Part shown: positions 1 through 64,000 of the stretch, piece by piece
How the letters are laid out: the number at the start of each line of letters is the position of its first letter
How positions within the stretch are numbered: the stretch's first letter is position 1
NCBI GenBank assembly: GCA_041555445.1
Contig: JBFFKK010000001.1
Span: 64,418-128,417, forward strand
DNA from: Sulfurimonadaceae bacterium
Lineage (GTDB): Bacteria > Campylobacterota > Campylobacteria > Campylobacterales > Sulfurimonadaceae
Reading direction: 5' to 3'
DNA length: 64,000 nucleotides
Translations under genes and position numbers: made by a program
The notes under the pieces: model-generated
The model's input: only the letters and a program-made list of their open reading frames with translations
What the model was told of the DNA's origin: nothing
Databases searched by the model: none

Positions 1-299
1 ATCCCTTTTCCACCGCTGCCCGAAGCCGGTTTGATCACAAAACGCTCCAGCCCCTGCAGTGACGCTTCGAGTTGTGTCAGTTCATAGAAAGAATGGATGG
101 TCAGGTAGGTTTCAGGTACCCGAAGGTTTGCTGTTTCAAGGGTCTTTTTTGTCAAGAGCTTGTTGTTGGCAAACTCAAAATAGCGGCGTTTGTTGCTCGG
201 GTAGACATACCCGAGATTGCGGCGGTTCATCCCCAAAACCTTGTCGGCATGGCGCATATTGGCCTTGAACCGTGCATAAAATCGTCTCAACCACATCAT
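1..299 (-). CDS. alpha-L-glutamate ligase-like ATP-grasp protein (RimK-related); N-terminal fragment, gene runs off the window
   Basis: Not in the ORF track because it is truncated. My translation from ATG at 299-297 gives MMWLRRFYARFKANMRHADKVLGMNRRNLGYVYPSNKRRYFEFANNKLLTKKTLETANLRVPETY...FVIKPASGSGGKG, typical of the RimK-related ligase family. The ATG overlaps the TGA (298-296) of the upstream gene (ATGA coupling). Confidence 0.7.
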   Translation of the reverse strand, partial: MMWLRRFYARFKANMRHADKVLGMNRRNLGYVYPSNKRRYFEFANNKLLTKKTLETANLRVPETYLTIHSFYELTQLEASLQGLERFVIKPASGSGGKG

Positions 300-1903
300 C
301 TTCTCTCCTTGAATATCAGTGCCCGAAAACGGACAAATTCGGAGAGGCGCATGCCGACCCACTTGCCCAACCAGAGATTCAACACGATCAAAAAGAGCAG
401 CAGTTCGGGAAAGGCGATGATCAGGCTCTGCATGAACAGTGAGCTCATGACGGCATAGGCGGCCATGATAACGATCGCGGAAAAAAATGAGATACGCAGG
501 GCTTTTTTGAACCCCTGTTCCTCCTGAATGATCGCAAAACGCTCCGCCGTGATGGCAAGGATCGCGATCGGAAAGAGCGAGATGTGCGCTAAAGAAAGGA
601 GTGAGGAGTGCACGGCAAATACCGTCATCAGCAGCATGGAGATAACGACGACCGTCAGCATGATCGCCATCTTCGGCGAATGCAGCAGCTGCAGATAATC
701 CAAAAACTTTCGGACCAGCGCCGAAACGAGGATAATAAAAAAGAAACCGGCCAGTCCCCACCATATCCCCGTCTCACGCGATGCCGTAGCGATCAGTGCC
801 GGCAGAAACGTACCAAAAGTCTCCAGACCGATAACATTTCTGAAGATGACAATGACCAGCGCCCCCAGCGGGATCATCAGAATGATCTTCAGCAGGTTTT
901 GCGAGATACCGATACTCTCGAATATCTTGTACATGTTATAGGCATTGAGCGGCGAGGCGTACATCGCCTCTTTCATCTCTTTACGGGGTACCAGTTTTTT
1001 AGTGATATGGAACATATACTGAAAGTTGATGTTGGTCGTATGTCTGAACAGTCCCTTATCGCCGTAGTAGAGCCGCACATAATTTTTGGGGATCTCCGCA
1101 AAATAGTTGTTGATCGTGTCAAACGGTATCCAGTGGCCGCGGACATAGACCTCGACCCACTGGTGGGATGTCTTTTTGCTCCCCTGGTTGAGAATAAGAC
1201 CGCCTACCAGGCGCGAGGGCAGACCAAGTTTGCGTGCCAGGGCCACAAAAAGACGGCTTTTGCCGTTACAGCTGGCCTCTTTGAGCTTCAGTGCGGTCAG
1301 GGCGTCGGTATACCCGGAGAAATTTCGGTTTTGAAACTCGTTTTGCAGGTAGTTGTGAATGGTATATAGGGCCTCATAGGTATCGGGTTCTTTGTTGCCG
1401 AAAAGCTCTGTGATCGTCTGTTCAATAAGAGGGTCATTCACCTGTATCCCCTCCTCCGGACCGAGGTAGATAGCGAGATAATCGGGCAGCTCTTTTGCGA
1501 TAGAGATATTCCGGTCAATATCGTAGATGACGTGTTCGGCCTGAACAAAGTAGTTGTAACGGATGATGTGGGTACCCGAGACCGAAGGTGCCTTCCATGA
1601 GACCATGCGGTTGAGCCCCTCAACGCTGATCTGTGTTGTAAAAATGTCGGGTGCACTCCGCTCTTCGGAGATGTTTTGATGCGCCGTACTGATCGGAAGA
1701 TAGGTGTAGATGGACATGCTGTCACCATGGCCGCTGACCTGCATGTTGACTTCCACGTCGTAGCCGATGGTCGGAATCAGGTCGGCAAGTTCATACTCCA
1801 ATACAAACAGTTTATAACCCATCAGCGAAAAGGTTATCAGCAGGAGAATAAAAAGTGTCAGTCTGTAGATGACACTGACTGTTGTCATACCGAACATGGG
1901 CAA
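296..1903 (-). CDS. transglutaminase-like domain protein fused to a C-terminal multi-pass (7TM-type) membrane domain
   Basis: 535 aa with an N-terminal TM helix. Central transglutaminase core reads SCNGKSRLFVALARKLGLPSRLVGG ... SHQWVEVYVRGHWIPFD, so Cys, His and Asp are all present. The C-terminal ~200 aa are highly hydrophobic with several predicted helices. Confidence 0.8.
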   Translation of the reverse strand: MPMFGMTTVSVIYRLTLFILLLITFSLMGYKLFVLEYELADLIPTIGYDVEVNMQVSGHGDSMSIYTYLPISTAHQNISEERSAPDIFTTQISVEGLNRMVSWKAPSVSGTHIIRYNYFVQAEHVIYDIDRNISIAKELPDYLAIYLGPEEGIQVNDPLIEQTITELFGNKEPDTYEALYTIHNYLQNEFQNRNFSGYTDALTALKLKEASCNGKSRLFVALARKLGLPSRLVGGLILNQGSKKTSHQWVEVYVRGHWIPFDTINNYFAEIPKNYVRLYYGDKGLFRHTTNINFQYMFHITKKLVPRKEMKEAMYASPLNAYNMYKIFESIGISQNLLKIILMIPLGALVIVIFRNVIGLETFGTFLPALIATASRETGIWWGLAGFFFIILVSALVRKFLDYLQLLHSPKMAIMLTVVVISMLLMTVFAVHSSLLSLAHISLFPIAILAITAERFAIIQEEQGFKKALRISFFSAIVIMAAYAVMSSLFMQSLIIAFPELLLFLIVLNLWLGKWVGMRLSEFVRFRALIFKERR

Positions 1904-1959
1904 CCTTGTATTGATGACGAATTATAACATTTTATCAATCTGTAACACCGTATGAAGCG

Positions 1960-2328
1960 TTAAAAGATCGTCTGAAGCAGGTCGGTATAGACCACTACAT
2001 AGAGCAGAACCGCCTGAAGCAACGCAATAAACCAGAACATCATCTGAAAGCTGCGTTTTGTCGTCTTGTGCCAAAAAAGCTGCTGTGCGAAGATCGCGGC
2101 AGGCGTCGCCCCTGCAAAAGCCAACAGATGCAGCAGACTTTCCGGTACCCTCAGCCAACCGCGCTTTGCAAAAAACTTGTCAAGCGCATACAGGACAAAT
2201 CCTGCAGTGTTGACGGTTGCGATGTAGGCCCAGACCGGTTGGAGATGCATGCGAAACCTAAACAGAAAAAAGAAAAGCGCCAAAAGCATAAAGCTCAGTA
2301 CGGCATAGCGTATAAAAGCCCTGCTCAC
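1960..2328 (-). CDS. DUF1294 family membrane protein
   Basis: 122 aa. The motif YALDKFFAKRGWLRVPESLLHLLAFAGATPAAIFAQQLFWHKTTKRSF matches DUF1294. Hydrophobic helices flank it. Confidence 0.75.
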   Translation of the reverse strand: MSRAFIRYAVLSFMLLALFFFLFRFRMHLQPVWAYIATVNTAGFVLYALDKFFAKRGWLRVPESLLHLLAFAGATPAAIFAQQLFWHKTTKRSFQMMFWFIALLQAVLLYVVVYTDLLQTIF

Positions 2329-2330
2329 GC

Positions 2331-2531
2331 CTACCCTTCCAGTTTAAAACGGCACTCGCCTATGGTGATCACCTTGCCGTTTTGGCCGGCTTCTTTGATG
2401 TATTTTAACGTGCCGGCACCGTCACCCATCTTCATCTCGTCATCGATCAGACGGATCGCCTCTTCGTCCGAGACATTGGTCCACACTTTTTCATAGATAA
2501 ACTGCGTCATTAGTTGTTTCTGTTTTTTCAT
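2331..2531 (-). CDS. small hypothetical protein (66 aa)
   Basis: ORF ends 3 nt upstream of the DUF1294 gene on the same strand. Composition looks coding-like. No motif recognised. Confidence 0.45.
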   Translation of the reverse strand: MKKQKQLMTQFIYEKVWTNVSDEEAIRLIDDEMKMGDGAGTLKYIKEAGQNGKVITIGECRFKLEG

Positions 2532-2645
2532 GCGCTAATGATATAATAATTCCAGTTAACACTCCTGTTGTATTTTCATGGGGAAAAATGCCGGCATCGC
2601 GTTTAGCGTTGCGGTATACCGACGCTGCATACAGAAAGGTGACCA

Positions 2646-3335
2646 TTGCAAAAAGAGCTGCTTAAAGACCTCAGAATCCTCTATGTCGAAGATGAAGAGG
2701 ATGTCCGCCGCAATGCGGTCGAATACCTGAAACGTATCGCCAAAGAGGTCTATGAGGCCGGTGACGGCAAAGAGGCCATTCAGGTCTGGCTCCAGGAAAA
2801 ACCCGACATCATCATCACCGATATCAGCATGCCCCGTCTCAACGGTCTCGACATGGCGCGTTACATCCGCTCAAAAGACCGGGATGTGCAGATCATCGTC
2901 GCAACGGCCTATACCGACACCGACTACCTCATGCAAGCCGTTGAACTCAACCTGGTCAAGTACCTTGTCAAACCCGTGACCAAAGAGAAACTCCAAAATG
3001 CGCTCAGCCGCTCTGTAGAGAAGATAAAAGATGAAAGCAGGTTCTCTGTACGACTTTCGCCTGAGTGCCGGTACAACGCCTACAGCCAGGATGTAGAGTG
3101 CGGAGAGGAACAGACCAAACTGACAAAAAACGAGATCCTCTTCATGGACCTTCTGGCCCACCACGTCAACCGGACCCTCACCTACCAGGAGATCGAAGAT
3201 GCCATCTGGCCGTATGAGGGGATGAGCCAGGATGCGATCCGCTCCCTTGTCCGCGGTCTGCGAAAGAAACTGCCCGACGGTGCGATCGACAATGTCTCGG
3301 GTGTCGGCTACCGACTGAAGGTCTACACACTCTAG
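2646..3335 (+). CDS. two-component response regulator, OmpR/PhoB-type winged-helix output
   Basis: 229 aa. Receiver motifs are LYVEDEEDV, DIIITDISMP and KPV. The C-terminal winged helix reads LTKNEILFMDLLAHHVNRTLTYQEIEDAIW...VGYRL. TTG start at 2646 with AAAGG about 8 nt upstream. Confidence 0.9.
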   Translation: MQKELLKDLRILYVEDEEDVRRNAVEYLKRIAKEVYEAGDGKEAIQVWLQEKPDIIITDISMPRLNGLDMARYIRSKDRDVQIIVATAYTDTDYLMQAVELNLVKYLVKPVTKEKLQNALSRSVEKIKDESRFSVRLSPECRYNAYSQDVECGEEQTKLTKNEILFMDLLAHHVNRTLTYQEIEDAIWPYEGMSQDAIRSLVRGLRKKLPDGAIDNVSGVGYRLKVYTL

Positions 3336-3407
3336 TACGCATCCCTTGCACCCTTTTAAGCAGAATTCATCTAAAATTCTATCTATCCACTCCATAAGGA
3401 AGCACCA

Positions 3408-3944
3408 TTGAAAACCGGAATAACCCTGATTTTTTTAACACTGAGTCTATTTACCAACCTTCTCTACGCTGATGCCGTTTTAAATATAGATCAACCGGTA
3501 AGAAATCTGAAAGTCAGCAGCGATCAGATGAAAAATGCCATTGTCAGCGCAGCAGAGGAGCAGAGATGGATCATCACAACGGAAGGCGAAGGGCGGATGA
3601 GCGCGACCTATCACCGCTCCAACTACATGGCCAAGATCTCTATCAGGTACGCACCTACTTTCTACACCATCAACTATGCCGACTCAAAGCGTCTGCGTTA
3701 CACCGGGACAAGCATTCATCCGACCTACAACAAACTCATCAAAGCACTGCAGATGAACATCATCCGTAACCTTAAGAGCGGTGACTTCACTGAGAAGAGT
3801 GATGCCGAAATGGTTACGACACCGATCGACGGCGAAGATGATGTCCGTACAAAACTGATCGACCTCAAACAACTTTATGAAGAGGGGTTGATCAGCCAGG
3901 ACGAGTACGATGCAAAACGCAAAGCTATAATCGACTCTTATTAA
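3408..3944 (+). CDS. exported protein with C-terminal SHOCT domain
   Basis: 178 aa. Signal-like N-terminus MKTGITLIFLTLSLFTNLLYA. The C-terminus KLIDLKQLYEEGLISQDEYDAKRKAII is a typical SHOCT motif. TTG start preceded by AAGGAAG. Confidence 0.6.
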   Translation: MKTGITLIFLTLSLFTNLLYADAVLNIDQPVRNLKVSSDQMKNAIVSAAEEQRWIITTEGEGRMSATYHRSNYMAKISIRYAPTFYTINYADSKRLRYTGTSIHPTYNKLIKALQMNIIRNLKSGDFTEKSDAEMVTTPIDGEDDVRTKLIDLKQLYEEGLISQDEYDAKRKAIIDSY

Positions 3945-3951
3945 AGAATAG

Positions 3952-3959
3952 TATAGAAT
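3952..3959 (+). promoter_or_regulatory. candidate -10 element TATAGAAT upstream of OMP paralog 1
   Basis: TATAGAAT lies about 28 nt upstream of the ATG at 3987. The identical octamer recurs upstream of paralog 2 (4807-4814). No experimental support. Confidence 0.25.
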
Positions 3960-3986
3960 AATCCTAAAGCCGTTAAAGGAAACAAG

Positions 3987-4685
3987 ATGAAAAAACTTAA
4001 AGTACTCATGCTCTCACTACTGTTGGTCGCGCCGATGGTCATTAATGCGGCGGGGATGGGTCTCTATGTGCCTGTCAGTTTCGCCAACAGCAGTTCTGTC
4101 ACGAAGAACTACGATACAGACTTGATTCCCGACCAGGAAGTTGATATTGACTATAAACCGTCGGCCGGGTTCGGTATCACCTTTGATTCCAACATCGGTA
4201 AAGATGCACTGTTCAACTACCGCTTGGGTCTGGAGTTGATGCAACAGACGATGGATACCTTCAACGGCGACCCCTGTACTGGTGAGTGTGAAAACGCAAG
4301 GTTCAACATGGTTCATACCTTCGGGTTCGGCGTTCTGCGCACCGAGAGAGTCAGACTCTGGGTCGGACCGAGGATCAACATTGCGTACGAATGGGATACG
4401 GGCGATTACGGTTATTCTCGCGGCGGGGTTGAATTTGGTGTCGCACCGGCGGTCGGTGTCAATGTCAACCTTGGGCGCGTCGTCTCGCTCGCAGCAGATA
4501 TCGACTACAAGGTAGCGACAACTGTCGGTTGGTGGGACAGCAATATCCCTTTTGACGGCGGCAGTTATTCAGGTTCGACCACGGGTCCGACTGCACGCTT
4601 CTACGTTCTCTTCAGATTCGGTGAGCAGTTTCAAAAACCGACACCGCGATCTGCAAACCAAGGTGTGATCGACCAGAATCTTTAA
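3987..4685 (+). CDS. outer-membrane beta-barrel family protein, tandem paralog 1
   Basis: 232 aa. Signal peptide ends INA/AGMG. It has alternating-hydrophobicity strands and shares blocks with paralogs 2 and 3: PSAGFGITFDSNIGKD, FNYRLGLE, HTFGFGVLR, RLWVGPRINI, VVSLAADIDY, ARFYVLFRFGEQF. RBS AAGGAA. Confidence 0.75.
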   Translation: MKKLKVLMLSLLLVAPMVINAAGMGLYVPVSFANSSSVTKNYDTDLIPDQEVDIDYKPSAGFGITFDSNIGKDALFNYRLGLELMQQTMDTFNGDPCTGECENARFNMVHTFGFGVLRTERVRLWVGPRINIAYEWDTGDYGYSRGGVEFGVAPAVGVNVNLGRVVSLAADIDYKVATTVGWWDSNIPFDGGSYSGSTTGPTARFYVLFRFGEQFQKPTPRSANQGVIDQNL

Positions 4686-4693
4686 TCTCTTAA

Positions 4694-4722
4694 AGAGCGG
4701 CCTTTTCAGACTGCTCTGTTTT
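4694..4722 (+). terminator. weak hairpin plus T-run after OMP paralog 1
   Basis: AGAGC (4694-4698) pairs with GCTCT (4713-4717), followed by GTTTT. The stem is only 5 bp and the loop is long. Confidence 0.3.
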
Positions 4723-4806
4723 CCTTCATATCATAGTAACCACTTCTCTTTTTTAAACATAACAGATTCAACATACCATTACTCTTTCTAATATTCTTTC
4801 CTGTAT

Positions 4807-4814
4807 TATAGAAT
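4807..4814 (+). promoter_or_regulatory. candidate -10 element TATAGAAT upstream of OMP paralog 2
   Basis: Same octamer as at 3952-3959, about 39 nt upstream of the ATG at 4853, within an AT-rich spacer. Confidence 0.25.
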
Positions 4815-4852
4815 GTTAAGAATATCGTTGAGCACACATTTAAGGAGTTAAA

Positions 4853-5545
4853 ATGAACACAATGAAAAAACTGGCGCTGTCACTTCTGTTGACAGTCCCT
4901 ATGGTTGCGAGCGCAGCCGGTATGGGTATCTACATCCCGTTCAACATCACTGAAAACGAAGAGATCGAGTATGACAATTCTACGGGGACTTATGACTTTG
5001 AATATGAGCCGAGTGCCGGCTTCGGTCTTGCTTTTGACACCAACATCGGAAAGGACAGTCTCTTTAATTATCGATTGGGACTGGAGTATTCCCAAACTAA
5101 ACTTGACAATATCGATGGCATAAGTCTAGCATCAGGTGAAGAGCTCACTAAAGACAAGTTTAACATCGTCAACACCTTCGGATTCGGTGTACTCCGCAAA
5201 GAGAAAGTTAGACTCTGGGTCGGTCCGCGCATCAACATCCAATTTGAAAACGGGTCATACAGTTCTTCTATTGCAACAGCCGAACAGAGCAGTGTGGGTG
5301 TAGGACTTGGACTTGCCTTGGGTGTCAATATGAATTTAAGCCGTGTCGTCTCTTTAGCAGCAGACCTTGATTATCATGCTGTTAGTATTGCAGGTAGCGA
5401 AGATTTTACTATTTTTGGTGTAACCACAACAAATGATTACACAGGTGTAAACAGCGGAGTAACAGCCCGTTTCTATGTTCTATTCAGATTCGGAGAAGAG
5501 TTTCGTCCTGCACCGGCGCAGACGGTCATCGACAACAGCCTTTAA
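4853..5545 (+). CDS. outer-membrane beta-barrel family protein, tandem paralog 2
   Basis: 230 aa. Signal peptide ends ASA/AGMG. Same conserved blocks as paralog 1. Strong RBS AAGGAG. Confidence 0.75.
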   Translation: MNTMKKLALSLLLTVPMVASAAGMGIYIPFNITENEEIEYDNSTGTYDFEYEPSAGFGLAFDTNIGKDSLFNYRLGLEYSQTKLDNIDGISLASGEELTKDKFNIVNTFGFGVLRKEKVRLWVGPRINIQFENGSYSSSIATAEQSSVGVGLGLALGVNMNLSRVVSLAADLDYHAVSIAGSEDFTIFGVTTTNDYTGVNSGVTARFYVLFRFGEEFRPAPAQTVIDNSL

Positions 5546-5552
5546 TACGGAC

Positions 5553-5584
5553 AAAGAGCGTGCGTTCAGAGCCGCTCTTTTTTC
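5553..5584 (+). terminator. rho-independent terminator after OMP paralog 2
   Basis: Perfect 8-bp stem AAAGAGCG (5553-5560) / CGCTCTTT (5573-5580) with a 12-nt loop, running into a T tract (5578-5583). Confidence 0.6.
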
Positions 5585-5704
5585 ACGACACCGTGTTTTC
5601 GGTTCTCTTCCCCAATATTTCTACTGCACTCTCCTTCAGAAGCCTATCAACTAAAAACATCTATACTGTCTCAAATCACGCCGCAACAGAGGTCAGCAGA
5701 AGCA

Positions 5705-6412
5705 ATGATAACCAAAAAAACAGTGTACACATTCGGTATTTTCTTTCCGCTCTTTTTGCATGCGGTGGGTATGGGCGTCAGTGTACCGATCACTTTCTAT
5801 GAAAAAGAGAAGCTCAGTTACAGTACCTCCGACATTCCTACGTCGACATATGAGTACGAACCCCACAGCGGGATAGGTTTTGTGTTCGATAGCAATGTCG
5901 GTCAGGAGAAGACCTTCAGCTACCGCTTCAACTTTGAGTACTCCATCGCCGACATCGAATCCAGCAGCCGTCTCTACTCCAGCAACCTGCGAAAACACAA
6001 GTTTAATTTTGTCAACACCTTCGGTTTTGGTGTCATACAGGAGCGGTATCTGCGTTTTTGGGTCGGCCCGCGTATCAACATCCAATACGAACACACCTCG
6101 AGCGACTCCAACATCAGGGTACAGAACAGTTACGGCATCGGTCTTGCAGCGGCAGCCGGGCTAAACGTGATTATGGCAGAGAGGGTCTCGCTGGCCTGCG
6201 ATGTCGATTATCACGGGACACTGCTGTTCGGCGGGGAGAGCTATCGGGATTATGACGGGACCACGACCGGCGACGTTACCCACTACACCGGCTACATCGG
6301 TACCAACAGAGACTTTACGGTGCGCCTCTACCTGCTGTTTGTCTTCGGAGAGCAGTACGAAGAGCGCGCCGTGGCGCCTGCAGAGGACTCTGTCATCGAT
6401 TACAGTCTGTAA
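5705..6412 (+). CDS. outer-membrane beta-barrel family protein, tandem paralog 3 (most divergent)
   Basis: 235 aa. Signal peptide ends LHA/VGMG. Shared blocks include NTFGFGVIQ, RFWVGPRINIQYE, VSLACDVDYH, VRLYLLFVFGEQY and the C-terminal SVIDYSL. A TATACT -10-like hexamer lies at 5662-5667. Confidence 0.7.
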   Translation: MITKKTVYTFGIFFPLFLHAVGMGVSVPITFYEKEKLSYSTSDIPTSTYEYEPHSGIGFVFDSNVGQEKTFSYRFNFEYSIADIESSSRLYSSNLRKHKFNFVNTFGFGVIQERYLRFWVGPRINIQYEHTSSDSNIRVQNSYGIGLAAAAGLNVIMAERVSLACDVDYHGTLLFGGESYRDYDGTTTGDVTHYTGYIGTNRDFTVRLYLLFVFGEQYEERAVAPAEDSVIDYSL

Positions 6413-6421
6413 CCCGGAGCG

Positions 6422-8293
6422 TCACTTTTTTAACGTTATTGCGAAGCAGGCGCCTTCTTCACTGTTGTAGACTTTGATCTCTCCGTTCAAGTGCTCTTCC
6501 ACGATCGTCTTGGACATATAGAGCCCCAGGCCTGTTCCGCTCTTTTCCCCTTTCGTCGAGAAGTACGGCTCGAAGATCTTCGCCTGTATCGCTTCGTTGA
6601 CGCCGCCGCCGTTATCACAGACGGAAATCGTTACCGTCTTACTCTCTTCCGTAACGGCAATGGTGATCTTGGGGTGGTCGACTTCACCGATGAGCAGTGC
6701 ATCTTTGGCATTGGAGATAAGGCTCAGGATCACCTGCAGCAGTTCGTTGCGGTAGATCATCAACCTTGCGTCGCTCTCCAGACTCATCTCCAATGTGATC
6801 TTGTATGAGGCCAGCGACTTTTCGACCAGTGTGACAACATGTTCGATCACCTCGCTGACCTGTTCATTACTGCGCTCTTTGTCCGGCTTGAAAAAGTTTT
6901 TAAAGTCATCGATGGTGTGCGACATATACTCCAAAAGTCTTGTCCCCTCTTTGACCTTTTCATCCATATACTCCGGGGTCAACTCTTTATACTCATAGGC
7001 AGAATCGATGTTCATCAGGACATACGACATCTGGTTGAGCGGTTGACGCCACTGGTGGGCGATCATGGAGATCATGTCCCCCATGGCGGCCATCTTTGAC
7101 TGCTGGATGAGCATCTTCTCTTTTTCTCTGTGGGCGTGGACCTCCTCTTTGACCTGTTCCTGAAGGGAGGTGTTGAGTTTTCGCAGTGCTGCCTCGCTGC
7201 TGTCGAGCTCCTCTTTGTAGTTTCGGATGATCGCAATGATGTGGCGTGAGACAATAACGGTCAGGATACCGACCAGCAGAGCAATAATAATAGAGACGTA
7301 AACTATGAAGCGTATCTCTTGGTCTATCTCTTTTTTCATCTTGGTCTGCTGGTCTTGCAGTACCGAGTTGAAAAATTCTTTTTTGAACCCGTAAATGATA
7401 TGCCAATCGAAAGGTTGGAAATAGTTGACATAGATATGGGCATTTTCTTTCGGCAGCTCTATCCAGCCGTTCTCTTTGACCAGGTGTTCGCCCATCTTTT
7501 GCAAAAGCGCCGGTGCAAGCGCTGTTTCGTTCTTATCTGAGATAAATATCGGTTCACTGCCTTCGAAAATAGCGACATAACCGGAACGGTCTTTCGGCGA
7601 GGTGTCGAGCAGATGCAGGAGTTCGGCCTTTTTCTCCTTCATTGCACGGTCAAGGTGAATACCGCTGCCAAAGAACCACCCGAAATGGTCAAAATCCACT
7701 ACCTTCACCAGCTGCCGGGAATCCCCTTCTCTAAGCCGGGTTTTGATGTACCCCTCGCCGTATTTTCTGGCGATCTGTATCTCTTCGAGTATGATCGCCC
7801 GCCCGTCGGCATCGCTAAAGCCCGAGATGTTTTTGTGCTGAAGCTCCCGGCTGCCGGAGAGAATACTGTTGCCCTCGTAATCCGTGATCCAGACGTAGTT
7901 CTCTTTGCCGTGCCAGGTCATACTGCTCAGCGCATCGACGATGCGCTCTTTAATGGCCTTTTCAGAGAGCCGGCCCCTGTATTTGTCGTAGATGAACGAT
8001 GCCGACTTGTGGGCCAGCTGCAGACGCTCGTCCAACTCTTTTTTAACGCTTTCGTCCAGGTGTTCATAATTGTAGTTTGCAATGATGTTGATATCTTTGA
8101 CAAACTCTTCACCCTGACGTTTTTCCCCCTGGATGTATTCGTCCAGATACCGTGCGGCGTTCTCTTTGAAATAGTAGTTGAGTTTATCGATATAAAAAGA
8201 GGTGATTACCACTGTCAGGATAGCAATAGCGGTCAGCGGCGTAATACTGATGAGACGCAGTGTCCAGCGTTCGCGAAAGGCTTTAAGATTCAT
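6422..8293 (-). CDS. sensor histidine kinase with periplasmic Cache-like domain
   Basis: 623 aa. Architecture is TM, extracytoplasmic domain (YVWITDYEGNSILSG, Cache-like), TM, coiled coil, H-box MIAHQWRQPLN and HATPase (NAKDA, DNGGG, GTGLGLY). Confidence 0.9.
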   Translation of the reverse strand: MNLKAFRERWTLRLISITPLTAIAILTVVITSFYIDKLNYYFKENAARYLDEYIQGEKRQGEEFVKDINIIANYNYEHLDESVKKELDERLQLAHKSASFIYDKYRGRLSEKAIKERIVDALSSMTWHGKENYVWITDYEGNSILSGSRELQHKNISGFSDADGRAIILEEIQIARKYGEGYIKTRLREGDSRQLVKVVDFDHFGWFFGSGIHLDRAMKEKKAELLHLLDTSPKDRSGYVAIFEGSEPIFISDKNETALAPALLQKMGEHLVKENGWIELPKENAHIYVNYFQPFDWHIIYGFKKEFFNSVLQDQQTKMKKEIDQEIRFIVYVSIIIALLVGILTVIVSRHIIAIIRNYKEELDSSEAALRKLNTSLQEQVKEEVHAHREKEKMLIQQSKMAAMGDMISMIAHQWRQPLNQMSYVLMNIDSAYEYKELTPEYMDEKVKEGTRLLEYMSHTIDDFKNFFKPDKERSNEQVSEVIEHVVTLVEKSLASYKITLEMSLESDARLMIYRNELLQVILSLISNAKDALLIGEVDHPKITIAVTEESKTVTISVCDNGGGVNEAIQAKIFEPYFSTKGEKSGTGLGLYMSKTIVEEHLNGEIKVYNSEEGACFAITLKK

Positions 8294-9608
8294 CCTCGTC
8301 TCCTAAGAGCGGCAGACTCTTTTTGGGTTTCAGTCCCAGTTTTTTCATCGACTCCACCCGGTTAAGCAGGTTGCCCCGCCCCGTACTGAGTTTGTTCAAC
8401 GCGCTCTCGTAACTCTCCTGCGTCTTGCCGATCTGCGTTCCGATCTTTTTGAGGTCGTCAACGAACATGACGAATTTGTCATAGAGGTTCTCGGCCTGTC
8501 TCGCGATCTCCTGGGCGTTCTGTTCCTGACGTTCACTGCGCCAGATATGTTCTATGGTGCGCAGCGTCACCAGAAGTGTCGAGGGGCTGACGATCATGAT
8601 GTTCTTTTCGTATGCCCGACTGAAGAAGCTGCCGTCTTGTTCCAGCGCCAATAAAAAAGCACCCTCTATCGGCATGAAGAGCAGGATGAAGTCAAGCGTG
8701 TGCACCCCTTCGAGGTTCTCGTACTTTTTATCGGAGAGCCCTTTGATGTGGGCATTGATCGAGGCGAGGTGCTGTTTGAGCGCCCGCTCTTTCTCTTCGG
8801 GGCTTTCGGCACTCATAAAACGTTCGTAGGCGACCAGCGAGACCTTGGAGTCGATGACAAGGTCTTTTTGCTGCGGCAGGTGGATGATCACATCCGGGCG
8901 GAGTGTATTGCCCTCTTCGCCTTTGAAGCTCCCCTGGGTCTCATACTCCATCCCTTTACGCAGGCCCGACTCTTCGAGAATGCGTTCCAGAACGATCTCG
9001 CCCCAGTTCCCCTGTGTCTTGTTCTCACCCTTGAGCGCATTGGTCAGGTTCCTGGCATCCTGTGTGATCTGCTCGTTGAGTTCACGCAGCCGCGAAAGCT
9101 CTTTATGCAGAACGGCGCGCTCCGAGTTCTCTTTGACGAAGCGGTCTTCCGTCTGTTTCGAAAAACTTGTGATCTGTTCACGGAACGGTTTGAGCAGCAG
9201 ATGCAGACGCTCCTGCGAGCTCTCTTCAAAACGCTTTGTCTTGGACTCGAAGATCTCGTTGGCAAGATGGTTGAACTGTTGCTTGAGCGTCTCTTTCGCT
9301 TCATCCAGCAGTTTGATCTTTTCGTTGTTCGCCGAAGTGGCATCCTCATGACGGGTGTGCAAGACGGCGTAGTCCCGCTCAAGCGCATTGCGCTCCTCAT
9401 TCAGCGATCCCAGCTGCGTGTTCAGGTTCGCGATTTCATCGTTTTTCTGAAGAAGCGCTTCATCCAGCCCCGCTATCTTGTCATCGCGCTCCGACAACAG
9501 CAGTTCATACTGTTTCGTTCTTAGGTAGTAACGGACATAGAGGAGCGCAAAAAGTGCTGCAGCTGCCGCTGTGACCGAAAGTAAAATGTACACAAAGTTG
9601 ATTGGCAT
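8283..9608 (-). CDS. rmuC: DNA recombination protein RmuC
   Basis: 441 aa. N-terminal TM, a long coiled coil, then the RmuC core KGENKTQGNWGEIVLERILEESGLRKGMEYETQ ... PDVIIHLP ... VIDSKVSL ... FILLFMPIEGAF. Confidence 0.9.
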   Translation of the reverse strand: MPINFVYILLSVTAAAAALFALLYVRYYLRTKQYELLLSERDDKIAGLDEALLQKNDEIANLNTQLGSLNEERNALERDYAVLHTRHEDATSANNEKIKLLDEAKETLKQQFNHLANEIFESKTKRFEESSQERLHLLLKPFREQITSFSKQTEDRFVKENSERAVLHKELSRLRELNEQITQDARNLTNALKGENKTQGNWGEIVLERILEESGLRKGMEYETQGSFKGEEGNTLRPDVIIHLPQQKDLVIDSKVSLVAYERFMSAESPEEKERALKQHLASINAHIKGLSDKKYENLEGVHTLDFILLFMPIEGAFLLALEQDGSFFSRAYEKNIMIVSPSTLLVTLRTIEHIWRSERQEQNAQEIARQAENLYDKFVMFVDDLKKIGTQIGKTQESYESALNKLSTGRGNLLNRVESMKKLGLKPKKSLPLLGDEDES

Positions 9609-9972
9609 AATGTTCCTTATGATGTTCTATATTATAGCAACCCTAGTAGATAAACCGCATAAATATTGCATCTTCTCGCATTATTGCCATTATTTCGCTA
9701 TAATTCCATTACTTAAACTTTTGAGCCTTTTTTAAGGATAATCCTTAACGCAAAAGTATGGGGTAACGCTGCAAGATGCAAAGACCCTCTAGAGAGCCCA
9801 GGTGGGCCAACTCCTAAAAGTTTAAAAAACAACTGGACATCTTTTAAACTAAATTTCTATGATCGGTAATCCAAGATAATATTTATTTACACAAGGGCAT
9901 CTTTAAACACCCCTGGCTTTACAACCGGATGCTTAAAGATTCCCTTAGATGTTCTACGCACAAAGAGAATAC

Positions 9973-11505
9973 ATGAGTAACAACACAACAGAAAAAACAA
10001 TCGCAGAAGAGCTGCCAATGGAAGAGACATTCGAACAATTCGGACTTAAAAAAGAGATCATGCGTGCGATCGGTTATGCCGGCTTCAAATCACCCAGCCC
10101 GATTCAGAAGATGGCGATCCCCGTCGTTCTTGAAGGCCGCGACGTTGTCGCACAGGCACAGACAGGTACCGGTAAAACAGCTGCATTCGGTCTGCCGACA
10201 CTCAACAACATGACAGGCAAGGACGGTGTCGAAGCACTGATCATCACACCGACACGCGAACTTGCCAACCAGGTCAGTGACGAACTCTATAAATACGGCA
10301 AACAGCTCGGTATCCGTACCGTAACCGTTTACGGCGGCAGCTCGTACGGTCGCCAGATCGGTCTTATTGAACGCGGCGCACAGGTCGTTATCGCCACACC
10401 GGGCCGCCTGAAAGATATCCTTTCGCGCGAAATGATCAAAGACTTCGCTCCGTCAACTGTTATTCTCGACGAAGCGGATGAGATGCTTGACATGGGCTTC
10501 CTCGATGACATCAACGAGATCTTCTCCTACCTTCCGAGCGACCGTCAGACACTGCTCTTCTCGGCAACGATGCCGCCTCCGATCAAGAAACTTGCAGAGC
10601 GCATTTTGGTCAACCCTGAGTTCATCACGATCACACGCGACGAGACGACCAACGTCGACATCGAACAGAAGTACTATGTTATCGACGAGAATGAGCGCGA
10701 TGATGCTATTATCCGTCTTCTTGACGCGGAAGATGCATCGAAATGCGTCGTCTTCTGTCGTACCAAAAAAGAGGTCGACCGTGTGGCTGACGTCCTTATG
10801 GGTGTCGGCTACAGTGCCAAAGGCCTTCACGGCGACATGGAACAGCGTCAGCGTGAAGCCGTTATCAAGGGGCTTAAGACGGGTCAGTATGACATCCTTG
10901 TCGCAACCGATGTTGCCGCGCGCGGTATCCACATCGACGACGTAAGCCACGTCTTCAACTACCACATCCCGTTTGACTCGGAGTCGTATGTACACCGTAT
11001 CGGTCGTACGGGCCGTGCAGGTCAGAAGGGTATGGCGATCACGCTGCTTACGCCGCGCGAGTTCAAAGAGCTTCAGCGTATCAAAGCCAAGGTCGGTACG
11101 ACGATGGAGCACGCCTACGTTCCGTCGAAGTCATCGATCAAGAAAGCAAACTTCTCTTCGATCGTCGAGTCGATCGAGAAACACAAGATCTTTGACGAAG
11201 CGCACGAGATCCTTGACGCTCTTCGTCAGGATATAGACGACGAGCAGATCATCTACAAGCTAGTCTCGATGATCATCGATCGTCAAGAGGTCAAAGGACC
11301 GAATGAGATCGGTATCAACCCTGAACGTCTTGAGAAGATCCTGAAAAACCTCGAACGCGGCGGACGTGAAGGTGGCGGAAGCCGTGGTCGCGGCGGCTAT
11401 CGCGGCAACCGTAACCGCAGCGGCGGTGGCGGCGGCGGATACCGTGGCAACCGTGACCGTAACAGCGGCGGCGGTGGGTACCGCGGCAACCGCACCAGAG
11501 ACTAA
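9973..11505 (+). CDS. DEAD-box ATP-dependent RNA helicase with C-terminal RGG/YRGNR repeat tail
   Basis: Motifs present: Q (GFKSPSPIQ), I (AQTGTGKT), DEAD (ILDEADEM), SAT, HRIGRTGRAG. The tail reads GGYRGNRNRSGGGGGGYRGNRDRNSGGGGYRGNRTRD. The track starts at 9949. I prefer the in-frame ATG at 9973 (MSNNTTEK), which has a slightly better upstream purine run. The start is uncertain. Confidence 0.9.
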   Translation: MSNNTTEKTIAEELPMEETFEQFGLKKEIMRAIGYAGFKSPSPIQKMAIPVVLEGRDVVAQAQTGTGKTAAFGLPTLNNMTGKDGVEALIITPTRELANQVSDELYKYGKQLGIRTVTVYGGSSYGRQIGLIERGAQVVIATPGRLKDILSREMIKDFAPSTVILDEADEMLDMGFLDDINEIFSYLPSDRQTLLFSATMPPPIKKLAERILVNPEFITITRDETTNVDIEQKYYVIDENERDDAIIRLLDAEDASKCVVFCRTKKEVDRVADVLMGVGYSAKGLHGDMEQRQREAVIKGLKTGQYDILVATDVAARGIHIDDVSHVFNYHIPFDSESYVHRIGRTGRAGQKGMAITLLTPREFKELQRIKAKVGTTMEHAYVPSKSSIKKANFSSIVESIEKHKIFDEAHEILDALRQDIDDEQIIYKLVSMIIDRQEVKGPNEIGINPERLEKILKNLERGGREGGGSRGRGGYRGNRNRSGGGGGGYRGNRDRNSGGGGYRGNRTRD

Positions 11506-11764
11506 CGCTCACCCTTTTTTGAGAGAGTTTCTCTCTCACCTTCTCTCACAACGCTTTCACCCCCTTCCAATATTTTTCTTTACATTGCGTATCAACAAAA
11601 ATACAACTGCGCCGTTGTGGATTCCTGTCCGGACAGATTCTCCAAATCAAACATTGTGCGGTACCGGAACGTCTCAAACGAAATGCCTGTTTTACGGGTA
11701 CAATAAGTGTAAATGAAGTCTTTTTCAAGTATAAAATCAAATATTTTGCATAAAGGCGACTTCG

Positions 11765-12316
11765 ATGGATAATTTCGAACTTGATTTATTAAAGCTTTTT
11801 TTAGCTCCGGTAGCGGCACTGATCATACCGATTGTATGGAATTTTGCGAGTGTGCCCATCGCATACTTGAGAGAAAAGTCCATGAAAAAGCCCTCTGCCG
11901 TAAACATAAACCTTGATCTCAACTACACTGAGCATCCTGAATTGGAGAATGCCCGGTTTAAATGTCTGGTTGTGCGTTACGGCACGGATGAGTATATAAA
12001 GTCAATGGCAAATGATCAAGAAAAGTATGATGGCAGGCTGCGTAATGATATTATTGAGATCGACCATCAAAAAGGGCGATTGGATTTTGTCATCCCGCTT
12101 CATAAACGTATCGGAACCCAGTTCAAATGTTTTTTGGAGGTAGAGAGTAAAGAACAAGCAGAAAAAATAGTCCAGAATGCCAAAAACTTTTCAGGCATAT
12201 ACGATTTGAGTCTGGCATCAAGCCAGCATAAAAACAGAGTTTTCTTTTTGTTAAACGATTACGGAGAGACAACGACCGTAGACGGATTGAAAAACAATAT
12301 GATTTTTCCTATTTAG
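11765..12316 (+). CDS. hypothetical membrane-anchored protein (183 aa) in an AT-rich stretch
   Basis: Only long ORF in the visibly AT-rich 11.54-12.32 kb region. One N-terminal TM (LLKLFLAPVAALIIPIVWNFASV). No recognisable motif. Confidence 0.4.
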   Translation: MDNFELDLLKLFLAPVAALIIPIVWNFASVPIAYLREKSMKKPSAVNINLDLNYTEHPELENARFKCLVVRYGTDEYIKSMANDQEKYDGRLRNDIIEIDHQKGRLDFVIPLHKRIGTQFKCFLEVESKEQAEKIVQNAKNFSGIYDLSLASSQHKNRVFFLLNDYGETTTVDGLKNNMIFPI

Positions 12317-12395
12317 GCATACCCCTGCAGAGCCTGTCTGCTTGCGTGGCGCCTGCGCTGCTACCCTGAAAGTTTAAGTTGTTTTTATCATACGA

Positions 12396-13085
12396 CTACG
12401 AAACGGTCGCATAGGCCTTTTGCAGTGCACCGTAAAGCACTTTTGGCGTCAATGAATCGTTCTCTTCCCAAAGCTCCTGCATGACGATATTGTCCTCTTT
12501 GCCGTTCCACTCCTTGATATACGTTCCCTCTTTGTAGCCGTGATCCTGGCGGAACTGGTTGAGGATGTTCTTGCCGACATAGAGACGGTAAAGGTCTTGC
12601 AGATTCAGCTTGCACATGTAGGCCAGTTCAAAGAAGTCTTCAAAGAGCTTGGCACTGTCAAACTTCTCGCGGTTGACCGTATTGCAGATAATGTCTTCGA
12701 CTTTATCCATGATCGTATGCGGCTCGGCAAACTGAAGATTCCCGTTCTCTTCAAGCGTTATATAGCCCGGCATCTGTGATGTCGTCATCGCCAGGTCTTC
12801 GATGGTGCCGCGGAAGTTTTGCGAATAGTCTTCGAGTCCAAGACTCATGATGAAGTGCCATACATCGACCACTTCGATCTGAAGGTTGCCCCAGTCCGGT
12901 TCCTGGTTGATTGCTTTCCAGTGCTTCCAGGCAAACGAGTCCACCATCTCACAGCACTCCATGTAGATACAGCGTTTCCAGTTGATGACCTTGCCGTTTT
13001 TCGTGTGCCCGGCTTCCCAGCCTTCGCCGTTCGTCGCATCGTTCAACTCCTGCTGCAGCAGCAACATCTCCAAGACTTTTTCCAT
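12396..13085 (-). CDS. dut: dimeric (all-alpha) dUTPase family protein
   Basis: MEKVLEMLLLQQELNDATNGEGW...NWKRCIYMECCEMVDSFAWKHWK...VVDVWHFIMSL resembles the Campylobacter/trypanosomatid dimeric dUTPase family. I trimmed the start to ATG 13085, which has AGGAG 6 nt upstream. The track ORF starts at 13142. Confidence 0.75.
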   Translation of the reverse strand: MEKVLEMLLLQQELNDATNGEGWEAGHTKNGKVINWKRCIYMECCEMVDSFAWKHWKAINQEPDWGNLQIEVVDVWHFIMSLGLEDYSQNFRGTIEDLAMTTSQMPGYITLEENGNLQFAEPHTIMDKVEDIICNTVNREKFDSAKLFEDFFELAYMCKLNLQDLYRLYVGKNILNQFRQDHGYKEGTYIKEWNGKEDNIVMQELWEENDSLTPKVLYGALQKAYATVS

Positions 13086-13157
13086 AAACACTCCTATCGA
13101 ATTGTGCTGTTCGTTAGAGAAGAGAAGGCTTCTCTTTTGCAAAAACAGCTCATCATT

Positions 13158-13592
13158 TTACTCTAACTCTCCACCATTTTCCCTTTGCCAACGGAGCTTT
13201 TTGCCAAACCCCAGACGGTTGTCCGTCAGCTTGATATCTTCAAGCTCGATAGACCACAACTGCGGGTTCATCACCTTGGCAAAAGGGTATGCCTTGAAAT
13301 AGATCTTCCCCTCCTCATGCGAGATCGCCCGCATCGTCGCCCTGAACTGGATCCCCTCGATCTTGCCGACCTCGTCTGTCTCCAGGGCGACCGTCCCCGA
13401 AACGGCGTTATTGCCCAAGACGTTTTTGATATGCTCGGTTTTCGTATCCGAAGCGACGACAAAAGCGGTCTTCTCGGCGTCATACGCATAAAAAAGACTG
13501 GCCGACTGCGGCACATTGTCGGCCGAAGTGGCCAAAGAGAGCAGATGGTGTTTCGCGAGAAAAACGTTGATCTTCTCAAGCGTACCGGGCAT
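13158..13592 (-). CDS. pyridoxamine 5'-phosphate oxidase-like (YhbP/UPF0306-type) FMN-binding split-barrel protein
   Basis: 144 aa. INVFLAKHHLLSLATSADNVPQSASLFYAYDAEKTAFVVASDTKTEHIKN is typical of YhbP-like PNPOx-fold proteins. It overlaps the upstream gene by 17 nt. Confidence 0.7.
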   Translation of the reverse strand: MPGTLEKINVFLAKHHLLSLATSADNVPQSASLFYAYDAEKTAFVVASDTKTEHIKNVLGNNAVSGTVALETDEVGKIEGIQFRATMRAISHEEGKIYFKAYPFAKVMNPQLWSIELEDIKLTDNRLGFGKKLRWQRENGGELE

Positions 13593-14475
13593 CGATCTTC
13601 TCTATGTATTCGGCAATGGCATCCGCATTGCTCATCCCCCGGTAGTTTGGCGGCAGCACATCCATCCCGCCGTAGGCACCCAGCACCGCACCGACGATCA
13701 TCCCACGTGCGGCCGAATCACCGCCGGCAAGCACATTGGCCTCCATCGCTTCCTGAAAATCGCTGAAACGCACGAGCAGGTAGATCACCGCTGCAAAACC
13801 GCCGTCAACGCTGCAGGACTGTCCCAGTGTTTTGATCGCTTCGATGCTCTCTGTCTCCGCCTTCGCGACCCCTTCTTGCACCCATTTTTGGATCTTGTCC
13901 GAATAGGCCAAAGCGATCTCTTCAATCGCCCGTCCTATCTCCGCACCCATGCTGACGGCCATGATCAGCTCATTAAAGTAGGCGGCACTCTCGACAAGCT
14001 CTTTCGTCATGTGGGTAAAAACGGTGTGCAGTTTGACATACTCCATCATCTTGTCCATGTCGTTATGGTAGGCATAGATAAGCGGCATCATGCGTCCGAC
14101 GACACTCAGGTCGCGCGAACCGGAACCGCAGGCCAGCGAGTTCTTCCCTTCTGCCAATGCCGCTATGGTATGTTTGGACGCCCCGTCGACATAGCCCTCA
14201 TACGTCTCCATCTTGGTCCTCCATTTCACGGAGAAACCGTGTACGGTAAACTCGTCTTCTGCGAGCGCTTCCAAAAGCCAGAGCATCTGGTCACCGTAAT
14301 GCGTAAAGTCACCGGCGGCCTTGCCTTTATGGTAATCCGTCAGCGGGTCATTAAAGCGCTTGGTGTCAAACTCGGATTTCGAGATCTGGTGCGTGTCGTA
14401 GAGCCAGTGCGCGCCCAGGGCGTAAGCATCCGCGTAAAAGGCACCCCAAAGTGCCGCTTCAAGTCTGTTTTTCAT
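13576..14475 (-). CDS. ADP-ribosylglycohydrolase (ARH/DraG) family protein, divergent metal-site motifs
   Basis: 299 aa. The N-terminal ALWGAFYADAYALG and C-terminal AGGDSAARGMIVGAVLGA blocks match the ARH fold. GGDSAA stands where I remember GGDTDT, and FTHYGDQ stands where I remember TDDT. Confidence 0.8.
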   Translation of the reverse strand: MKNRLEAALWGAFYADAYALGAHWLYDTHQISKSEFDTKRFNDPLTDYHKGKAAGDFTHYGDQMLWLLEALAEDEFTVHGFSVKWRTKMETYEGYVDGASKHTIAALAEGKNSLACGSGSRDLSVVGRMMPLIYAYHNDMDKMMEYVKLHTVFTHMTKELVESAAYFNELIMAVSMGAEIGRAIEEIALAYSDKIQKWVQEGVAKAETESIEAIKTLGQSCSVDGGFAAVIYLLVRFSDFQEAMEANVLAGGDSAARGMIVGAVLGAYGGMDVLPPNYRGMSNADAIAEYIEKIDARYA

Positions 14476-15193
14476 CCAAAAACTCCTCTATAATCTTCAG
14501 CATCTCGTCAACCGCCTTCGTTGCCGGACGTTGCAAAAAATGTTCAAAATAATCGTCGATATGTTTGTCGAAACGCCCGAAAGCGGTCACATGTTCTTCG
14601 CGCTTCGGGTTGATCAGAATAGAGTGGCTGAACTCCTGTACCAGGGGGACGATGTCGATCACCTGTCCGCTCGTCCCGATGGCGATGAACATCTCACTGG
14701 CATCGACCGCTTCATAGATGTGCCGGTAGGCCGGTGCACTCTCGCCGAACATCACGACATTATGACGGACCTTGTATTCGCCGCAATGCGGACACTGTTC
14801 GTCCTCTTTTTGGGACCGGTAGCCGACATGAAAGGTCTGTTGACAGCTCTCGCACCGAAGATCGGTCAGGGTCCCGTGCAGGTGAAGCACCTCTGTCGAG
14901 CCCGCTTTTTCCAGGAGGTTATCGACATTCTGCGTCAGATGTAGTATCTGGTTCGGATAGCGTCTCTCCAGGTCGGCCAGGGCCCGGTGCATCGCGTTGG
15001 GCTCTTTCTCCTCCAGTGCTTCGCGGCGGGCATTATAGAAGTCGGTCACAAGGGCTCTGTCCTGCTGCCAGCCCTGCGTCGAGCAGACCGTCATCACATC
15101 ATAGTTCTCCCACAACCCGTCGCTGTCACGAAAGGTGCTTATGCCGCTCTCTGCGCTTAACCCCGCACCGCTGATGATCATCACTCTGCGCAT
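14459..15193 (-). CDS. cobB: NAD-dependent protein deacylase, Sir2/CobB family
   Basis: GAGLSAESGISTFRDSDGLW, QNVDNL, catalytic HLHG, Zn ribbon CESC...CPHCG, and GTSGQV. The start is set to ATG 15193 (GAAAGG upstream). The track uses TTG at 15217. Confidence 0.85.
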   Translation of the reverse strand: MRRVMIISGAGLSAESGISTFRDSDGLWENYDVMTVCSTQGWQQDRALVTDFYNARREALEEKEPNAMHRALADLERRYPNQILHLTQNVDNLLEKAGSTEVLHLHGTLTDLRCESCQQTFHVGYRSQKEDEQCPHCGEYKVRHNVVMFGESAPAYRHIYEAVDASEMFIAIGTSGQVIDIVPLVQEFSHSILINPKREEHVTAFGRFDKHIDDYFEHFLQRPATKAVDEMLKIIEEFLDEKQT

Positions 15194-15203
15194 GCTGAAC
15201 CTT

Positions 15204-16388
15204 TCAATACTCGTCAAAATCGCTCAGGGCCATGTCCAGTTGAGCGATCGCATCATCCATCACCGGACCGGGAACGGCGAAGTTGAGCCGCATGTATCCC
15301 TTGCCCTCTTTGCCGAACGAGACGCCGGGGCTGAGCCCGAGCGCCGCATCTTCGATAAAAAAGCGCTTCAGCTCACGGCTGCCGAGCCCCAGACCGGAGC
15401 AGTCGAGCCAGGCCAGGTAGGTTCCCTGCGGCGGGATCAGACGGATCTTGTCTCGGTGCCTTTCGACCAGCGCGCTGAGCTTTTCGATGTTGCGCTGCAG
15501 GTGGATCAACAGCTCATCGAGCCACTGCCCCCCTTCGCGGTAGGCTGCCTCAAAACCGGCATGGGCAAAGATATTGCCCTGGGCAAAGTGGATACGCTCA
15601 TACGCATCGCTGAAGGCTTCGCGCATCTGCCCGTTCGGCACCACGACCGTTGAGATCCCGAGACCCGCCGTGTTAAAGGTCTTGCCCGGGCCGATAGCGG
15701 TAATCGTAATGTTGGCTATCTCTTCGCTCAGCGAGGCAAAAGGGGTGTGTTTGTGAGGCTGATAGACGAGGTCGGAGTGGATCTCATCGGCGACGACTTT
15801 GATGTCATGCTCCAGACAGATCGCCGCCAGATCCTGCAGCTCTTTACGCGACCATACCCGTCCGACCGGGTTGTGGGGCGAACAGAGCAGCAGCAGCTTT
15901 GTATCCGCATCGATCTTGGAAACCAGGTCTTCAAGGTCGAACGTGTAGTCGCCCTCCTCGCTTCGATGCAGCGGGTTGCGCAGGACTTCCCGTCCGTTAC
16001 GGGTCACATTGCTCAAAAACGGCGGGTAGATCGGTGTCTGGACAACCACCTTGTCGCCCGGCTTGGTAAAAGCGTGGATCGCCGTGTTGATCGTAGCGAC
16101 CACCGAGTGGGAGTAGAACATCCATTCGCGCTGCAAGGTGATGCCGTGACGCTTTTTCATCCACGCTATCTGCGCTTCATAGGCGCTGTCCGGAAGCTCT
16201 TCATAACCGTATATGGGGTGTGCGGCTCTTTTCTTGACCGCTTCGACGATACAGGGCGGTGTCTCGATGTCCATGTCCGCCACCCACATGGGGATGACAT
16301 CTTCCGTCTTGAACAGCTTCTGTCGCAGCGTGTACTTTTCAGCGTTTGTCGTTGAACGGTCCACAACACACTGAAAATCGAAACTCAT
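15204..16388 (-). CDS. ovoB: PLP-dependent C-S lyase of the PatB/MalY family, OvoB-like by context
   Basis: 394 aa aminotransferase class I/II fold (SPHNPVGRVW, GPGKTFNTAG Lys motif, RLNF). It overlaps the ovoA stop by 4 nt. This position is typical of the ovothiol sulfoxide lyase. Confidence 0.7.
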   Translation of the reverse strand: MSFDFQCVVDRSTTNAEKYTLRQKLFKTEDVIPMWVADMDIETPPCIVEAVKKRAAHPIYGYEELPDSAYEAQIAWMKKRHGITLQREWMFYSHSVVATINTAIHAFTKPGDKVVVQTPIYPPFLSNVTRNGREVLRNPLHRSEEGDYTFDLEDLVSKIDADTKLLLLCSPHNPVGRVWSRKELQDLAAICLEHDIKVVADEIHSDLVYQPHKHTPFASLSEEIANITITAIGPGKTFNTAGLGISTVVVPNGQMREAFSDAYERIHFAQGNIFAHAGFEAAYREGGQWLDELLIHLQRNIEKLSALVERHRDKIRLIPPQGTYLAWLDCSGLGLGSRELKRFFIEDAALGLSPGVSFGKEGKGYMRLNFAVPGPVMDDAIAQLDMALSDFDEY

Positions 16389-18493
16389 CGTTTTTTCCAG
16401 ACACTCATCTGCGCGATCGTATGCTGATACTTGCGGGCAGTCTCGGGAATGACAAACGGGACATCATGCGTCGCGACAAGATCAAACCTTGGCGACAAGG
16501 CTTTTTTTAGCCCTTCAAGCGTGGTGATTTCTTTGCCGTTTTCGTCTCTGTAGCCGCCGAGCCAAAACTCTTTTTTGGTGTACTCTTCCAGCCAGGTATA
16601 CGGCGAAGTGAGGACCAGAAAGCCGCCGGTGTTCAGACGATGCTCAACATCGTTCAAGAACAGCATCGGCTCATACAGCCGGTCGATCAGGTTGGTTGCC
16701 ATGATCAGGTCATACCCGCTGAAATGGGGTTTGAGATTACAGGCATCCCCCTGCCAGAAGTCAACGTTTTGGGCGATCTCGCCGAAACCGAGCTCCTCGA
16801 GTGTCACACTCTCTTCTGCCGTAATGTCCCCCTCGACGACACGTTTAAAGGTGATCTTTTTATCATTCTTAAGAGCGAGCCCCGCCTGTATGAAACGGGC
16901 TGAAAAATCGATCCCCGTCACCTTGTCGAAACCGTGGGCCAGTTCAAAACTGGCCCGTCCCGTTGCACAGCCAAGGTCAAGGGCGTGCCCCATCGGTGTC
17001 CCTTTGGCGTACTCCAAAGCGTACTCGGCACACTTCTTCGCAAAGTTCTCGACACCAAAATGGTCAATCCCGTACTGGAAGTGGCAATACTGCGACACAA
17101 GCGCGTCACTCTCATAGATATTTGCTTTCTCTGTTGACATCGTCTCTCCTTCGACTACTCTAAAACCGGCGTGCTGGTAAAAATGGCGCCGGAACGCATA
17201 ACGTGAATGCTTCATTATCTCATTGCCGCTGCTCGCCCACGACCCCCCTTTGATGATGTTGTGTTTTCCGTCAAAGGTCGGCACGGAGAAATCATCATAG
17301 ACGTAGTGCGGCTCAAACCCTTTAAAGCCGTTCATATGGCTCTCCGTCCACTGCCAGACATTGCCCATCAGGTCGTAAAAGTCGCCGAAGGCGAATATGT
17401 CGACAGGACAGGAGGAGGCGTAATGTGAAAAGTTGATGTTGGCCCTGCTGTCGTCGAGCTCCGGCACATCCTTGATCCCGGCTCGCTCATACAGAAGGTA
17501 CCACTCCGCTTCGCTCAAAAGACGGTACGTTCTGCCCTCTTTTTCGCTTTTCCAGCGGCAGTAGGCCTTCGCTTCAAGGTAGTTGACGTCGACCGGCCAG
17601 TTCATCGGCATGGCAATGACCTCGGCCATCGCACGGTAGTCAAAGGTGCCGTCTCCTCTGTCGACCCAAAACGGCGGATGGGCCGCTTTCGAGCGTTCCA
17701 GAAAGCGCCTGCCCTCTTCGTCCCAAAACGCGGCATTTGTGTAGCCGCCGTCACGGACAAAGGCCAGGAACTCGCCGTTGGAGCAGAGGTACTTCGCGGC
17801 GCTGAAGGGCTTGACCTGCTCTTCTTGAACACCGTACTCATTGTCCCAGCCGTAGAGGTGGTGACTTCTCTCTTTGCCCAGCGTGACCTCGCCGCCGGCG
17901 ACATCGATCATGCTGTTGTGTGGTGCCGGTCCGCTCTTACTGCAAAGCGGAAAGTCGGCAACCGGTTTGACCTTCTCTATGGGAAGCTGGCGATGCAGCA
18001 CGCTCGAGGTCTCGATATGGATGCATTCATGTTCGATCCCCATCAGTATGACCCACCATGGGCTCTCCTGCGTGATGGGCAGGGTCAGAGGGAGTGTGGT
18101 GATAAGGTCATCGACAAGGGTACGCACCTCGCGACGGTACGCTCTGGCCTCCGAGACCTTCGGCCAGCGATAATTGCTGCTCTGCAGATCGTCCCAGTGC
18201 ATCTCGTCCACACCGATGGCGAACATTGACTCGAACTCGGGGTTGAGACGCTCATCGATCACCTTGGCGATCATCAGTTTGTTGACAAAGAAGGTGGCGG
18301 TATGGCCGAAATAGAAGATCAGCGGATGACGCGTCGGCTCGGGCTGTTCGTAGTAGACACTGTCATCGACAAAGATCGTAAACAGCTCTTCAAACAGATC
18401 ATAGGTCTTATGAAAATAGGCTCTGATCTCTTCGCGCTTTTGATCAGCATCACCGCCTGTCAACGTTACCGGCATCGTGTGGAGTGGGTGCAA
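16385..18493 (-). CDS. ovoA: 5-histidylcysteine sulfoxide synthase / mercaptohistidine N-methyltransferase OvoA
   Basis: 702 aa three-domain architecture. DinB-like N-terminus (HPLIFYFGHTATFFVNK), FGE-sulfatase domain (GNVWQWTES, GGSW), and a C-terminal SAM methyltransferase (ALDLGCATGRASFELA). Confidence 0.9.
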   Translation of the reverse strand: MHPLHTMPVTLTGGDADQKREEIRAYFHKTYDLFEELFTIFVDDSVYYEQPEPTRHPLIFYFGHTATFFVNKLMIAKVIDERLNPEFESMFAIGVDEMHWDDLQSSNYRWPKVSEARAYRREVRTLVDDLITTLPLTLPITQESPWWVILMGIEHECIHIETSSVLHRQLPIEKVKPVADFPLCSKSGPAPHNSMIDVAGGEVTLGKERSHHLYGWDNEYGVQEEQVKPFSAAKYLCSNGEFLAFVRDGGYTNAAFWDEEGRRFLERSKAAHPPFWVDRGDGTFDYRAMAEVIAMPMNWPVDVNYLEAKAYCRWKSEKEGRTYRLLSEAEWYLLYERAGIKDVPELDDSRANINFSHYASSCPVDIFAFGDFYDLMGNVWQWTESHMNGFKGFEPHYVYDDFSVPTFDGKHNIIKGGSWASSGNEIMKHSRYAFRRHFYQHAGFRVVEGETMSTEKANIYESDALVSQYCHFQYGIDHFGVENFAKKCAEYALEYAKGTPMGHALDLGCATGRASFELAHGFDKVTGIDFSARFIQAGLALKNDKKITFKRVVEGDITAEESVTLEELGFGEIAQNVDFWQGDACNLKPHFSGYDLIMATNLIDRLYEPMLFLNDVEHRLNTGGFLVLTSPYTWLEEYTKKEFWLGGYRDENGKEITTLEGLKKALSPRFDLVATHDVPFVIPETARKYQHTIAQMSVWKKR

Positions 18494-18663
18494 CTTCTCT
18501 CCTTCTTGTTTACGCTATTTTAGCAGATTCTCTTTTGGCAAGGCTTAGTAAGGCAGGCCGGATGCAAGACTTTAATATAGGGTGAAAATGTGCTCTAAAT
18601 TATTAAGATGAGAGAATAATGTGAAGTTTTGTAGAAGCACCCTAAAGTGCCATCTATTTAGAT

Positions 18664-18687
18664 GTTCCCATCAAAAACGATGGGAAC
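18664..18687 (-). terminator. 9-bp perfect hairpin downstream of the repeat lipoprotein gene
   Basis: GTTCCCATC (18664-18672) / GATGGGAAC (18679-18687) with a 6-nt loop, 22 nt past the TAG at 18709-18711. No clear U tract, so the terminator role is tentative. Confidence 0.35.
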
Positions 18688-18708
18688 AGACCATAGGTCT
18701 ATATCAGT

Positions 18709-20391
18709 CTAAGGTGCAAGCCACAAACGCGTGTCAAATTTACTATCATTAGTAACCGTAGCTGTTAGTGATGTTCGATCACTAGTACCTATGACTTGGA
18801 CAGGGTACCTAGTGGAATCGGCACTAGACAGCATACAACTATGTCCGGTTCCTCCACCATCACCTGCGAATTGAACAACAAGGTTTCTTTTTCCGTCATA
18901 TGCAAACGGTGTTACCGGGATCTCGATCCAATCACCCTGAACCAGTCCAGCTGGTACCGTAAAGTTTCCATCATAGACAACAGTCGCGTCATCAAAGTTG
19001 TCAGCAAATGTTGACGTCAACTGAGCAAGCGTTGTGTGACCCATCGTCACCAGATAATTAGGATACTCTGTTAACGTTGATGTTGCTGACTGCATACGGC
19101 AAGACACTTTTGAAATCATACCCGCTGTTCCAAGTTCTGTTGAACGGTAAAGAGCTTGTCGACTTGTACCCCCAGTTGCAGGGAAAACAAAACCTGTGCT
19201 ATTTGCACCATCAGTAATTACATCCGTCGTAGCACCGTTGAAGCGGAATTTTACGTGATACTCGGTCCCACCCAGGTCAGCAGTCGTAAGATCACCGACA
19301 TTAGCCGCGGCACGAACAAGATTCGCACTTGACGTATATCGAAGATCAATATCTCCTGTTCCGACCGGAACTTCGATGTCGACAAGCAGATTATCCGTTC
19401 CGTTGTAGTTGAAACTACCGTTTAACGGTACCCAGAACCAATCGCCCGCAACCAGACCAGCAGGTACTGTAAAGTTGATATCAGTCGCAACCGCTTTTAG
19501 ATCACTTGAATTATCGGCAAACGTACCTGTTAAGTCTGTTAACGTCGTATGTCCCAGCTTGACACTTACGGTAAAGGTTTGTTCCGTCGAAGGCTGATTC
19601 ATCTGGAAAGCCAAACCGGTAATCGGCCCTGAACCGTTAATATCCGCTACAGTATAAAGATTCTGCGTATGGGCAGATTGACTCGTAAATGGCCAGAAAT
19701 TATTACTTGTTCCAGACTTTTCTAGTTTATCAACTCCTCCCTCAAAAATAGCCTTCATATGTATCTGAGCCGCCGATGCAGTTCCTGTTGCAGCCACATC
19801 GCTTGATGTGTTGAAAACTGATGCATTATAAGCTGCTGGAGTCCCTTTTACACTAACAGATGCATCACAAGCCGCACTTCTTACAATTTCAACGACTAGA
19901 TTATCTACTCCATTGTAATGAAAAGACACATCTAGTGGCACATTAAAATAATCACCACTTGAACCAGCTGGTATCGTCAAGTTTAGATCCGTTGCTACTT
20001 CCATTCTACTACCAGATCCCGTTTCAACATTAGAGTCGTACGTAGAGGTTAAAGAAGCAATAGAAGTGTGTCCCATTTTTATGGTCACATTAGGACAAGA
20101 CACGTCTGCTACTAAGTCTGAATTCAGCTGGAACCCAAGGTTTGCCATGTTACCTGAACCTGAAATCTCAGCAGGGGTATATAGAAGCTGATATCTACTT
20201 AGATTTGTTCCAAACATACCCCCGAAACTTGCACCGCCGCCACCTTCGAAACTTTTTATAAACCCTCCTATCTCCAGCGCACTGCTGCCGCCTCCACCAC
20301 CGCCGCTGCTACTGTCGCTGCTACATGCTGTCATTGCGACTACCGCCGCGATCGACGCCAATACTGCCGTTGTCTTTTTGATCATTTTCAT
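18709..20391 (-). CDS. lipoprotein with three internal ~170-aa repeats, function unknown
   Basis: 560 aa. Signal plus lipobox-like AMTAC, then a Gly/Ser linker (SSGGGGGGSS). Three repeats each contain MGHT..(A/T).LT(S/G)T(Y/F).(D/S)N, then (L/F)T(I/V)PAG..GD(Y/W), then F.Y(N/D)G..NL(V/L)V. The DNA is visibly more AT-rich than its neighbours. Confidence 0.7.
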   Translation of the reverse strand: MKMIKKTTAVLASIAAVVAMTACSSDSSSGGGGGGSSALEIGGFIKSFEGGGGASFGGMFGTNLSRYQLLYTPAEISGSGNMANLGFQLNSDLVADVSCPNVTIKMGHTSIASLTSTYDSNVETGSGSRMEVATDLNLTIPAGSSGDYFNVPLDVSFHYNGVDNLVVEIVRSAACDASVSVKGTPAAYNASVFNTSSDVAATGTASAAQIHMKAIFEGGVDKLEKSGTSNNFWPFTSQSAHTQNLYTVADINGSGPITGLAFQMNQPSTEQTFTVSVKLGHTTLTDLTGTFADNSSDLKAVATDINFTVPAGLVAGDWFWVPLNGSFNYNGTDNLLVDIEVPVGTGDIDLRYTSSANLVRAAANVGDLTTADLGGTEYHVKFRFNGATTDVITDGANSTGFVFPATGGTSRQALYRSTELGTAGMISKVSCRMQSATSTLTEYPNYLVTMGHTTLAQLTSTFADNFDDATVVYDGNFTVPAGLVQGDWIEIPVTPFAYDGKRNLVVQFAGDGGGTGHSCMLSSADSTRYPVQVIGTSDRTSLTATVTNDSKFDTRLWLAP

Positions 20392-20608
20392 CTGTACTCC
20401 CTTGTACTTTAGATATAAGGGAAAAACATCCCTCGTATTTTCATTTTACTCTTAGTAAATGAAAAGTAAACTGAAATTTTACAAATATTAAAAAACATAT
20501 GATGTTAAAATACCATAGATAAAATGGCTTTATAACGTCACAAGTCTAATCTTTACCATCATGGGTTTATTTAAAAGCAATTACAGATCTTGATGTATAA
20601 TATGCCCT

Positions 20609-21370
20609 ATGTACTACATTGAAAGTCAGCAGCTTCACCCCTTTGCGAGGCTCATCCATACCTTTACCACCCGTCACGGCGGTATTTCCAAACTGCCATA
20701 CGAGAGTAACAACCTCGCCTTTCATGTCGGTGATGATGCAGGGGATGTGGTTAAAAACCATCGGCTGCTTGCCGATGCGTTGGGCTATGACTGCACCAAA
20801 CTGGTCCACATGCGACAGATCCACTCCGACATCGTCGTCATTGTCGATCCGAAAGTCCATGACTTTGCCCATCCGCCTGAATGTGACGCCCTCATCACCG
20901 ATCTGCCCGGCATCCCCCTGATGGTGATGACCGCCGACTGCACGCCCGTTCTTTTTTTCGATCCTGTACAAAACGTCATTGCCGTTGCCCACGCCGGACG
21001 TGCCGGTGCACTCAAGAACATTGTTGCGAAAACGGTACGGATGATGGGTGAAAACTACGGCAGCCGCCCGGAAGAGATCCGGGTCGCCCTCGGACCCTCG
21101 ATCCAGAGCTGCTGTTACGAAGTCGGCGAAGCGATCGGCAAAGAGGTCGGTGAAGGTCCCTACGGTTTTGCCGTAGTGATACGCGGAGGAAAGTATTTTC
21201 TGGAGGTCAACGCCATTATCCACAAGCAGCTTGAAGATATCGGCATCTTGCAATCGCACATCGACGACCTCAACATCTGCAACGCCTGCGAAAACGAGAC
21301 CTATTTTTCCTACCGGGCAGACAGGCAAAAGACCGGGCGCATCGCCGGGGTCATCATGCTGAAAGCATAA
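20609..21370 (+). CDS. pgeF: peptidoglycan editing factor PgeF (YfiH/DUF152, laccase-domain protein)
   Basis: 253 aa with the motifs HTFTTRHGG, QIHSD, DALITD, MTADCTPVLFFDP, AHAGRAG, CCYEVG and FSYR. Confidence 0.85.
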   Translation: MYYIESQQLHPFARLIHTFTTRHGGISKLPYESNNLAFHVGDDAGDVVKNHRLLADALGYDCTKLVHMRQIHSDIVVIVDPKVHDFAHPPECDALITDLPGIPLMVMTADCTPVLFFDPVQNVIAVAHAGRAGALKNIVAKTVRMMGENYGSRPEEIRVALGPSIQSCCYEVGEAIGKEVGEGPYGFAVVIRGGKYFLEVNAIIHKQLEDIGILQSHIDDLNICNACENETYFSYRADRQKTGRIAGVIMLKA

Positions 21371-21384
21371 AATCCAAAGCAAAA

Positions 21385-21409
21385 CTTTTACATCAAATCA
21401 ATGCGTTAC
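21385..21409. repeat. copy 1 of a perfect 25-bp direct repeat CTTTTACATCAAATCAATGCGTTAC
   Basis: Read directly from the sequence. Identical to 21703-21727. Partial similarity extends about 10 nt upstream (AAAGC...). Confidence 0.9.
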
Positions 21410-21702
21410 TTATAGTCGTATCCAACTTTTCTAAATTACTTTATAGCGCTAGTATTCAACTTTTTTTCTCTGCTCGTACAGAGAAAAAACCTTGAGGAAA
21501 AAAAGAGAATACGATACCCTCCGGCCACTATTCATTTTTTACAAGTATCAACTCAATACCTCCGTGTATTTTCGCACTACTGCGAAAATTAATATCCTCA
21601 CGTACTTGATTTTTTGAACTGCCTGAATAGAATTTCCATAATCTCATTGCGGTATAAAGAGTGGTTACTGCCAAACAGCACAAACAGGGATAAAAGCGTA
21701 AG

Positions 21703-21727
21703 CTTTTACATCAAATCAATGCGTTAC
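21703..21727. repeat. copy 2 of a perfect 25-bp direct repeat CTTTTACATCAAATCAATGCGTTAC
   Basis: Identical to 21385-21409, 318 bp downstream. Its 5' end is part of a 7-bp hairpin with a GTAA loop (21691-21708). Confidence 0.9.
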
Positions 21728-22060
21728 CTTGTAAATCATTTGTAACATCTGCAGAACTGACTGGAGTATTTTTATATGCGTTAAGAAAATCACTCTGTTT
21801 GAGCGTAGCGAGTGCCAAAGGCGTTAAAAAAAAGGCAAATTTCTTTGCGTTTTTTAGCCGACGCGCCAAACCGTTATGCGCAGCATCGGTTCGGCAGTTT
21901 TTAGAAACGCAGAGAATGTAAGGAAGGTACCCGACAGCACGTCGGGTTCGAAGCCGTTACAAGAGCTTTTTTGTTTCTTTTTTTGCGACAAAAAAAAGAA
22001 AAGGGTGCAAAACAAAGTTTGATATTTAGAAATAGCTATCCAACAAAAGAGTACTAAATA

Positions 22061-23881
22061 TTAAAGCGCCGCTTGTACTCGCTCAACAAGCTTCTCCGGA
22101 CTCAACCCAAGCGAAGCTTCGACCCGCTTGGTATTACCGTGCGTAATGAACGCATCGTCGTACTCGAAACTGGTCAGTTCGATGTTGTTGATCTTTGCAT
22201 CGGCCAGGAACTCGAGGATCGCCGAACCGACCCCGCCCATCTTGGCACTGTCGCTGAAGACGAACCACTTCGTATGCTTTTCTGCCAGCGCTTTTAACAT
22301 CGCTGTATCGAGCGGTTTGACAAAACGCAGGTCAAGCAGGGCGACATCCTCGTCCATCAACGCTGCGGTCTGAGCCGCACGTCCGACACCGTTGCCGTAA
22401 CCGATAAAGAGGATGTCGCCCTCGCTTTCGGCCAGAAGCTGCGCCTTCCCCTCTTCAAAAGGTACGGCCTCCGGAAGGTCTGCCTCCAGAAATGCCCCCC
22501 TCGGGTAGCGCAGCGAAAGCGGGTGGTCATACCGGCTCGCAAACTCTATGGCATGATGGAACGACTTCTCATCCCTCGGCGCACAGAGACGCATGTTCGG
22601 AATGGCGCGCATGAAGCTGACGTCGAATGCCCCCTGGTGCGTCTCGCCATCCTCACCGACCGTTCCTGCCCTGTCCATCGCAAAGACAACCGGCAGATCC
22701 ATCAGACAGACATCGTGGATCACCTGGTCGTAGCCGCGCTGCATAAAGGTCGAATAGATGGTACAAAAAGGCTTGAACCCTTCGGCAGCCAGCGCCCCCA
22801 TCGAGGTCACCGCATGCTGCTCGGCAATAGCGGCATCCCAAAAACGGTCAGGGTACTTCTCAAGCAGTGGCGTCAAGCCGGTACCGCCCGGCATCGCGGC
22901 CGTGACACCGACCACCTTGTCGTTCTTTTCGCAAAGCTCCAGCATCGCTTCGGTGTAGATCTGCGTTGCTGCTTTGGCACCGCTTTTAGGTGCAGCCGAA
23001 CCGCTTTCACGGTCAAACGGGCCGACCCCGTGCCACTTTTCATGCTGGCCTTCGGCGATCTTGTACCCTTTGCCCTTTACGGTCTGTGCATGGATGATCA
23101 CCGGTTTTTTAAGCGCTTTGGCCTTCTCGAAGGTCTCGATAAGAATCTCGAGGTTATGACCGTCTACGGGGCCGATGTACTCGATGCCCAGCTCATCAAA
23201 CAAGATACCCGGGGTGATCAGCTTGAAGGACTCTTCAAAACGTTTGGCAAGATAATGTGCACCCTCGCCGAAATTGTCGACGAACGACTCGGTACGCCGT
23301 TTGAACTTCTGGTAAAACGGGCTTGCCATCGTCGAGGTCAGGATGCGCGACAGCGCTCCGATCGGTTTGGCGATACTCATCTCGTTGTCGTTGAGGATGA
23401 TCACCATCGGATACTTACGGTCACCCAGCTCGTTCATCGCCTCAAAGGCCATCCCCGCCGTGATGGAGCCGTCACCGATCATCGCGACCGGGACACGGCT
23501 CTCCTGTTCGCCTTTGAGTGCGATCGCCTTGGCCGCACCGACCCCGAGAGAGATAGAGGTCGAGCTGTGACCGGCGACAAAGAAGTCGTCTTCCGACTCG
23601 GAAGGTTTTGTATAGCCGCAGATCCCCCCGTACTGACGGAGCGTACTGAATGCATCCCACCGGTCGGTGATCAGTTTATGCGCATACGCCTGATGCGAAA
23701 CGTCAAAGATAAACGGGTCTTTTTTAGAGTCAAAGACCTTATGCATCGCGACGATCAGTTCGGTAGCGCCCAGTGTCGAACTGAGGTGACCGCCGTTGAC
23801 ACTGACCACCTCCAGGATACGTTCACGGATATCACCACAAAGCTTCTGTAGTTCATCTAATGAATATGATGATATGTCCAT
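22061..23881 (-). CDS. dxs: 1-deoxy-D-xylulose-5-phosphate synthase
   Basis: Motifs GGHLSSTLG, DVSHQAY, GHSSTSIS, IGDGSITAGMAFEA and AEQHAV. The start is set to ATG 23881 (MDISSY), which has GAGG 6 nt upstream. The track ORF starts at 23923. Confidence 0.95.
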   Translation of the reverse strand: MDISSYSLDELQKLCGDIRERILEVVSVNGGHLSSTLGATELIVAMHKVFDSKKDPFIFDVSHQAYAHKLITDRWDAFSTLRQYGGICGYTKPSESEDDFFVAGHSSTSISLGVGAAKAIALKGEQESRVPVAMIGDGSITAGMAFEAMNELGDRKYPMVIILNDNEMSIAKPIGALSRILTSTMASPFYQKFKRRTESFVDNFGEGAHYLAKRFEESFKLITPGILFDELGIEYIGPVDGHNLEILIETFEKAKALKKPVIIHAQTVKGKGYKIAEGQHEKWHGVGPFDRESGSAAPKSGAKAATQIYTEAMLELCEKNDKVVGVTAAMPGGTGLTPLLEKYPDRFWDAAIAEQHAVTSMGALAAEGFKPFCTIYSTFMQRGYDQVIHDVCLMDLPVVFAMDRAGTVGEDGETHQGAFDVSFMRAIPNMRLCAPRDEKSFHHAIEFASRYDHPLSLRYPRGAFLEADLPEAVPFEEGKAQLLAESEGDILFIGYGNGVGRAAQTAALMDEDVALLDLRFVKPLDTAMLKALAEKHTKWFVFSDSAKMGGVGSAILEFLADAKINNIELTSFEYDDAFITHGNTKRVEASLGLSPEKLVERVQAAL

Positions 23882-23950
23882 GTTTACCTCATTACTTGGA
23901 AGCGCTGCAGTAACCCTGTTCAAGCGGAACAGGCTTACTGAGCCTCCTCT

Positions 23951-24889
23951 TTATATAGTGCGAATTCTACCATCATCTCTTAGTTGTTCTGCTAAGAGAT
24001 AAAGATTTTCAACCGCATTCCGGCTTTTTGTCAGATCAGAAACGGGCAGTGATGCCATCACTTTTTTAAATTCGCCCGCTGCCTTTGACGACATATTAGC
24101 AAAGAACCTCTCCTGCAACTCTTGTGTTACAGCCGTGAGTGCGAACATAAGGTCTTTTTTATTTACACGGCGCAGGATCTCCTGTATCTCTCTGTTGTTT
24201 AACTGTTGCAAAGCGACACACTCTTTTTGCAGCAGGAAGAACTCTTTGTACAGAGCTCTTTCCAGGCGTGTCAACGCCGCATACGAAACCGGTTCACTGT
24301 TTTCAAGGCGCGCCAGCAGAACTTCCCTCTGCCCCGCATGCATCTGCTCCAATATGTCCAACGCTTTGTTTGGGTCCAGCATCAACACTGTAACCGCCGC
24401 AATTTGAGGGTGCTGCTGATCGAGGTAGCGAAGAGCCTTGTCGGCCGCAGACGCCTCGAGCAGCGCATAGCCATCCCTCGTTTTCAGAGGGGCCGTAATC
24501 AATTCGTCTCTGGCCTTTTTCAACTGCAGGCCAAGCATTTCGCGGCCGCTTGGCGGCCTGTCAACCACAGGCGCCTCCTCTTTCGGTTTGGAGGTCGTAT
24601 CACTCTTTAAATGCTTCTCTTGGGCTAACGGACGTGCCGTCTCATGCAGTGGATCATTCGCAGATAGATAGTAGACGATGAAGGTCGCGGCACTTATAAT
24701 CAGCACTAACAGAAGGTAGATGATATAGATGGCGACATCAACAAAAATGTCGGAGAGGGCCGTCGCTTGCGACAGCTCGGACGTGGCGTAAAGAAGCAGT
24801 AGAAGCGCACCGACAAGAAGTGCCAGTAAGAGCTTTGCGCGTCGTAACAGGAGCTGTTTTACATACTGTACCAACGCTTCTATCTTCAC
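23951..24889 (-). CDS. membrane-anchored FliG-like protein (two N-terminal TM helices plus FliG middle/C-terminal-like domains)
   Basis: 312 aa. TM1 is LLLALLVGALLLLLY and TM2 is VAIYIIYLLLVLIISAATFIVYYL. Then QQHPQIAAVTVLMLDPNKALDILEQMHAGQREVLLARLE (FliG_M/MgtE-N-like) and EILRRVNKKDLMFALTAVTQELQERFFANMSSKAAGEFKKVM...AVENLYLLAEQLRDDGRI (FliG_C-like). Confidence 0.75.
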   Translation of the reverse strand: MKIEALVQYVKQLLLRRAKLLLALLVGALLLLLYATSELSQATALSDIFVDVAIYIIYLLLVLIISAATFIVYYLSANDPLHETARPLAQEKHLKSDTTSKPKEEAPVVDRPPSGREMLGLQLKKARDELITAPLKTRDGYALLEASAADKALRYLDQQHPQIAAVTVLMLDPNKALDILEQMHAGQREVLLARLENSEPVSYAALTRLERALYKEFFLLQKECVALQQLNNREIQEILRRVNKKDLMFALTAVTQELQERFFANMSSKAAGEFKKVMASLPVSDLTKSRNAVENLYLLAEQLRDDGRIRTI

Positions 24890-24906
24890 AGGTCGCGGCT
24901 CACATA

Positions 24907-26001
24907 TCAGAGCAGGGAGTCAGCCAGCTCGAAAAAACGGTCGTTTTGTGAAGGTGTACCGATGGTGACACGGATAGCATTCAGACCGTATCCTTTGAGA
25001 TCACGTACGATCATCCCGCGTTCCAGCAGCGCTTGCGCAAGCTCGGAAGCACTTCTTTCGGCATCGAACACCAGGGTGACAAAGTTCGTGAAACTCTCGA
25101 TCACCTGCAGTCTGTGTTTTGCCGCAAAGTCGTTGTAACGGCCCATCTCGTCAAAATTTTTGGCGATGCACTCCTGCACAAAAGGCTCATCGTCAAGGGC
25201 GACCGTTGCCGCCTCTAACGTCAGTGTCGTGATGTTGAACGGCGGACGCAGTTTGTAAAACGCCGTAATGATGTCCGCACGGGCGATGCCGTAACCGACA
25301 CGCATGCCGCCCAGTCCGTACGCTTTGGAGAATGTCCCGAGATAAACGACGTTGTCATAGGCATCGACAAGCTCTTTCGGCGTTACCGATTTGCTCGCAT
25401 CTTTATAACGGGTATACTCCATATAGGCACCGTCGACCACCACAAGGGTCTCGGAATCGATCTTGTCCAAAAACGCTTTCAGTGCATTCGCATCGATGGC
25501 ATCGCCGGTCGGATTGTTCGGTGTACAGATAAAGATGATCTCGGGTCTGTGCTCCAGATAGAGTGCGTAGAACTCGTCAAGATCATGTTCTCTCGATGTT
25601 GTGCGCACGATCTCCGCGCCCACCAGTTTGGCATAGATCTCATACATCGCGAAGGTGATGGAGTTCATCAGGATCTTGGAGCCTTTGGTGGCTTTGGCAT
25701 GGATCGCGAATTCGATCACCTGGTCGCTTCCCGCACCGATGATCAGTTCATTTTCGGCGACGTCAAACTTCCTGGCCAGCGCCGCTTTCAGGTTCATCAT
25801 CGAATCATCCGGGTAGAGGGCCATGTTGCCGATGATCTTGCCGACCGCCGCCTGTACTTTCGGTGAACAGCCGTACGGGTTCTCATTGCTTGCCAACTTG
25901 ACAACGTCTTTGCTCTCTATACCAAAATCGCGAACCACAAGCTCGATCGGCTTGCCCGCTTCATAACTGACGATATCGTCTAAAACCGGATTAAACTTCA
26001 T
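24907..26001 (-). CDS. hisC: histidinol-phosphate aminotransferase
   Basis: 364 aa with LASNENPYG, PNNPTG, GTFSKAYGLGGMRVGY and RVTIG. Confidence 0.9.
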   Translation of the reverse strand: MKFNPVLDDIVSYEAGKPIELVVRDFGIESKDVVKLASNENPYGCSPKVQAAVGKIIGNMALYPDDSMMNLKAALARKFDVAENELIIGAGSDQVIEFAIHAKATKGSKILMNSITFAMYEIYAKLVGAEIVRTTSREHDLDEFYALYLEHRPEIIFICTPNNPTGDAIDANALKAFLDKIDSETLVVVDGAYMEYTRYKDASKSVTPKELVDAYDNVVYLGTFSKAYGLGGMRVGYGIARADIITAFYKLRPPFNITTLTLEAATVALDDEPFVQECIAKNFDEMGRYNDFAAKHRLQVIESFTNFVTLVFDAERSASELAQALLERGMIVRDLKGYGLNAIRVTIGTPSQNDRFFELADSLL

Positions 26002-27080
26002 AACTCCCCTTTTACATAACTGCCAAGGCAGGTGATCTCTTCTTTGTGCTCCTGCACGACCGCTTGGATATTCGCATCGTCAATATGCCCGTAGATATCC
26101 ATAAAGAACCAGTAGGCAAATCCGCTCTCATCGTGGGCAGGACGTGATTCGATCTTGCTCATGTTGATCTCGGCCTTCTCAAAATCACTCAGGAAGTTGA
26201 CCAGCGCACCCGACTTGTCCGCATCTTTCAGGCGGACAAAGAGGGATGTCTTGTCTTCACCGCTCTGCGCATTTCGGAAGTCGCTCAAAATAAAAAAGCG
26301 TGTGGTGTTGTCGTGCACATCTTCGATGTTCTCGAACATTGTCGGTACCCCGTAGAGCTTTGCGGCGATATGGCTGCAGATCGCTGCCGCTTGCGGGTCT
26401 TCCGACGCCAGAATCGCCGCTTTGGCGGTTGACTCGACCGGGATCTGTTCGATGTGCAGCAGTTCATGCAGCTGCAAGAACTCGCGGCACTGGCCGAAAC
26501 CTTTATCTTTTGAGTAGATCCGTTTGATCTCCTTAAAGTGCTCCGCCTTGGTCGCAAAGGCCATATGGATCGGCATATAGAGCTCCGCCACGATCTTGAT
26601 CGGGCTCTTTGCCAGCAGGTCTAACGTCTCGCCGACAATACCGTCGCGCGAGTTCTCGATGGGAACGACACCGAATTTGGCGCGGCCCGACTCGACGGTT
26701 TTGAAAACAGAGTGGATCGAGCCGACGGAGAGGTAGTCGCTCATCGCACCGAAACGCGACTCTGCCGCCTGGTGGGTAAAGCTTCCTTCCGGACCGAGGT
26801 AGGCGATACGTTCCGGCAGTTCAAGATTGCGCGAGACGGCGAAGATCTCTAGATAGAGCGCTTCAATAGCCGCCTTGTTGAGAAGACCGCCGTCAGCTTT
26901 GGATTTGGCACTGAGACGTTCGATGATCGCTTTTTCACGCTCCGGACGGTAGATGGCACCGCCGGTCTCATGTTTGATCTCGCCGACACGTTCAACAACA
27001 CGCATACGCTCATTCAGCAGATCAAGCAGCGCTTCGTCAATACGGTCGATCTCTCTGCGACACTCGTCTAATGTTTTCAT
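25998..27080 (-). CDS. pheA: bifunctional chorismate mutase / prephenate dehydratase
   Basis: 360 aa. The N-terminal CM helix is REIDRIDEALLDLLNERMRVV. The PDT domain has AYLGPEGSFTHQAA and PIENS. A C-terminal ACT domain includes ESRP. Confidence 0.9.
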   Translation of the reverse strand: MKTLDECRREIDRIDEALLDLLNERMRVVERVGEIKHETGGAIYRPEREKAIIERLSAKSKADGGLLNKAAIEALYLEIFAVSRNLELPERIAYLGPEGSFTHQAAESRFGAMSDYLSVGSIHSVFKTVESGRAKFGVVPIENSRDGIVGETLDLLAKSPIKIVAELYMPIHMAFATKAEHFKEIKRIYSKDKGFGQCREFLQLHELLHIEQIPVESTAKAAILASEDPQAAAICSHIAAKLYGVPTMFENIEDVHDNTTRFFILSDFRNAQSGEDKTSLFVRLKDADKSGALVNFLSDFEKAEINMSKIESRPAHDESGFAYWFFMDIYGHIDDANIQAVVQEHKEEITCLGSYVKGEL

Positions 27081-27856
27081 ATCTTCTCTCCCACTTCCAT
27101 CATGTCGGCACAGATCAACTCTGGTCGCTGTGCCGGTGCTAACATCGGAATAATCTCATCTGCACTCTTGTATTTTCCGCTCAGCACAAAGAGCGTCCGC
27201 ATGCCCAACGCTTTCGCACCGACAAGGTCACCGGTGACATCATCACTGATTATGGTGATTTTATCAAAACTTGCCTCATTTTCTTGCATCTGCAGCTTCT
27301 GCAGGGCACTTTCGTAAAAAAGCCGGCTCGGTTTACCGACCACGTCATACCCAACCGACGTTGCAAAGCTGAGCATCTTCAGGATGGCACCGACACCCGG
27401 ATAACGTTTTTCATCTTTGGCGTATAGCGATGTCTCGTGCATTCCGACCAAACGCGCCCCCTGCAGAAGAAACTCTATCATCTGAGCATACTCTTCGCTC
27501 TCAAAATGCTGTTTGATACCGATAACCACCGCCTCGGGCGTTTGAAAGTCAAGCCGGTACCCCAATCTCACAAGCTGCTCCAAGAATGTATCCGATCCGT
27601 ATGCGGCGATGCCGCTGCCGATTTTTATCTTTGCGGGCAGCAGCAGCAAGGGATCCAGGTAGTGGGCCTCATCGATGGCGAAGCCCAGTTCATTGAGGTA
27701 GCCTCTAAACGCTTGTGAACCCTCTTTTGTGTTGTTTGTAATGATCATATAGGGGGTTTTATTACGGTTGAGCCGGGCGATGAACTCAACCGCCCCGCGG
27801 ATAGGCTGACGATCTCTGTCGTCGATCAATGTCCCTTGAACATCAATAAAGTACAT
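27077..27856 (-). CDS. HAD-IIA family hydrolase (NagD-like)
   Basis: 259 aa. The N-terminal DVQGTL (DxxGT nucleophile motif), TNNT, and C-terminal ISDDVTGDLVGAK are typical of the HAD-IIA subfamily. Confidence 0.8.
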   Translation of the reverse strand: MYFIDVQGTLIDDRDRQPIRGAVEFIARLNRNKTPYMIITNNTKEGSQAFRGYLNELGFAIDEAHYLDPLLLLPAKIKIGSGIAAYGSDTFLEQLVRLGYRLDFQTPEAVVIGIKQHFESEEYAQMIEFLLQGARLVGMHETSLYAKDEKRYPGVGAILKMLSFATSVGYDVVGKPSRLFYESALQKLQMQENEASFDKITIISDDVTGDLVGAKALGMRTLFVLSGKYKSADEIIPMLAPAQRPELICADMMEVGEKI

Positions 27857-27859
27857 CTC

Positions 27860-29065
27860 TCAGTCCAAAAACTCTTTTTCAAGCGCGATCAGGTCCTCAA
27901 AGGTCTCACGACGACGGATAAGACGGTCTTCTCCGCCCTCTACGGCAACCTCTGCCGAACGCCCTCTTGTGTTGTAGTTGCTTCCCATACCGAAACCGTA
28001 GGCTCCGGCGCTGTGCACGACGAGAAGATCGTCATGCTCAAGTGCCGGCAGTGCATAGTCCTTGGCCAGGAAATCACCGCTTTCACAGACCGGTCCGACG
28101 ACGTCCGCTTTGCTTGTCTCACCCTCTTTGCCGACCGCTTCGACAAAGTGATAGGCGTTATAGAGGCTCGGGCGGATCAGATCGTTCATCGCCCCGTCGA
28201 CAATGACAAAACGTTTGTCATCGTTCTTCTTCTCATACATCACCTTCGTCAGGAAGTAACCGGCATTCGCGGTCAGGAAACGTCCCGGTTCACCGACGAC
28301 CGTAATGTCAAGCCCGGTCAGTGTTCCGAGTATTGCCTGTCCGTAGTCGTACGGATCGATCGTCGTCTCGGCATCATACTTGATCCCGAGCCCGCCGCCG
28401 ACGTCGAAGAACTTGAGGTCGATGTCAATCGCCTGCAGCGAACGGACAAGATCGGCTACGATCTCGCTCGCTTCGCGGATAGGGTCAAGTTCCGTCAGCT
28501 GTGATCCGATGTGCGAGTGGATGCCGACCGGGTCAAGATGTTCCGAATTTTTCGCCCGGATATACATCCGTTTCGCCGTGTTGATGTCCACACCGAACTT
28601 GTTCGCATGGAGCCCTGTCGAGATGTAAGGGTGTGTCTTCGGATCGATATTCGGGTTGACGCGGATGCTGATACGCACCTGAGCGTTCATCTCTTTGGCG
28701 ATCGTCTCGACACGATCCAGCTCACCGTCACTCTCGAGGTTGATGTAGAGGATATCGCGTTCGATCGCTTCACGGATCTCCTCATCGCCTTTGCCCACGC
28801 CTGAAAAGATGATCTTGTATTTTGGTATGCCGGCCAGAAAAGCACGGCGCACTTCACCGATAGAGACACAATCCGCCCCGGCACCCAGTTTGGCAAAATG
28901 GCGCACGACACTCAGGTTTGAATTGGCTTTGACCGCATACGCCAATATCGCCTTACGCCCTTTGAAAGCACTTTTCAGCGATTCGTACTGCTGTGTCATA
29001 TGATCGAGATCATACACATAAAGTGGGGTTTTATATTTGTTTGCTAATGCTTTAAAGTCCATCAC
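27860..29065 (-). CDS. lysA: diaminopimelate decarboxylase
   Basis: 401 aa with YAVKANSN (PLP Lys), HSHIGSQ, DVGGGLG, EPGR, CESGD and SAGAYG. Confidence 0.95.
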   Translation of the reverse strand: MMDFKALANKYKTPLYVYDLDHMTQQYESLKSAFKGRKAILAYAVKANSNLSVVRHFAKLGAGADCVSIGEVRRAFLAGIPKYKIIFSGVGKGDEEIREAIERDILYINLESDGELDRVETIAKEMNAQVRISIRVNPNIDPKTHPYISTGLHANKFGVDINTAKRMYIRAKNSEHLDPVGIHSHIGSQLTELDPIREASEIVADLVRSLQAIDIDLKFFDVGGGLGIKYDAETTIDPYDYGQAILGTLTGLDITVVGEPGRFLTANAGYFLTKVMYEKKNDDKRFVIVDGAMNDLIRPSLYNAYHFVEAVGKEGETSKADVVGPVCESGDFLAKDYALPALEHDDLLVVHSAGAYGFGMGSNYNTRGRSAEVAVEGGEDRLIRRRETFEDLIALEKEFLD

Positions 29066-29161
29066 TATCTTTCCTTACAGAGGCATTTAATTGCTGGAAT
29101 ATTAGCAAAATGGTGCTTATGAAGAGCTCGAATCGGTTGTGAAAAAGTGGGGTGAGCCGAT

Positions 29162-30268
29162 TTACGGAAGAGGTTTTCTTTTCCCCGGCGTCGAATAGCG
29201 GCGCCACTGCCATATCGCCCCTATAAAAAGCAGGACGATAGGCAGTACGATCCCGACTTCACTCGGTATCGCTTTGTTGAACGCCAGTTCGGACATGACA
29301 AAGAGGGTCGTCCAGCTGACGAGTGATGCCAGAATGGCCCCGAAACTAAAAAGCGTGATGTTCAAAAAGCGCTGTGAGATCGGGACAAAGAAGAAGATGA
29401 TGATCACCATGCTCGGAACAAAAAACGGGCTGAGAAAGGTCTTGTACAGGGCACTCTTGATCCGGTCTATGTTGACATTCTGTTCGTTTAACAAGAAGAG
29501 TGCATCGACGGCATCCATAATGGTGTAGTTGACTTTGCCCTCATAGACCTGGTCGAGTATCTTCGGCTTAAACCCTTTCAAGATCGACAGGTTCTCGCGT
29601 TCATCGATACTGATACCCCGGCCGTCGAACGATATAATGTCCGGTTTTTTCAAGAGGTCTGCTTTGGGGACATGCCAGCTCTCATCGGCGTAATAGGCAC
29701 TTTTGGCGATCACGACCTCATTCAGGTCACTCCCCTCCATCTTGAAGATCCGTATATCGGTTGCACGCTGCTGCAGCGGGTAGAGATGGCCGAAAAAGAC
29801 ATATTGGTTTTCAAACGTAAAAAAAAGATTGGAGGTCGGCTGAATGTAGCTGGAGTGTTTTTTGATCCCGCTGGCAAACTCTTCGGCCCTCGCAAACGGT
29901 GCCGTCGCGTGCAGTGCGATATAGAAAAAGACAACGACAATGGAGACAACGACAAAGGGTTTAAGAATGTCGTTTTTTGAGTAGCCGATGGAGTAGAATG
30001 CGACCAGCGCATTTGAACGGATCAGCAGTACCTTTGTCGAGATCATCCCAAAGACAAGCGAAAGCGGCAGCAGCATGTCGATGGCATAGAAGGTTCTGTA
30101 GACAAGATAGACGATAACGAGGTTGGCAGAGTCAGGAAGCTTCGGTGCGGCGTCCATATAGTCAAGGCCGACCATAAAGAGCGTGAGCGCCGACAGAATA
30201 ATCAGCGCATATTTGATGTAATGAAAAGCGATATACCGAAAAGCTAGCACAGTAAAATCCCTTTGCAT
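29162..30268 (-). CDS. LptF/LptG family LPS export permease (YjgP/YjgQ)
   Basis: 368 aa. Three N-terminal TM helices, a periplasmic beta-jellyroll-sized insert, then three C-terminal TM helices. It sits at the position of Cj0313 in the conserved block. Confidence 0.8.
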   Translation of the reverse strand: MQRDFTVLAFRYIAFHYIKYALIILSALTLFMVGLDYMDAAPKLPDSANLVIVYLVYRTFYAIDMLLPLSLVFGMISTKVLLIRSNALVAFYSIGYSKNDILKPFVVVSIVVVFFYIALHATAPFARAEEFASGIKKHSSYIQPTSNLFFTFENQYVFFGHLYPLQQRATDIRIFKMEGSDLNEVVIAKSAYYADESWHVPKADLLKKPDIISFDGRGISIDERENLSILKGFKPKILDQVYEGKVNYTIMDAVDALFLLNEQNVNIDRIKSALYKTFLSPFFVPSMVIIIFFFVPISQRFLNITLFSFGAILASLVSWTTLFVMSELAFNKAIPSEVGIVLPIVLLFIGAIWQWRRYSTPGKRKPLP

Positions 30269-30319
30269 ATAGATGATTCTAGATTTTACCCAATCTTGGT
30301 AAAGAGCGCCCTTATTGAC

Positions 30320-30913
30320 TTACTCTCCGTCGGAAAAAACAATAGGTTTATTGGCTTTGTTGGGTACTTTTTTGATCGAGTACTTCGACGCGACGTCTTC
30401 CCAGGACGGGGTTTTCCAAAGAGCCTCGATGGCATCGGCTGCCTGTGCGATCTGTGCTTTGAGCTGCTCTTGCTGGCTCTCGTCGTATTTGCCGAGAACA
30501 AAACCGGTGACCTCGCCTTTATGCTCCGGACGGCCGATACCCATCCGGACGCGCACATACTCTTTTCCGATCAGAGCATCTGTCGACTTGAGACCGTTGT
30601 GGCCACCGTGCCCTCCCCCGATCTTAAAGCGGAGTGCGCCGAAAGGGAGGTCAAGGTCATCATGGATCACAATAACGTCATCAATTTTAAAAAACTTTTT
30701 TACAGCGGCGACTGAACGGCCGGAAAGGTTCATAAAAGTGGTGGGTTTGAGTAAAAAATGCTCTTTGATCTTGAAAAGTTCGCCTTCGAATGCGGCTTTG
30801 TTTATGGTGTCATGGGCGTGACGGGAAAGAAGTTCATCTATGACCATAAACCCGACGTTGTGCCGGGTCTCGGCATAGGCCGAACCGGGATTACCTAGTC
30901 CGACGATAAGCAA
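30320..30913 (-). CDS. pth: peptidyl-tRNA hydrolase
   Basis: MLIVGLGNPG..Y..TRHNVGF, and GGHGGHNGLKS. Confidence 0.95.
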   Translation of the reverse strand: MLIVGLGNPGSAYAETRHNVGFMVIDELLSRHAHDTINKAAFEGELFKIKEHFLLKPTTFMNLSGRSVAAVKKFFKIDDVIVIHDDLDLPFGALRFKIGGGHGGHNGLKSTDALIGKEYVRVRMGIGRPEHKGEVTGFVLGKYDESQQEQLKAQIAQAADAIEALWKTPSWEDVASKYSIKKVPNKANKPIVFSDGE

Positions 30914-30915
30914 AA

Positions 30916-31452
30916 TTACTTCGCTTTGATAACGCTCAGTACACCGACACGGTCAGCATCGACAAATGTTACATTTTCGATAGCGTCAAGGTCACGTACA
31001 AGTACAGAGTCACCAAGGTCAAGGTTCTCAACATTGACAACGATTGATTTTGGAAGTGCTTCCGGTGCTGCTTTAACGGCAAGACGCGGCTTGGCAACGT
31101 ACAACATACCCTTGTTTTTAAGACCGATCGGTGAACCGACAGGCTCAACCGGTACATGGTACTTAGCAACAACACCCGATTGTGCTACCATCAGGTCAAC
31201 ATGAAGAAGGTTTCCTGTTACTGCGTGAGACTCATAGCCCTGTACAACAACATTCAACTCTTTGCCATCCAATTTGATCGGGAATGCCAAAGTCTCTTTA
31301 TTACGAACAGTACGGATATATTCATTCATTTTGAATGCAGCATTGATGTTCTCAAGGCCTTTTCCGTAAATATTCGCAATTAGATAACCATCACGGCGCA
31401 GTGCTTTTGTACCACGTTTACCGATACTCTCTCTAATAATACCTTCTAACAT
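30916..31452 (-). CDS. rplY: 50S ribosomal protein L25 / general stress protein Ctc
   Basis: 178 aa. RESIGKRGTKALRRDGYLIANIYGKG and HVDL. It lies immediately upstream of pth, as in many bacteria. Confidence 0.9.
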   Translation of the reverse strand: MLEGIIRESIGKRGTKALRRDGYLIANIYGKGLENINAAFKMNEYIRTVRNKETLAFPIKLDGKELNVVVQGYESHAVTGNLLHVDLMVAQSGVVAKYHVPVEPVGSPIGLKNKGMLYVAKPRLAVKAAPEALPKSIVVNVENLDLGDSVLVRDLDAIENVTFVDADRVGVLSVIKAK

Positions 31453-31656
31453 AGTTAGTCCTTTAAATAAAATAGGCCGGATTATACTGAAAATATTTTA
31501 AAAAAAAGGTTAAGTGGATCACCTAACTCTCTCTGAAGGCGCACGAAACCGAAAGAAGCAAAGTGTCAAAGCAAGATGTTGCCGGGCTAAACACGGCAAC
31601 AATAGCTGACGACGCCCGAAGGCGCAGTATCTGTATGTTGCAGTAAAGAAGAGACG

Positions 31657-32844
31657 CTACTGTTTGATCTGGAAAATCTCATCTTCCTCAAAGGCCTTCT
31701 CGTTTTCGCCACTCTTAGGCGAAGCCGAGATCTTACCACCCATACCTTCCATCTTAAGTTTAAGATCCGACGGCGAGGTCGCATAGTTGAAGGCCTGTTC
31801 AGTCGAGATGATCTTTTGTCGCCAAAGGTCCAGAAGGTGTTGGTCAAAACTTTGTGAACCGTAGATCTCGCGTCCCTCTTCAATGGCATCGCGAATCTCA
31901 ACGTCACGGCTTTCCAGGATAAGCTGTGCAATGTACGGTGTCTTGACCATCACTTCAAGTGCTGCCGCACGTTTTTCATCGATGGTCGGAACAAGACGCT
32001 GTGAGATAACCCCCTGAAGGACCGATGCCAACGAAAGGCGGATACGCGGCTGCTCTTCCGTCGGGAAACTTGAGACAATACGGTTGATCGTCTCTTTGGC
32101 ATCCAGGGTGTGCAGTGTCGAGAAGACCAGGTGACCCGAGTCAGACGCGTGAAGCGCCGTTTCAATCGTTTCACGGTCACGCATCTCACCGACCAGGATA
32201 ATATCCGGATCCTCACGAAGGGCAGCACGAAGCGCGTTGGCAAAACTGAACGTATCCTGGCCGACACTGCGCTGGTTGACAACACACTTTCGATCTTTAT
32301 GGACAAATTCGATCGGGTCTTCGACCGTGATGATATGCTTGCGTTTGTTCCAGTTGATCTCATTGACCATCGCCGCCAATGTGGTGGACTTACCCGAACC
32401 GGTTACACCGGTTACGAGGATCATACCACGTTCGATCTGCGTGAATTTTCTAAGAATAGCCGGTAGTCCCAGCTCCTCGAGAGAGAGGATCTTTACGGGG
32501 ATAACACGGAAGACCGCCGAGACGCCCTCCATCTGAAAAAAGATGTTGACACGAAAACGGGTGTGCTCATCATACGGGTAGACGAGGTCAAGCTCTTTTT
32601 TCTCAACAAACTCCGGAAAACGTGTACGCAACAGCTCTTTGGCAAATGTCAGTGCATCTTCTTTTGAGAGGATGTCACCTGAAAGCGGCACGATCTCACC
32701 TTGAATACGGGCACGAACAACCGCATTGGCTTTAATGTGAAGGTCAGACCCCTTTGTATCGATCATACGTTTAAGATAACCGCGGATCTTCTCCAGGGTC
32801 TCAAAGGTTAACGAACTAACATCTATTTCTACTGGACTTGCCAT
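31657..32844 (-). CDS. pilT: PilT-family twitching-motility/secretion ATPase
   Basis: 395 aa with SDLHI, Walker A GVTGSGKSTT, ITVEDPIEF, Asp box/Walker B ILVGEMRD, and His box TLHT. Confidence 0.85.
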   Translation of the reverse strand: MASPVEIDVSSLTFETLEKIRGYLKRMIDTKGSDLHIKANAVVRARIQGEIVPLSGDILSKEDALTFAKELLRTRFPEFVEKKELDLVYPYDEHTRFRVNIFFQMEGVSAVFRVIPVKILSLEELGLPAILRKFTQIERGMILVTGVTGSGKSTTLAAMVNEINWNKRKHIITVEDPIEFVHKDRKCVVNQRSVGQDTFSFANALRAALREDPDIILVGEMRDRETIETALHASDSGHLVFSTLHTLDAKETINRIVSSFPTEEQPRIRLSLASVLQGVISQRLVPTIDEKRAAALEVMVKTPYIAQLILESRDVEIRDAIEEGREIYGSQSFDQHLLDLWRQKIISTEQAFNYATSPSDLKLKMEGMGGKISASPKSGENEKAFEEDEIFQIKQ

Positions 32845-32847
32845 ACT

Positions 32848-33831
32848 TTACTCCAATTCACTTAAAATTTCTCGAAATGCCTCTTTAAAGGCGTCTAAAC
32901 CATCATCTATCTGCTTGGCAACAACCGCATCGAAATCAATGCCTGCATCAGCTATCTTCTTGAAATGCGCATCGATGATCGTAGCATCCACTGGTAATTT
33001 TACCATTTTATCGCCACCTTTTACAAAAGCGTCGATCGTCTCCACCGGTGCCGTGTTGACAGCGTGTGCCGCCAACAGTTCATCGATGTAGTATGAGGGA
33101 CGAAGGTCATCGCCCTTTACCCCCGTCGATGCAAAAAGTGTTCGACATCGGTCGACCCCTTTGGCTTCGATAGCACTGTAGATCGCAGCCGCATTGTAGT
33201 TGCCCGTCAATGCCGGGGCGATCCCCTTCTCTGCGAGTTCTGCATCCAGAGCCCGGTCGCTCCGGCTGACAAAGACACTGATCACCGTGTCAACACTCGT
33301 ACCACCCGCCTTTTGTCCGCTTTCAAAGGCCTCGGCACACTACAATGCCTGCTCTTTTGAAAAGATCAGCGTTGCATTGACGGGAATGCCTTCAGCTACC
33401 AGTGCCGTCATCGCGCCATAACCTGCCTCCGTTGCCGGCACCTTGATCATGACGTTGGGACGGTCTATCGTCCTGTGCAGACGGAGACCCTCTTCGATCG
33501 TTCCCGCCGTATCATCGCAAAGCATCGGATCGACTTCGATACTGACATAACCGTCATCGCCTGCATCATAGAGCGGACGCAAGATATCCGCCGCCTTTTG
33601 AATGTCAAAGATCGCGAGTGCTTCGTATTTTTCTTTGGCCCCCAGGCCATCGAGCTCCGCCAGCTGTCGTTTGTAGGCGGGCGATGTCAGGATCGCACTT
33701 TTGAAAATCGCGGGATTGGAGGTTGCCCCGTTGATGATCCCGTTTTCGATCAATGTTTTAAACGCGTTATCGAGATAATCGCGTTCTATAAAGTCTGCCC
33801 ATAATGCAAACTTTTCGTCTTTTAAGTACAT
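32848..33831 (-). pseudogene. tal: transaldolase interrupted by a single in-frame TAG (33342-33340)
   Basis: The two track ORFs (33340-33885 and 32848-33285) are in the same frame. Read-through gives ...VNATLIFSKEQAL*CAEAFESGQKAGGTSVDTVISVFVSRSDRALD..., one continuous ~327-aa transaldolase (GATSNPAIF, GYVSIEVDP, MIKVPAT Schiff-base Lys, SVFVSR). The likely start is ATG 33831 (AGGAA upstream). Confidence 0.8.
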
Positions 33832-33967
33832 CTGTATTCCTGCGTAATTTATATCGGGAATTATTATAACCCAAAGATATTGCAAAGCGATTAAGAGACT
33901 GCACTATTTATGAGCGATTGCGACCTTTCTGTTACACTTCACTTGTAATACAGCGTATGCAGCGGTA

Positions 33968-34396
33968 CTACTGCTTCGAAAACCGTAAGAGGCTCTCTCC
34001 GTTGGCGCGCAGTTCAAGCCCGCCTTTATCATCGATCGCATAGTTGTCGACACGAACAAGCCGCTGAAGGAACTCTCTTTCAAGAGCCATCTGAGGACAG
34101 GCCATCATCGTCGACATCCCCTCTTTAAAACGAATCTCAGAACCTTCTGTCGTGTAGCTTCCGAAGATCTGATTGCAGCCCCCTTTTCCGCTGTAACGTG
34201 CATCCTTAAAGGTCAGATAGGCGTTTTCCGGCACGGCCATGCGCGTCAAACCGAAACCGACCAGTTTCCATTGGACCCCTTCGAGTTGCTGCGAGGAGCG
34301 TTCAGCCACCCTATCTTGATCTGCTACAGGCGATGACGTATTGCAGCCTGAAAATAACAGGGCAAACACCAAAATGAAAAAACCGCTTTTATACAT
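33968..34396 (-). CDS. META-domain (HslJ-like) lipoprotein
   Basis: 142 aa with lipobox LLFSGC. The META motif is GGCNQIFGSYTTEGSEIRFKEGMSTMMACPQ...EREFLQRL. It begins 8 nt after the upstream KS gene. Confidence 0.75.
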   Translation of the reverse strand: MYKSGFFILVFALLFSGCNTSSPVADQDRVAERSSQQLEGVQWKLVGFGLTRMAVPENAYLTFKDARYSGKGGCNQIFGSYTTEGSEIRFKEGMSTMMACPQMALEREFLQRLVRVDNYAIDDKGGLELRANGESLLRFSKQ

Positions 34397-34404
34397 AAGG
34401 TCTC

Positions 34405-35628
34405 CTAGTCAGTCAATTTTTCAAACACAATGGCCGCATTGGTCCCGCCGAAACCGAAATTACAGCTCAGCACGCGCTGCACTTCTGTTCTGACCGCACT
34501 GTTTTTGACAAGGTTGAGCGCTTCCATCTCTTCTTCGCTCTCTGCATAGTTAATGACCGGCGGCAGCACGTTCTGTTGCATCGCCATAATGGAAACGACC
34601 GCTTCTATGGCGCCCGCGGCACCTAAGGTATGACCGACCTGCCCTTTGATCGAGCTCACGTAGGGGCGCATATCCCCAAAGACCGTCGCAATTGCTTTTG
34701 CCTCACGGACGTCATTGTAAAAGGTACTGGTACCATGGGCATTGATGTAGTCGATCTTCGGCTCTCCGGCCATCTCAAAAGCGTCGCGGATCGCACTGAT
34801 GGCCCCGCGTGATTCCGGCTGCGGCGTGGAGATGTGATAGGCATCGGCACTCTCGCCGAAACCGGTGATCTCGGCATAGATCCTCGCACCCCGTTTTTGG
34901 GCATGTTCCAGTGTCTCCAGTACAAGCGCGCCAGCGCCCTCGCCCATCACGAAACCGCTGCGTTCTTTGTCAAAAGGCCGCACCGCCTCTTTGGGGTTGT
35001 CATTATGGTCTTTGCACAGCGCATTCATCGCACCGAACCCGCCGAGTGCCAGCGGTGTGACACCCGCCTCGGCACCCACGACGATCATCCCTTCGCCTTT
35101 GGAGAACTGCAGTGTTTTATAGGCTTCGATGAGGGCATGTGTTCCTGCCGCACATGCCGTGTTCTCGCTCAGGTTCGCACCCCTGAGGTCAAACTTCATC
35201 GAGACCTGGCCTGCCAGCATGTTCGGCATATAGGAGGGGATAAGAAAAGGTGAGATATGGGACAGTTTGGAGCTGTTTTTAATGTCTGCCGCCTCTTCGA
35301 TCGAGCCGATACCCACAAGGCAGTTGGCACTGACGACACCGAATGCGGTGGTGTCGACCTCATCCAAAGAGGCATCTTCATACGCTTCCATCGCAGCGTG
35401 CAGCCCCAGTTGGATAAAACGGTCCGCCTTCTTCTGCTCCCGTTTTTTCATCACCGTCGCCGCATCAAAGTCCTTCACCTCTGCGGCGATCTTGCACTCG
35501 AGTTCGCTGCTGTCACAGAGGGTGATTTTGTCAATCCCGCACTCACCGTCGATGATGGCCTGAAACGACTCTTTTGAGTGTCCAAGGGCATTGATCATAC
35601 CAAGACCGGTCACAACAATACGCTTCAA
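34405..35628 (-). CDS. beta-ketoacyl-ACP synthase (FabF-like KS)
   Basis: 407 aa. Active-site Cys in NTACAAGTHAL, plus NAHGTST and GHTLGAAG. It overlaps the upstream hydrolase gene by 4 nt. Confidence 0.85.
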   Translation of the reverse strand: MKRIVVTGLGMINALGHSKESFQAIIDGECGIDKITLCDSSELECKIAAEVKDFDAATVMKKREQKKADRFIQLGLHAAMEAYEDASLDEVDTTAFGVVSANCLVGIGSIEEAADIKNSSKLSHISPFLIPSYMPNMLAGQVSMKFDLRGANLSENTACAAGTHALIEAYKTLQFSKGEGMIVVGAEAGVTPLALGGFGAMNALCKDHNDNPKEAVRPFDKERSGFVMGEGAGALVLETLEHAQKRGARIYAEITGFGESADAYHISTPQPESRGAISAIRDAFEMAGEPKIDYINAHGTSTFYNDVREAKAIATVFGDMRPYVSSIKGQVGHTLGAAGAIEAVVSIMAMQQNVLPPVINYAESEEEMEALNLVKNSAVRTEVQRVLSCNFGFGGTNAAIVFEKLTD

Positions 35629-36767
35629 AGGAGCCCCCCTTTGATCTCTTGAATAAGACGGTCGCTCCAGGCATCGATGTCCGTCTCCGTCTGCGAGGTC
35701 AAGATGACAAAAGAGATGTCATATTTCGGGTAGATCCGCATGATCGTCCTGTAGCCCGGTCCGAGACCCTGATGCTGGTAGTAGAACTCCCCTTTGTCAT
35801 TGATGTGGTACCAGCCTATCCCGAAACTGATCTCCTCCTGCGGTGCGAGAAAGGAGTCGACTTTGACGGTCGGCGTCTCCAAGAAGACCTTTTTGGTCTT
35901 CTCATCGATCAGTTTGCCGTTGTTATAGGCGGAGAGGAAAAGTGCCATGTCGTGAACAGGGGCGACAAGCCCGCCGGCAGCCAGCCATCCGATATCAAAC
36001 TGTTTAAGCCACTGCGTCGTCCCGTCCCAATGGTCCTTGTTGGCACTGTCCATAAACATGCGCATCGCAATACCGGTGATCGAGAACATCTTCATTGTTC
36101 CGTAGACCTGATCTTTTGCCATCGCATCGGTGTAGGTAAACCCGCTTCGCATCATCTGCGCCGGTTCGACCACACGCTCCATCACCATCTCGCCGAAGTC
36201 CTCACCCGTCGCTTTCTCAATGATCCGGCTCAGGATGATGTACTCCGCGCTTGAGTATTTGGCCTCGCTCCCCGGCAGATAGGGCAACTCGATATGATCA
36301 GCGGTCTCTATGCCGCTCGTTTTGGTATAGGCATAATAGTTGTCATCTGTCAGCGGCCGCACCTCTGATGAGCGGTCATTGATACCCGAACTGTGGTTGA
36401 GCAGGTTTAAGACGGTGACCGTGACCTCTTTATCCTCATACATCGCTTTAAATCGCGGAAGGTACTTTTGAACGGGGTCATCCAGTGAAAGGACCCCTTC
36501 GTTGACAAGCTGCATTGTCACCGTTGCCGCCAATATCTTGGTCAGCGAAAAAACATGATAGACACTCTCTAAAGAGGTGGCCTGTTTTCTGGCCGAATCG
36601 TTAAAACCGAAACTGCTCTCATAGAGGATCTTGTCGCCTTTCAGAATAGCAAACGAAGCCGAAGGCGGAGTCTGATCATTGATCTCCTCGCGTACAAAAC
36701 GCTCAAAACTCTCTACGCCGCCGAACAGGTTCAAGCCGATAAGAAGCGTCAAGAGGAGCGTTTTCAT
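35625..36767 (-). CDS. exported serine hydrolase of the beta-lactamase (class C/esterase) fold
   Basis: 380 aa. Signal peptide MKTLLLTLLIGLNLFGG. SxxK motif FSLTK. Length and YxN-type region are consistent with the family. Confidence 0.8.
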   Translation of the reverse strand: MKTLLLTLLIGLNLFGGVESFERFVREEINDQTPPSASFAILKGDKILYESSFGFNDSARKQATSLESVYHVFSLTKILAATVTMQLVNEGVLSLDDPVQKYLPRFKAMYEDKEVTVTVLNLLNHSSGINDRSSEVRPLTDDNYYAYTKTSGIETADHIELPYLPGSEAKYSSAEYIILSRIIEKATGEDFGEMVMERVVEPAQMMRSGFTYTDAMAKDQVYGTMKMFSITGIAMRMFMDSANKDHWDGTTQWLKQFDIGWLAAGGLVAPVHDMALFLSAYNNGKLIDEKTKKVFLETPTVKVDSFLAPQEEISFGIGWYHINDKGEFYYQHQGLGPGYRTIMRIYPKYDISFVILTSQTETDIDAWSDRLIQEIKGGLL

Positions 36768-37972
36768 CTGCGGACCTTTTTCCCCATACTGTTCTTCTCG
36801 ATACCTTTGACATGGACAAGTTCGAAACTGAAGTTGATCTCCGGATAGTAGCGTTTAAAAAGCGCTCTGACATCGTTTTCGTTCGGCATCTTGCGCCCCG
36901 CTATCTGAATCTCGAGACTCTCGTCTTTGAGTTTGGCACTGTCGCTTTTAATGGTGATCAGCGCATCTGTGACCCCCAAATCATTTTCGATGATGTTTTC
37001 AAGTTCGACGATCGATATGCGCTTTCCGGAGACTTTAATGATCTCATTGGCGCGGCCAAGCAGTTTGAACTTTCTGCCTTCGAGTTCGATGATGTCCGTC
37101 GTCGTATAGGGACGTTTCATCAGCGTGATCTTCTCTTCAAAAAGATGGCTGGAGAGGTAGGGTGAATCCACCACCATACGCGACTCATGGTTCTTGGTCA
37201 CCGAAACACCATGAAGCGGTTCCCAGTAGGGGTTTGTTCCTCTTTTTATCGCCACGCCGCCTGTCTCCGTCGAACCAAAGAGCTGGATGATCCGCGTGTT
37301 GTACTGCTTCTCGAAACGCTCGACCTCATCTTCTGTCAACAGCCCGGTCGATGACAGGAAAGTCACATTGTTCAGGTCATGCTCGCGTTTAAGACGCAGC
37401 AGTGCTTTGATATAGACAGGGCTGGTCACCACCAGGCTCTTTTTATCTTCGTGCAGCAGGGTCAGCTCTTGCGGGTAGTACTCCTCTTTCAACAACAGTT
37501 CACACCCCAGGCGTCTCGGCAGCATCAGACCGGAGAGAAATCCGTAGATATGGATAAAAGGGACCGTCACAATGATGCGTTCAAAGTTCTCGGGCGCAAA
37601 GATCGCCTTCAGTGCATCAAGTTCGCCTTCGATGTTCTCTCTGTTTTTGATCGCCCCTGTCGGCACCCCGGTTGTCCCCGATGTAAAGAAGAGTGCGTAC
37701 GTTGATGCCGGCAGTGCGGCGCTGTCATTTTTGTGGTCATAAGAGGCAATACCCAACTCTTTAACGCGGGCGTCGATCTCTCCGATATTGTGATCATACA
37801 GGACAGGCGTCACACCCTGTTCAATCGCCTTGTGAAGGAGTCCGAACAGTTCCGGTTTGGTATGGGCACTGAACGTCGCCTCTTTGGTTGCCAGGATCTC
37901 CTGTTTCTCCTGGATCTCTTCTAATGTCGTGTCGTTTCTAATGCCGGCATTGTCAATATGGATAATATTCAT
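36764..37972 (-). CDS. AMP-dependent synthetase/ligase (short acyl/aryl-adenylating enzyme)
   Basis: 402 aa. The P-loop-like motif is FFTSGTTGVPTGA, with Thr where Lys is usual. Also GSTETGG and a C-terminal GKKVRR. Confidence 0.8.
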   Translation of the reverse strand: MNIIHIDNAGIRNDTTLEEIQEKQEILATKEATFSAHTKPELFGLLHKAIEQGVTPVLYDHNIGEIDARVKELGIASYDHKNDSAALPASTYALFFTSGTTGVPTGAIKNRENIEGELDALKAIFAPENFERIIVTVPFIHIYGFLSGLMLPRRLGCELLLKEEYYPQELTLLHEDKKSLVVTSPVYIKALLRLKREHDLNNVTFLSSTGLLTEDEVERFEKQYNTRIIQLFGSTETGGVAIKRGTNPYWEPLHGVSVTKNHESRMVVDSPYLSSHLFEEKITLMKRPYTTTDIIELEGRKFKLLGRANEIIKVSGKRISIVELENIIENDLGVTDALITIKSDSAKLKDESLEIQIAGRKMPNENDVRALFKRYYPEINFSFELVHVKGIEKNSMGKKVRR

Positions 37973-38147
37973 ACAGTCTACTTTATATTTTTTAAGTCTA
38001 ATATTTATAATACAAGATGGCTTATAGAGAGGTATAGAAGAGATGTTAATTCGCTATTATAATACGATATCGAAGATCGGTACACGCCGTTTCCTGAATC
38101 ACACCCGTTATCCGTCTGTTATAGGCATCGTATCGACAATGCCACTG

Positions 38148-40280
38148 CTATCGTTTTTGCACTGTCTGCAGTACAAACGTCGAAGCAATGCCCAGCGCGA
38201 TCACCAGGCCGATGTGATGCAGTGCTCCGATATGGCTAAAGACAAAGATTCCGAAACCGGCGAAGGTGGTGAGCATGGCGTAGTAGATCGCTTCGTCTGT
38301 CTCCTCTTTGACATCGCTCATGTAGATGCCGTAGTCGATGGCTGCTACCATCACGATGATGAGTGCAAAAAGATGCATCACCGAGAATGAACCGAGCAGC
38401 GCCAGCGTTACAGCGATGACACCAAGAGGAAAGAGGACATAGTTCATGGCAATCAGGGCCCGTTCTTTCAACAAAACGACGAGCAGAAGCGAAATGAATC
38501 CAAAGGTCAGTGCCGCAATGACGACAAGCTGATCCAAAACATCTTCCACGCCTTTTTGCAGCAGCGTAGAGGCTTCCAACAACACCAGGTCGTCATCATA
38601 AGGAAGTGCATCGGCCTCGCTTGCATCAATAAAGGCCAGGCTCATCCACCTTCCGTCATCAAGTTGCAGGGTCTCAAAGCCCAAGGCTTTGGCGACGGCC
38701 AGATCCGGTTCGCTGTAGGTTATGTTGTCGGCAAACCGGTACGCGGCGCTGAAGGTGCCGCTGCGAAACCCCACCTGGGTCGCTACACGCTCCAAAGTCT
38801 CGCGCAGGCTCGAAAAATCGATCGCTTTGACGTTATTGGCATACGCGTCAAACCCCTCTTTCGACCTGTTTATCTTAGCCAAAGAGCGGAATGAAGCGTT
38901 CTCTTTCTGAACGGCTTCCATCTGTACGAGAAGGTCATCCAAAGCGTGTCCGTAGACCAGCACCGCACGCTCATCTGAGCCGCCGCTTTTGATCTTCTCC
39001 TGCAAGGCGAGAAGTTTAGTATTTTGATAGTCAAGCTGACGGAGGTCACCGCTGAAACGCAGTTGCGAGAAAGCCGCCGCGAGCAGCAGCAAGGAGAACA
39101 CCAACACCGTTTTAGAACCGATGAGCCCTTTTGAGAGGGCCCGGAGCCGAAACCGTTCGGCCTTGGGTTCAAACTGCCAGGAGGCAAACAAAAAGCTGAA
39201 CTGAAAGTAGGAAAAAGCCAGGGCGGCGATCCCAAAGAGTGCCAGCTGCTGGATCAGCGGGAAGTCTGCAAAGTAAAGGATGCCGAAACCGCTTAGCGTT
39301 GTCAAAAAAGCGTAAAAGACCTTTTTGCGGCTCTTCTCTTTACCGGTGTAATAGCCGTGAAAATAGTAATGGAAAAAGTAATCCACCGCCATCATCGCAA
39401 TACCGGAGCCAAAGGCAAGCGTAAAGATGGAGACCTCCGGAAAGATAAAAGTGACTGCGGCAAGGCCGGCAAAAAGCGAAGAACCCAGGGCAACGGAGGT
39501 CAGCAACAGGACTTTAAAATCGCGCAGGGTAAAGGCGTAAAAAAGCAGCAGCAGTATCATCGTTACGGTGATGATAAGGTTGACTTCACTTTTTATTTTG
39601 GCAGCATTCTCGGCCGTAAAGAAATGCGGTGCAAACGCGGTTACATCGCTGCCGTAACCGTCGACGATGGCGTGCACCTCGTCGTACAGTTTTTGTGATC
39701 CTTCCACATCGGCCACGCTGATCTTGAGGGTTGCCGTCAGCATATAGCTCTCACCGTTGAAAAGCGCGATACCGTTTTTGCTTTTGGCCCCCGTCTGCTG
39801 CATCGGATCGCTGAAAAGCCCCAGCGGATCAGAGGTGTTGAGACCGCTGAAGAGAAAAGAGCTCTGCATTTCGTTGTAGAGGCTCTTTAGCCGTGCTTCG
39901 ATGTAGGCTGGCGAGGTTCTTGAGCTGTTCAGGTCAAGACGCTCTGCATAGTGTTTACGCAAATACGCCGCAGTCGGCGAATGGATACTGTCGACTTTGA
40001 AGAACAGCTCCTCGATCCCTTCTGTTGCCTGCAGCTTCGCCGCTATCGTCTCCAGACGCTCTTTGGAAGCAGTGTCACTCCCCTTTGAGATGACCATCAG
40101 ACGGTTGAGCGTCTGCAGTTGCGAAGCGTCTTCGAGCTGTTTGGTGTAGCTGTTCTGCGGAAAAATGGCGAGCATGTCGGTACTGAAATGTGAGGGCGAG
40201 AAGAGAAGTCCCGCCGAGAGCATAATGCTCAGGTAGATAAAAGCGTAGAGCTTATTGGGCAATAAAGAGCGTAATTTCAT
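38148..40280 (-). CDS. MMPL/RND-superfamily exporter
   Basis: 710 aa. Two blocks of about 5-6 TM helices are each preceded by a large soluble loop. This is the architecture of the predicted exporter found in aryl-polyene loci. Confidence 0.8.
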   Translation of the reverse strand: MKLRSLLPNKLYAFIYLSIMLSAGLLFSPSHFSTDMLAIFPQNSYTKQLEDASQLQTLNRLMVISKGSDTASKERLETIAAKLQATEGIEELFFKVDSIHSPTAAYLRKHYAERLDLNSSRTSPAYIEARLKSLYNEMQSSFLFSGLNTSDPLGLFSDPMQQTGAKSKNGIALFNGESYMLTATLKISVADVEGSQKLYDEVHAIVDGYGSDVTAFAPHFFTAENAAKIKSEVNLIITVTMILLLLFYAFTLRDFKVLLLTSVALGSSLFAGLAAVTFIFPEVSIFTLAFGSGIAMMAVDYFFHYYFHGYYTGKEKSRKKVFYAFLTTLSGFGILYFADFPLIQQLALFGIAALAFSYFQFSFLFASWQFEPKAERFRLRALSKGLIGSKTVLVFSLLLLAAAFSQLRFSGDLRQLDYQNTKLLALQEKIKSGGSDERAVLVYGHALDDLLVQMEAVQKENASFRSLAKINRSKEGFDAYANNVKAIDFSSLRETLERVATQVGFRSGTFSAAYRFADNITYSEPDLAVAKALGFETLQLDDGRWMSLAFIDASEADALPYDDDLVLLEASTLLQKGVEDVLDQLVVIAALTFGFISLLLVVLLKERALIAMNYVLFPLGVIAVTLALLGSFSVMHLFALIIVMVAAIDYGIYMSDVKEETDEAIYYAMLTTFAGFGIFVFSHIGALHHIGLVIALGIASTFVLQTVQKR

Positions 40281-40737
40281 CGCCGTTACTCATCTTGGTC
40301 ATGATCTTCTCCAGCCCTTTGGCACTGCGGTGGACCACAACAGATTTTATCACTTTGTCCACCGGGGCGATCGGGGTCAGCATCACCACCGTAGTCGTTT
40401 GTTTGATCGTGAAATTTTCACTCAAAGCTGCATAATCGCCGCGATAGAGCTTATGGATAAAGTCCATGTAGACCTTCATCATCGGCTGTTCGTTGAGATC
40501 GACATGCTGTAGGGTATTGCCGCCGGCATCGGTGACATCCATGTAGGCGCCGTCATAGCTGATATGACGCCGTTCGGGTTCCGTATACTCTATCTTCATC
40601 CCTCTGTCGTCAAAAGTGATCGCGCCTTTCATGGTTAAGGACTTGTCGATACTGTAGATATAGCGCTCTTCTTTGAAGTTGTAACTGCCGGCAAAAAGCA
40701 TCATAAACGTCAGAAAAAGTAGTAGCGTTATCTTCAT
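40252..40737 (-). CDS. LolA-like periplasmic lipid/lipoprotein carrier-fold protein
   Basis: 161 aa with a signal peptide and beta-rich sequence (FKEERYIYSIDKSLTMKGAITFDDRGMKIEYTEP). Its position next to the MMPL gene matches that in ape/flexirubin loci. The assignment is partly contextual. Confidence 0.55.
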   Translation of the reverse strand: MKITLLLFLTFMMLFAGSYNFKEERYIYSIDKSLTMKGAITFDDRGMKIEYTEPERRHISYDGAYMDVTDAGGNTLQHVDLNEQPMMKVYMDFIHKLYRGDYAALSENFTIKQTTTVVMLTPIAPVDKVIKSVVVHRSAKGLEKIMTKMSNGDEITLFIAQ

Positions 40738-41474
40738 GCAAAATTCCTTGTCACTTCTGTCTGCATCACCTCTCTGACACGGCGCATCACAGAGCGTACA
40801 CTCTCATCTTCCTGAGGGTAGATCGGGTCCAGAAATGTCACCGCGATGTCGGTTTTTTGCTGGGTCTTGGCGATGTTGGAGCCTTTTGAGACAATCCGGC
40901 CCGTACCGTCGATAATCACCGGAACAATAGGCAGCTTGTTGTCGACACTGAGACGGAATGCCCCTTTTTGAAAGGGCAGCAGCGTGTCGGAGTAGTTGCG
41001 GGTTCCTTCGGGGAAGATAAAGACATTGACATTGTTTTGCAGCGCTCTGGAGAGTCGGTTAAAAACGGTAATCGCTGCATTGGGGTTATGTTTTTCCATA
41101 TAATAGACGCCCACCAGACGGGGGATCCGCAGAAAGATCGGCAGATCGCTGATGGGGTGGTTGGAGATCGTTGCGAAGTTCTGGATCATGCTTCCGAGCA
41201 GAACAAAGTCGATCGATGACTGGTGCGAAGCGACATAGATAGCGGGTTTACAGCTGTTCAGGTTCTCCCTGTTGTTGATGGTAATATCACCGATAACCGG
41301 AGATGCCCTCAAGAACATGCGCCAGAAAAAGCGGACGACCACCTGAAACGACCAGCGCGGGTCACCGCCGAAAATCCAGACTGGCAGGGTGAACGCGCCG
41401 GCGAAAACAAGAGCCAGGAGCATCAGAAAGATAAAAAGCCCGTAGATATAGGCGCTTAACAGTTTACTTGACAC
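40734..41474 (-). CDS. lysophospholipid (PlsC-type) acyltransferase
   Basis: HX4D motif ASHQSSIDF, plus FPEGTR and PIVPV. I chose the GTG at 41474, an 11-nt overlap with the upstream gene, over the track start at 41573. Confidence 0.8.
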   Translation of the reverse strand: MSSKLLSAYIYGLFIFLMLLALVFAGAFTLPVWIFGGDPRWSFQVVVRFFWRMFLRASPVIGDITINNRENLNSCKPAIYVASHQSSIDFVLLGSMIQNFATISNHPISDLPIFLRIPRLVGVYYMEKHNPNAAITVFNRLSRALQNNVNVFIFPEGTRNYSDTLLPFQKGAFRLSVDNKLPIVPVIIDGTGRIVSKGSNIAKTQQKTDIAVTFLDPIYPQEDESVRSVMRRVREVMQTEVTRNFA

Positions 41475-41985
41475 CGCGAACCTTTCCGTAGATGATCTGA
41501 AGAAGCAGCGCACCTCCAAAGAGAAGGTACCAGCCCACTGTCGTATAGAGTGCCCAGATCTGCATCGAAGCAAAGAGGACCGCTACCTGCAGCACCAGGT
41601 TGACCGTTGTAACGATCAGCCAGTAGAGATGGGAGCTTTCAATAAAGGCCAGTTTTTCTTCGCTCCAGGCAACCTTGGGCGTCTTCCGGACCATTGTAGC
41701 CAAAAAGGGTCTCTTCATGATGACCGCTTCGGCAAATTTGACAAAAAAGAGCGAGGTGATCAGCACCGGGAGCAGCTTGAAGACAAGTGTCGAGTCCAAG
41801 AGCCAGACCAAAAGACCGACAACGGTTGCGGCCAAAGGGACCAGAACATTTTTAAAACGGTTTTTGATCAGTTCGTAAAGCGTCCAGGGAGCCGCAAGGC
41901 TGAAGAGCGCGACACCTACAGTGTGGGGTTCAAAAAAGCGGAGACCTACTACTATGAAGAGAACATAGAGCAGTGTCAATAACAT
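41464..41985 (-). CDS. small integral membrane protein (about 5 TM), function unknown
   Basis: 173 aa, hydrophobic throughout. It lies between the ACP and the acyltransferase in the same operon. Confidence 0.5.
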   Translation of the reverse strand: MLLTLLYVLFIVVGLRFFEPHTVGVALFSLAAPWTLYELIKNRFKNVLVPLAATVVGLLVWLLDSTLVFKLLPVLITSLFFVKFAEAVIMKRPFLATMVRKTPKVAWSEEKLAFIESSHLYWLIVTTVNLVLQVAVLFASMQIWALYTTVGWYLLFGGALLLQIIYGKVRGVK

Positions 41986-41992
41986 TAAAGGC

Positions 41993-42232
41993 TTATCCTC
42001 TAGTCATGATCAGCGCAACGAACTCGTCCACTGTACGGATTTTCTGTGCATCTTCGGCTTTTAGATCAATGTTGAGTTTTTTATCCATCATGACAATGAG
42101 ATCGATCGCGTCCAGACTGTCCATATCAAGATCTTCAAAAAAGTTGGCACCTTCGACGATCTCATCCTCTTCGACTTCAAATTCTTCTATTAAAACTTCT
42201 TTTAGCGTTGCTCTTACCAACTCTTCGGTCAT
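41993..42232 (-). CDS. acyl carrier protein
   Basis: 79 aa, acidic, with the phosphopantetheine Ser motif LDMDSLDAIDL. Confidence 0.85.
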   Translation of the reverse strand: MTEELVRATLKEVLIEEFEVEEDEIVEGANFFEDLDMDSLDAIDLIVMMDKKLNIDLKAEDAQKIRTVDEFVALIMTRG

Positions 42233-43467
42233 TACTGTTCCTCTATTTTTTTAAAGATAAGTGAGGTGTTGATCCCACCAAATGCAAAATTGTTATTCAT
42301 AACTATATCATGATTACCATAACGGTGTTCGAAAAGATAATCAAGCGGTGCGCAGGTCTCATCGACCTTCACAAGGTTTTTGTTGGCCGGCATCAGCCCT
42401 GTCTTCAGACTGATAAGACCGATGATCGACTCGACGACACCGCATCCGCCGAGTATATGTCCCATGTACCCTTTGGTGCTGCTGATCGGCGTTTTGTCGC
42501 CGAAGACAGCGTAGGTCGCATGCGATTCGGCAATGTCCCCTTTGGGCGTGGATGTTGCGTGGGCATTGATGTAGCCGACTTTGTCCGGTGTGATGTCTGC
42601 ATCATCAAGCGCCAGACGCATCACCTGTTCCATTCCCTCGCTCGAAGGGGTGGTGATGTGTTCGCCGTCGCATGAGGTTGCATACCCGATGATCTCGCCA
42701 TAGATCTTGGCACCGCGCGCCTTTGCCGCTTCATACTCCTCCAAGACCAGTGTACCGGCACCCTCAGCCGTGACCAGTCCGTCACGTTGGGTATCGAACG
42801 GGCGCGGTGTCTGATCCGGCGTGTCGTTGTATTCGGTTGATGTGGCTGCCATGATCTCAAAGATACCCGCATTGTAAGGGTGCGCCTCTTCCGAACCGCC
42901 GACAAACATCATGTCGCTCATGCCGTACTTAATGCTCTCATAACCGATACCGATCGCCATCGAAGACGACGTACAGGCGGAACAGGCAGGGATATTGCGC
43001 CCGCGGATCTTGAACATCGCTGCAATATTGGCAGCGACCGTATGGCTCATAAACTGCAGAAAGCTCATGGAGTTCTGGCCGTTGAACGTCATCTCTTTCG
43101 AGATGGTCCCGATAGAGTCGAACAGAGCTTCGTCAGAGCCCATTGTCGAACCGAACGAGATACCCGTTCGGGGATTGGAGATCTGCTCTTCGCTCAGGCC
43201 TGCATCCGCAACGGCATCCTGCATCGTCTTGGCTGCCATGATCGCAACACGTCCCATGGAACGTCGGCTTTTACGCGGAATCACTTTATAGTCGTTCCAG
43301 TTAACGATGCCGCAGACACGTGTCTTGAAATCTTTGTACGCTGACCACTCTTCGACATGCTGTACACCGCTCTTGGAGTTTTCCAAGGCCTCCTGGAGTT
43401 CCTGCATATCATTACCGATCGGCGACAAAACACCGACACCGGTAATTACAACACGACGTGTATTCAT
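42232..43467 (-). CDS. beta-ketoacyl synthase (KS)
   Basis: 411 aa. Active-site Cys in PACSACTSSSMAIG, plus NAHATST and GHILGGCG. Confidence 0.9.
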   Translation of the reverse strand: MNTRRVVITGVGVLSPIGNDMQELQEALENSKSGVQHVEEWSAYKDFKTRVCGIVNWNDYKVIPRKSRRSMGRVAIMAAKTMQDAVADAGLSEEQISNPRTGISFGSTMGSDEALFDSIGTISKEMTFNGQNSMSFLQFMSHTVAANIAAMFKIRGRNIPACSACTSSSMAIGIGYESIKYGMSDMMFVGGSEEAHPYNAGIFEIMAATSTEYNDTPDQTPRPFDTQRDGLVTAEGAGTLVLEEYEAAKARGAKIYGEIIGYATSCDGEHITTPSSEGMEQVMRLALDDADITPDKVGYINAHATSTPKGDIAESHATYAVFGDKTPISSTKGYMGHILGGCGVVESIIGLISLKTGLMPANKNLVKVDETCAPLDYLFEHRYGNHDIVMNNNFAFGGINTSLIFKKIEEQ

Positions 43468-43470
43468 CTT

Positions 43471-44172
43471 CTACCTCACCATTCCGCCACTGATATTGAT
43501 CGTCTCGGCAGTGATATAAGTCGCTTTGTCCGCCAGGAAAAAGACCACCTCGGCAACCTCTTCAGGCTTGCCGATACGTCGCAGCGGGATCCCTTTTTTC
43601 ATCTCTTTCAGCGGCAAATCTTCTGTCATTTCCGACTCGATAAGGCCGGGTGCGACACAGTTGACACGGATCTTGTAGCGTCCCATCTCCAGTGCCAGCG
43701 CTTTGGTAAACGCGATAATGCCGCCCTTGGTCGCCGAGTAGTTCGTCTGTGCCGTATTGCCGGCAATACCCGAGACCGATGACATATTGATGATGGCGCA
43801 GTTTTTCTTGGCGATCATCTTCTCGGAAACCGCCTTCGTCACATAAAACATGCTGTTAAGGTTGGTATTGACAACATCTTCCCACTCCTCATCTTTCATC
43901 CAGAAAAAGAGGTTATCTTTCGTGATACCCGCATTGTTGACCAGCACATCCAGATCCAGTTCGCCGAACGCCTCTTTGACGCTCGCTTTGTCACTGACGT
44001 CACAGTAAACGATCTCACCGTTCTTAACCTCGTCCAGAATCGCTTGCGCCTTTGCCTGCTGCGAGCGGTAATGGATATAGACATAGTAACCGGCACCGGC
44101 AAAGGCGCGGACACACGCCTCACCGATCGCACCGGTCGCACCTGTAATCAGGACTCGCTTCTGCTCACTCAT
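43471..44172 (-). CDS. 3-oxoacyl-ACP reductase (FabG-type SDR)
   Basis: 233 aa with ITGATGAIG, NNAG, and S...YSATK catalytic residues. Confidence 0.9.
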   Translation of the reverse strand: MSEQKRVLITGATGAIGEACVRAFAGAGYYVYIHYRSQQAKAQAILDEVKNGEIVYCDVSDKASVKEAFGELDLDVLVNNAGITKDNLFFWMKDEEWEDVVNTNLNSMFYVTKAVSEKMIAKKNCAIINMSSVSGIAGNTAQTNYSATKGGIIAFTKALALEMGRYKIRVNCVAPGLIESEMTEDLPLKEMKKGIPLRRIGKPEEVAEVVFFLADKATYITAETINISGGMVR

Positions 44173-44173
44173 C

Positions 44174-45694
44174 TTAAGAAAGTTCTCCGTTATTGATCAT
44201 CTCGACCACTTTGACAATTTCAATGTCCATACGGCGGTCTTCGACCAGCGGCGGGATGACCGTACGGATCTTTCTGTAGATCTTCTCAAGCTGAGGAGAG
44301 ATCCCCTCATGACCGCGGATATCAACCGCCTGTGCCAGTCCCATAAAGGCGATAGCAAGCATGTTGTCAAGATCCGGAAGCGTACGTTTGAAGTTCAGTG
44401 CCGCTGTTGTTCCCATACTCACCTTATCCTGATTCAATGACTCTGTAGGACGGGAGAAGACAGAGGCCGGCATAATGTTCATCATAACATCCGCACTCAA
44501 TGAACTCAGCGAGATCTGCATCGCCTTGAAACCGTGGTGGTGCGGTTTGTCGGAGAGCTTGAGGTTTTCACCGATGCCGCGGTTGAACTTATGGTCGACC
44601 AGAAGCGAAAACTGTTTGTCGAGAAGGTCAGCCGCATTGGCAGAACAGATCTTCAGCGTGTCCATCGCATGCGCGACATAACCGCCGTAGAAGTTACCTG
44701 ACGTGTAGATCTTTTTGAACTCGCCGTCGATGATCGGGTTGTCGTTGACCGCGTTACATTCGGTCTCAACCCATTTTTTAGATATCTCAAGGTTATCCCA
44801 GACAATCCCCAGTACCTGAGGGGTACAGCGGATCGAGTATTTGTCCTGGATACAGAGCGTGTCATCATGGAAAAATTTCTCATAACGCTCATCCTGTGCC
44901 TGGACAATGTCTGAGCCTTCAAGTTTTTTTGCCAGCTGCGCCGCACAGCGGATCTGACCGGCAAAAGGTTTCACCTCATGGACCAGAGGCTGAAGCGGTG
45001 TCCCGTCAGCGTGCATCATCTCAAATAGGCCCGCAATAAAGCTCTCATAAGCGTGCATCCAGTTCTCAAACTTCTGCATTGCCATGATCGCGATCCCGCT
45101 CATCGACGCGGTACCGTTCATGATCGCCAGTGCCTCTTTCGGCTCCAGTTCATACGGCTCGATATCAAGCTCTTTATAGACATCGGCACTGCTTCGGATC
45201 TCGCCTTTGTAGTAGACCTCACGCTCACCGACAATCGCTGCCGCAATATAGGAGAGCGGTGTCAGGTCACCGCTGGCACCGACTGAACCCTGCGCGGGGA
45301 TGACCGGGATAATGTCATTGTTGAAGAAATAGGCCAGACGCTCCAACAGGTTTACCGTAACACCGGAGTACCCTTTGGAGAGGCTGGTCAAACGGATCAA
45401 CAAAATACGCTTACATTCATCATGCGTCAGCATCTCACCGATACCGCAGCCGTGGAAACGGAAGAGGTTTTTTTGCAGCTCTTTTGCCTGTTCAAACGCT
45501 GAGTAGTTCGTACCGGCTTCGCCATAACCTGTGGTAACGCCATAAATCGGCTTGCCCGTAGAGATCTCATTAAGCAAAAACGCGTGTGAATCCGAAATCT
45601 TTTTTCGAAAGGCCTCTTCCGTAGAGACCGTCACCTTCTCTGTATGACAAAGCTCTTCATAATCGATATGTTGTGCATTGATTGTAATTGACAT
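44174..45694 (-). CDS. MIO-dependent aromatic amino acid ammonia-lyase (HAL/PAL/TAL family)
   Basis: 506 aa. MIO tripeptide Ala140-Ser141-Gly142 in GSVGASGDLTPL (45277-45269). Also YGVTTGYG, NGT, QD.YS.RC and NDNP. The selectivity dyad is Phe80-His81 (45457-45452). Confidence 0.9.
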   Translation of the reverse strand: MSITINAQHIDYEELCHTEKVTVSTEEAFRKKISDSHAFLLNEISTGKPIYGVTTGYGEAGTNYSAFEQAKELQKNLFRFHGCGIGEMLTHDECKRILLIRLTSLSKGYSGVTVNLLERLAYFFNNDIIPVIPAQGSVGASGDLTPLSYIAAAIVGEREVYYKGEIRSSADVYKELDIEPYELEPKEALAIMNGTASMSGIAIMAMQKFENWMHAYESFIAGLFEMMHADGTPLQPLVHEVKPFAGQIRCAAQLAKKLEGSDIVQAQDERYEKFFHDDTLCIQDKYSIRCTPQVLGIVWDNLEISKKWVETECNAVNDNPIIDGEFKKIYTSGNFYGGYVAHAMDTLKICSANAADLLDKQFSLLVDHKFNRGIGENLKLSDKPHHHGFKAMQISLSSLSADVMMNIMPASVFSRPTESLNQDKVSMGTTAALNFKRTLPDLDNMLAIAFMGLAQAVDIRGHEGISPQLEKIYRKIRTVIPPLVEDRRMDIEIVKVVEMINNGELS

Positions 45695-45859
45695 CTATTT
45701 TCCCGTAAAACTGTGACTAGATGGTGCTTTAATAGACATACATGAATAAAAAAGGTGCCCAAATATAACAGTTGTAAATATTTTTTTGTATTCTAGCACT
45801 CCAACCTAATAAATTGACTGAAGTTATCCATGCGTACGCCCATAATTTACGCTGCTATT

Positions 45860-46567
45860 TTATTTGGCCGAGGGGGATTTGATACCGATAAGCCGAAGCA
45901 GGTTCTTGGCAAAAAGCCGTGCATGCAATTTACTCAGCCTGACGTTGTCTGTCACAGCATCAAAATGGCTGACACGCTCTTCGGGTTTTGGGTAATGGAC
46001 CTCGATCTCGACCTCCTCTATGCACCCGCCGTTCCAGACATAACGCACCAGCACTTCGATCTCAAAATCATAACGCCGTTTCTCAATAGGCAGGTCCAAT
46101 ACAGCGACTGGGTACGAACGGAATCCGGACTGGGTGTCGTCGAGACGCAGCCCTGTCTCCGTCCAGATCCAGAAGTTGCTGAACTTGCGTCCGAACTTCG
46201 ATGAACCGGGAACATTTTCGGCGAATCTACGGCACCCGATCACGATACATTTTTCAAGGTCTTTGCCGATAAAGTTTGCGATCTCGTGCGGAAAATGCTG
46301 TCCATCGCCGTCAACAACGAAAAAAGAGTCAAACCCCAGTGCTTTGGCTTTATGCCCGCCCGTCAAAATGGCTTCGCCCTTGCCCTTGTTCAATTCATGT
46401 CTTATAAGGTAGAGGTTTTCATCTTCATCAATGTTGACCATGACACCCGGTTCCGAGCCGTCATCAACGACGATGACCGTGCTTTTTGTTTTCAAGGCTG
46501 CATAGACAACCTCTTCTATGGTGTCAGGGTTGTTGTAGACCGGTATTACGATACAGCTTTTATGCAA
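45860..46567 (-). CDS. family 2 glycosyltransferase
   Basis: 235 aa with IVIPVYNN, VVDDGSEPG and VVDGDGQH (DxD-type). Confidence 0.8.
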   Translation of the reverse strand: MHKSCIVIPVYNNPDTIEEVVYAALKTKSTVIVVDDGSEPGVMVNIDEDENLYLIRHELNKGKGEAILTGGHKAKALGFDSFFVVDGDGQHFPHEIANFIGKDLEKCIVIGCRRFAENVPGSSKFGRKFSNFWIWTETGLRLDDTQSGFRSYPVAVLDLPIEKRRYDFEIEVLVRYVWNGGCIEEVEIEVHYPKPEERVSHFDAVTDNVRLSKLHARLFAKNLLRLIGIKSPSAK

Positions 46568-46721
46568 TGAGGACTCTCTGATATTTGATTTGCCAAATTA
46601 TAACAGAGCGCGCCTTTATCGGATAAACCGTTAATTCACTCCTGGAAACGCTTTATTGCAAGTTATTATATACATTCGGTTTGATATAATTTGCAAATGT
46701 TACTATAATCGAAGGAATTGA

Positions 46722-47954
46722 ATGACTGAGTGTGATGTATTTATTATCGGAGGCGGTCCGGCCGGCTCAATTGCTGCGTTGAAACTGGTAAAAGCGGGCT
46801 ATAAAGTCGAGCTTGTGGAAAAAGTTGAATTTCCCCGTTTTGTTATTGGAGAGTCTCTTCTTCCGCGTTGTAATGAGATTTTAGATGAGGCCGGGATCCT
46901 CGATGTTATCGAAAATGCAGGGTTCCAGTTCAAAGGCGGTGTTGTATTCGAAAATGACCGAAATGACATCAAAGTCGTCAATTTTGAAAAAAACATGGGA
47001 CAAAAACACAACAGTTCATTCCAGGTCCGCCGTGAGACCTTTGACCACCTTCTTCTTAAAGAGGCAGAAAAAGCCGGTGCCCACGTGACCATCGAATCAG
47101 AGGTCACGGCTTACGATGAGGCTAACAATATCGTAACCGTCATGCACAAAGACGGCAGCGAAGAGCAATATCATGCCAAAAAAGTGATCGATGCATCCGG
47201 ATACGGCCGTGTCCTTCCGCGCCTGCTGGACCTCGACACGCAATCGGGCATGGCGCTTCGTGACGCGATCTTCTGCCGTGTCGAAAATGATATCCGCCCG
47301 ACCGACGGGACAGACGGGTATATTTACGTCTATGTCGTCGGCGACAACGATGCCTGGATCTGGAACATCCCGTTAAGCCCGACTGTGACCTCCGTCGGCA
47401 TCGTCTGCCCGGATGAGTACTTCAAATCCTTCAACATGGCGCAAGCGGAGTTCTGGGACCATATCATTGCGACAGACCCGAATGCAAAAGCCCGTTATGC
47501 GACAGCGTCCAAGATCAATGAGGTCGGTTTTATCGGCGGTTATTCAGCCAATGTCAGCAAGATGTTCGGTGAAAACTTCGTCATGGTCGGCAATGCCACT
47601 GAATTCCTTGATCCTGTCTTCTCTTCGGGTGTCACGCTGGCACTCGAGTCGGGTGCCAAAGCAGCCGACCTTACCATCAAAGAGTTTAAAGGCGACAGTG
47701 TCGACTGGCAGGTCGAATATCAGGACTACATGATGATCGGCGTCGATGTTTTCAGAGAGTACGTCGAAGCGTGGTATGATGGCCGTCTACAGGGTATCCT
47801 TTTCTCAAAAACACCGGGCGCCGACAAGATCGAACGCAAGATCGTCTCCGTACTCAGCGGTTATGTGTGGGACAAGAAGAACATGTTCGTCAACGCACCG
47901 ACCGAGGCGGTCAACGCCACCTATAAAGCATTGACAGGCAATGACCCTTTATAA
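46722..47954 (+). CDS. FAD-dependent halogenase-type oxidoreductase
   Basis: 410 aa. GxGxxG (IIGGGPAGS) and the flavin-halogenase signature WxWxIP as WIWNIP (47355-47372). RBS AAGGAA. Confidence 0.8.
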   Translation: MTECDVFIIGGGPAGSIAALKLVKAGYKVELVEKVEFPRFVIGESLLPRCNEILDEAGILDVIENAGFQFKGGVVFENDRNDIKVVNFEKNMGQKHNSSFQVRRETFDHLLLKEAEKAGAHVTIESEVTAYDEANNIVTVMHKDGSEEQYHAKKVIDASGYGRVLPRLLDLDTQSGMALRDAIFCRVENDIRPTDGTDGYIYVYVVGDNDAWIWNIPLSPTVTSVGIVCPDEYFKSFNMAQAEFWDHIIATDPNAKARYATASKINEVGFIGGYSANVSKMFGENFVMVGNATEFLDPVFSSGVTLALESGAKAADLTIKEFKGDSVDWQVEYQDYMMIGVDVFREYVEAWYDGRLQGILFSKTPGADKIERKIVSVLSGYVWDKKNMFVNAPTEAVNATYKALTGNDPL

Positions 47955-48063
47955 GCCTGTCCTGCAATACAGTTCTCGTTCACAGTAGCAAAACAGGACG
48001 CTGGACTGACCTGTCATTTCGAGGTACGGTGTTCCTGCCTCCAATTCTAAACTGAGGAAACTA

Positions 48064-48924
48064 ATGTCTAAATATCGTGGCAGCCCCCTGGGTATTAAAT
48101 TTGTTATAGGACTCTATAACTTCTTTGGTTATAAAGCCGCTAAGACAGTTGTCTTTATCGTTGCGCTCTTTTACACACTGGTATCGCAAAAGAAACGCAG
48201 TGAACTTGCAAGTTATTACGCTGCTGTTGATGTCCCGGACACGATCATCTCCTATTTTCACCATGTCTATGCTTTCTCGCTCAATATCTTTGACCGCTTT
48301 ATCGCCAAAGAGGGGACGGAACAGAGCAGTGTCAAAGTCGAAAAAGTCAATCTTTCGGCATTTGAGTCTCTTCATAAAAGTGGCGGTATCCTGGTCTTTT
48401 CGCACCACGGCAACTGGGCACAGAGCTTTAAAATGTTTGATGTCTATGATATCCGGCTCAACATTATCGGTGATGAAGCGATCGACGAAAGCCTGCACAA
48501 GATCGAGAACGCTGCCAATACCAATGAACGCATCAACATCATCAGCCTTAAAAACGGGATGCAGGCGATGCTGGATATTGCGCGTGTCTTACAAAACAAT
48601 GAGATCCTCATTATCATGGTCGACCGTGTCAAAGAGGATGGGAAATGGGTTGAAGTGGACTTTCTTGACCGTCCGACACTCTTTCACAGCGGCGGGTTCG
48701 AAATCGCCATTATGCGTAATGTGCCGATGCTCGGGTGCGACATCGTACGGACCGGCGACAATGCGATCAAAGTCCATTTTTCAGAGATCATCACCTCCGA
48801 CGAAGCGTCAAAAGAGGCGCGTCTTCACGATCTTGCACAACAATATGCCCGGTTCCTTGAGCGCGTGGTCCGCGAATATCCGTGGCAGTGGTTCAACTTC
48901 TTTGATTTTTGGAAAAAACGTTAG
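48064..48924 (+). CDS. LpxL/HtrB-like (lipid A biosynthesis-type) acyltransferase
   Basis: 286 aa with an N-terminal TM, an HHGNW motif and a C-terminal YPWQWFNF, all typical of the LPLAT/LpxL family. RBS GAGGA. Confidence 0.75.
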   Translation: MSKYRGSPLGIKFVIGLYNFFGYKAAKTVVFIVALFYTLVSQKKRSELASYYAAVDVPDTIISYFHHVYAFSLNIFDRFIAKEGTEQSSVKVEKVNLSAFESLHKSGGILVFSHHGNWAQSFKMFDVYDIRLNIIGDEAIDESLHKIENAANTNERINIISLKNGMQAMLDIARVLQNNEILIIMVDRVKEDGKWVEVDFLDRPTLFHSGGFEIAIMRNVPMLGCDIVRTGDNAIKVHFSEIITSDEASKEARLHDLAQQYARFLERVVREYPWQWFNFFDFWKKR

Positions 48925-48928
48925 CGTA

Positions 48929-49258
48929 TTAATGCCACTTCAGTTTGAAGTCGCCGCAGAGCGTCTCACTGCTCTTGTAGAGTTTGATCCGTACCCCATT
49001 TTTTGTAGTGGCAATACGATAGGACAACCGCTCTAACGGAAGAACCTTGTTGACAAACTTTGCGCTTGTTATCTCGTCGATATCTTTTCCGAGGATCTCG
49101 GCGACAATGTCGATCTGCAAGAAGCCCGGCAGCAGCGGCATATTCTCAAAATGGGCCTTGAAGACAGGATGCTCCGCACCGGCAAGGATGATCTCGACCG
49201 CTTCATCACTCTGGCTTACTACCTCATACAGCCCTTCAGAGAGATACGATTGGCTCAT
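48929..49258 (-). CDS. hot-dog fold 3-hydroxyacyl-ACP dehydratase-like protein
   Basis: 109 aa. HPVFKAHFENMPLLPGFLQIDIVAEILG resembles the FabA/FabZ active-site region (H...F...P..PG). Confidence 0.7.
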   Translation of the reverse strand: MSQSYLSEGLYEVVSQSDEAVEIILAGAEHPVFKAHFENMPLLPGFLQIDIVAEILGKDIDEITSAKFVNKVLPLERLSYRIATTKNGVRIKLYKSSETLCGDFKLKWH

Positions 49259-49662
49259 AATGACTCCCCCTCTTTTTGTAAGACAACAGAAAGCTGACCG
49301 TCTGCGATCAATGTCCCATCATCCAGTACACTGAAACTCAACATAAAGAAATTGTCAAAATTACTGATATAGTGGCTCTCGATCTCAAAACGCTGTTTGT
49401 CACTGCGCTGATACCATTTGGACTTGACTGTTAGCAGCATACCATTGGTTCGTTGTGGGACGTTGATCGCCTTTTTCTCTTCTGTCAGCTTCAGAAAGAT
49501 CGACGATTGTGCACCGGCTTCAGAGAGCATGCTCAAGGTCGGTACTGTCCCGAACTCCACGACGGTACGCGCTTCGTGTTCACTTTGTTGCAAAAGCTCT
49601 TTGACAAAACCGACCGGTGCTTTTTGCGGCAGATGTGCTACCAGATCATTCAACGTCGACAT
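49255..49662 (-). CDS. small protein, possibly a hot-dog fold partner (dehydratase subunit or thioesterase)
   Basis: 135 aa. It is translationally coupled on both sides, and its size and beta-rich C-terminus are compatible with a hot-dog fold. No clear catalytic motif. Confidence 0.4.
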   Translation of the reverse strand: MSTLNDLVAHLPQKAPVGFVKELLQQSEHEARTVVEFGTVPTLSMLSEAGAQSSIFLKLTEEKKAINVPQRTNGMLLTVKSKWYQRSDKQRFEIESHYISNFDNFFMLSFSVLDDGTLIADGQLSVVLQKEGESL

Positions 49663-49916
49663 TATTCGTTCCCATGCGCGTTGATATAGTCATAAAGACT
49701 TTGGATCGATCTGAAGGCCTGCTCTGACGCTGCAATATTGGGGAAGACAATACCATAGGTATTGTCCAGAAAGATCGTCAGCTCGATAGCATCGACCGAA
49801 TCCAGCCCCAGGCCGTCATGAAAAAGATGGTCATTGTCACCGATCTCGCTGACATCGACCCCCTCTAGGTTAAAAAGATCAATTAGTTCTGTCTTTAATT
49901 TTTCAGTAGTCATCAC
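49662..49916 (-). CDS. acyl carrier protein
   Basis: 84 aa with GLGLDSVDAIEL. Confidence 0.85.
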   Translation of the reverse strand: MMTTEKLKTELIDLFNLEGVDVSEIGDNDHLFHDGLGLDSVDAIELTIFLDNTYGIVFPNIAASEQAFRSIQSLYDYINAHGNE

Positions 49917-49930
49917 GTAACAGTTATCTC

Positions 49931-50575
49931 CTAAAGCTCGAGGGCAATGACAGCGCCATCTTTGCCCTCACACGCGGCGACAACATCCAACATTGCCCAG
50001 AGTGACGGGGCATAGCCCTGATGGTTATTTGTAACGATCTCGGTATTGACATCGCTCTCCGTCGGCACCAGCGTCAAGGCGACACCGCTCTCGAGATAGT
50101 CCGTACAGCTGTTGACCTCTTCGATGTTCGGAATATTGATCGCCTCGCAACAGACAAGCAGTACCTCTTTAGCATGCGTTACAGCCTGCAGTGCACCGGT
50201 CTGCAGGACATTGGCTGACGTGGCGTCACCGCTTGAGACCGTGAGGATCTCCTCTCTGTTACCGTGCAGCAGTGAAAAGTACGAAGGGGCGGTGTTGTAG
50301 ACCGAATTCTGAAATGCGGTCGGGCTGATCGGTTCATTCGCTGCAATCGCGCCCACGATATCCGCTGTCGCCTGCATCTCGCCGTATGCCGAACCGTAGA
50401 CAACCGGTCCTTCACTGAAACCGCAGGCATCGGCAAGATAGACCATCAGACGTGCCGAACGTGTCAAACGGCGGCGCAGCATCATTTTGGGGACGATCCG
50501 TTTCTCGTCAAGATCCTCACATTTTGTCGCTGCCGATACCTGAGCTATGGATTTAACTCTGAAGTTCATTTTCAT
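49931..50575 (-). CDS. KS-like chain-length-factor-type protein (no active-site Cys)
   Basis: 214 aa. MLRRRLTRSARL and ISPTAFQNSVYNTAPSYFS resemble the beta-ketoacyl synthase chain-length-factor family. It overlaps the upstream KS by 4 nt. Confidence 0.75.
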   Translation of the reverse strand: MKMNFRVKSIAQVSAATKCEDLDEKRIVPKMMLRRRLTRSARLMVYLADACGFSEGPVVYGSAYGEMQATADIVGAIAANEPISPTAFQNSVYNTAPSYFSLLHGNREEILTVSSGDATSANVLQTGALQAVTHAKEVLLVCCEAINIPNIEEVNSCTDYLESGVALTLVPTESDVNTEIVTNNHQGYAPSLWAMLDVVAACEGKDGAVIALEL

Positions 50576-51675
50576 TTTACCGCTCCGAAAACGACGGCGG
50601 TGTTGTTGCCGCCAAACGCAAATGAGTTTGAGATCACATAGTTGATCTCTGCCTCCACCGCTTCGCGGGGAAGGTTGATCTTCTCATTTTCCGCAACCTG
50701 CAGCGAAGCCTGCGGTGCGATACGCTGCTGTTTGATCACCTCGCAAGAGACAATGGCTTCAAGTGCGCCGGCAGCACCAAGGGTATGGCCGGTTATCGCC
50801 TTGGTCGAGCTCATATACGGGTTATGCGTAAAAAGTGTCTCAACCGCCAGCGCTTCCACCGCATCATTAGCGAGGGTGCCCGTACCGTGTGCATTGACAT
50901 AGTCGATATCCGTCGTTTTGAGACCGGCGTCTTCGAGCGCTTTTTGCATACAGGCAATGGCTCCGCCCGCTTCAGGATCAGGGTTGGTCATGTGAAATGC
51001 GTCGGAACTTCCTGAACTCCCGCACACTTCAATACTTTCATCGGTCTGTACGTTCTGCACGAGCAGTGCCGCAATACCTTCGGCGACATTCATCCCTTCT
51101 CTCTCTTTTTGAAACGGTGTACACCGTTGCGTTGAGAGTACTCCCAACGCCTGAAAACCGCAGACCGTGGTATAACAGAGGGCATCTGCACCCACCACCA
51201 GTACATTATCATACGCACCGAGGTTGATAAGGCGCTGCGCCAGCATCATGGCATTGGCACTAGAGGTACAGGCCGTTGAGATAGAGCGGCTCTCTTTAAA
51301 ACCGAACGTTCTGTTCAAAGCGTCGGAGATCACAGAGATCGCATGCTCTTTCGGGTTGATGTTCTTATAGCTCTTCTCTTTGAAAAAGATCTGCTCGCTC
51401 TTGCCGATTCCCCCGACAGAAGAGCCGACAATCAGAAGTGTGTTATGGAAATTGTCGAGAGTGCTTTTGTCCAGTACCGTTTGTGCCACAGCCGTCAACG
51501 AGCTGAAAAACTCATTTGGGGCGAAAGAGCCCAGTCCGGCCGGATGGTCGGGCATGTAGCTCGTGTCAATAGTGATACCGCTCTGTTTCGAATAGATAGC
51601 CGTCATCAGCTCCGCCGTATTTCCGGCGCAGCTAAGGGATTCGTAGGCGTTGACAAAGACACGGTTTTTTTGCAT
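50572..51675 (-). CDS. beta-ketoacyl synthase (KS)
   Basis: 367 aa. Active-site Cys in ISTACTSSANAM, plus NAHGTGT and GHTLGAAG. Confidence 0.9.
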   Translation of the reverse strand: MQKNRVFVNAYESLSCAGNTAELMTAIYSKQSGITIDTSYMPDHPAGLGSFAPNEFFSSLTAVAQTVLDKSTLDNFHNTLLIVGSSVGGIGKSEQIFFKEKSYKNINPKEHAISVISDALNRTFGFKESRSISTACTSSANAMMLAQRLINLGAYDNVLVVGADALCYTTVCGFQALGVLSTQRCTPFQKEREGMNVAEGIAALLVQNVQTDESIEVCGSSGSSDAFHMTNPDPEAGGAIACMQKALEDAGLKTTDIDYVNAHGTGTLANDAVEALAVETLFTHNPYMSSTKAITGHTLGAAGALEAIVSCEVIKQQRIAPQASLQVAENEKINLPREAVEAEINYVISNSFAFGGNNTAVVFGAVK

Positions 51676-51738
51676 AAAACGACCTCTAAAAATTTTTAAA
51701 AATATACCACACAGGCACTAAAAACGAAGTAAGCCCGC

Positions 51739-52593
51739 CTATAGAGAGCGGACTCTCGTCACACGAAATGATTCACCGAAAGCGGCGATAAAGACAAGCT
51801 CGCCCTCGCCTTGTTCAATGAACCTGTTAAGCGCATAAAACGCGCCTGTCTCATAAAAACCGCAGCTCTCTTCATAGACAAAGCGCTCTTTTGCAGTGTC
51901 TTTTAACAGTGTGCCGATCAGCTCGTCACTGCAGCGCAGACCGAACCCCAGTTTTACGGGTTCCTGCACACGCGCAAGATACGCCTTCAGCGCTGCAATA
52001 TCCATACGCTCGTTTTCAACCTCGATCGAAGCCAATGCACCTTCTTTACGGGTGTTAAGCAGCAGCCAGTTGCTTCCCTCTCCCAAGATGCGCTCATCGC
52101 AGATGCCCAGAAACTTCCTGGTAAAAGCGACCGGCTCCAGAAGTTCGTCGACGCCGCCGACAAGGATCTGCTCCTCTTTGCCCAGCAGAAGGTCGTTTTG
52201 GGCAAGCATCAAGGTCAACTCTGCGACAAAACCGTGCTGCGCCAAATTCAGGTTTTTGCCGTGCAGGCCCAGCAACTGCGCCACATAAAAGCCTGCCGTA
52301 TTGCTCAGCGAGTTGATAAAATCGACCGGTTTCGGCGGCTGATGGTCAATGTAGCGCTGATCGCGAAGACGGTTGAAAACGGCAAGGTTACCCTGTCCCG
52401 AAGCCATGTAGAGTGCTGTCTGGGATTCGATCTGACTGTTACCGACAGCACGATGCGCACCCAGCATTGCCATCTGGATAAAACGGTCTGTGCGCCGTAC
52501 CATCTTGGGCGTAACCGCTTTCATAGCCGCCTTGACATCGAGTTCTTCACCCTCTTGACGGTTCAACATACCGACATTATGCACATAGATCAT
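51739..52593 (-). CDS. KS-like chain-length-factor-type protein (no active-site Cys)
   Basis: 284 aa. MVRRTDRFIQMAMLGA and INSLSNTAGFYVAQ stand where a KS has its Cys. It overlaps the upstream KS by 4 nt. Confidence 0.7.
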   Translation of the reverse strand: MIYVHNVGMLNRQEGEELDVKAAMKAVTPKMVRRTDRFIQMAMLGAHRAVGNSQIESQTALYMASGQGNLAVFNRLRDQRYIDHQPPKPVDFINSLSNTAGFYVAQLLGLHGKNLNLAQHGFVAELTLMLAQNDLLLGKEEQILVGGVDELLEPVAFTRKFLGICDERILGEGSNWLLLNTRKEGALASIEVENERMDIAALKAYLARVQEPVKLGFGLRCSDELIGTLLKDTAKERFVYEESCGFYETGAFYALNRFIEQGEGELVFIAAFGESFRVTRVRSL

Positions 52594-53732
52594 CTGGCTG
52601 CCTTCTCAATGACGAACGACGTGTTGTTGCCGCCGAAACCAAAATAGTTCAACATAAACAAACCGCTCTCACATGGCATTTTTTCCTGCAGCGGTGCCAA
52701 CTGAAGTGTTTCGTCACAGTTTGAAAAATTCGGCGAACTCGGCACAAAACCCGCATCCACACACTCGAGTATCAAAAGCAGTTCGCTTGAACCGCAGCTG
52801 CCCAGGGTGTGTCCGATGTAAGGCTTGAACGAGAAAAAAGCGGGGGTTTGCGCAAAAGCCAGCCGCATACCGTTCATCTCGGCCTGATCATTCAAGGCGC
52901 TCGCCGTTCCATGGGCCTTGACCGCAGTGACCGCACTCTGTTGAACGCCCGCTTTTTCCAGTGCCGCGGTAATGACCTGACTGATACCGACACCGTTGGG
53001 GTTTGCACCGGTCACACTGTGTGTTTCGCAGTTGCTGACGCCGCCGCGGAAATACCAGGGTGCGTCTGCAACATCATCACGGCTCATAAAGAGCGCACTG
53101 ACCGCTTCGCCCAGCAAGATACCCTGGCGATCTCTGTCAAAAGGGGCGATTTTTCCCGGAGAGAGCAGCTGCATGGAGGCGAACCCCTCAAACGTAACCG
53201 GTGCGAACATCTCCATCCCGATGACAAGCGCATAGTCGATCACCTCGCCTTCGAGCATCGATGCCGCATCCAAAACGGCATTGGCGCTTGATGTGCAGGC
53301 CGTGTTATAGGTCAGCGTAAAATCGTGCAGACCGAAACGTTTGATCAGCTGCTCCGCATAGTAGCCGTTACCGATCCGTTCACAGGCGATCACCGCCTCT
53401 TGCGAACCGTCAAAATTCTTACCCAGCGGGAGGCTCAAAGAGAGATCGTTCGACGAACTTCCCAAAAAAAGACCGCACCGTTTAAGCTGCTCCGACGTCA
53501 AGCCTATTTTGTCGATCGCCTTTTGAACGACCTCTTCAAGATACTGCAGCGGTATAGTTACAGCGCTGTTGCGTTCACCGTCGTCGATGCCGTAGTAAGC
53601 GTAGGAGAGTGTCTCGCCGTTAAGGACCATGCTCTTGTCGACCGTGCGGTATGTCCCCTCTGAAAGATGTTTTAGACGCTCTTCTTTATTGCCTAGCGCA
53701 CTGTATATCTCACCGCCGAGTATCGTTATCAT
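52590..53732 (-). CDS. beta-ketoacyl synthase (KS)
   Basis: 380 aa. Active-site Cys in YNTACTSSANAV, plus KAHGTAS and GHTLGSCG. Confidence 0.9.
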   Translation of the reverse strand: MITILGGEIYSALGNKEERLKHLSEGTYRTVDKSMVLNGETLSYAYYGIDDGERNSAVTIPLQYLEEVVQKAIDKIGLTSEQLKRCGLFLGSSSNDLSLSLPLGKNFDGSQEAVIACERIGNGYYAEQLIKRFGLHDFTLTYNTACTSSANAVLDAASMLEGEVIDYALVIGMEMFAPVTFEGFASMQLLSPGKIAPFDRDRQGILLGEAVSALFMSRDDVADAPWYFRGGVSNCETHSVTGANPNGVGISQVITAALEKAGVQQSAVTAVKAHGTASALNDQAEMNGMRLAFAQTPAFFSFKPYIGHTLGSCGSSELLLILECVDAGFVPSSPNFSNCDETLQLAPLQEKMPCESGLFMLNYFGFGGNNTSFVIEKAAR

Positions 53733-53738
53733 TACACG

Positions 53739-54008
53739 CTACTCAGGCTGGATATAGTCGGCAAGATTGTTGATGGTCGTCACGACGCGGCGAAAATCTT
53801 TTGAGTCGCCCAGACGGATCTTAAACTGGTTTTGCAGCCCCATTGAGATCTGCAGCGCATCCAAAGAATCCAGTTCCAGGCCGCTTTTGTCGGAAAACAG
53901 TTCGACATCATCGGCCACCTCTTCCGGCGTGATATCCTCTTTTTCACACTCCTCGATGATCATCGTTTTTAGACGCAACTTCAGTGCATCATCTTGGGAA
54001 CCTATCAT
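53739..54008 (-). CDS. acyl carrier protein
   Basis: 89 aa with GLELDSLDALQI. Confidence 0.8.
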   Translation of the reverse strand: MIGSQDDALKLRLKTMIIEECEKEDITPEEVADDVELFSDKSGLELDSLDALQISMGLQNQFKIRLGDSKDFRRVVTTINNLADYIQPE

Positions 54009-55195
54009 GCCACTCTCCTTATCTTATAATTAAATACCCCTGCTGCTATGATGAGCGAGACCACGCCAAACAGCAGCAGCCCCACCGCTTCATACAGCAC
54101 ATCGCTGAGATTGCCGCGGCGCAAAAAGACGTCCAGGAAACCCTCAAGGCCCCATGACATCGGTGAGACATTGGCAAAATCCTGCATAAAGTCCGGCATA
54201 ACGAATTTCGGGACCATGACACCGCCGATCGCCCCCAGAAGTATGTTGATAATGCCGCCGATCGTCGTCGCCTGCTCAACACTGTCGACGATCACTGCGA
54301 TCAGGATCGAAAGCCCGATAGCCGAGAGACTCAAAGAGAGTGATACGGCCATCAAAGCCGTGATATCACCCCCGATGGTCAACGGTGCCGCTCCGAAAAG
54401 CGGTACGATGAACATGCCGACCGCGATCATCACCCAGACCTGCAGCTGGTTGATCAGCATATAAGGGATGATCTTTCCGCCAAACAGGACCGCCAGCGAG
54501 ACATTCATCGTACTCAGACGCATCAAGGTGTTCTGTTTGCGCTCGCTGATAAAGATCGTCGACATCGGTATGATGACAAAAAAGAGACCGAAGACGATCC
54601 ACGACGGCACACTCTGCTGGGTCGATGTCGGCTTTTCATCTTCCTCCAGCGCGGCGTAATGGATCTTCATCATGCTTGCTTCGTCAAATTCTATTTTTTT
54701 TGCCTCTGTCTCATGACCGCGCATGCCGGCCTGCATCTCCTGCGCCAGGTTGACAGCATCCAGTCGCACCTGCATGACACTGCTCAATATCTGCGTTTTG
54801 AAGAGCATCAGGTGACTCTGCCCGATATCCGAGGCCACTTCAATCTGAAGTGCCGAATTGTTGGCTTCGCTCTGTGTAAACTGGGACTTGAACCCTCGCG
54901 GTATGACAACGATAAACTGGACACCCTCTTCTTTCGGTGTCGCAAAGGTGTCGCTGATATTATGCTCGTTCATCAGTTTGTTGGCACGGAGCTTGGATGC
55001 CAGGGAGAAGCTCTCGAGAGAGTTGTCCCTATCGACGACCGCGTATTCGATCAGCGCCTTCTCTTCGTTAAAGACATCTTTGAGTGCCAATGACATGATA
55101 AGGATAAAGACGGCCGGCATCACAAACAGTGCCGCAAGCGCGTGTTTGTCACGAGAGACCAGCAAGAACTCTTTGATCAGCATCGCCTTAAACAT
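54005..55195 (-). CDS. ABC-2 type transporter permease
   Basis: 396 aa. N-terminal TM, a large external loop, then five C-terminal TM helices. It overlaps the ATPase gene by 8 nt. Confidence 0.8.
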   Translation of the reverse strand: MFKAMLIKEFLLVSRDKHALAALFVMPAVFILIMSLALKDVFNEEKALIEYAVVDRDNSLESFSLASKLRANKLMNEHNISDTFATPKEEGVQFIVVIPRGFKSQFTQSEANNSALQIEVASDIGQSHLMLFKTQILSSVMQVRLDAVNLAQEMQAGMRGHETEAKKIEFDEASMMKIHYAALEEDEKPTSTQQSVPSWIVFGLFFVIIPMSTIFISERKQNTLMRLSTMNVSLAVLFGGKIIPYMLINQLQVWVMIAVGMFIVPLFGAAPLTIGGDITALMAVSLSLSLSAIGLSILIAVIVDSVEQATTIGGIINILLGAIGGVMVPKFVMPDFMQDFANVSPMSWGLEGFLDVFLRRGNLSDVLYEAVGLLLFGVVSLIIAAGVFNYKIRRVA

Positions 55196-56111
55196 CAGCC
55201 CGTCCTTTCGATGTCAGGTTGATAAACAGTGACTCCAGCGTGGTTGTGCCGTATCGGATATTGCGCACAGCAATATCATTCGCTTCAAGCAAGGCCAGTG
55301 CCTCGCCAACATGAGCGCTCGCTTTGCCTTTGAGCATCAAAGACCCCTCGTCGATAACCCGCAACGTTTCCATCGTATTGCAACACGTTTGCAACTGGGC
55401 CAACGGTGTCTCATACACCTCGATAATGATCTCATCGGCACTCTCGTTGCTCAGCATACTTTCGATGCTGCCCTGCTTGATGATCTTTCCGGCATTGATG
55501 ATCGCCACCTCGTCACAGATCTTCTCGATCTCCGGCATGTAATGCGAGGTGTAGACGACCGTCTTGTTGGCCTCTTTGAATGACATGATCGTCTCCAATA
55601 TCTCGTTACGCGATTCCGGGTCGATACCGACGGTCGGTTCATCAAAGAAGAGGATATCCGGATCGTTAAGCAGACCGATAGCGATGTTGAGACGGCGTTT
55701 TTGTCCGCCTGAAAGGGTGGCCGCTTTTTGGTGCAGCATGGAGCCCAGACGGTTGGTCTCTACAGCATATGCGATGTTTTTCTTCAACGCCTCCGCGTCG
55801 ATGTTCTGGATGCCGCCAAAAAAATTAAGGTTTTCGATAACCGTAAGGTTTTCATAAAAAGCGAGTGTCTGGGGGATAAGCGCACACCGCTTGCGGATTG
55901 CCGGCAGCTCTTTGTTCAAAGGAAGGCCGAAGAGACGCACCTCGCCCTCGTCATATTTTGTCAAACCGTTGAGTATCGATATCAACGTTGTCTTGCCCGC
56001 ACCGTTTGGCCCTAAAAGACCGAAGATCGTTCCCGCTTTTATCTCCAGGGTGAGATGGTCAAGTGCCACCTTTTCACCATAACGCTTGAGCAGGTTTGTG
56101 ATCTTGACCAT
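55188..56111 (-). CDS. ABC transporter ATP-binding protein
   Basis: Walker A GPNGAGKTT, signature LSGGQKRRL, Walker B ILFFDEPT, and H-loop SHYM. Confidence 0.9.
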   Translation of the reverse strand: MVKITNLLKRYGEKVALDHLTLEIKAGTIFGLLGPNGAGKTTLISILNGLTKYDEGEVRLFGLPLNKELPAIRKRCALIPQTLAFYENLTVIENLNFFGGIQNIDAEALKKNIAYAVETNRLGSMLHQKAATLSGGQKRRLNIAIGLLNDPDILFFDEPTVGIDPESRNEILETIMSFKEANKTVVYTSHYMPEIEKICDEVAIINAGKIIKQGSIESMLSNESADEIIIEVYETPLAQLQTCCNTMETLRVIDEGSLMLKGKASAHVGEALALLEANDIAVRNIRYGTTTLESLFINLTSKGRADV

Positions 56112-57115
56112 TAGAACGCCGTCAGCATTTTCTTGTAGACCGTTGCCTCTTCATCGGCAATGGATTCAAGTTTTTTGGCGATCGCATCGAAATCGACCGT
56201 CTCGCTCTTCTTGGAACGGATCGATTTGGCGATCAGAAGCGCGAACTCGCGCCAGCTGTCACCGACTGCCGTCATCATCTCCGAGGATTCCAGCAATGTC
56301 TCGTTGCCAAGAATCTTTCCGCTCTCTTGTAAAAACGAGGCATAGATGTAACGGAAACCGGCACCGCCGGTACCGATCTCTTCTTGCATTCTGACGATAT
56401 GCCCCAAAAAGAGCCTGGCATAACGGCGATCTTTGGACTCCAGTTTACGGATCGCTTTCGCCAGCGTCCGTATCCCTTTCAGACCGGCTATCGGGACCGG
56501 CGTCTTCAACATTCGCTTGGCCACCGTTTTAACCGCTTTGGGCACAACGCGTTCATAATCGATCGATTCCGGAACATACACCGGGTAATAGAGCGCCCCT
56601 TTAGGTGCCATGACGCCTTTGGCAAAACGTGCTTTCGAAAACTCTTTTTCATTGGCTTCGACCACATCGTCAAGTACCGGATCGCTGATCTTGTAGATAT
56701 CTTCCTGCTTTCCGTAGACAAGCAGATTGTGGCCGTTAAAGTGAAAACGCATCTCTTCAGGCAGATACGGCAACCAGAACACCGATGTCTGTGCGCCGAC
56801 GATCTTCCCCTCGTTTAAGAGGGCATCAAGACGCTCTTCCCCCTTCTTCGGCTGCGAAAACGTTTCGATCTTCATCTTGACACCGAGGTTTTTCTGCAAC
56901 CCTTTGATGATCGCTTTGGGAATCGATCGGTAGGCGATCAACGGCATACCGGCCAGCTTGATAAACGGCAGATAGGCGAATGTCAAAGCACTTGAGAGGC
57001 CAAACGCCATCGGTTCGCTCAAGGGCAGACCATGATGCGACAGCATCGTCGACATCACGCCGCTTTCGCAGTGTCCGGCGTGTTGGTGTGTAAACTCTTT
57101 AGATGGAACTGACAA
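56111..57115 (-). CDS. BtrH N-terminal domain (papain-like acyltransferase/peptidase fold) protein
   Basis: 334 aa. HQHAGHCESGVMSTMLSHHGL matches the BtrH_N-type N-terminus with a candidate catalytic Cys. The family call is from memory. Confidence 0.65.
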   Translation of the reverse strand: MSVPSKEFTHQHAGHCESGVMSTMLSHHGLPLSEPMAFGLSSALTFAYLPFIKLAGMPLIAYRSIPKAIIKGLQKNLGVKMKIETFSQPKKGEERLDALLNEGKIVGAQTSVFWLPYLPEEMRFHFNGHNLLVYGKQEDIYKISDPVLDDVVEANEKEFSKARFAKGVMAPKGALYYPVYVPESIDYERVVPKAVKTVAKRMLKTPVPIAGLKGIRTLAKAIRKLESKDRRYARLFLGHIVRMQEEIGTGGAGFRYIYASFLQESGKILGNETLLESSEMMTAVGDSWREFALLIAKSIRSKKSETVDFDAIAKKLESIADEEATVYKKMLTAF

Positions 57116-57523
57116 TTAGGACTCTCTTTCTGGTAGTTGTTTTAACATCTCGACAGTGATCCCCATCACATCGGCGTAACGTGCCAGCAGCTTATCTGAA
57201 AGTTTGGCAAAAACGGCCGGTCTGAAGTGACGTTTGATCCGCCATTGAAAAAGACCGGTTGCCTGCGACAGGGAGAGAAGATCAAGACGTTTGTTATACA
57301 TGTGAAATTCCAGCGGGGAGGCCTCACCGTTAACACAGGCCTCATACGCTTCATCAGCCAATCGTTCCAGCTCTGCTACCGCCTGTTGGGTCGCCTCTTC
57401 TTCGACATTCCAACCGCTCGAAGCAACAACGCCGTATTCGCCGTTCTCGCCTGTTGCGTAGATGGCACGTTTGGCACCACGATAGATGCTGTTATTATCT
57501 TGAGGGACCTCTTGCTCTTTCAT
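57116..57523 (-). CDS. hypothetical protein (135 aa), possible helix-turn-helix C-terminal half
   Basis: It is tightly packed between the KASIII and BtrH-like genes. LSLSQATGLFQWRIKRH...LLARYADVMGITVEML looks HTH-like. No firm family assignment. Confidence 0.45.
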   Translation of the reverse strand: MKEQEVPQDNNSIYRGAKRAIYATGENGEYGVVASSGWNVEEEATQQAVAELERLADEAYEACVNGEASPLEFHMYNKRLDLLSLSQATGLFQWRIKRHFRPAVFAKLSDKLLARYADVMGITVEMLKQLPERES

Positions 57524-57525
57524 GC

Positions 57526-58674
57526 TCAGACAACCTCTAGCTGCATAAAGGCTGTTGAGAAACGGCCGCTTTCTGGGATGTAGCAGAGCAGTTTCTCACC
57601 CGCATTCAGCTTTCCGGAGTGAAAAAGCTCTTCAAGCATGATATAGATCGATGCGGAACCGGTGTTGCCTTTGTATGGCAGATTGGTAAACCACTTATCC
57701 TGGGCGATGTCACAATTCGCCTCTTTCATCCCCGCGTAGACTTTGTCACGGAAGTAGCCCGACGAGTAGTGCGGTAGAAAATAACTGATCTCATCCGGGT
57801 TCAACGTCCCCTTTTCAACCAGCTCCTGCAGCGGTTTGGTCACCGTATATTCGATGATCTTCTCGTTCAGAAGCTTGACATCCTGCTTGACCGAGAAGAT
57901 AGACTGTTCCAGCCACTCATGCGGTTTATACTCACGCCACCCCTTGATACTGCCGTCTTCTAGCTTCTCGCAGCCGGCATACATACAGGCATCAAGCTCA
58001 TTCGCATACGACTTTTGAACGATCCAGTCGATCTTGAGCGAGATACCTTCTGCGTTCGGCTGATCGCTCATCAACACTGCACCGGCACCATCGCTGAGCA
58101 TCCAGCGCAAAAAGTCCTTCTCAAACGCGATCTCCGGCTGACGTTCCAGTTTCTCGACCCGCGCGTCGACCTCTTCTTCAAAGTTTTGCGCGCGCATGAC
58201 CGAAGACGCATTCTCAGAACCTGTTGTAACGGCGTTTTTGGTTTGACCGCTCAATACCGACATATAGCCGTATTTAAGCGACATTGTTCCGGAGAGACAG
58301 ATACCTGCCGTTGCGATCACTTCACAACTGGGGATCCCCAGTTCGCCGTGAACCATCAAAGCATGGTTTGGCAGCAGCTGGTCGGGCAGCGTCGTCCCGC
58401 ACGACAGCAGCTCGATCGTATTGATGTCAAAGGTGTCTGAATGAAGCTTGCGGATCGCTTCTGCCGCTATCTGCGCATTGGTATGCGTCGTCTCACCGCT
58501 CTTTTTGTCAATGGCATAGTGGCGAGACTTGATCTGATTGGAACGCAAAATAAGTTTTTTGGCACGAGAGGGGCGTACTCCGACCTGACCCAGTACCTCT
58601 TCAATCTCACTGTTACTGACCGCTTCGTTCGGCAAAAATGCCTGAATATTATTTATATAAACGTTTTTACTCAC
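57526..58674 (-). CDS. darB: KASIII (FabH-like) condensing enzyme, DarB-like
   Basis: 382 aa. Thiolase-fold KASIII with Cys in ATAGICLSGT and a C-terminal NTGSASI. It lies adjacent to a DarA-like gene. Confidence 0.75.
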   Translation of the reverse strand: MSKNVYINNIQAFLPNEAVSNSEIEEVLGQVGVRPSRAKKLILRSNQIKSRHYAIDKKSGETTHTNAQIAAEAIRKLHSDTFDINTIELLSCGTTLPDQLLPNHALMVHGELGIPSCEVIATAGICLSGTMSLKYGYMSVLSGQTKNAVTTGSENASSVMRAQNFEEEVDARVEKLERQPEIAFEKDFLRWMLSDGAGAVLMSDQPNAEGISLKIDWIVQKSYANELDACMYAGCEKLEDGSIKGWREYKPHEWLEQSIFSVKQDVKLLNEKIIEYTVTKPLQELVEKGTLNPDEISYFLPHYSSGYFRDKVYAGMKEANCDIAQDKWFTNLPYKGNTGSASIYIMLEELFHSGKLNAGEKLLCYIPESGRFSTAFMQLEVV

Positions 58675-58682
58675 TACTCTCG

Positions 58683-59597
58683 CTACCTTCCAGATGGTTC
58701 TTCATAGTATTTTACACTCTTTTCAATCGCCTCTTTACGCCATGGATAGATCAGTTTTCTGACCAATATGTTCAACGGCACGATCGTCAACACCAGGGTT
58801 GCCAAAAACAGTGCATAGATCGTAATGACGATCTTGCGCGCAAATGAACCGGGCTTACCCGCTTTTTGGATCAGTTTGCCCCAGACCATAAAAGAGCGTG
58901 TCGCAATCTTCTCTGTACCCACCAGTTTGCCGTTAACCGTCACGGCGCCCATCTTTTTCAGCAGCGGCTCTTTTCTCTTCTCTTCGTCATTTCCGAGTGC
59001 CTCAAGCAGACGGCGGCCAAAACGGGCACTCTCTTTCATGTCCGTATCCGAAACACCGGCAGCCGGGAAGCCCCAGAAAGGGTCTTTTTTACCGGTCAGC
59101 AGCCATCTCGGCGTGGTAATAAAGGCATAGATCGAACCGCCCTGGTCCGTCAATACGACATTGTCGATGAGGGTCCCACCGACACCGCTGATAAGCTTTT
59201 TCATCTTCTCCTGCGCCATGACCCACATATCTCTACAGGCGATCAGTGTCACAACGGGCTTGTCTTTGAACAGCTGTTTGGCCTGCTCGCTCTGCATAAA
59301 CCCCGTCACGGGGATAGACGGGGCCAGGAACCAGATGGTATACCCCAAGATGATCAGATCATAATCATCTGCGAGATCCTCTATCGGTTTAACAGCGCAG
59401 CCATTCATATAGATCGCTTCGGGAAACGCATCAAAAAATGGATAAAACGGCCATGGATATGGGTACTTTACTACCGGTTCTATTGCACGATAATCGACTT
59501 GTATTTCATCATTGGCTTTTAACGGTCCTGTTACAGACTCCACCATCTTTGTCAACTGACCACTCTGCGAATAATAAAGAACTAAGACTCTTTTCAT
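58683..59597 (-). CDS. darA: DarA-like dialkylresorcinol condensing enzyme (flavodoxin-like N-terminus, C-terminal TM)
   Basis: I trimmed the start to ATG 59597 (MKRVLVLYYSQSGQLTKM...). The protein is ~305 aa with a C-terminal TM (IVITIYALFLATLVLTIVPL). The pairing with KASIII is the DarAB signature. The family call is from memory. Confidence 0.65.
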   Translation of the reverse strand: MKRVLVLYYSQSGQLTKMVESVTGPLKANDEIQVDYRAIEPVVKYPYPWPFYPFFDAFPEAIYMNGCAVKPIEDLADDYDLIILGYTIWFLAPSIPVTGFMQSEQAKQLFKDKPVVTLIACRDMWVMAQEKMKKLISGVGGTLIDNVVLTDQGGSIYAFITTPRWLLTGKKDPFWGFPAAGVSDTDMKESARFGRRLLEALGNDEEKRKEPLLKKMGAVTVNGKLVGTEKIATRSFMVWGKLIQKAGKPGSFARKIVITIYALFLATLVLTIVPLNILVRKLIYPWRKEAIEKSVKYYEEPSGR

Positions 59598-59750
59598 AAC
59601 CACCCATAAATCTACCAAAAATTTTAAGTAGAATTTTACCCTATGTGCCCATAAAATATAATAAGTTCTGTTTTTGCGACCCAATATTTTTTCAGTGCAT
59701 ATAGAGGTCATCTCTATTATAATAGGCCTATAACTCTCTGAAGGAAATAT

Positions 59751-60821
59751 ATGTTTGACACTGATAAGCTTAGTTCGCTGGATGCACTGATGGAGGCGCA
59801 AAAAATTGCGCATGCCCCGATCATTTTTCAAGTAGCTAGCCTGCTTCGCGAATGGGGGATTTTAAAACTCCTTCATGAAAACAAAAAAACCGGGATGAGC
59901 GTCGAAGAGCTGGTAGCCGCAACAGACATCAGCGAATACGGTATCAAGGTACTCTGTGAATCAGGCTACAGTATGGGTGCCATGAAATTTACAGACAATC
60001 GGTACTACATCACCAGAATCGGTTTTTTCCTTGCCTATGACGAGATGACAAATGCCAACTTCAACTACTCCCAGGATGTCAACTATTTCGGTATCCATGA
60101 GCTGGGTGATGCCATTAAAGAGGGGCGTCCTGCCGGTCTGCAAAAATACTTCAACAAAGATTGGGAGACGATCTATCCCTATCTGACCGAGCTTCCGGAG
60201 AAGGCAAAAGAGAGCTGGTTCGGGTATGACCACTTCTATTCCGACTCCGCCTTTAAAACCCTGGTCGACCTGATGGCAGAGCGCAGACCGAAAAAGATCC
60301 TCGATATCGGCGGTAATACCGGAAAGTGGGCGATCGCGATCACCTCCGCTTCGCCGGAGACCGAAGTGACCATCTGTGATCATCCGCTGCAGATCAAGAC
60401 CGCCTTTGCCAATGCCGAAGAGGCGGGTGTAAAAGAGAGGGTTCACGGGGAGGTCATGGACCTGCTTGACCACTCTAAACCGTTTCCCAAGGGCTTCGAC
60501 GTCGTCTGGATGAGTCAATTCCTGGACTGTTTTCCGCCCGAAGACATCATCGCCATTCTACAACGCGCAAAAGAGGCCTTGAGCGAAGATGGGCGTATCC
60601 ATATCATCGAGCCTTATTGGGACCGTCAGCAGCATGAGATCGGTGCCTACATCCTTATCAACTGTTCACCCTACTTTACCGCCTTGGCCAATGGAACGAG
60701 CAAGATGTACCGCGCTGAAGATATGCACGAATATATTGCGGCTGCAGGCTTGGAAGTGGATGAAGAGATCGACAGGTTGGGTTTTGGTCATACAATGACC
60801 TCGTGTAAGAAAAAAAGCTGA
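59751..60821 (+). CDS. SAM-dependent O-methyltransferase (family 2 type with N-terminal dimerisation/wHTH domain)
   Basis: 356 aa with the SAM motif ILDIGGNTGKWA and an acidic loop ICD. RBS AAGGAA. Confidence 0.8.
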   Translation: MFDTDKLSSLDALMEAQKIAHAPIIFQVASLLREWGILKLLHENKKTGMSVEELVAATDISEYGIKVLCESGYSMGAMKFTDNRYYITRIGFFLAYDEMTNANFNYSQDVNYFGIHELGDAIKEGRPAGLQKYFNKDWETIYPYLTELPEKAKESWFGYDHFYSDSAFKTLVDLMAERRPKKILDIGGNTGKWAIAITSASPETEVTICDHPLQIKTAFANAEEAGVKERVHGEVMDLLDHSKPFPKGFDVVWMSQFLDCFPPEDIIAILQRAKEALSEDGRIHIIEPYWDRQQHEIGAYILINCSPYFTALANGTSKMYRAEDMHEYIAAAGLEVDEEIDRLGFGHTMTSCKKKS

Positions 60822-60876
60822 TCAAAAACCCTTTCTGTAAAAGAGAGGGTTTCAAGATAGCGCAGAAACAGAGTAT

Positions 60877-61134
60877 TTACGCCTTTTTCTGCTCGTTAAT
60901 AAAGTTACAGAGTGATTCGGCCGTTGCAAAGATCGTCTCTGCATCGGCAATATTTGTCACTTTGACACCAAACTCTTTCTCGATCACCAGTGTCAATTCG
61001 ATCGCATCGACAGAGTCAAGACCAAGACCGTCATCACCAAAAAGCGGATCCGTATCGCTGATCTCGCTTGCATCAATATCTTCTAGATTGAGACCTTCTA
61101 TGATTTTCTCTTTTAAAACATCAGTAGTTACCAT
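60877..61134 (-). CDS. acyl carrier protein
   Basis: 85 aa with GLGLDSVDAIEL. This is the fourth free-standing ACP in the locus. Confidence 0.85.
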   Translation of the reverse strand: MVTTDVLKEKIIEGLNLEDIDASEISDTDPLFGDDGLGLDSVDAIELTLVIEKEFGVKVTNIADAETIFATAESLCNFINEQKKA

Positions 61135-61202
61135 GTTGTACCCTATTATTTTTTATTGAAGTAGTGTAGCACAGCCACGTTTAGATAGGGTTAAAAGTGT
61201 TG

Positions 61203-61877
61203 TCAATAGTTTTTCCAGGCCTCTTCTGAGACATCGGCATCGCGGTATTCGTAAAGCAGTTTTAGAAAATAGTCCCGATACACTTCGATAGCGCCTAACG
61301 ATTTAAGGTGCTCTGTCGGTACCTGGGCATCGACAAAGGCATAGCCCCACTCTTTAAGTTTCCCGATCAACACGGCAAATGCCACTTTCGAAGCATCGCT
61401 TTTTTCGGCAAACATAGACTCCCCGCAGAACACCGCGCCCACACTGATACCGTACAGTCCGCCGACCAGCTCACCTTCATAGTAGGCCTCGACCGAGTGG
61501 GCTTTTCCAAGCGCATGGAGCGCTGTCATCGCTTCGATCAGTTCGGGCTGCAGCCAGGTCCCGTTCTGTCCCGGACGGTGGATGCTGGAACATCGCTCAA
61601 GCACCTCTTCAAACGCGGTATCAAAACGGACCTCAAAATGTTTCATCCGTTTTTTCAGGGATTTGCGAAGTTTAAAATCATCCAGATGAAGTATAAGGCG
61701 GGGGTCCGGTGACCACCAGAGTATCGGGTCACCCTTGGCATACCAGGGAAAGATCCCCTCTCTGTAGGCCAAAAGAAGCCGAGAAGGGCTCAGGTCACCG
61801 CCGTAGGCAACGATACCATCCTCATTCGCTTCGTTGGGATGGGGAAAACGGAGAGTGTAATCCAGTTTTGTGATCAT
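61203..61877 (-). CDS. aat: leucyl/phenylalanyl-tRNA--protein transferase
   Basis: 224 aa with GIFPWY, PILWWSPDPR, GGLYG, GESMF and VDAQ. It overlaps the clpA stop by 4 nt. Confidence 0.9.
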   Translation of the reverse strand: MITKLDYTLRFPHPNEANEDGIVAYGGDLSPSRLLLAYREGIFPWYAKGDPILWWSPDPRLILHLDDFKLRKSLKKRMKHFEVRFDTAFEEVLERCSSIHRPGQNGTWLQPELIEAMTALHALGKAHSVEAYYEGELVGGLYGISVGAVFCGESMFAEKSDASKVAFAVLIGKLKEWGYAFVDAQVPTEHLKSLGAIEVYRDYFLKLLYEYRDADVSEEAWKNY

Positions 61878-64000
61878 TCACTGAAATCGAACGTCAACGT
61901 ATCCGTATAGTCAACCTTGACCTTACCGCCGTGTTTCAACGCACCGAACAGCATCTCGTCGGTCAGCTTGTCCTTGATCCGCTCCTGGATCACACGGCCG
62001 AGCGGACGGGCGCCCATAGCCACATCATAACCCATCTCAGCCAGATAGCCGCGCGCGCTTTCCGTAATCGCCACCTCTACTTTTTTCTTGGCAAGCTGCA
62101 CATTCAGCTCGGCGATAAACTTGTCGACAATGTTTTCAACGACTTCGATCTTGAGCGGCGCGAATTCGACAACGGCATCCAGTCTGTTTCTGAATTCCGG
62201 GGTAAAGAAGGCTTTGAGCTCTTCGCCCCGTGAGAGTGACTGATCGGCATTAAAGCCCATAACACTGGCTGCCTGCGCACCCACATTGGAGGTCATGATC
62301 AGAACGACGTTTTTAAAGTTGGCTTTGTAGCCGTTATTGTCCGTCAGCGTTGCACTGTCCATCACCTGCAGCAGGATATTGACCAGGTCGGGGTGCGCTT
62401 TTTCAATCTCATCCAAGAGCAAGACCGTGTATGGATGTTTGCGGATGACCTCTGTGAGCAGGCCCCCCTGTTCGTAACCGACATAACCCGGAGGCGCACC
62501 GACCAGGCGGGAAAGGGCATGTTTCTCCATGTATTCACTCATATCGAAACGCTCAAAGTGGATCCCCATCTCATCCGCAAGCGATTTGGCCAGTTCTGTT
62601 TTCCCCACACCGGTCGGTCCGGAGAAGAGGAATGAACCGATCGGTTTTTCACTCGGATTCAGCCCTGCGCGTGAGCGTTTGATCGCCTGTGCAACCTTCT
62701 CGACTGCCAGGTCCTGGCCAATGACACGTTTTTTAAGATCCGCTTCCAGACGCTCAAGTCGGCTCGTATCATCTTCGGTCATACGCGATGTCGGTACACC
62801 CGTGATCTTGGAGATCACTTTCTCGATGTCATGCGGTGTCACCGTATTGCGTTTTTTCTTGCTCAGATGGAACGAGGCCCCCGCTTCATCAATCAGGTCG
62901 ATGGCGACATCCGGCAAAAAGCGGTCGCTGATGTACTTCTTGGAGAGCTCAACAGCTGCCAGAAGTGCCTTGTCCGTGTACTTGAGATGATGATGCTGCT
63001 CATATTTCGGACGCAATCCTTTCAGGATAAGCACACTGTCTTTGAGCGACGGTTCGTCCACATCGATACGGGCAAAACGCCGGCTCAGCGCACGGTCTTT
63101 TTCAAAGGCATTGCGATACTCGGCGAAGGTGGTTGCACCCATGCATTTCAGCTCGCCCGAGGCGAGGGCCGGTTTGAGCTGGTTGGAGGCGTCCATACTG
63201 CCGCCGCTGACGGCACCCGCACCGACAAGGGTATGGATCTCATCAATAAACAAGATCGCATCCTTGGTCATTTTAAGCTCGTCGATAACACCCTTGAGAC
63301 GCTTCTCGAAATCGCCGCGGTATTTCGTTCCGGCAAGCATCGCAGAGAGGTCAAGCGCAAAAACCGGAGCGGCATGCAGAATCGCCGGTACGTCATCTTC
63401 GCTGATACGCAGTGCCAGCCCTTCGGCAATCGCCGTCTTACCGACACCCGGTTCACCGACAAGTAACGGATTGTTTTTCTTACGGCGGCAGAGCGTCTGC
63501 ACGACACGTTCGATCTCCTCTGTTCGACCGATCACCGGATCGATCTTGCCCTCTTTGGCCTTTGCCACAAGATTGATCGTGTATTTGTCGAGATAGCTCT
63601 CTGCCTCATCATCGGCTGTTGGCGCCGTCTCGATATCCTGATGCGAGATCACCTCCAGGACATCCACTCGCGAGATCTCCTGCGCCTCCAGCAGTGCGAT
63701 GGCAAAGGTGTGCTCTTCTTCGAACACGGCCGCCATCAAATCGCCTACATCCGCCTGCTCTTTCTGCGCACTTTGAATATGCTTGATCATCTTGTCGATC
63801 ATGCGCGAAAGGGCGACCGTCTCAAACGGCTCCTGATTGATATCTTCCGGCAAAGGCTGCATCGTCTCGCTCAAGTACGCCGCGGCGGCCGCTCGCATCG
63901 CCTCAACATCACCGCCGCACTCTTTGATGATAGCAATACCCTCTTTCGACCCGAGCAGCGCAAAAAAGACATGTTCTATTGTCAGATATTCATGCCGCTG
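61874..64000 (-). CDS. clpA: ATP-dependent Clp protease ATP-binding subunit ClpA (N-terminus beyond window edge)
   Basis: Two AAA+ modules (GEPGVGKTA; GPTGVGKTE), DEIH, and sensor motifs. The frame stays open upstream of the track start: 63899-64000 translates to ...HEYLTIEHVFFALLGSKEGIAIIKECGGDVEAMR, a ClpA N-domain. Confidence 0.95.
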   Translation of the reverse strand, partial: QRHEYLTIEHVFFALLGSKEGIAIIKECGGDVEAMRAAAAAYLSETMQPLPEDINQEPFETVALSRMIDKMIKHIQSAQKEQADVGDLMAAVFEEEHTFAIALLEAQEISRVDVLEVISHQDIETAPTADDEAESYLDKYTINLVAKAKEGKIDPVIGRTEEIERVVQTLCRRKKNNPLLVGEPGVGKTAIAEGLALRISEDDVPAILHAAPVFALDLSAMLAGTKYRGDFEKRLKGVIDELKMTKDAILFIDEIHTLVGAGAVSGGSMDASNQLKPALASGELKCMGATTFAEYRNAFEKDRALSRRFARIDVDEPSLKDSVLILKGLRPKYEQHHHLKYTDKALLAAVELSKKYISDRFLPDVAIDLIDEAGASFHLSKKKRNTVTPHDIEKVISKITGVPTSRMTEDDTSRLERLEADLKKRVIGQDLAVEKVAQAIKRSRAGLNPSEKPIGSFLFSGPTGVGKTELAKSLADEMGIHFERFDMSEYMEKHALSRLVGAPPGYVGYEQGGLLTEVIRKHPYTVLLLDEIEKAHPDLVNILLQVMDSATLTDNNGYKANFKNVVLIMTSNVGAQAASVMGFNADQSLSRGEELKAFFTPEFRNRLDAVVEFAPLKIEVVENIVDKFIAELNVQLAKKKVEVAITESARGYLAEMGYDVAMGARPLGRVIQERIKDKLTDEMLFGALKHGGKVKVDYTDTLTFDFSE

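Follow-up and report, generated by a model that had tools for sequence, protein, structure and literature searches.

A short membrane-anchored FliG-like protein at the fliF-fliG-fliH site of a Sulfurimonadaceae lineage that has probably lost flagella

The window, as we call the whole 64,000-nucleotide stretch of Sulfurimonadaceae DNA that was analyzed, contains the gene order L25-pth-lptF-lysA-HAD-pheA-hisC-X-dxs; this order, proposed earlier for the surroundings of X, matches the ORF and Pfam annotation. X is a single gene, here named mini-FliG (23951..24889, minus strand), which encodes 312 aa, starts with GTG, and ends with TAA at 23951–23953. Family homologues begin at the same position in a sequence alignment, and the reading frame is unbroken in every family member recovered. 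The upstream operon neighbor, hisC (24907..26001, minus strand; Pfam Aminotran_1_2), is syntenic in all loci and lies 17 nt from the mini-FliG start. The downstream neighbor, dxs (22061..23881, minus strand; Pfam DXP synthase domains), is separated from the mini-FliG stop by 69 nt. Its start was revised: translation most likely begins at the ATG at 23881 (MDISSY...) and not at 23923, because homologues of 606–607 aa begin likewise. No minus-strand terminator-like site was found between mini-FliG and dxs, and gene spacing suggests that mini-FliG is co-transcribed with pheA, hisC, and dxs. A single metatranscriptome contained one 151-nt contig inside mini-FliG and one contig in hisC, a trace too slight to prove that mini-FliG is expressed. 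A search for exact-protein matches to the proteins of the window led to two near-identical relatives, L018 and L019.

ORF, Pfam, and AlphaFold2 analyses agree on the layout given in the original prediction, i.e., two TM helices, a linker, and regions resembling the middle (M) and C-terminal (C) domains of FliG. The linker (aa 79–139; 24473..24655, minus strand) is variable and mostly disordered, with pLDDT <50 for residues 79–112 in the AlphaFold2 model and poor alignment across the family. The FliG middle-domain-like ARM module that follows (aa 140–217; 24239..24472, minus strand) matches Pfam FliG_M over residues 153–217 (4.3e-9, 36.9 bits vs a cut-off of 25). The remaining segment, which comprises the last ARM_C helix and a domain like the FliG C-terminal helical bundle (aa 218–312; 23954..24238, minus strand), is the best-conserved portion of the protein and matches FliG_C over residues 227–310 (8.3e-15, 55.4 bits vs a cut-off of 23.3). 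Both domains scored above the Pfam cut-offs in all 19 family members tested. Matches of the sequence to PDB entries were to FliG in every case, as were the best 18 Foldseek matches (E 1e-5, probability 1.0). In the Foldseek comparisons, the M-like module superposed on the FliG_M chains 4fq0_C, 4qrm, and 3soh with TM scores of 0.76–0.84 and rmsd of 1.5–2.0 Å, and the C-terminal bundle superposed on 1qc7 with TM scores of 0.72–0.81 and rmsd of 1.6–1.7 Å.

The only other well-known FliG-like fold that is attached to a membrane is the N-terminal domain of MgtE, and mini-FliG also gives a marginal Pfam MgtE_N match (27.5 bits vs a cut-off of 25.9; found in 18 of 19 members), as might be expected of an MgtE-type Mg2+-sensing or transport-regulating protein sharing a generic ARM-repeat fold. 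However, mini-FliG reaches only 5.9 bits against TIGR00400 (mgtE), whose cut-off is 232.75, and neither Pfam nor AlphaFold2 reveals CBS domains or a C-terminal pore of five TM helices; the TM part of MgtE is C-terminal with five helices, whereas that of mini-FliG is N-terminal with two. Foldseek matches to MgtE had E>1 and probabilities of 0.14–0.6, and the locus itself is a former fliFGH site (see below). We conclude that the MgtE-type reading is effectively refuted, its probability being negligible. Pfam, PDB sequence matches, and Foldseek all favor FliG, which excludes similarity to MgtE_N alone and confirms that the resemblance is FliG-specific.

When mini-FliG was aligned with Sulfuricurvum FliG by hhalign, a match of 99% probability was obtained to residues 108–332, including a 42-residue gap. 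The gap sits just before the C-terminal part and corresponds to Sulfuricurvum FliG residues ~190–231, including the GGPR motif; an internal deletion of ~42 residues has taken out the Gly-Gly hinge together with the first helices of ARM_C. Since the match opens at FliG residue 108, mini-FliG has no FliG_N, in line with the earlier description of a FliG without its N-domain. Pfam FliG_N matches in 12 of 19 members were considered as a possible remnant of this domain and ruled out; where located, they fall on residues 163–265, beginning inside the M-like domain, which they overlap via ARM-repeat paralogy. Consistently, the score against the TIGR00207 FliG equivalog (70.5 bits) is below the cut-off of 226.7.

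Comparison with canonical FliG (H. pylori residues 116–343, 3USY; T. maritima FliG-MC, 1LKV; Sulfuricurvum, whose FliG gene occupies the same chromosomal site) shows that the M-domain ARM fold, the HPQ residues, and the C-terminal bundle are shared. QHPQ is conserved in the M-like module in place of canonical EHPQ, with Q159, H160, and P161 nearly invariant. In contrast to canonical FliG, the Arg of the EHPQR motif and the MFXF motif are not conserved in the family, mini-FliG lacks FliG_N, the hinge, and the first helices of ARM_C, and it has two TM helices of its own that anchor it directly in the membrane. The conserved acidic pair and Arg of the torque helix are lost as well. Taking the charged residues of this helix to be E. 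coli R281, D288, D289, and R297, we find K276/V277, themselves variable across the family, at the positions of D288/D289; the R281 equivalent is K269, lost in divergent members (SAHT, SPKT, SPQT), and the R297 equivalent is variable. With no FliF ring domains, FliG_N, hinge, or torque-helix charges, and with fliH gone, mini-FliG cannot work as a rotor.

We compared the locus with those of relatives. The order hisC-fliF-fliG-fliH-dxs, set in the same wider synteny, was found in Sulfuricurvum sp. MLSB, Sulfurimonas paralvinellae, and the Campylobacterota MAG L032, so that, judged by these three relatives, mini-FliG does lie where fliFGH normally sit, as had been stated earlier. All of the ~20 loci carrying the mini-FliG family (about 17 clusters at 50% identity) have the order hisC-mini-dxs, and among the loci examined none carried both the mini gene and fliF. 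MAGs that bear the mini gene include CAVYYS010000007.1 (on a 1.18-Mb contig), JBFFUI01, JBFHIS01, and JBATWM01. A sister lineage, L031, encodes a FliF of 411 aa and a full FliG and has no fliH; its FliF bears in-frame deletions of the periplasmic domains, while TM1, TM2, and the C-tail remain. Such eroded FliF proteins were seen in three clusters, with nested deletions and ~34% identity to normal FliF; the eroded-FliF lineage is represented by JGI 3300057032 (Ga0568849_0001213). At the other extreme, stubs of 86–99 aa occur in at least two sublineages (HSL3-7 and two others); they retain the 3′ end beside dxs, carry changes at family-invariant positions, and look like decay products.

A tree of the neighboring genes, in which the mini clade has 100% support, orders these states from full fliFGH to eroded fliF plus fliG without fliH, then to mini-FliG, and finally to the stub. 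The spacing between hisC and the start of X is 15–22 nt in all loci; at the other end, dxs is 1 nt away from the end of fliH in S. paralvinellae and 2 nt away from the end of the mini gene in L001–L003. Because the synteny is identical to that of flagellated relatives and the states are ordered by the tree, there is strong support for mini-FliG being a deletion derivative of fliF-fliG(-fliH), as suggested before, and for its formation in place. The mini profile scored higher against phylogenetically closer FliG proteins (106 and 105 bits vs 98 and 95). In a FliG phylogeny, the mini family was monophyletic on a long stem and was not placed within Campylobacterota FliG, the support of its attachment node being 0.10; the best canonical matches of the mini profile were not Campylobacterota-like, with Sulfurimonadaceae FliG ranking ~31–36 of 133. 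Halioglobus and other weak matches (L013, L014, L025, L028) were rejected as family members, being ordinary fliF-fliG loci.

The membrane part of mini-FliG consists of an N-terminal cytoplasmic peptide with net positive charge (aa 1–17; 24839..24889, minus strand) and a TM hairpin (aa 18–78; 24656..24838, minus strand) made of TM1, a short conserved outer loop, and TM2. Hydropathy analysis places the hydrophobic segments at about residues 18–37 and 46–78, and AlphaFold2 predicts helices at 18–41 and 47–78. The hairpin is predicted to be N-in/C-in, because the N-terminal peptide (residues 1–19) has a net charge of +4 and the loop between the helices one of −3. The outer loop carries the motif TS.LSQ.T.LSD..VD, and among 20 diverse members S40 and D51 never vary, with T36, S37, and Y58 nearly invariant.

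It had been proposed that these helices are the two TM helices of FliF. This proposal agrees with the topology, with the location beside hisC, and with the L031 FliF, but no sequence test gave a significant result. BLASTP, hhalign, and HMM comparisons of the N-terminal 80–140 residues with four FliF proteins, including an eroded one, detected no significant homology, and the Pfam FliF domains (YscJ_FliF, YscJ_FliF_C) have no match in mini-FliG. The hairpin gave a probability of 0.1% against FliF in hhalign; HMM comparison returned TM-to-TM matches only, which were collinear and had E values of 0.02–1. In permutation tests against FliF, p was 0.40 for the N-terminal peptide and 0.07 for TM2. 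The look-alike N termini MDFKALFSQL and MNIEVLSQHL were accordingly not taken as homologous, and a permutation z-score of 4.5 for TM1 was discarded as one produced artificially when hydrophobic blocks are shuffled.

These negative results, which extend over residues 1–140 and include the closest eroded FliF, together with the lack of a clear FliF counterpart for the outer-loop motif, would be expected if only the soluble part came from the resident fliG and the hairpin had another source, either a captured membrane gene or de novo formation out of the linker or out of sequence in another frame. Yet the mini-FliG start codon is as far from hisC as the fliF start is, the topology equals that of FliF minus its periplasmic part, and the sister lineage displays exactly an in-frame periplasmic erosion that spares TM1 and TM2. 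Moreover, similarity in TM segments that are short and evolve fast would be expected to fade beyond detection; even the eroded FliF shares only ~34% identity with normal FliF. We regard a hairpin of non-FliF origin as unlikely, and a hairpin made of the FliF TM helices left after loss of the periplasmic ring domains as plausible and most likely.

Neither fliF nor fliH is present at the native hisC-dxs site in the window or in the mini loci. Sulfonitrofixus jiaomeiensis HSL3-7 (CP147919), a cultured isolate, is described as non-motile and devoid of flagellar genes (PMC12403661). HSL3-7 carries a stub, and its branch is nested in the mini-FliG clade, which has 100% support. The mini-FliG lineage, which is sulfur-oxidising, has thus probably lost flagella, a conclusion that for the genome of the window draws on its relationship to HSL3-7 and that lends indirect support to the flagella-less setting originally envisaged. 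It also bears on whether mini-FliG could be an accessory or paralogous FliG-like part of a working flagellum whose normal fliFGH genes lie elsewhere in the genome. Although conservation of HPQ, which in canonical FliG belongs to the EHPQR motif that binds FliM, is in keeping with such a part, the loss of fliF and fliH from their conserved native site and of the torque-helix charges and hinge, the non-motile cultured clade member with no flagellar genes, and the occurrence of flagellar neighbors in 0 of ~20 mini loci and of the gene in no flagellated relative sampled make a flagellar role very improbable.

Maximum-likelihood estimates of omega were 0.38 for mini-FliG, 0.07 for hisC, and 0.05 for dxs. 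For mini-FliG, omega = 1 was rejected (2*delta-lnL = 257). All four regions of the protein had omega <1 in most pairs, with values of 0.2–0.3 in most pairs for the TM hairpin and the M-like domain; in the L011/L012 lineage, omega rose to 0.58 overall and to about 1 in the linker. In neutral simulations at the divergence between the window and L004, a fraction of 5e-5 of copies remained open. A pseudogene or neutral relic was rejected on the basis of the intact full-length ORFs, the omega of 0.38, and this simulation. By its substitution pattern, mini-FliG is subject to purifying selection and genuinely codes for a protein, and the dN/dS estimates from orthologues agree with the retained, non-flagellar role postulated for it, tempered by the repeated truncation seen in some lineages. 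Indeed, mini-FliG changes 5–8 times faster than its neighbors (78% protein identity vs 97–99%), and this fast change, together with at least two truncations to stubs, implies that any function it has is weakly constrained.

An alternative reading is that the protein has no role, the frame being kept open for read-through or translational coupling to the essential dxs. Residual amino acid constraint would then reflect avoidance of a toxic or misfolded membrane protein, with only in-frame, stop-free changes tolerated. The spacing of the locus is tight at both ends (15–22 nt after hisC; 1–2 nt before dxs in S. paralvinellae and L001–L003), a terminator-like site is lacking, every reduction step seen is in frame, and independent stubs all keep the 3′ end beside dxs; the high omega relative to the neighbors and the repeated truncation point the same way. 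On the other hand, omega, at 0.38, lies far from the neutral value of 1 (2*delta-lnL = 257), the TM hairpin and M-like domain show 0.2–0.3 in most pairs, and both FliG-like domains are predicted to fold confidently and superpose on FliG at 1.5–2 Å. The invariant or nearly invariant polar residues S40, D51, and Q159-H160-P161 lie far from dxs, and polarity alone predicts none of them. We consider it quite unlikely that operon polarity accounts for the gene.

We favor as fairly probable the reading that mini-FliG is a reduced, membrane-anchored descendant of fliF-fliG-fliH that does not act as a rotor, is maintained by selection, and probably has a non-flagellar docking role. In-frame deletions at the resident fliFGH genes would have occurred in the ancestor of a Sulfonitrofixus-like Sulfurimonadaceae clade that was giving up motility. 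What remains is a hairpin of two helices, predicted to be N-in/C-in, a disordered linker, and FliG from about residue 108 minus ~42 residues, two-thirds of FliG in all. The outer loop and TM2, together with the cytoplasmic C-terminal bundle, all of them conserved, may hold or position a non-flagellar partner at the inner membrane. Such a role would be dispensable in some lineages, where the gene was cut down to stubs. To judge from conservation, the present role is most likely that of a membrane-tethered FliG-fold docking module. True exaptation, in which a rotor fragment is kept for a flagellum-independent function such as a membrane or polar docking site, is a tentative proposal that we hold to be somewhat doubtful. 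The literature searched contained no published description of mini-FliG.

A possible reason for retention is offered by the rotor-base proteins of C. jejuni, which have a role other than motility within Campylobacterota. There, FliF, FliM, and FliN are required for a function in cell division, whereas a fliG mutant has little or no minicell phenotype. FlhG-dependent polar control of cell division was therefore downgraded as an explanation for mini-FliG. A partial parallel is provided by Lysobacter enzymogenes, in which, according to two reports (PMC7277350, PMC7688988), a non-flagellated bacterium uses homologues of flagellar type III secretion components to control twitching. As described there, selection has kept flagellar components although the flagellum itself is gone, implying a new role, as may be the case here; the difference is that Lysobacter keeps near-complete export-apparatus genes, and the mini-FliG loci a single remodelled rotor protein.

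Closer in architecture are fusions of FliF and FliG. C-ring assembly and motility are preserved in lab-made FliF-FliG fusion and deletion-fusion mutants of Salmonella enterica (reviewed in PMC7355467), and FliF-FliG fusion rings have been described for Vibrio (PMC10941966, PMC11481574; PDB 8Z4D). If the mini-FliG hairpin derives from FliF, all these proteins have FliF membrane segments followed by FliG on one polypeptide. The Salmonella deletion-fusion, like mini-FliG, is without a major part of FliG_N, and its motility indicates that FliG, when covalently tethered, can do without FliG_N. What sets the laboratory fusions apart is that the MS-ring portion of FliF in the periplasm is fully present in them, whereas mini-FliG is without any ring-building domains.

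Bacteria often lose their flagella, but the intermediate steps can seldom be seen. At this one locus, a natural dismantling series that runs from fliFGH through an eroded MS-ring gene and a 300-aa fragment to 90-aa stubs follows the species tree. Mini-FliG would be the natural counterpart of the engineered deletion-fusions, illustrating which rotor parts survive without selection for torque, and makes the FliG M and C modules candidates for an activity independent of the flagellum. Should exaptation prove true, mini-FliG would be the first protein derived from FliG, the MgtE lineage aside, to have taken on a non-flagellar job, and the eroded-FliF lineage and the stubs would complete a stepwise series in which part of a rotary motor was dismantled and re-used. 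Should its function be operon maintenance for dxs only, the locus would be a clear case of essential-gene polarity shaping gene decay. In databases, family members are labelled "FliG C-terminal domain-containing protein", "hypothetical protein", or "flagellar motor switch protein FliG", and such labels could make a non-motile organism look flagellated.

The mini-FliG gene (window positions 23951–24889, minus strand) opens with a GTG start and encodes 312 amino acids. Its product matched Pfam FliG_M (residues 153–217, 4.3e-9) and FliG_C (residues 227–310, 8.3e-15), both above the gathering cut-off, and MgtE_N only marginally; the NCBIfam equivalog for full-length FliG gave 70.5 bits, far below its cut-off of 226.7. 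When the PDB was searched by sequence, 13 of 13 matches were FliG chains. An AlphaFold2 model computed from 19 family members (mean pLDDT 72) has helices at residues 18–41 and 47–78, disorder at 79–112, and an all-helical C-terminal half. The best 18 Foldseek PDB matches to this model were all FliG; H. pylori FliG 116–343 matched at E 1.3e-5, the M-like module fitted FliG_M chains with TM scores of 0.76–0.84, and the C-like module fitted T. maritima FliG_C with 0.72–0.81 (rmsd 1.6–1.7 Å). The charges of the N-peptide (+4) and inter-helix loop (−3), taken with hydropathy, fit an N-in/C-in hairpin. An mgtE identity was rejected: the NCBIfam mgtE model scored 5.9 bits, and MgtE structures appeared in Foldseek only at E > 1. 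Since the matches in Pfam, the PDB, and Foldseek are all to FliG and those to MgtE are weak, the similarity is FliG-specific and not of a generic MgtE-N kind. The original prediction of two TM helices, a linker, and FliG middle- and C-terminal-like regions agrees with ORF, Pfam, AlphaFold2, and hydropathy data.

Profile-profile alignment of mini-FliG with the same-locus FliG of Sulfuricurvum (99% probability) covered FliG residues 108–332, with one 42-residue gap at about 190–231 that removes the M-C helix end, the GGPR (Gly-Gly) hinge, and the first ARM_C helices. The alignment begins at residue 108 and there is no separate FliG_N domain, as had been proposed; weak Pfam FliG_N matches in some family members, considered as remnants, fall on the M-like domain itself. 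The position of the torque-helix acidic pair (E. coli D288/D289) is K276/V277 in mini-FliG and differs from one family member to another. Close members have Lys at the R281 equivalent, which divergent ones have lost; in the EHPQR motif, HPQ hardly varies, whereas the Arg is not conserved. Both fliF and fliH are absent from the native site in all carriers. Lacking ring-building FliF domains, FliG_N, hinge, torque charges, and fliH, mini-FliG cannot be a rotor.

Genomes of relatives, reached via Dxs homologues, share a wider synteny around the hisC-dxs interval. In Sulfurimonas paralvinellae (Dxs 77% to the window) this interval holds fliF (568 aa), fliG (341), and fliH (259), and in the metagenome-assembled genome (MAG) L032 (79%) the same order is found (574, 342, and 263 aa). 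Sulfuricurvum sp. MLSB (77%) has fliF (573 aa), fliG (341), and, at the fliH position, a 230-aa gene with no Pfam hit. Mini-FliG thus sits at the site that holds fliF-fliG-fliH in these three relatives. Members of the mini clade, the window included (85%–99%), carry a mini-FliG of about 300–320 aa, and Sulfurimonas sp. HSL3-7 (90%) an 86-aa ORF. Locus L031 (81%; fliF and fliG at 5615–7869 of JGI 3300057032, Ga0568849_0001213) has a 411-aa fliF, a full fliG (340 aa), and no fliH (131-nt gap). Its FliF has lost periplasmic ring-building regions in frame (105–213, 317–334, and smaller blocks; Sulfuricurvum numbering) and keeps TM1, TM2, and the C-terminal FliG-binding tail; its full-length FliG has Pro in place of the key torque-helix Arg (NMAQPAR). 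Eroded FliF was found in three clusters (410, 411, and 444 aa) that have four smaller deletion blocks in common, and the large deletion is nested between clusters (126–209 within 105–213); this pattern points to progressive in-frame erosion of FliF. The L031 locus has 54% GC, nearer to the non-motile genus Thiomicrolovo (57%).

A word-indexed search gave 33 mini-FliG clusters at 90% identity (281–323 aa). When 1.84 billion representatives were searched exhaustively with a HMMER profile, 19 proteins came back at E < 1e-30, namely some 17 full-length clusters (50% identity, 245–321 aa) and two of three stub clusters (86–99 aa, 99–131 bits). Canonical FliGs ranked next (at most 113 bits), each matching in three separate stretches. 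Weak matches to the family patterns in Halioglobus and other metagenomic contigs proved to be ordinary adjacent fliF-fliG genes and were discarded as family members. With each GTDB species represented by a single genome, the gene was present in only nine species, all of them uncultured Sulfurimonadaceae/'Helicobacteraceae' MAGs. The hisC-mini-dxs order was present in every locus recovered from genomes, metagenomes, and exact look-ups; even members only 33%–41% identical keep it, with HisC and Dxs 73%–91% identical to the window's. All full-length members share a positive N-peptide, TM1, an outer loop/TM2 start, a linker of variable sequence, a QHPQ M-like module, and a highly conserved C-like module (KKELMFALKG.TQELQEKFFANMS). 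The outer loop and TM2 start (TS.LSQ.T.LSD..VD, residues 36–51, window 24737–24784) are among the best-conserved parts: Ser40 and Asp51 never change across 20 diverse members, a degree of conservation that a passive membrane anchor would not be expected to show. Our literature searches turned up no description of this family, and database names for its members are generic or misleading; the architecture is new within the known FliG family, and its reductive history is unusually clear.

A maximum-likelihood tree of concatenated Dxs, HisC, PheA, and LysA formed a ladder of S. paralvinellae, Sulfuricurvum, and L032 (full fliFGH), then L031 (eroded), then the mini-FliG clade (100% support). HSL3-7 lies inside this clade as sister to the mini-bearing L011/L012/L022 group (100% support); hence the mini gene is older than HSL3-7, and the 86-aa ORF is a secondary truncation. 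The order full fliFGH, eroded fliF, mini-FliG, stub, together with the shared synteny, strongly supports the proposed deletion derivative. Consistently, the mini profile scored slightly higher on FliGs of the nearest lineages (106 and 105 bits versus 98 and 95). In a FliG tree the mini family was monophyletic on a long stem, with an attachment support of 0.10 that makes it uninformative on placement. By its sequence, the HSL3-7 ORF (9723–9983 of its locus, CP147919, between hisC and dxs) plainly reads as the C-terminal quarter of a mini-FliG, with substitutions at family-invariant sites (M248I, L251E, and R304G) and at the nearly invariant L303 (L303P). All three stub clusters, which include HSL3-7 and proteins P0186, P0187, and P0191, keep only this quarter; in P0187 a TM2-like segment (MIYLLVLFLGAIGAM) is seemingly joined straight to the C-terminal module. 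Because the C terminus of P0186 has the signature seen in the L011/L012 subgroup, truncation occurred at least twice. Stubs may be small proteins that are expressed, or else remains of decay retained through abutting dxs.

Sulfonitrofixus and Thiomicrolovo are non-motile, and HSL3-7, described as Sulfonitrofixus jiaomeiensis, is reported to lack flagellar genes and has a 2.87-Mb genome with 48.7%–49.7% GC (PMC12403661); the window has 50.4%. As HSL3-7 is nested among carriers that lack fliF and fliH at the native site, loss of flagella in the clade's common ancestor is parsimonious, and we infer it for the window's genome as well.

The original prediction also derived the TM helices from FliF. 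The distance from hisC to the mini-FliG start (15–22 nt) is like that of the fliF start, the hairpin topology fits a FliF minus its periplasmic part, and in the sister lineage L031 the periplasmic erosion retained both TM helices; against this, hairpin and FliF share no significant sequence similarity. A FliF origin is thus likely, though unproven. An engineered Salmonella FliF-FliG deletion-fusion likewise lacks much of FliG_N but is still motile (PMC7355467), so covalent tethering can substitute for the FliG_N-FliF contact.

Codon comparisons showed purifying selection on the mini gene. Neighboring proteins of the window and the closely related L004 are 97%–99% identical, mini-FliG only 78%. 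Pairwise dN/dS was 0.15–0.58 for the mini gene (0.39 in the closest pair, window and L018) versus 0.02–0.15 for dxs, hisC, pheA, and lysA; maximum-likelihood omega over 10 taxa was 0.38, versus 0.072 for hisC and 0.046 for dxs, and fixing omega at 1 cost 128.5 log-likelihood units. In a neutral simulation at window-L004 divergence, a fraction of 5e-5 of mutated copies was still open. Mini-FliG is therefore protein-coding and under selection, if weakly. Omega was about 0.2–0.6 in most pairs for all four regions, hairpin included. Constraint is looser in the L011/L012 lineage (0.75–1.0 in the N-terminal part and linker), to which stub-bearing HSL3-7 is sister, and the gene is being lost in one subclade. 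All 10 amino-acid differences between window and L018 mini-FliG fall at residues 132–225 (window 24215–24496), in the M-like module and hinge, and none in the hairpin or C-like module, versus 0–1 replacements each in hisC, pheA, HAD, and T2SSE; this cluster could be due to locally relaxed constraint, to diversifying selection, or to a small patch of recombination.

Mini-FliG is thus a membrane-anchored protein with two retained FliG folds, kept by purifying selection in a tight hisC/dxs operon. In its longest form the dxs ORF begins with a TTG at 23923, but homologues are 606–607 aa and begin MDISSY; translation probably initiates at the ATG at 23881, which has GAGG in front of it and lies 69 nt from the mini-FliG stop. 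No terminator-like site precedes dxs; within the 3′ end of mini-FliG there is a weak promoter-like site. Transcript evidence is limited to one 151-nt metatranscriptome contig in mini-FliG and one in hisC. The main rival explanation holds that the frame is kept open solely so that the essential downstream gene dxs stays expressed; it would account for in-frame deletions and for stubs retaining the dxs-proximal end, but leaves unexplained both the omega of 0.38 and the invariant polar residues remote from dxs. We consider it quite probable that mini-FliG has some protein-level function. Conservation of the outer loop/TM2 and of the C-terminal bundle points to specific contacts, and mini-FliG would tentatively act as a membrane-tethered docking module. 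In C. jejuni, the MS ring, together with the switch complex, has a division-site role with FlhG, but fliG itself is not required (PMC3228812), which weakens the case for a comparable, putative role of mini-FliG.

Elsewhere in the window, the transaldolase gene (32848–33831, minus strand) contains a single in-frame stop at 33340–33342 (codon 165). This codon is Ser in the 99%-identical L018 and the remainder of the gene is intact; the stop reflects a recent nonsense mutation or else an error in the assembly consensus.

Follow-up and report, generated by a model that had tools for sequence, protein, structure and literature searches.

Positions 33968-61134 of the window (the whole 64,000-nucleotide stretch of Sulfurimonadaceae DNA analysed here) appear to carry a flexirubin-type biosynthetic gene cluster that is complete, fixed in the chromosome and composed of two fused modules, a reading to which we give a probability of roughly 0.75 on the basis of sequence comparisons. 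In Pfam and NCBIfam profile searches, the locus comprises 31 adjoining genes over ~27 kb and is intact. Its aryl-polyene module occupies 34405-51675 and 59751-61134, and its nine-gene dialkylresorcinol (DAR) module occupies 51739-59597. What the analysis shows is which enzymes the genes encode and how they relate to characterised ones, that the catalytic motifs are intact, and that the locus is syntenic and conserved. A sequence-only reading of the same DNA had proposed a flexirubin-like, fused aryl-polyene and dialkylresorcinol type II locus of about 30 contiguous genes between tal/pilT and aat-clpA; synteny with ape and Bacteroidota loci and structure matches to ApeO-ApeC and ApeR bear out this identity, and the flanking genes are indeed tal and pilT at one end, aat and clpA at the other end.

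Residence of the cluster in the chromosome of a sulfur-oxidising member of the Campylobacterota, with no sign of a recent island, is likewise supported. Its GC content is 0.504-0.513 against 0.504 in the flanks, as had been suspected, and the survey of related genomes that had been proposed shows that relatives with 44-88% protein identity and genomic GC of 35-56% carry it at an unchanged position in the chromosome. The relative Sulfonitrofixus jiaomeiensis HSL3-7 has the same locus.

Alignment confirmed the four cysteine-bearing ketosynthases (KS) and two cysteine-less partners described earlier: the Cys-His-His triad is present in 34405-35628, 42232-43467, 50572-51675 and 52590-53732, and the active-site cysteine is missing from 49931-50575 and 51739-52593. 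Those within the polyene module are as follows.

34405-35628, minus strand: FabF-like ketosynthase (NCBIfam FabF 489.4 against a cutoff of 493.75; PRK08439 535 against 621)
42232-43467, minus strand: ApeR-like ketosynthase (NCBIfam PRK09116 473 against a cutoff of 470)
49931-50575, minus strand: ApeC-like chain-length factor (CLF), Cys-less (Pfam Ketoacyl-synt_2)
50572-51675, minus strand: ApeO-like ketosynthase (38% identity to E. coli ApeO; ApeO clade)

The ApeR-like enzyme shares 43% identity with E. coli ApeR, lies in the ApeR clade of a neighbour-joining tree and has 7F27 as its top PDB match (374 bits, against ~272 for FabB). Similarly, the CLF matches 7F28_A and 6QSP_B best, and the ApeO-like enzyme matches 7F28_B (180 bits) and 6QSP_A; these entries are AbApeR (7F27), AbApeO-AbApeC (7F28) and XdApeO-ApeC (6QSP), with identities as given in PMC8358021. 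Of the four KS and two CLF-like partners of the earlier inventory, 52590-53732 and 51739-52593 are DarJ and DarK of the DAR module and not polyene enzymes, and KS 34405-35628 is FabF-like, grouping with E. coli FabF in the tree.

Four acyl carrier proteins (ACPs) with DSL or DSV motifs, a FabG-type ketoreductase and two hot-dog proteins had also been predicted, and were recovered through Pfam, motifs and, for the second hot-dog protein, AlphaFold and Foldseek. One ACP belongs to the DAR module; the remaining genes are:

41993-42232, minus strand: ApeF-like ACP (Pfam PP-binding; 38% identity to ApeF; DSL motif)
43471-44172, minus strand: ApeQ/FlxB-like ketoreductase (Pfam adh_short_C2; 39% identity to ApeQ)
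48929-49258, minus strand: ApeI-like dehydratase subunit, hot-dog (Pfam FabA; ApeI match E 5e-5)
49255-49662, minus strand: second hot-dog protein (AlphaFold model, pLDDT 85.8)
49662-49916, minus strand: ApeE-like ACP (Pfam PP-binding; 42% identity to ApeE)
60877-61134, minus strand: fourth ACP, ApeE-like (Pfam PP-binding, 35.7 bits; 41% identity to ApeE)

The last of these occupies the same position as its counterpart in a related locus (L090), in which the ortholog of 48929-49258 bears the Pfam ApeI-like domain. The second hot-dog protein found no match in sequence-family searches. Its model retrieved FabZ (TM 0.73), 4HBT thioesterases and chain B of the ApeI:P structure 6QSR in Foldseek, and hhalign gave a weak match to ApeP (25%), so that the protein is probably an ApeP-like dehydratase partner or a thioesterase.

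The starter and tailoring genes named by the sequence-only reading, a MIO ammonia-lyase, an AMP-ligase, a WxWxIP halogenase and an O-methyltransferase, are present, the first three being secured by Pfam and by the ASG and WIWNIP motifs.

36764-37972, minus strand: ApeH-like adenylating enzyme, starter activation (Pfam AMP-binding)
44174-45694, minus strand: MIO aromatic amino-acid ammonia-lyase (Pfam Lyase_aromatic, 489 bits)
46722-47954, plus strand: FADH2-dependent halogenase (Pfam Trp_halogenase; WIWNIP and GGGPAG motifs)
59751-60821, plus strand: ApeB/FlxJ-like SAM methyltransferase (Pfam Methyltransf_2 and Dimerisation2)

In the lyase, ASG forms residues 140-142, and the HAL model scores 392 against a cutoff of 524. 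Its selectivity motif, F-H, is not diagnostic and differs from the S-H of the Bacteroidota lyases (L008/L009); as it is neither this nor the TAL-like H-L, the starter could be cinnamate or another compound. The adenylating enzyme has 28% identity to E. coli ApeH (251 aa, E 1e-18) and resembles 4-coumarate-CoA ligase weakly (TIGR02372, 72 bits; cutoff 335). PDB matches of the halogenase begin with 3NIX (325 bits), followed by 5BUK ('FADH2-dependent halogenase'), ChlB4 and PltA, and include 5BUL/5BVA ('flavin-dependent halogenase') and CmlS; its gene occurs in loci L083, L085 and L015 and is missing from L084 and L004. The methyltransferase is 41% identical to full-length ApeB (355 aa) and most closely resembles the FlxJ family. 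The call of a methyltransferase holds, but from this likeness the enzyme may act on a ring carbon, as in flexirubin, and not on oxygen.

The genes for lipid attachment and export in the polyene module are given here together with one further membrane protein.

38148-40280, minus strand: ApeM-like MMPL/RND-type exporter, 710 aa (full-length alignment with E. coli ApeM, E 8e-16)
40252-40737, minus strand: ApeL/LolA-like periplasmic carrier, 161 aa (blastp against ApeL, E 3e-4; signal peptide)
40734-41474, minus strand: PlsC/ApeD-like lysophospholipid acyltransferase (Pfam Acyltransferase, 91 bits; 28% identity to ApeD)
41464-41985, minus strand: 173-aa polytopic membrane protein (conserved in L002 and L083-L085)
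45860-46567, minus strand: GT2 glycosyltransferase (Pfam Glycos_transf_2; 36% identity to the N-terminal half of ApeJ)
48064-48924, plus strand: LpxL-like acyltransferase (Pfam Lip_A_acyltrans; C-terminal half of ApeJ, E 9e-13)

The exporter has no Pfam match; its hydropathy profile shows an N-terminal transmembrane segment followed by two transmembrane bundles with large loops between them. The alignment with ApeM upholds the proposed MMPL exporter; the likeness of the LolA-like carrier to ApeL is moderate (hhalign probability 56%, E 1e-4, 133 columns), and the two genes overlap as their counterparts do in E. coli ape. Because the relatives' PlsC proteins are 246-250 aa long, the gene is probably 40734-41474 and not the longer open reading frame. 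The 173-aa protein gave no family match in profile searches and no similarity to ApeG. The GT2, PlsC-like and LpxL-like enzymes of the earlier inventory were all found, as were its ABC-2 permease and ATPase and its BtrH_N and DUF4872 protein, which belong to the DAR module.

51739-52593, minus strand: DarK-like Cys-less KS-like protein (weak Pfam ketoacyl-synt; Azoarcus darK position)
52590-53732, minus strand: DarJ-like ketosynthase (Cys-His-His; Azoarcus darJ position; top PDB match 6QSP_A)
53739-54008, minus strand: DarC ACP (Pfam PP-binding; Azoarcus darC position)
54005-55195, minus strand: ABC-2 permease (Pfam ABC2_membrane_3; Azoarcus darI position)
55188-56111, minus strand: ABC ATPase (Pfam ABC_tran; Azoarcus darF position)
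56111-57115, minus strand: BtrH-related acyltransferase (Pfam BtrH_N and DUF4872; NCBIfam DarH_acyl 494 against a cutoff of 300), DarH in NCBIfam and darE in Azoarcus
57116-57523, minus strand: DarG-family protein (NCBIfam DarG_fam 177 against a cutoff of 70; Azoarcus darD position)
57526-58674, minus strand: DarB, KASIII-like, which condenses and cyclises resorcinol precursors (NCBIfam StlD/DarB 619 against a cutoff of 450)
58683-59597, minus strand: DarA, aromatase (homologs 304 aa; NCBI name 'dialkylresorcinol condensing enzyme')

The predicted KASIII/DarA-like pair is confirmed by the StlD/DarB score and by the name of the DarA homologs; the true start of DarA is M79 of an over-extended 382-aa open reading frame, and the gene adjoins darB in every compared locus that has DarB. 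The nine-gene order is identical to darA-B-D-E-F-I-C-J-K of Azoarcus and to the stand-alone module of Aliivibrio. Furthermore, the module is closer to that of Aliivibrio (DarB 76%) than to that of Arcobacter (DarB 64%), and the closest example outside the family is that of Aliivibrio wodanis (DarA 74%), which has no polyene genes adjoining it. The DarK-like protein and the permease share 47% and 69% identity, respectively, with their Aliivibrio counterparts.

By blastp, ~14 of the 18 genes of the E. coli CFT073 ape cluster have homologs in the locus (ApeB, C, D, E, F, H, I, J, L, M, O, Q and R), with the single ApeJ protein of E. coli split into two genes. Beyond these, the polyene module adds the ammonia-lyase and the halogenase. 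As a cluster, the locus is syntenic with flexirubin-type loci of Bacteroidota, but the Bacteroidota-trained equivalog models all fall below cutoff (FlxA 360 against 700, FlxB 254 against 340, FlxJ 437 against 560, flexirubin_DarG 135 against 170 and the DarB exception model 539 against 550), and we therefore regard it as a divergent version of the cluster. It falls within the operational definition of 'flexirubin, fused' (PMC3949708 Table S7), in which a PAL/HAL-domain lyase discriminates the flexirubin type among fused clusters.

We infer the substrate, the order of steps, the ester link, the localisation and the expression of the cluster. The lyase would yield an aryl-acrylic acid, for which 4-coumarate made from tyrosine is the likeliest candidate; the ApeH-like enzyme would activate this acid and probably load it onto an ApeE-like ACP. 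Extension with malonyl units by the ApeO:ApeC-like KS:CLF and the ApeR-like KS, with the ApeQ-like reductase and the ApeI/hot-dog dehydratase pair, would add one conjugated double bond per round, and the methyltransferase and halogenase would decorate the ring. The second module would make a 2,5-dialkylresorcinol, with DarJ/DarK and the DarC ACP providing fatty-acid-derived precursors, DarB condensing and cyclising them and DarA aromatising the ring. An ester bond then probably joins the polyene acid to a resorcinol hydroxyl, with DarH as the best candidate for this step; we know of no system in which the ester-forming enzyme has been established. The LolA-like/MMPL-like pair, the PlsC, LpxL and GT2 lipid enzymes and the ABC-2 transporter would take the pigment to the outer membrane.

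As the DAR module stands alone in Aliivibrio, the two modules need not yield one molecule. They could instead make two separate products with no ester hybrid between them, an outer-membrane aryl-polyene lipid, as in E. coli and Xenorhabdus, and a free dialkylresorcinol or cyclohexanedione, a signal or antibiotic exported by the ABC-2 transporter. The solitary nine-gene module of A. wodanis, the full ApeD/J/L/M-type lipid-attachment and export set of the polyene module and the DAR module's own transporter all fit this arrangement. However, a single locus holds both modules fused and keeps them together throughout the Sulfurimonadaceae, the published scheme assigns fused clusters that have a PAL/HAL gene to the flexirubin type (PMC3949708), the characterised systems for flexirubin and arcuflavin each make an ester hybrid, and Sulfurospirillum deleyianum is reported to have a flexirubin-type pigment; we consider two products unlikely. 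A xanthomonadin or arcuflavin type with a chorismate-derived 3- or 4-hydroxybenzoate starter would also account for the halogenase and methyltransferase, found in both of those clusters, and for an adenylating enzyme nearer to the benzoate-handling ApeH than to 4-coumarate ligase. It is nevertheless very improbable, given that none of the 31 genes has an XanB2/YjgF-type chorismatase domain in Pfam and that the lyase is the published flexirubin-type discriminator (PMC3949708).

The KS, ACP, ketoreductase and dehydratase genes could, finally, be paralogs from primary fatty-acid synthesis or lipid A remodelling that make no polyene pigment. KS 34405-35628, which groups with FabF and scores just under its equivalog cutoff, a ketoreductase just under the FabG model and the PlsC- and LpxL-like genes could be read in this way. 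In the KS phylogeny that had been called for, however, three of the four KS lie in ApeO, ApeR or DarJ clades, apart from FabB and FabF (52590-53732 in a clade of its own with KS genes that adjoin dar genes), and these comparisons largely refute the idea. With KS:CLF partners, the lyase, the halogenase, DarA/DarB and 13-14 ape homologs also present, and with L084 lacking the FabF-like gene though otherwise identical as a locus, the idea is scarcely credible.

The question whether such a locus had been described in the phylum has a positive answer: Schöner et al. (2014) tabulated fused flexirubin-type clusters in three Epsilonproteobacteria, Arcobacter nitrofigilis, Sulfurospirillum barnesii and S. 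deleyianum (PMC3949708 Table S7), and the yellow colonies of S. deleyianum had been attributed to a flexirubin-type pigment (Zöphel 1991). Nothing is said of a pigment in the description of S. jiaomeiensis HSL3-7, the closest relative in culture. What is new here is small: the first report of the cluster for Sulfurimonadaceae, the affinity of its DAR module to Aliivibrio and a serine hydrolase added in this lineage. The latter is listed here with one further gene.

33968-34396, minus strand: META-domain lipoprotein (Pfam META, 90 bits; signal peptide and LFSGC lipobox)
35625-36767, minus strand: secreted/periplasmic beta-lactamase-fold (S12) serine hydrolase (Pfam Beta-lactamase, 183 bits; SLTK)

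Membership of the META gene in the cluster is doubtful, because three relatives lack it at the equivalent locus: in L083 and L085 the interval from KS to tal does not contain it, L084, which lacks the FabF-like KS as well, has no homolog, and none was found in any compared locus. The FabF-like KS, whose gene shares 4 nt with the one that follows and also occurs in L083 and L085, is an accessory gene of variable presence, found in part of the lineage. The serine hydrolase has an N-terminal signal sequence, top PDB matches to Pab87, Flp and ClbP, and 118 homologs, every named one from Campylobacterota; its gene adjoins the AMP-ligase gene in L083-L085, and it is a lineage-specific addition to the cluster.

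The locus at 33968-61134 comprises 31 contiguous genes, 28 of which lie on the minus strand and most of which overlap or almost touch their neighbours, and our ORF listing with Pfam and NCBIfam searches recovered every gene class that the sequence-only reading had named there. Alignment showed the Cys-His-His triad in four ketosynthases (KS), and no such cysteine in two shorter partners. The four ACPs have DSL or DSV serine motifs, the ammonia-lyase (44174-45694; Pfam Lyase_aromatic, 489 bits) has an ASG MIO motif at residues 140-142, and both GGGPAG and WIWNIP are present in the halogenase. Two gene extents needed revision. The ORF first given for DarA, 58683-59831, is overlong; since DarA homologs are 304 aa long, we place the gene at 58683-59597. 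Similarly, the PlsC gene is present, but its extent is probably 40734-41474 and not that of the longer ORF. An Rfam scan of the whole window gave no match. The cluster is bounded by the following genes.

Genes flanking the cluster
31657-32844: PilT-family ATPase, beside tal (TIGR01420, 431 against a cutoff of 319)
32848-33885, minus strand: transaldolase gene (tal), on one side of the cluster
61203-61877: aat, on the other side of the cluster
61874-63898: clpA, beyond aat

We compared the proteins of the E. coli CFT073 ape cluster (c1186-c1204) directly with those of the window by blastp, and found counterparts of ApeB, C, D, E, F, H, I, J, L, M, O, Q and R at 24-43% identity.

Window counterparts of E. 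coli Ape proteins (blastp, except where hhalign is named)
KS, 42232-43467: ApeR, 43% identity
KR, 43471-44172: ApeQ, 39%
KS, 50572-51675: ApeO, 38%
214-aa partner, 49931-50575: ApeC, 35%
Methyltransferase, 59751-60821: ApeB, 41% over 355 aa
710-aa protein, 38148-40280: ApeM (MMPL), full length, E 8e-16
161-aa protein, 40252-40737: ApeL (LolA), E 3e-4; hhalign probability 56%, E 1e-4
PlsC, 40734-41474: ApeD, 28%
AMP-ligase, 36764-37972: ApeH, 28% over 251 aa
GT2 and LpxL-like genes: the two halves of ApeJ, 36% and E 9e-13
109-aa hot-dog protein, 48929-49258: ApeI, E 5e-5
One ACP, 41993-42232: ApeF, 38%
Three ACPs: ApeE, 34-42%

The 710-aa and 161-aa proteins gave no hits in a Pfam scan. The ApeM alignment bears out the earlier assignment of the former as an MMPL exporter, and the ApeL matches lend moderate support to that of the latter as LolA-like. 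Furthermore, the two systems share the overlap of a LolA gene followed by an MMPL gene, and the combination of a KS with a chain-length factor (CLF) and a second, FabB-like KS. They differ in that ApeJ is a single gene in E. coli and is split into a GT2 gene and an LpxL-like gene here, and in that the window adds the lyase, the halogenase, two further ACPs and an entire dialkylresorcinol (DAR) module. With ApeA, ApeK (thioesterase) and ApeN (DUF3261), blastp gave nothing in the window below E 0.005, and ApeG and ApeP were undetectable in it by sequence. As candidates for two of these, we rejected a 173-aa membrane protein as ApeG (hhalign probability 0.2%) and found no support for a META protein as the ApeA equivalent (its match covers 94 aa at E 0.005, and ApeA itself lacks any Pfam domain).

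The solved structures point the same way. The best PDB matches of KS 50572 and its partner are 7F28_B/7F28_A (AbApeO-AbApeC) and 6QSP_A/B (XdApeO-ApeC), with the cysteine present in the ApeO-like KS and absent from the ApeC-like CLF; KS 42232 matched AbApeR (7F27) at 374 bits as against about 272 bits for FabB (identities of entries 7F28, 7F27 and 6QSP confirmed in PMC8358021). Thus an ApeO:ApeC-type pair, a second FabB-like KS (ApeR), an ApeQ reductase and both ACP types, one ApeF-like and three ApeE-like, are all present. Of an ApeI:ApeP-type dehydratase, an ApeI-like subunit is supported, which has a Pfam FabA hit in addition to its ApeI match and whose ortholog in the Sulfurimonas sp. HSL3-7 locus carries the Pfam ApeI-like domain. 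The 135-aa protein at 49255-49662 has no sequence-family match, and its resemblance to ApeP is weak by hhalign (25%). An AlphaFold model built from 26 homologs (pLDDT 85.8) gave it a hot-dog fold, with structural matches to FabZ dehydratases (TM about 0.73), to 4HBT thioesterases and, at rank 35, to the ApeI:P complex (6QSR_B).

A neighbour-joining tree of the KS, drawn without support values, placed 42232 with ApeR, 50572 with ApeO, 52590 in a separate clade of dar-adjacent KS and 34405 with E. coli FabF. The last of these (34405-35628) nevertheless falls short of a housekeeping FabF: it scores 489.4 against a FabF equivalog cutoff of 493.75, its best-scoring model, PRK08439, an equivalog for FabF (beta-ketoacyl-ACP synthase II), gives 535 against 621, and its neighbours are a serine hydrolase and the AMP-ligase, not acpP.

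The DAR module occupies 51739-59597. In Azoarcus, the dar genes run darA, darB, darD (conserved hypothetical), darE (BtrH-like), darF (ABC ATPase), darI (permease), darC (ACP), darJ (KS) and darK (hypothetical), with a toxin-antitoxin pair inserted (PMC3949708, Table 1), and the window, read from 59597 down to 51739, has the order darA-B-D-E-F-I-C-J-K by domain type. This order assigns KS 52590-53732 to the resorcinol module, together with the Cys-less protein 51739-52593. The condensing enzymes listed by the sequence-only reading are all there, but these two do not form a second polyene KS:CLF pair. Three family models passed: StlD/DarB (619 against 450), DarG (177 against 70) and 'BtrH-related acyltransferase DarH' (494 against 300). 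No NCBIfam or Pfam model matched DarA, which we identified from synteny and from close homologs named 'dialkylresorcinol condensing enzyme' by NCBI. The cluster of Azoarcus sp. BH72 (azo0283-0293), which is part of arcuflavin biosynthesis, has the same gene order when compared by domain type; however, its polyene genes are unlinked and of xanthomonadin (XanB2) type, whereas those of the window are linked. Aliivibrio wodanis (JBREXA010000002.1) has a stand-alone nine-gene dar module of identical order (10001-17872 of the stretch examined) with no adjacent polyene genes. Its proteins are 47-76% identical to those of the window, confirming the order match at sequence level, and the DAR modules of Arcobacter sp. 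MAG-3 and a Sulfurospirillum MAG are more distant (32-64%), so that the module of the window lies nearer to Vibrionaceae than to Arcobacter or Sulfurospirillum.

Identity of window DAR proteins to those of Aliivibrio and Arcobacter
DarB: Aliivibrio 76%, Arcobacter 64%
DarA: Aliivibrio 74%, Arcobacter 58%
ABC-2 permease: Aliivibrio 69%, Arcobacter 46%
DarH: Aliivibrio 67%, Arcobacter 64%

The GC content of the module matches the host in each copy (0.39 in Aliivibrio, 0.51 in the window). This, together with the closeness of the Aliivibrio proteins, suggests an old inter-phylum transfer between Vibrionaceae and Sulfurimonadaceae, in either direction.

With both modules in place, the locus can be set against the 'flexirubin, fused' class, which is an operational definition in the legend of Table S7 of Schöner et al. 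2014 (PMC3949708). It has a PAL/HAL-domain gene in a polyene-associated cluster (44174-45694), GT2, PlsC and LpxL genes by Pfam, an exporter by its ApeM match, a moderately supported LolA-like gene (hhalign 56%), and darA and darB homologs inside the locus. A XanB2-type (YjgF/YER057c/UK114-like) chorismatase domain, on which assignment to the xanthomonadin/arcuflavin class would depend, was found in none of the 31 genes. Together, the family models, the ape comparison and the dar gene order support the identification of the locus as flexirubin-like, combining an aryl polyene with a dialkylresorcinol. Such a cluster is not new to the phylum, a point that the sequence-only reading had left open. 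Fused flexirubin-type clusters are listed for three Epsilonproteobacteria: Arcobacter nitrofigilis DSM 7299 (cluster Arnit_2308-2331), Sulfurospirillum barnesii SES-3 (Sulba_2237-2263) and S. deleyianum DSM 6946 (Sdel_2097-2124) (PMC3949708, Table S7), and a flexirubin-type pigment of S. deleyianum, the sole pigment precedent in the phylum, was reported in 1991. As given in the published listing, these clusters share with the window the phylum and the type of cluster, a PAL/HAL lyase with polyene genes, and dar genes inside the cluster.

Direct comparison with the Arcobacter MAG-3 (CP093061.1) and Sulfurospirillum MAG loci revealed a common order, DarA-DarB-DarG-DarH-ABC-ACP-DarJ-DarK-ApeO-ApeC-lyase, at 40-64% identity. 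However, both genera belong to a different family from the window (Sulfurimonadaceae), protein identity is only about 30-64%, the halogenase of the window was not seen in the Arcobacter locus, and the S12 hydrolase and FabF-like KS of the window occupy positions outside the stretches compared. Bacteroidota flexirubin clusters (Chitinophaga pinensis flx/dar; Flavobacterium johnsoniae Fjoh_1073-1110) share with the window a TAL-type starter gene, several KS, ACPs, KR and DH, as well as DarA, DarB, a LolA-like protein, an exporter, an acyltransferase, a GT and a ring methyltransferase (PMC3992019). Fluviicola and Pseudozobellia keep the DarA-DarB-DarG-DarH-ABC block at 28-48% identity to the window, and also share lyase, KR, KS, MT, GT2 and LpxL-like genes with it. 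By contrast, the ApeR-like KS has proteobacterial and myxobacterial homologs at 43-49% as against 35-37% for Bacteroidota, and the window locus yielded no ligase of FlxY or FlxW type. The Bacteroidota-trained NCBIfam equivalog models all scored below cutoff: FlxA (360/700), FlxB (254/340), FlxJ (437/560), flexirubin_DarG (135/170) and the DarB exception (539/550). Judged by these models, the window proteins are relatives of the Bacteroidota flexirubin proteins, not equivalogs.

Two of the starter and tailoring enzymes call for caution in naming. The selectivity motif of the window lyase is F-H, compared with S-H in the Bacteroidota lyases of Fluviicola (L008) and locus L009, which are 33-35% identical to it. 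We rejected the Watts selectivity motif as an unreliable guide to substrate: S-H in the Bacteroidota lyases is HAL-like, and FlxA, a proven tyrosine lyase, has a motif 1 that resembles HAL enzymes (PMC3992019), so the motif cannot name the substrate of the window lyase. Similarly, the methyltransferase noted earlier is present, but it may not act on an oxygen: the protein is a relative of ApeB/FlxJ, and flexirubin bears a methionine-derived methyl group on the ring (PMC3992019), so 'O-methyltransferase' is no more than the name of a Pfam family.

By analogy with the characterised homologs (PMC3992019, PMC3949708, PMC8358021), the lyase would yield an aryl-acrylic acid, which the ApeH-like enzyme would activate and which ApeO:ApeC and ApeR, with ApeQ and the dehydratase pair, would elongate to an ACP-bound polyene. 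The methyltransferase and halogenase may decorate the ring, and the resorcinol would be built by DarJ/K/C, DarB and DarA. An acyltransferase, for which DarH is the best candidate, would then join the two halves, and transfer to the outer membrane would be the task of the LolA-like/MMPL-like pair together with the ABC-2 transporter and the lipid-modifying enzymes. In the chief competing view each module makes a product of its own, and the stand-alone DAR module of Aliivibrio supports this view; we consider it unlikely, and favour a single polyene-resorcinol ester.

The wider distribution of the locus was followed through its proteins. In a scan of the genome collection, the nearest relatives of KS 50572 were in Campylobacterota MAGs, led by Helicobacteraceae CSMAG_478 (89%), with further matches in Sulfurimonas (58%), Arcobacter MAG-3 (57%) and Sulfurospirillum BB15 (56%); beyond these MAGs, identity fell to 40% or less, among Bacteroidota and other groups. 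Look-ups of exact sequences with window proteins gave at best a 2.2-kb Logan contig, whereas protein searches found sequences 100% identical on an NCBI contig of 140.7 kb and a relative at 84-88% in the complete Sulfurimonas sp. HSL3-7 genome; this strain is now Sulfonitrofixus jiaomeiensis in the family Sulfurimonadaceae (NCBI taxonomy). Its locus (GC 0.496) runs clpS-clpA-aat-ACP-MT-DarA-DarB and onward in the same order, with ClpA 90% identical, and in three further relatives the other end of the cluster runs into tal and pilT.

Relatives examined at the tal/pilT end
L085: serine hydrolase 86% identical to that of the window; GC 0.47
L083: serine hydrolase 52%; GC 0.57
L084: serine hydrolase 44%; GC 0.35

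Throughout a deep and compositionally diverse lineage, then, the cluster occupies a single chromosomal position. This bears out the earlier view that it is not a recent island, and GC content is even between the cluster (0.504-0.513) and its flanks (0.504). Gene content varies at the site: the META gene is absent from all three of these relatives, the FabF-like KS from L084, and the halogenase from L084 and the Arcobacter locus. In the window itself, tal has one in-frame TAG, at 33340-33342 in a conserved stretch (…IFSKEQAL*CAEAF…), while tal is intact, at 323-327 aa and in the same position, in L083-L085; the stop could be a nonsense mutation, mark a pseudogene or reflect an assembly error.

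The secreted S12 serine hydrolase (35625-36767, minus strand) has a beta-lactamase fold, an SLTK motif and a signal peptide. Its gene is translationally coupled to that of the AMP-ligase (starter activation), which it always adjoins, including in L083-L085. Of its 118 detected homologs, those given a name are all from Campylobacterota, and the flexirubin and ape loci that we examined from other phyla did not contain it. ClbP, the peptidase that matures colibactin, is among its best PDB matches. We considered a role as a cytosolic LovD-like ester-forming acyltransferase, which the signal peptide makes unlikely.

This hydrolase, coupled to starter activation, the variable FabF-like KS and halogenase, the different lyase subgroup (F-H), and a DAR module sharing recent ancestry with the stand-alone Vibrionaceae module raise the question of whether the Sulfurimonadaceae version is a distinct chemical variant and not merely flexirubin in a new host. 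We think this quite improbable. If true, the product could be a halogenated polyene-resorcinol pigment of obligate chemolithoautotrophs with ClbP-like periplasmic hydrolytic maturation; the same features could equally indicate a DAR signal whose production does not depend on the pigment.

This work extends a known pigment cluster to one further family, the Sulfurimonadaceae, in a phylum already on record for both cluster and pigment, and has little importance beyond annotation. A literature search found no mention of such a cluster in Sulfurimonadaceae, no papers on Sulfurimonas and polyenes, and none on flexirubin under the name Campylobacterota; judged by titles and abstracts, papers on aryl polyenes in Epsilonproteobacteria or Campylobacterota addressed no such cluster. 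The words pigment, yellow, polyketide and secondary metabolism are all absent from the paper describing HSL3-7, and these Sulfurimonadaceae genomes already carry DarA by name in the automatic NCBI annotation. Sulfonitrofixus jiaomeiensis HSL3-7 offers a cultured strain with the same locus for testing the prediction. Furthermore, the locus adds one case to the conclusion of Schöner et al. 2014 (PLoS One 9:e90922; PMC3949708) that flexirubin-type pigments are not Bacteroidetes markers. Two minor leads emerge for research on aryl-polyene lipids: the periplasmic hydrolase specific to the lineage, and the possible modular exchange by which Vibrionaceae and Sulfurimonadaceae came to share the DAR block.

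Several other features were seen in passing. In the Arcobacter locus, about 7 kb of defence or mobile genes (13324-20231; RhuM/Fic, GHKL ATPase, receiver domain, HNH nuclease and Eco57I-type methylase) split the cluster between lyase and reductase, and a Bro-N gene (6569-7873) lies between the ABC permease and an ACP. Elsewhere in the window, a slightly raised-GC stretch (0.54-0.57) holds an ovothiol biosynthesis gene pair (15204-18493, minus strand), namely OvoA (5-histidylcysteine sulfoxide synthase plus methyltransferase; TIGR04344, 681 against 400; TIGR04345, 324 against 170) and a PatB-family C-S lyase (543 against 340). Just downstream (13576-15217, minus strand), a Sir2-family NAD-dependent deacylase adjoins an ADP-ribosylglycohydrolase, which suggests a reversible ADP-ribosylation or deacylation system. 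The part of the window with the lowest GC (0.45-0.46) contains a 560-aa ORF (18709-20391, minus strand) with no Pfam or NCBIfam match, and at 296-1903 (minus strand) lies a fusion of a transglutaminase-like core with a 7TM_transglut membrane domain.
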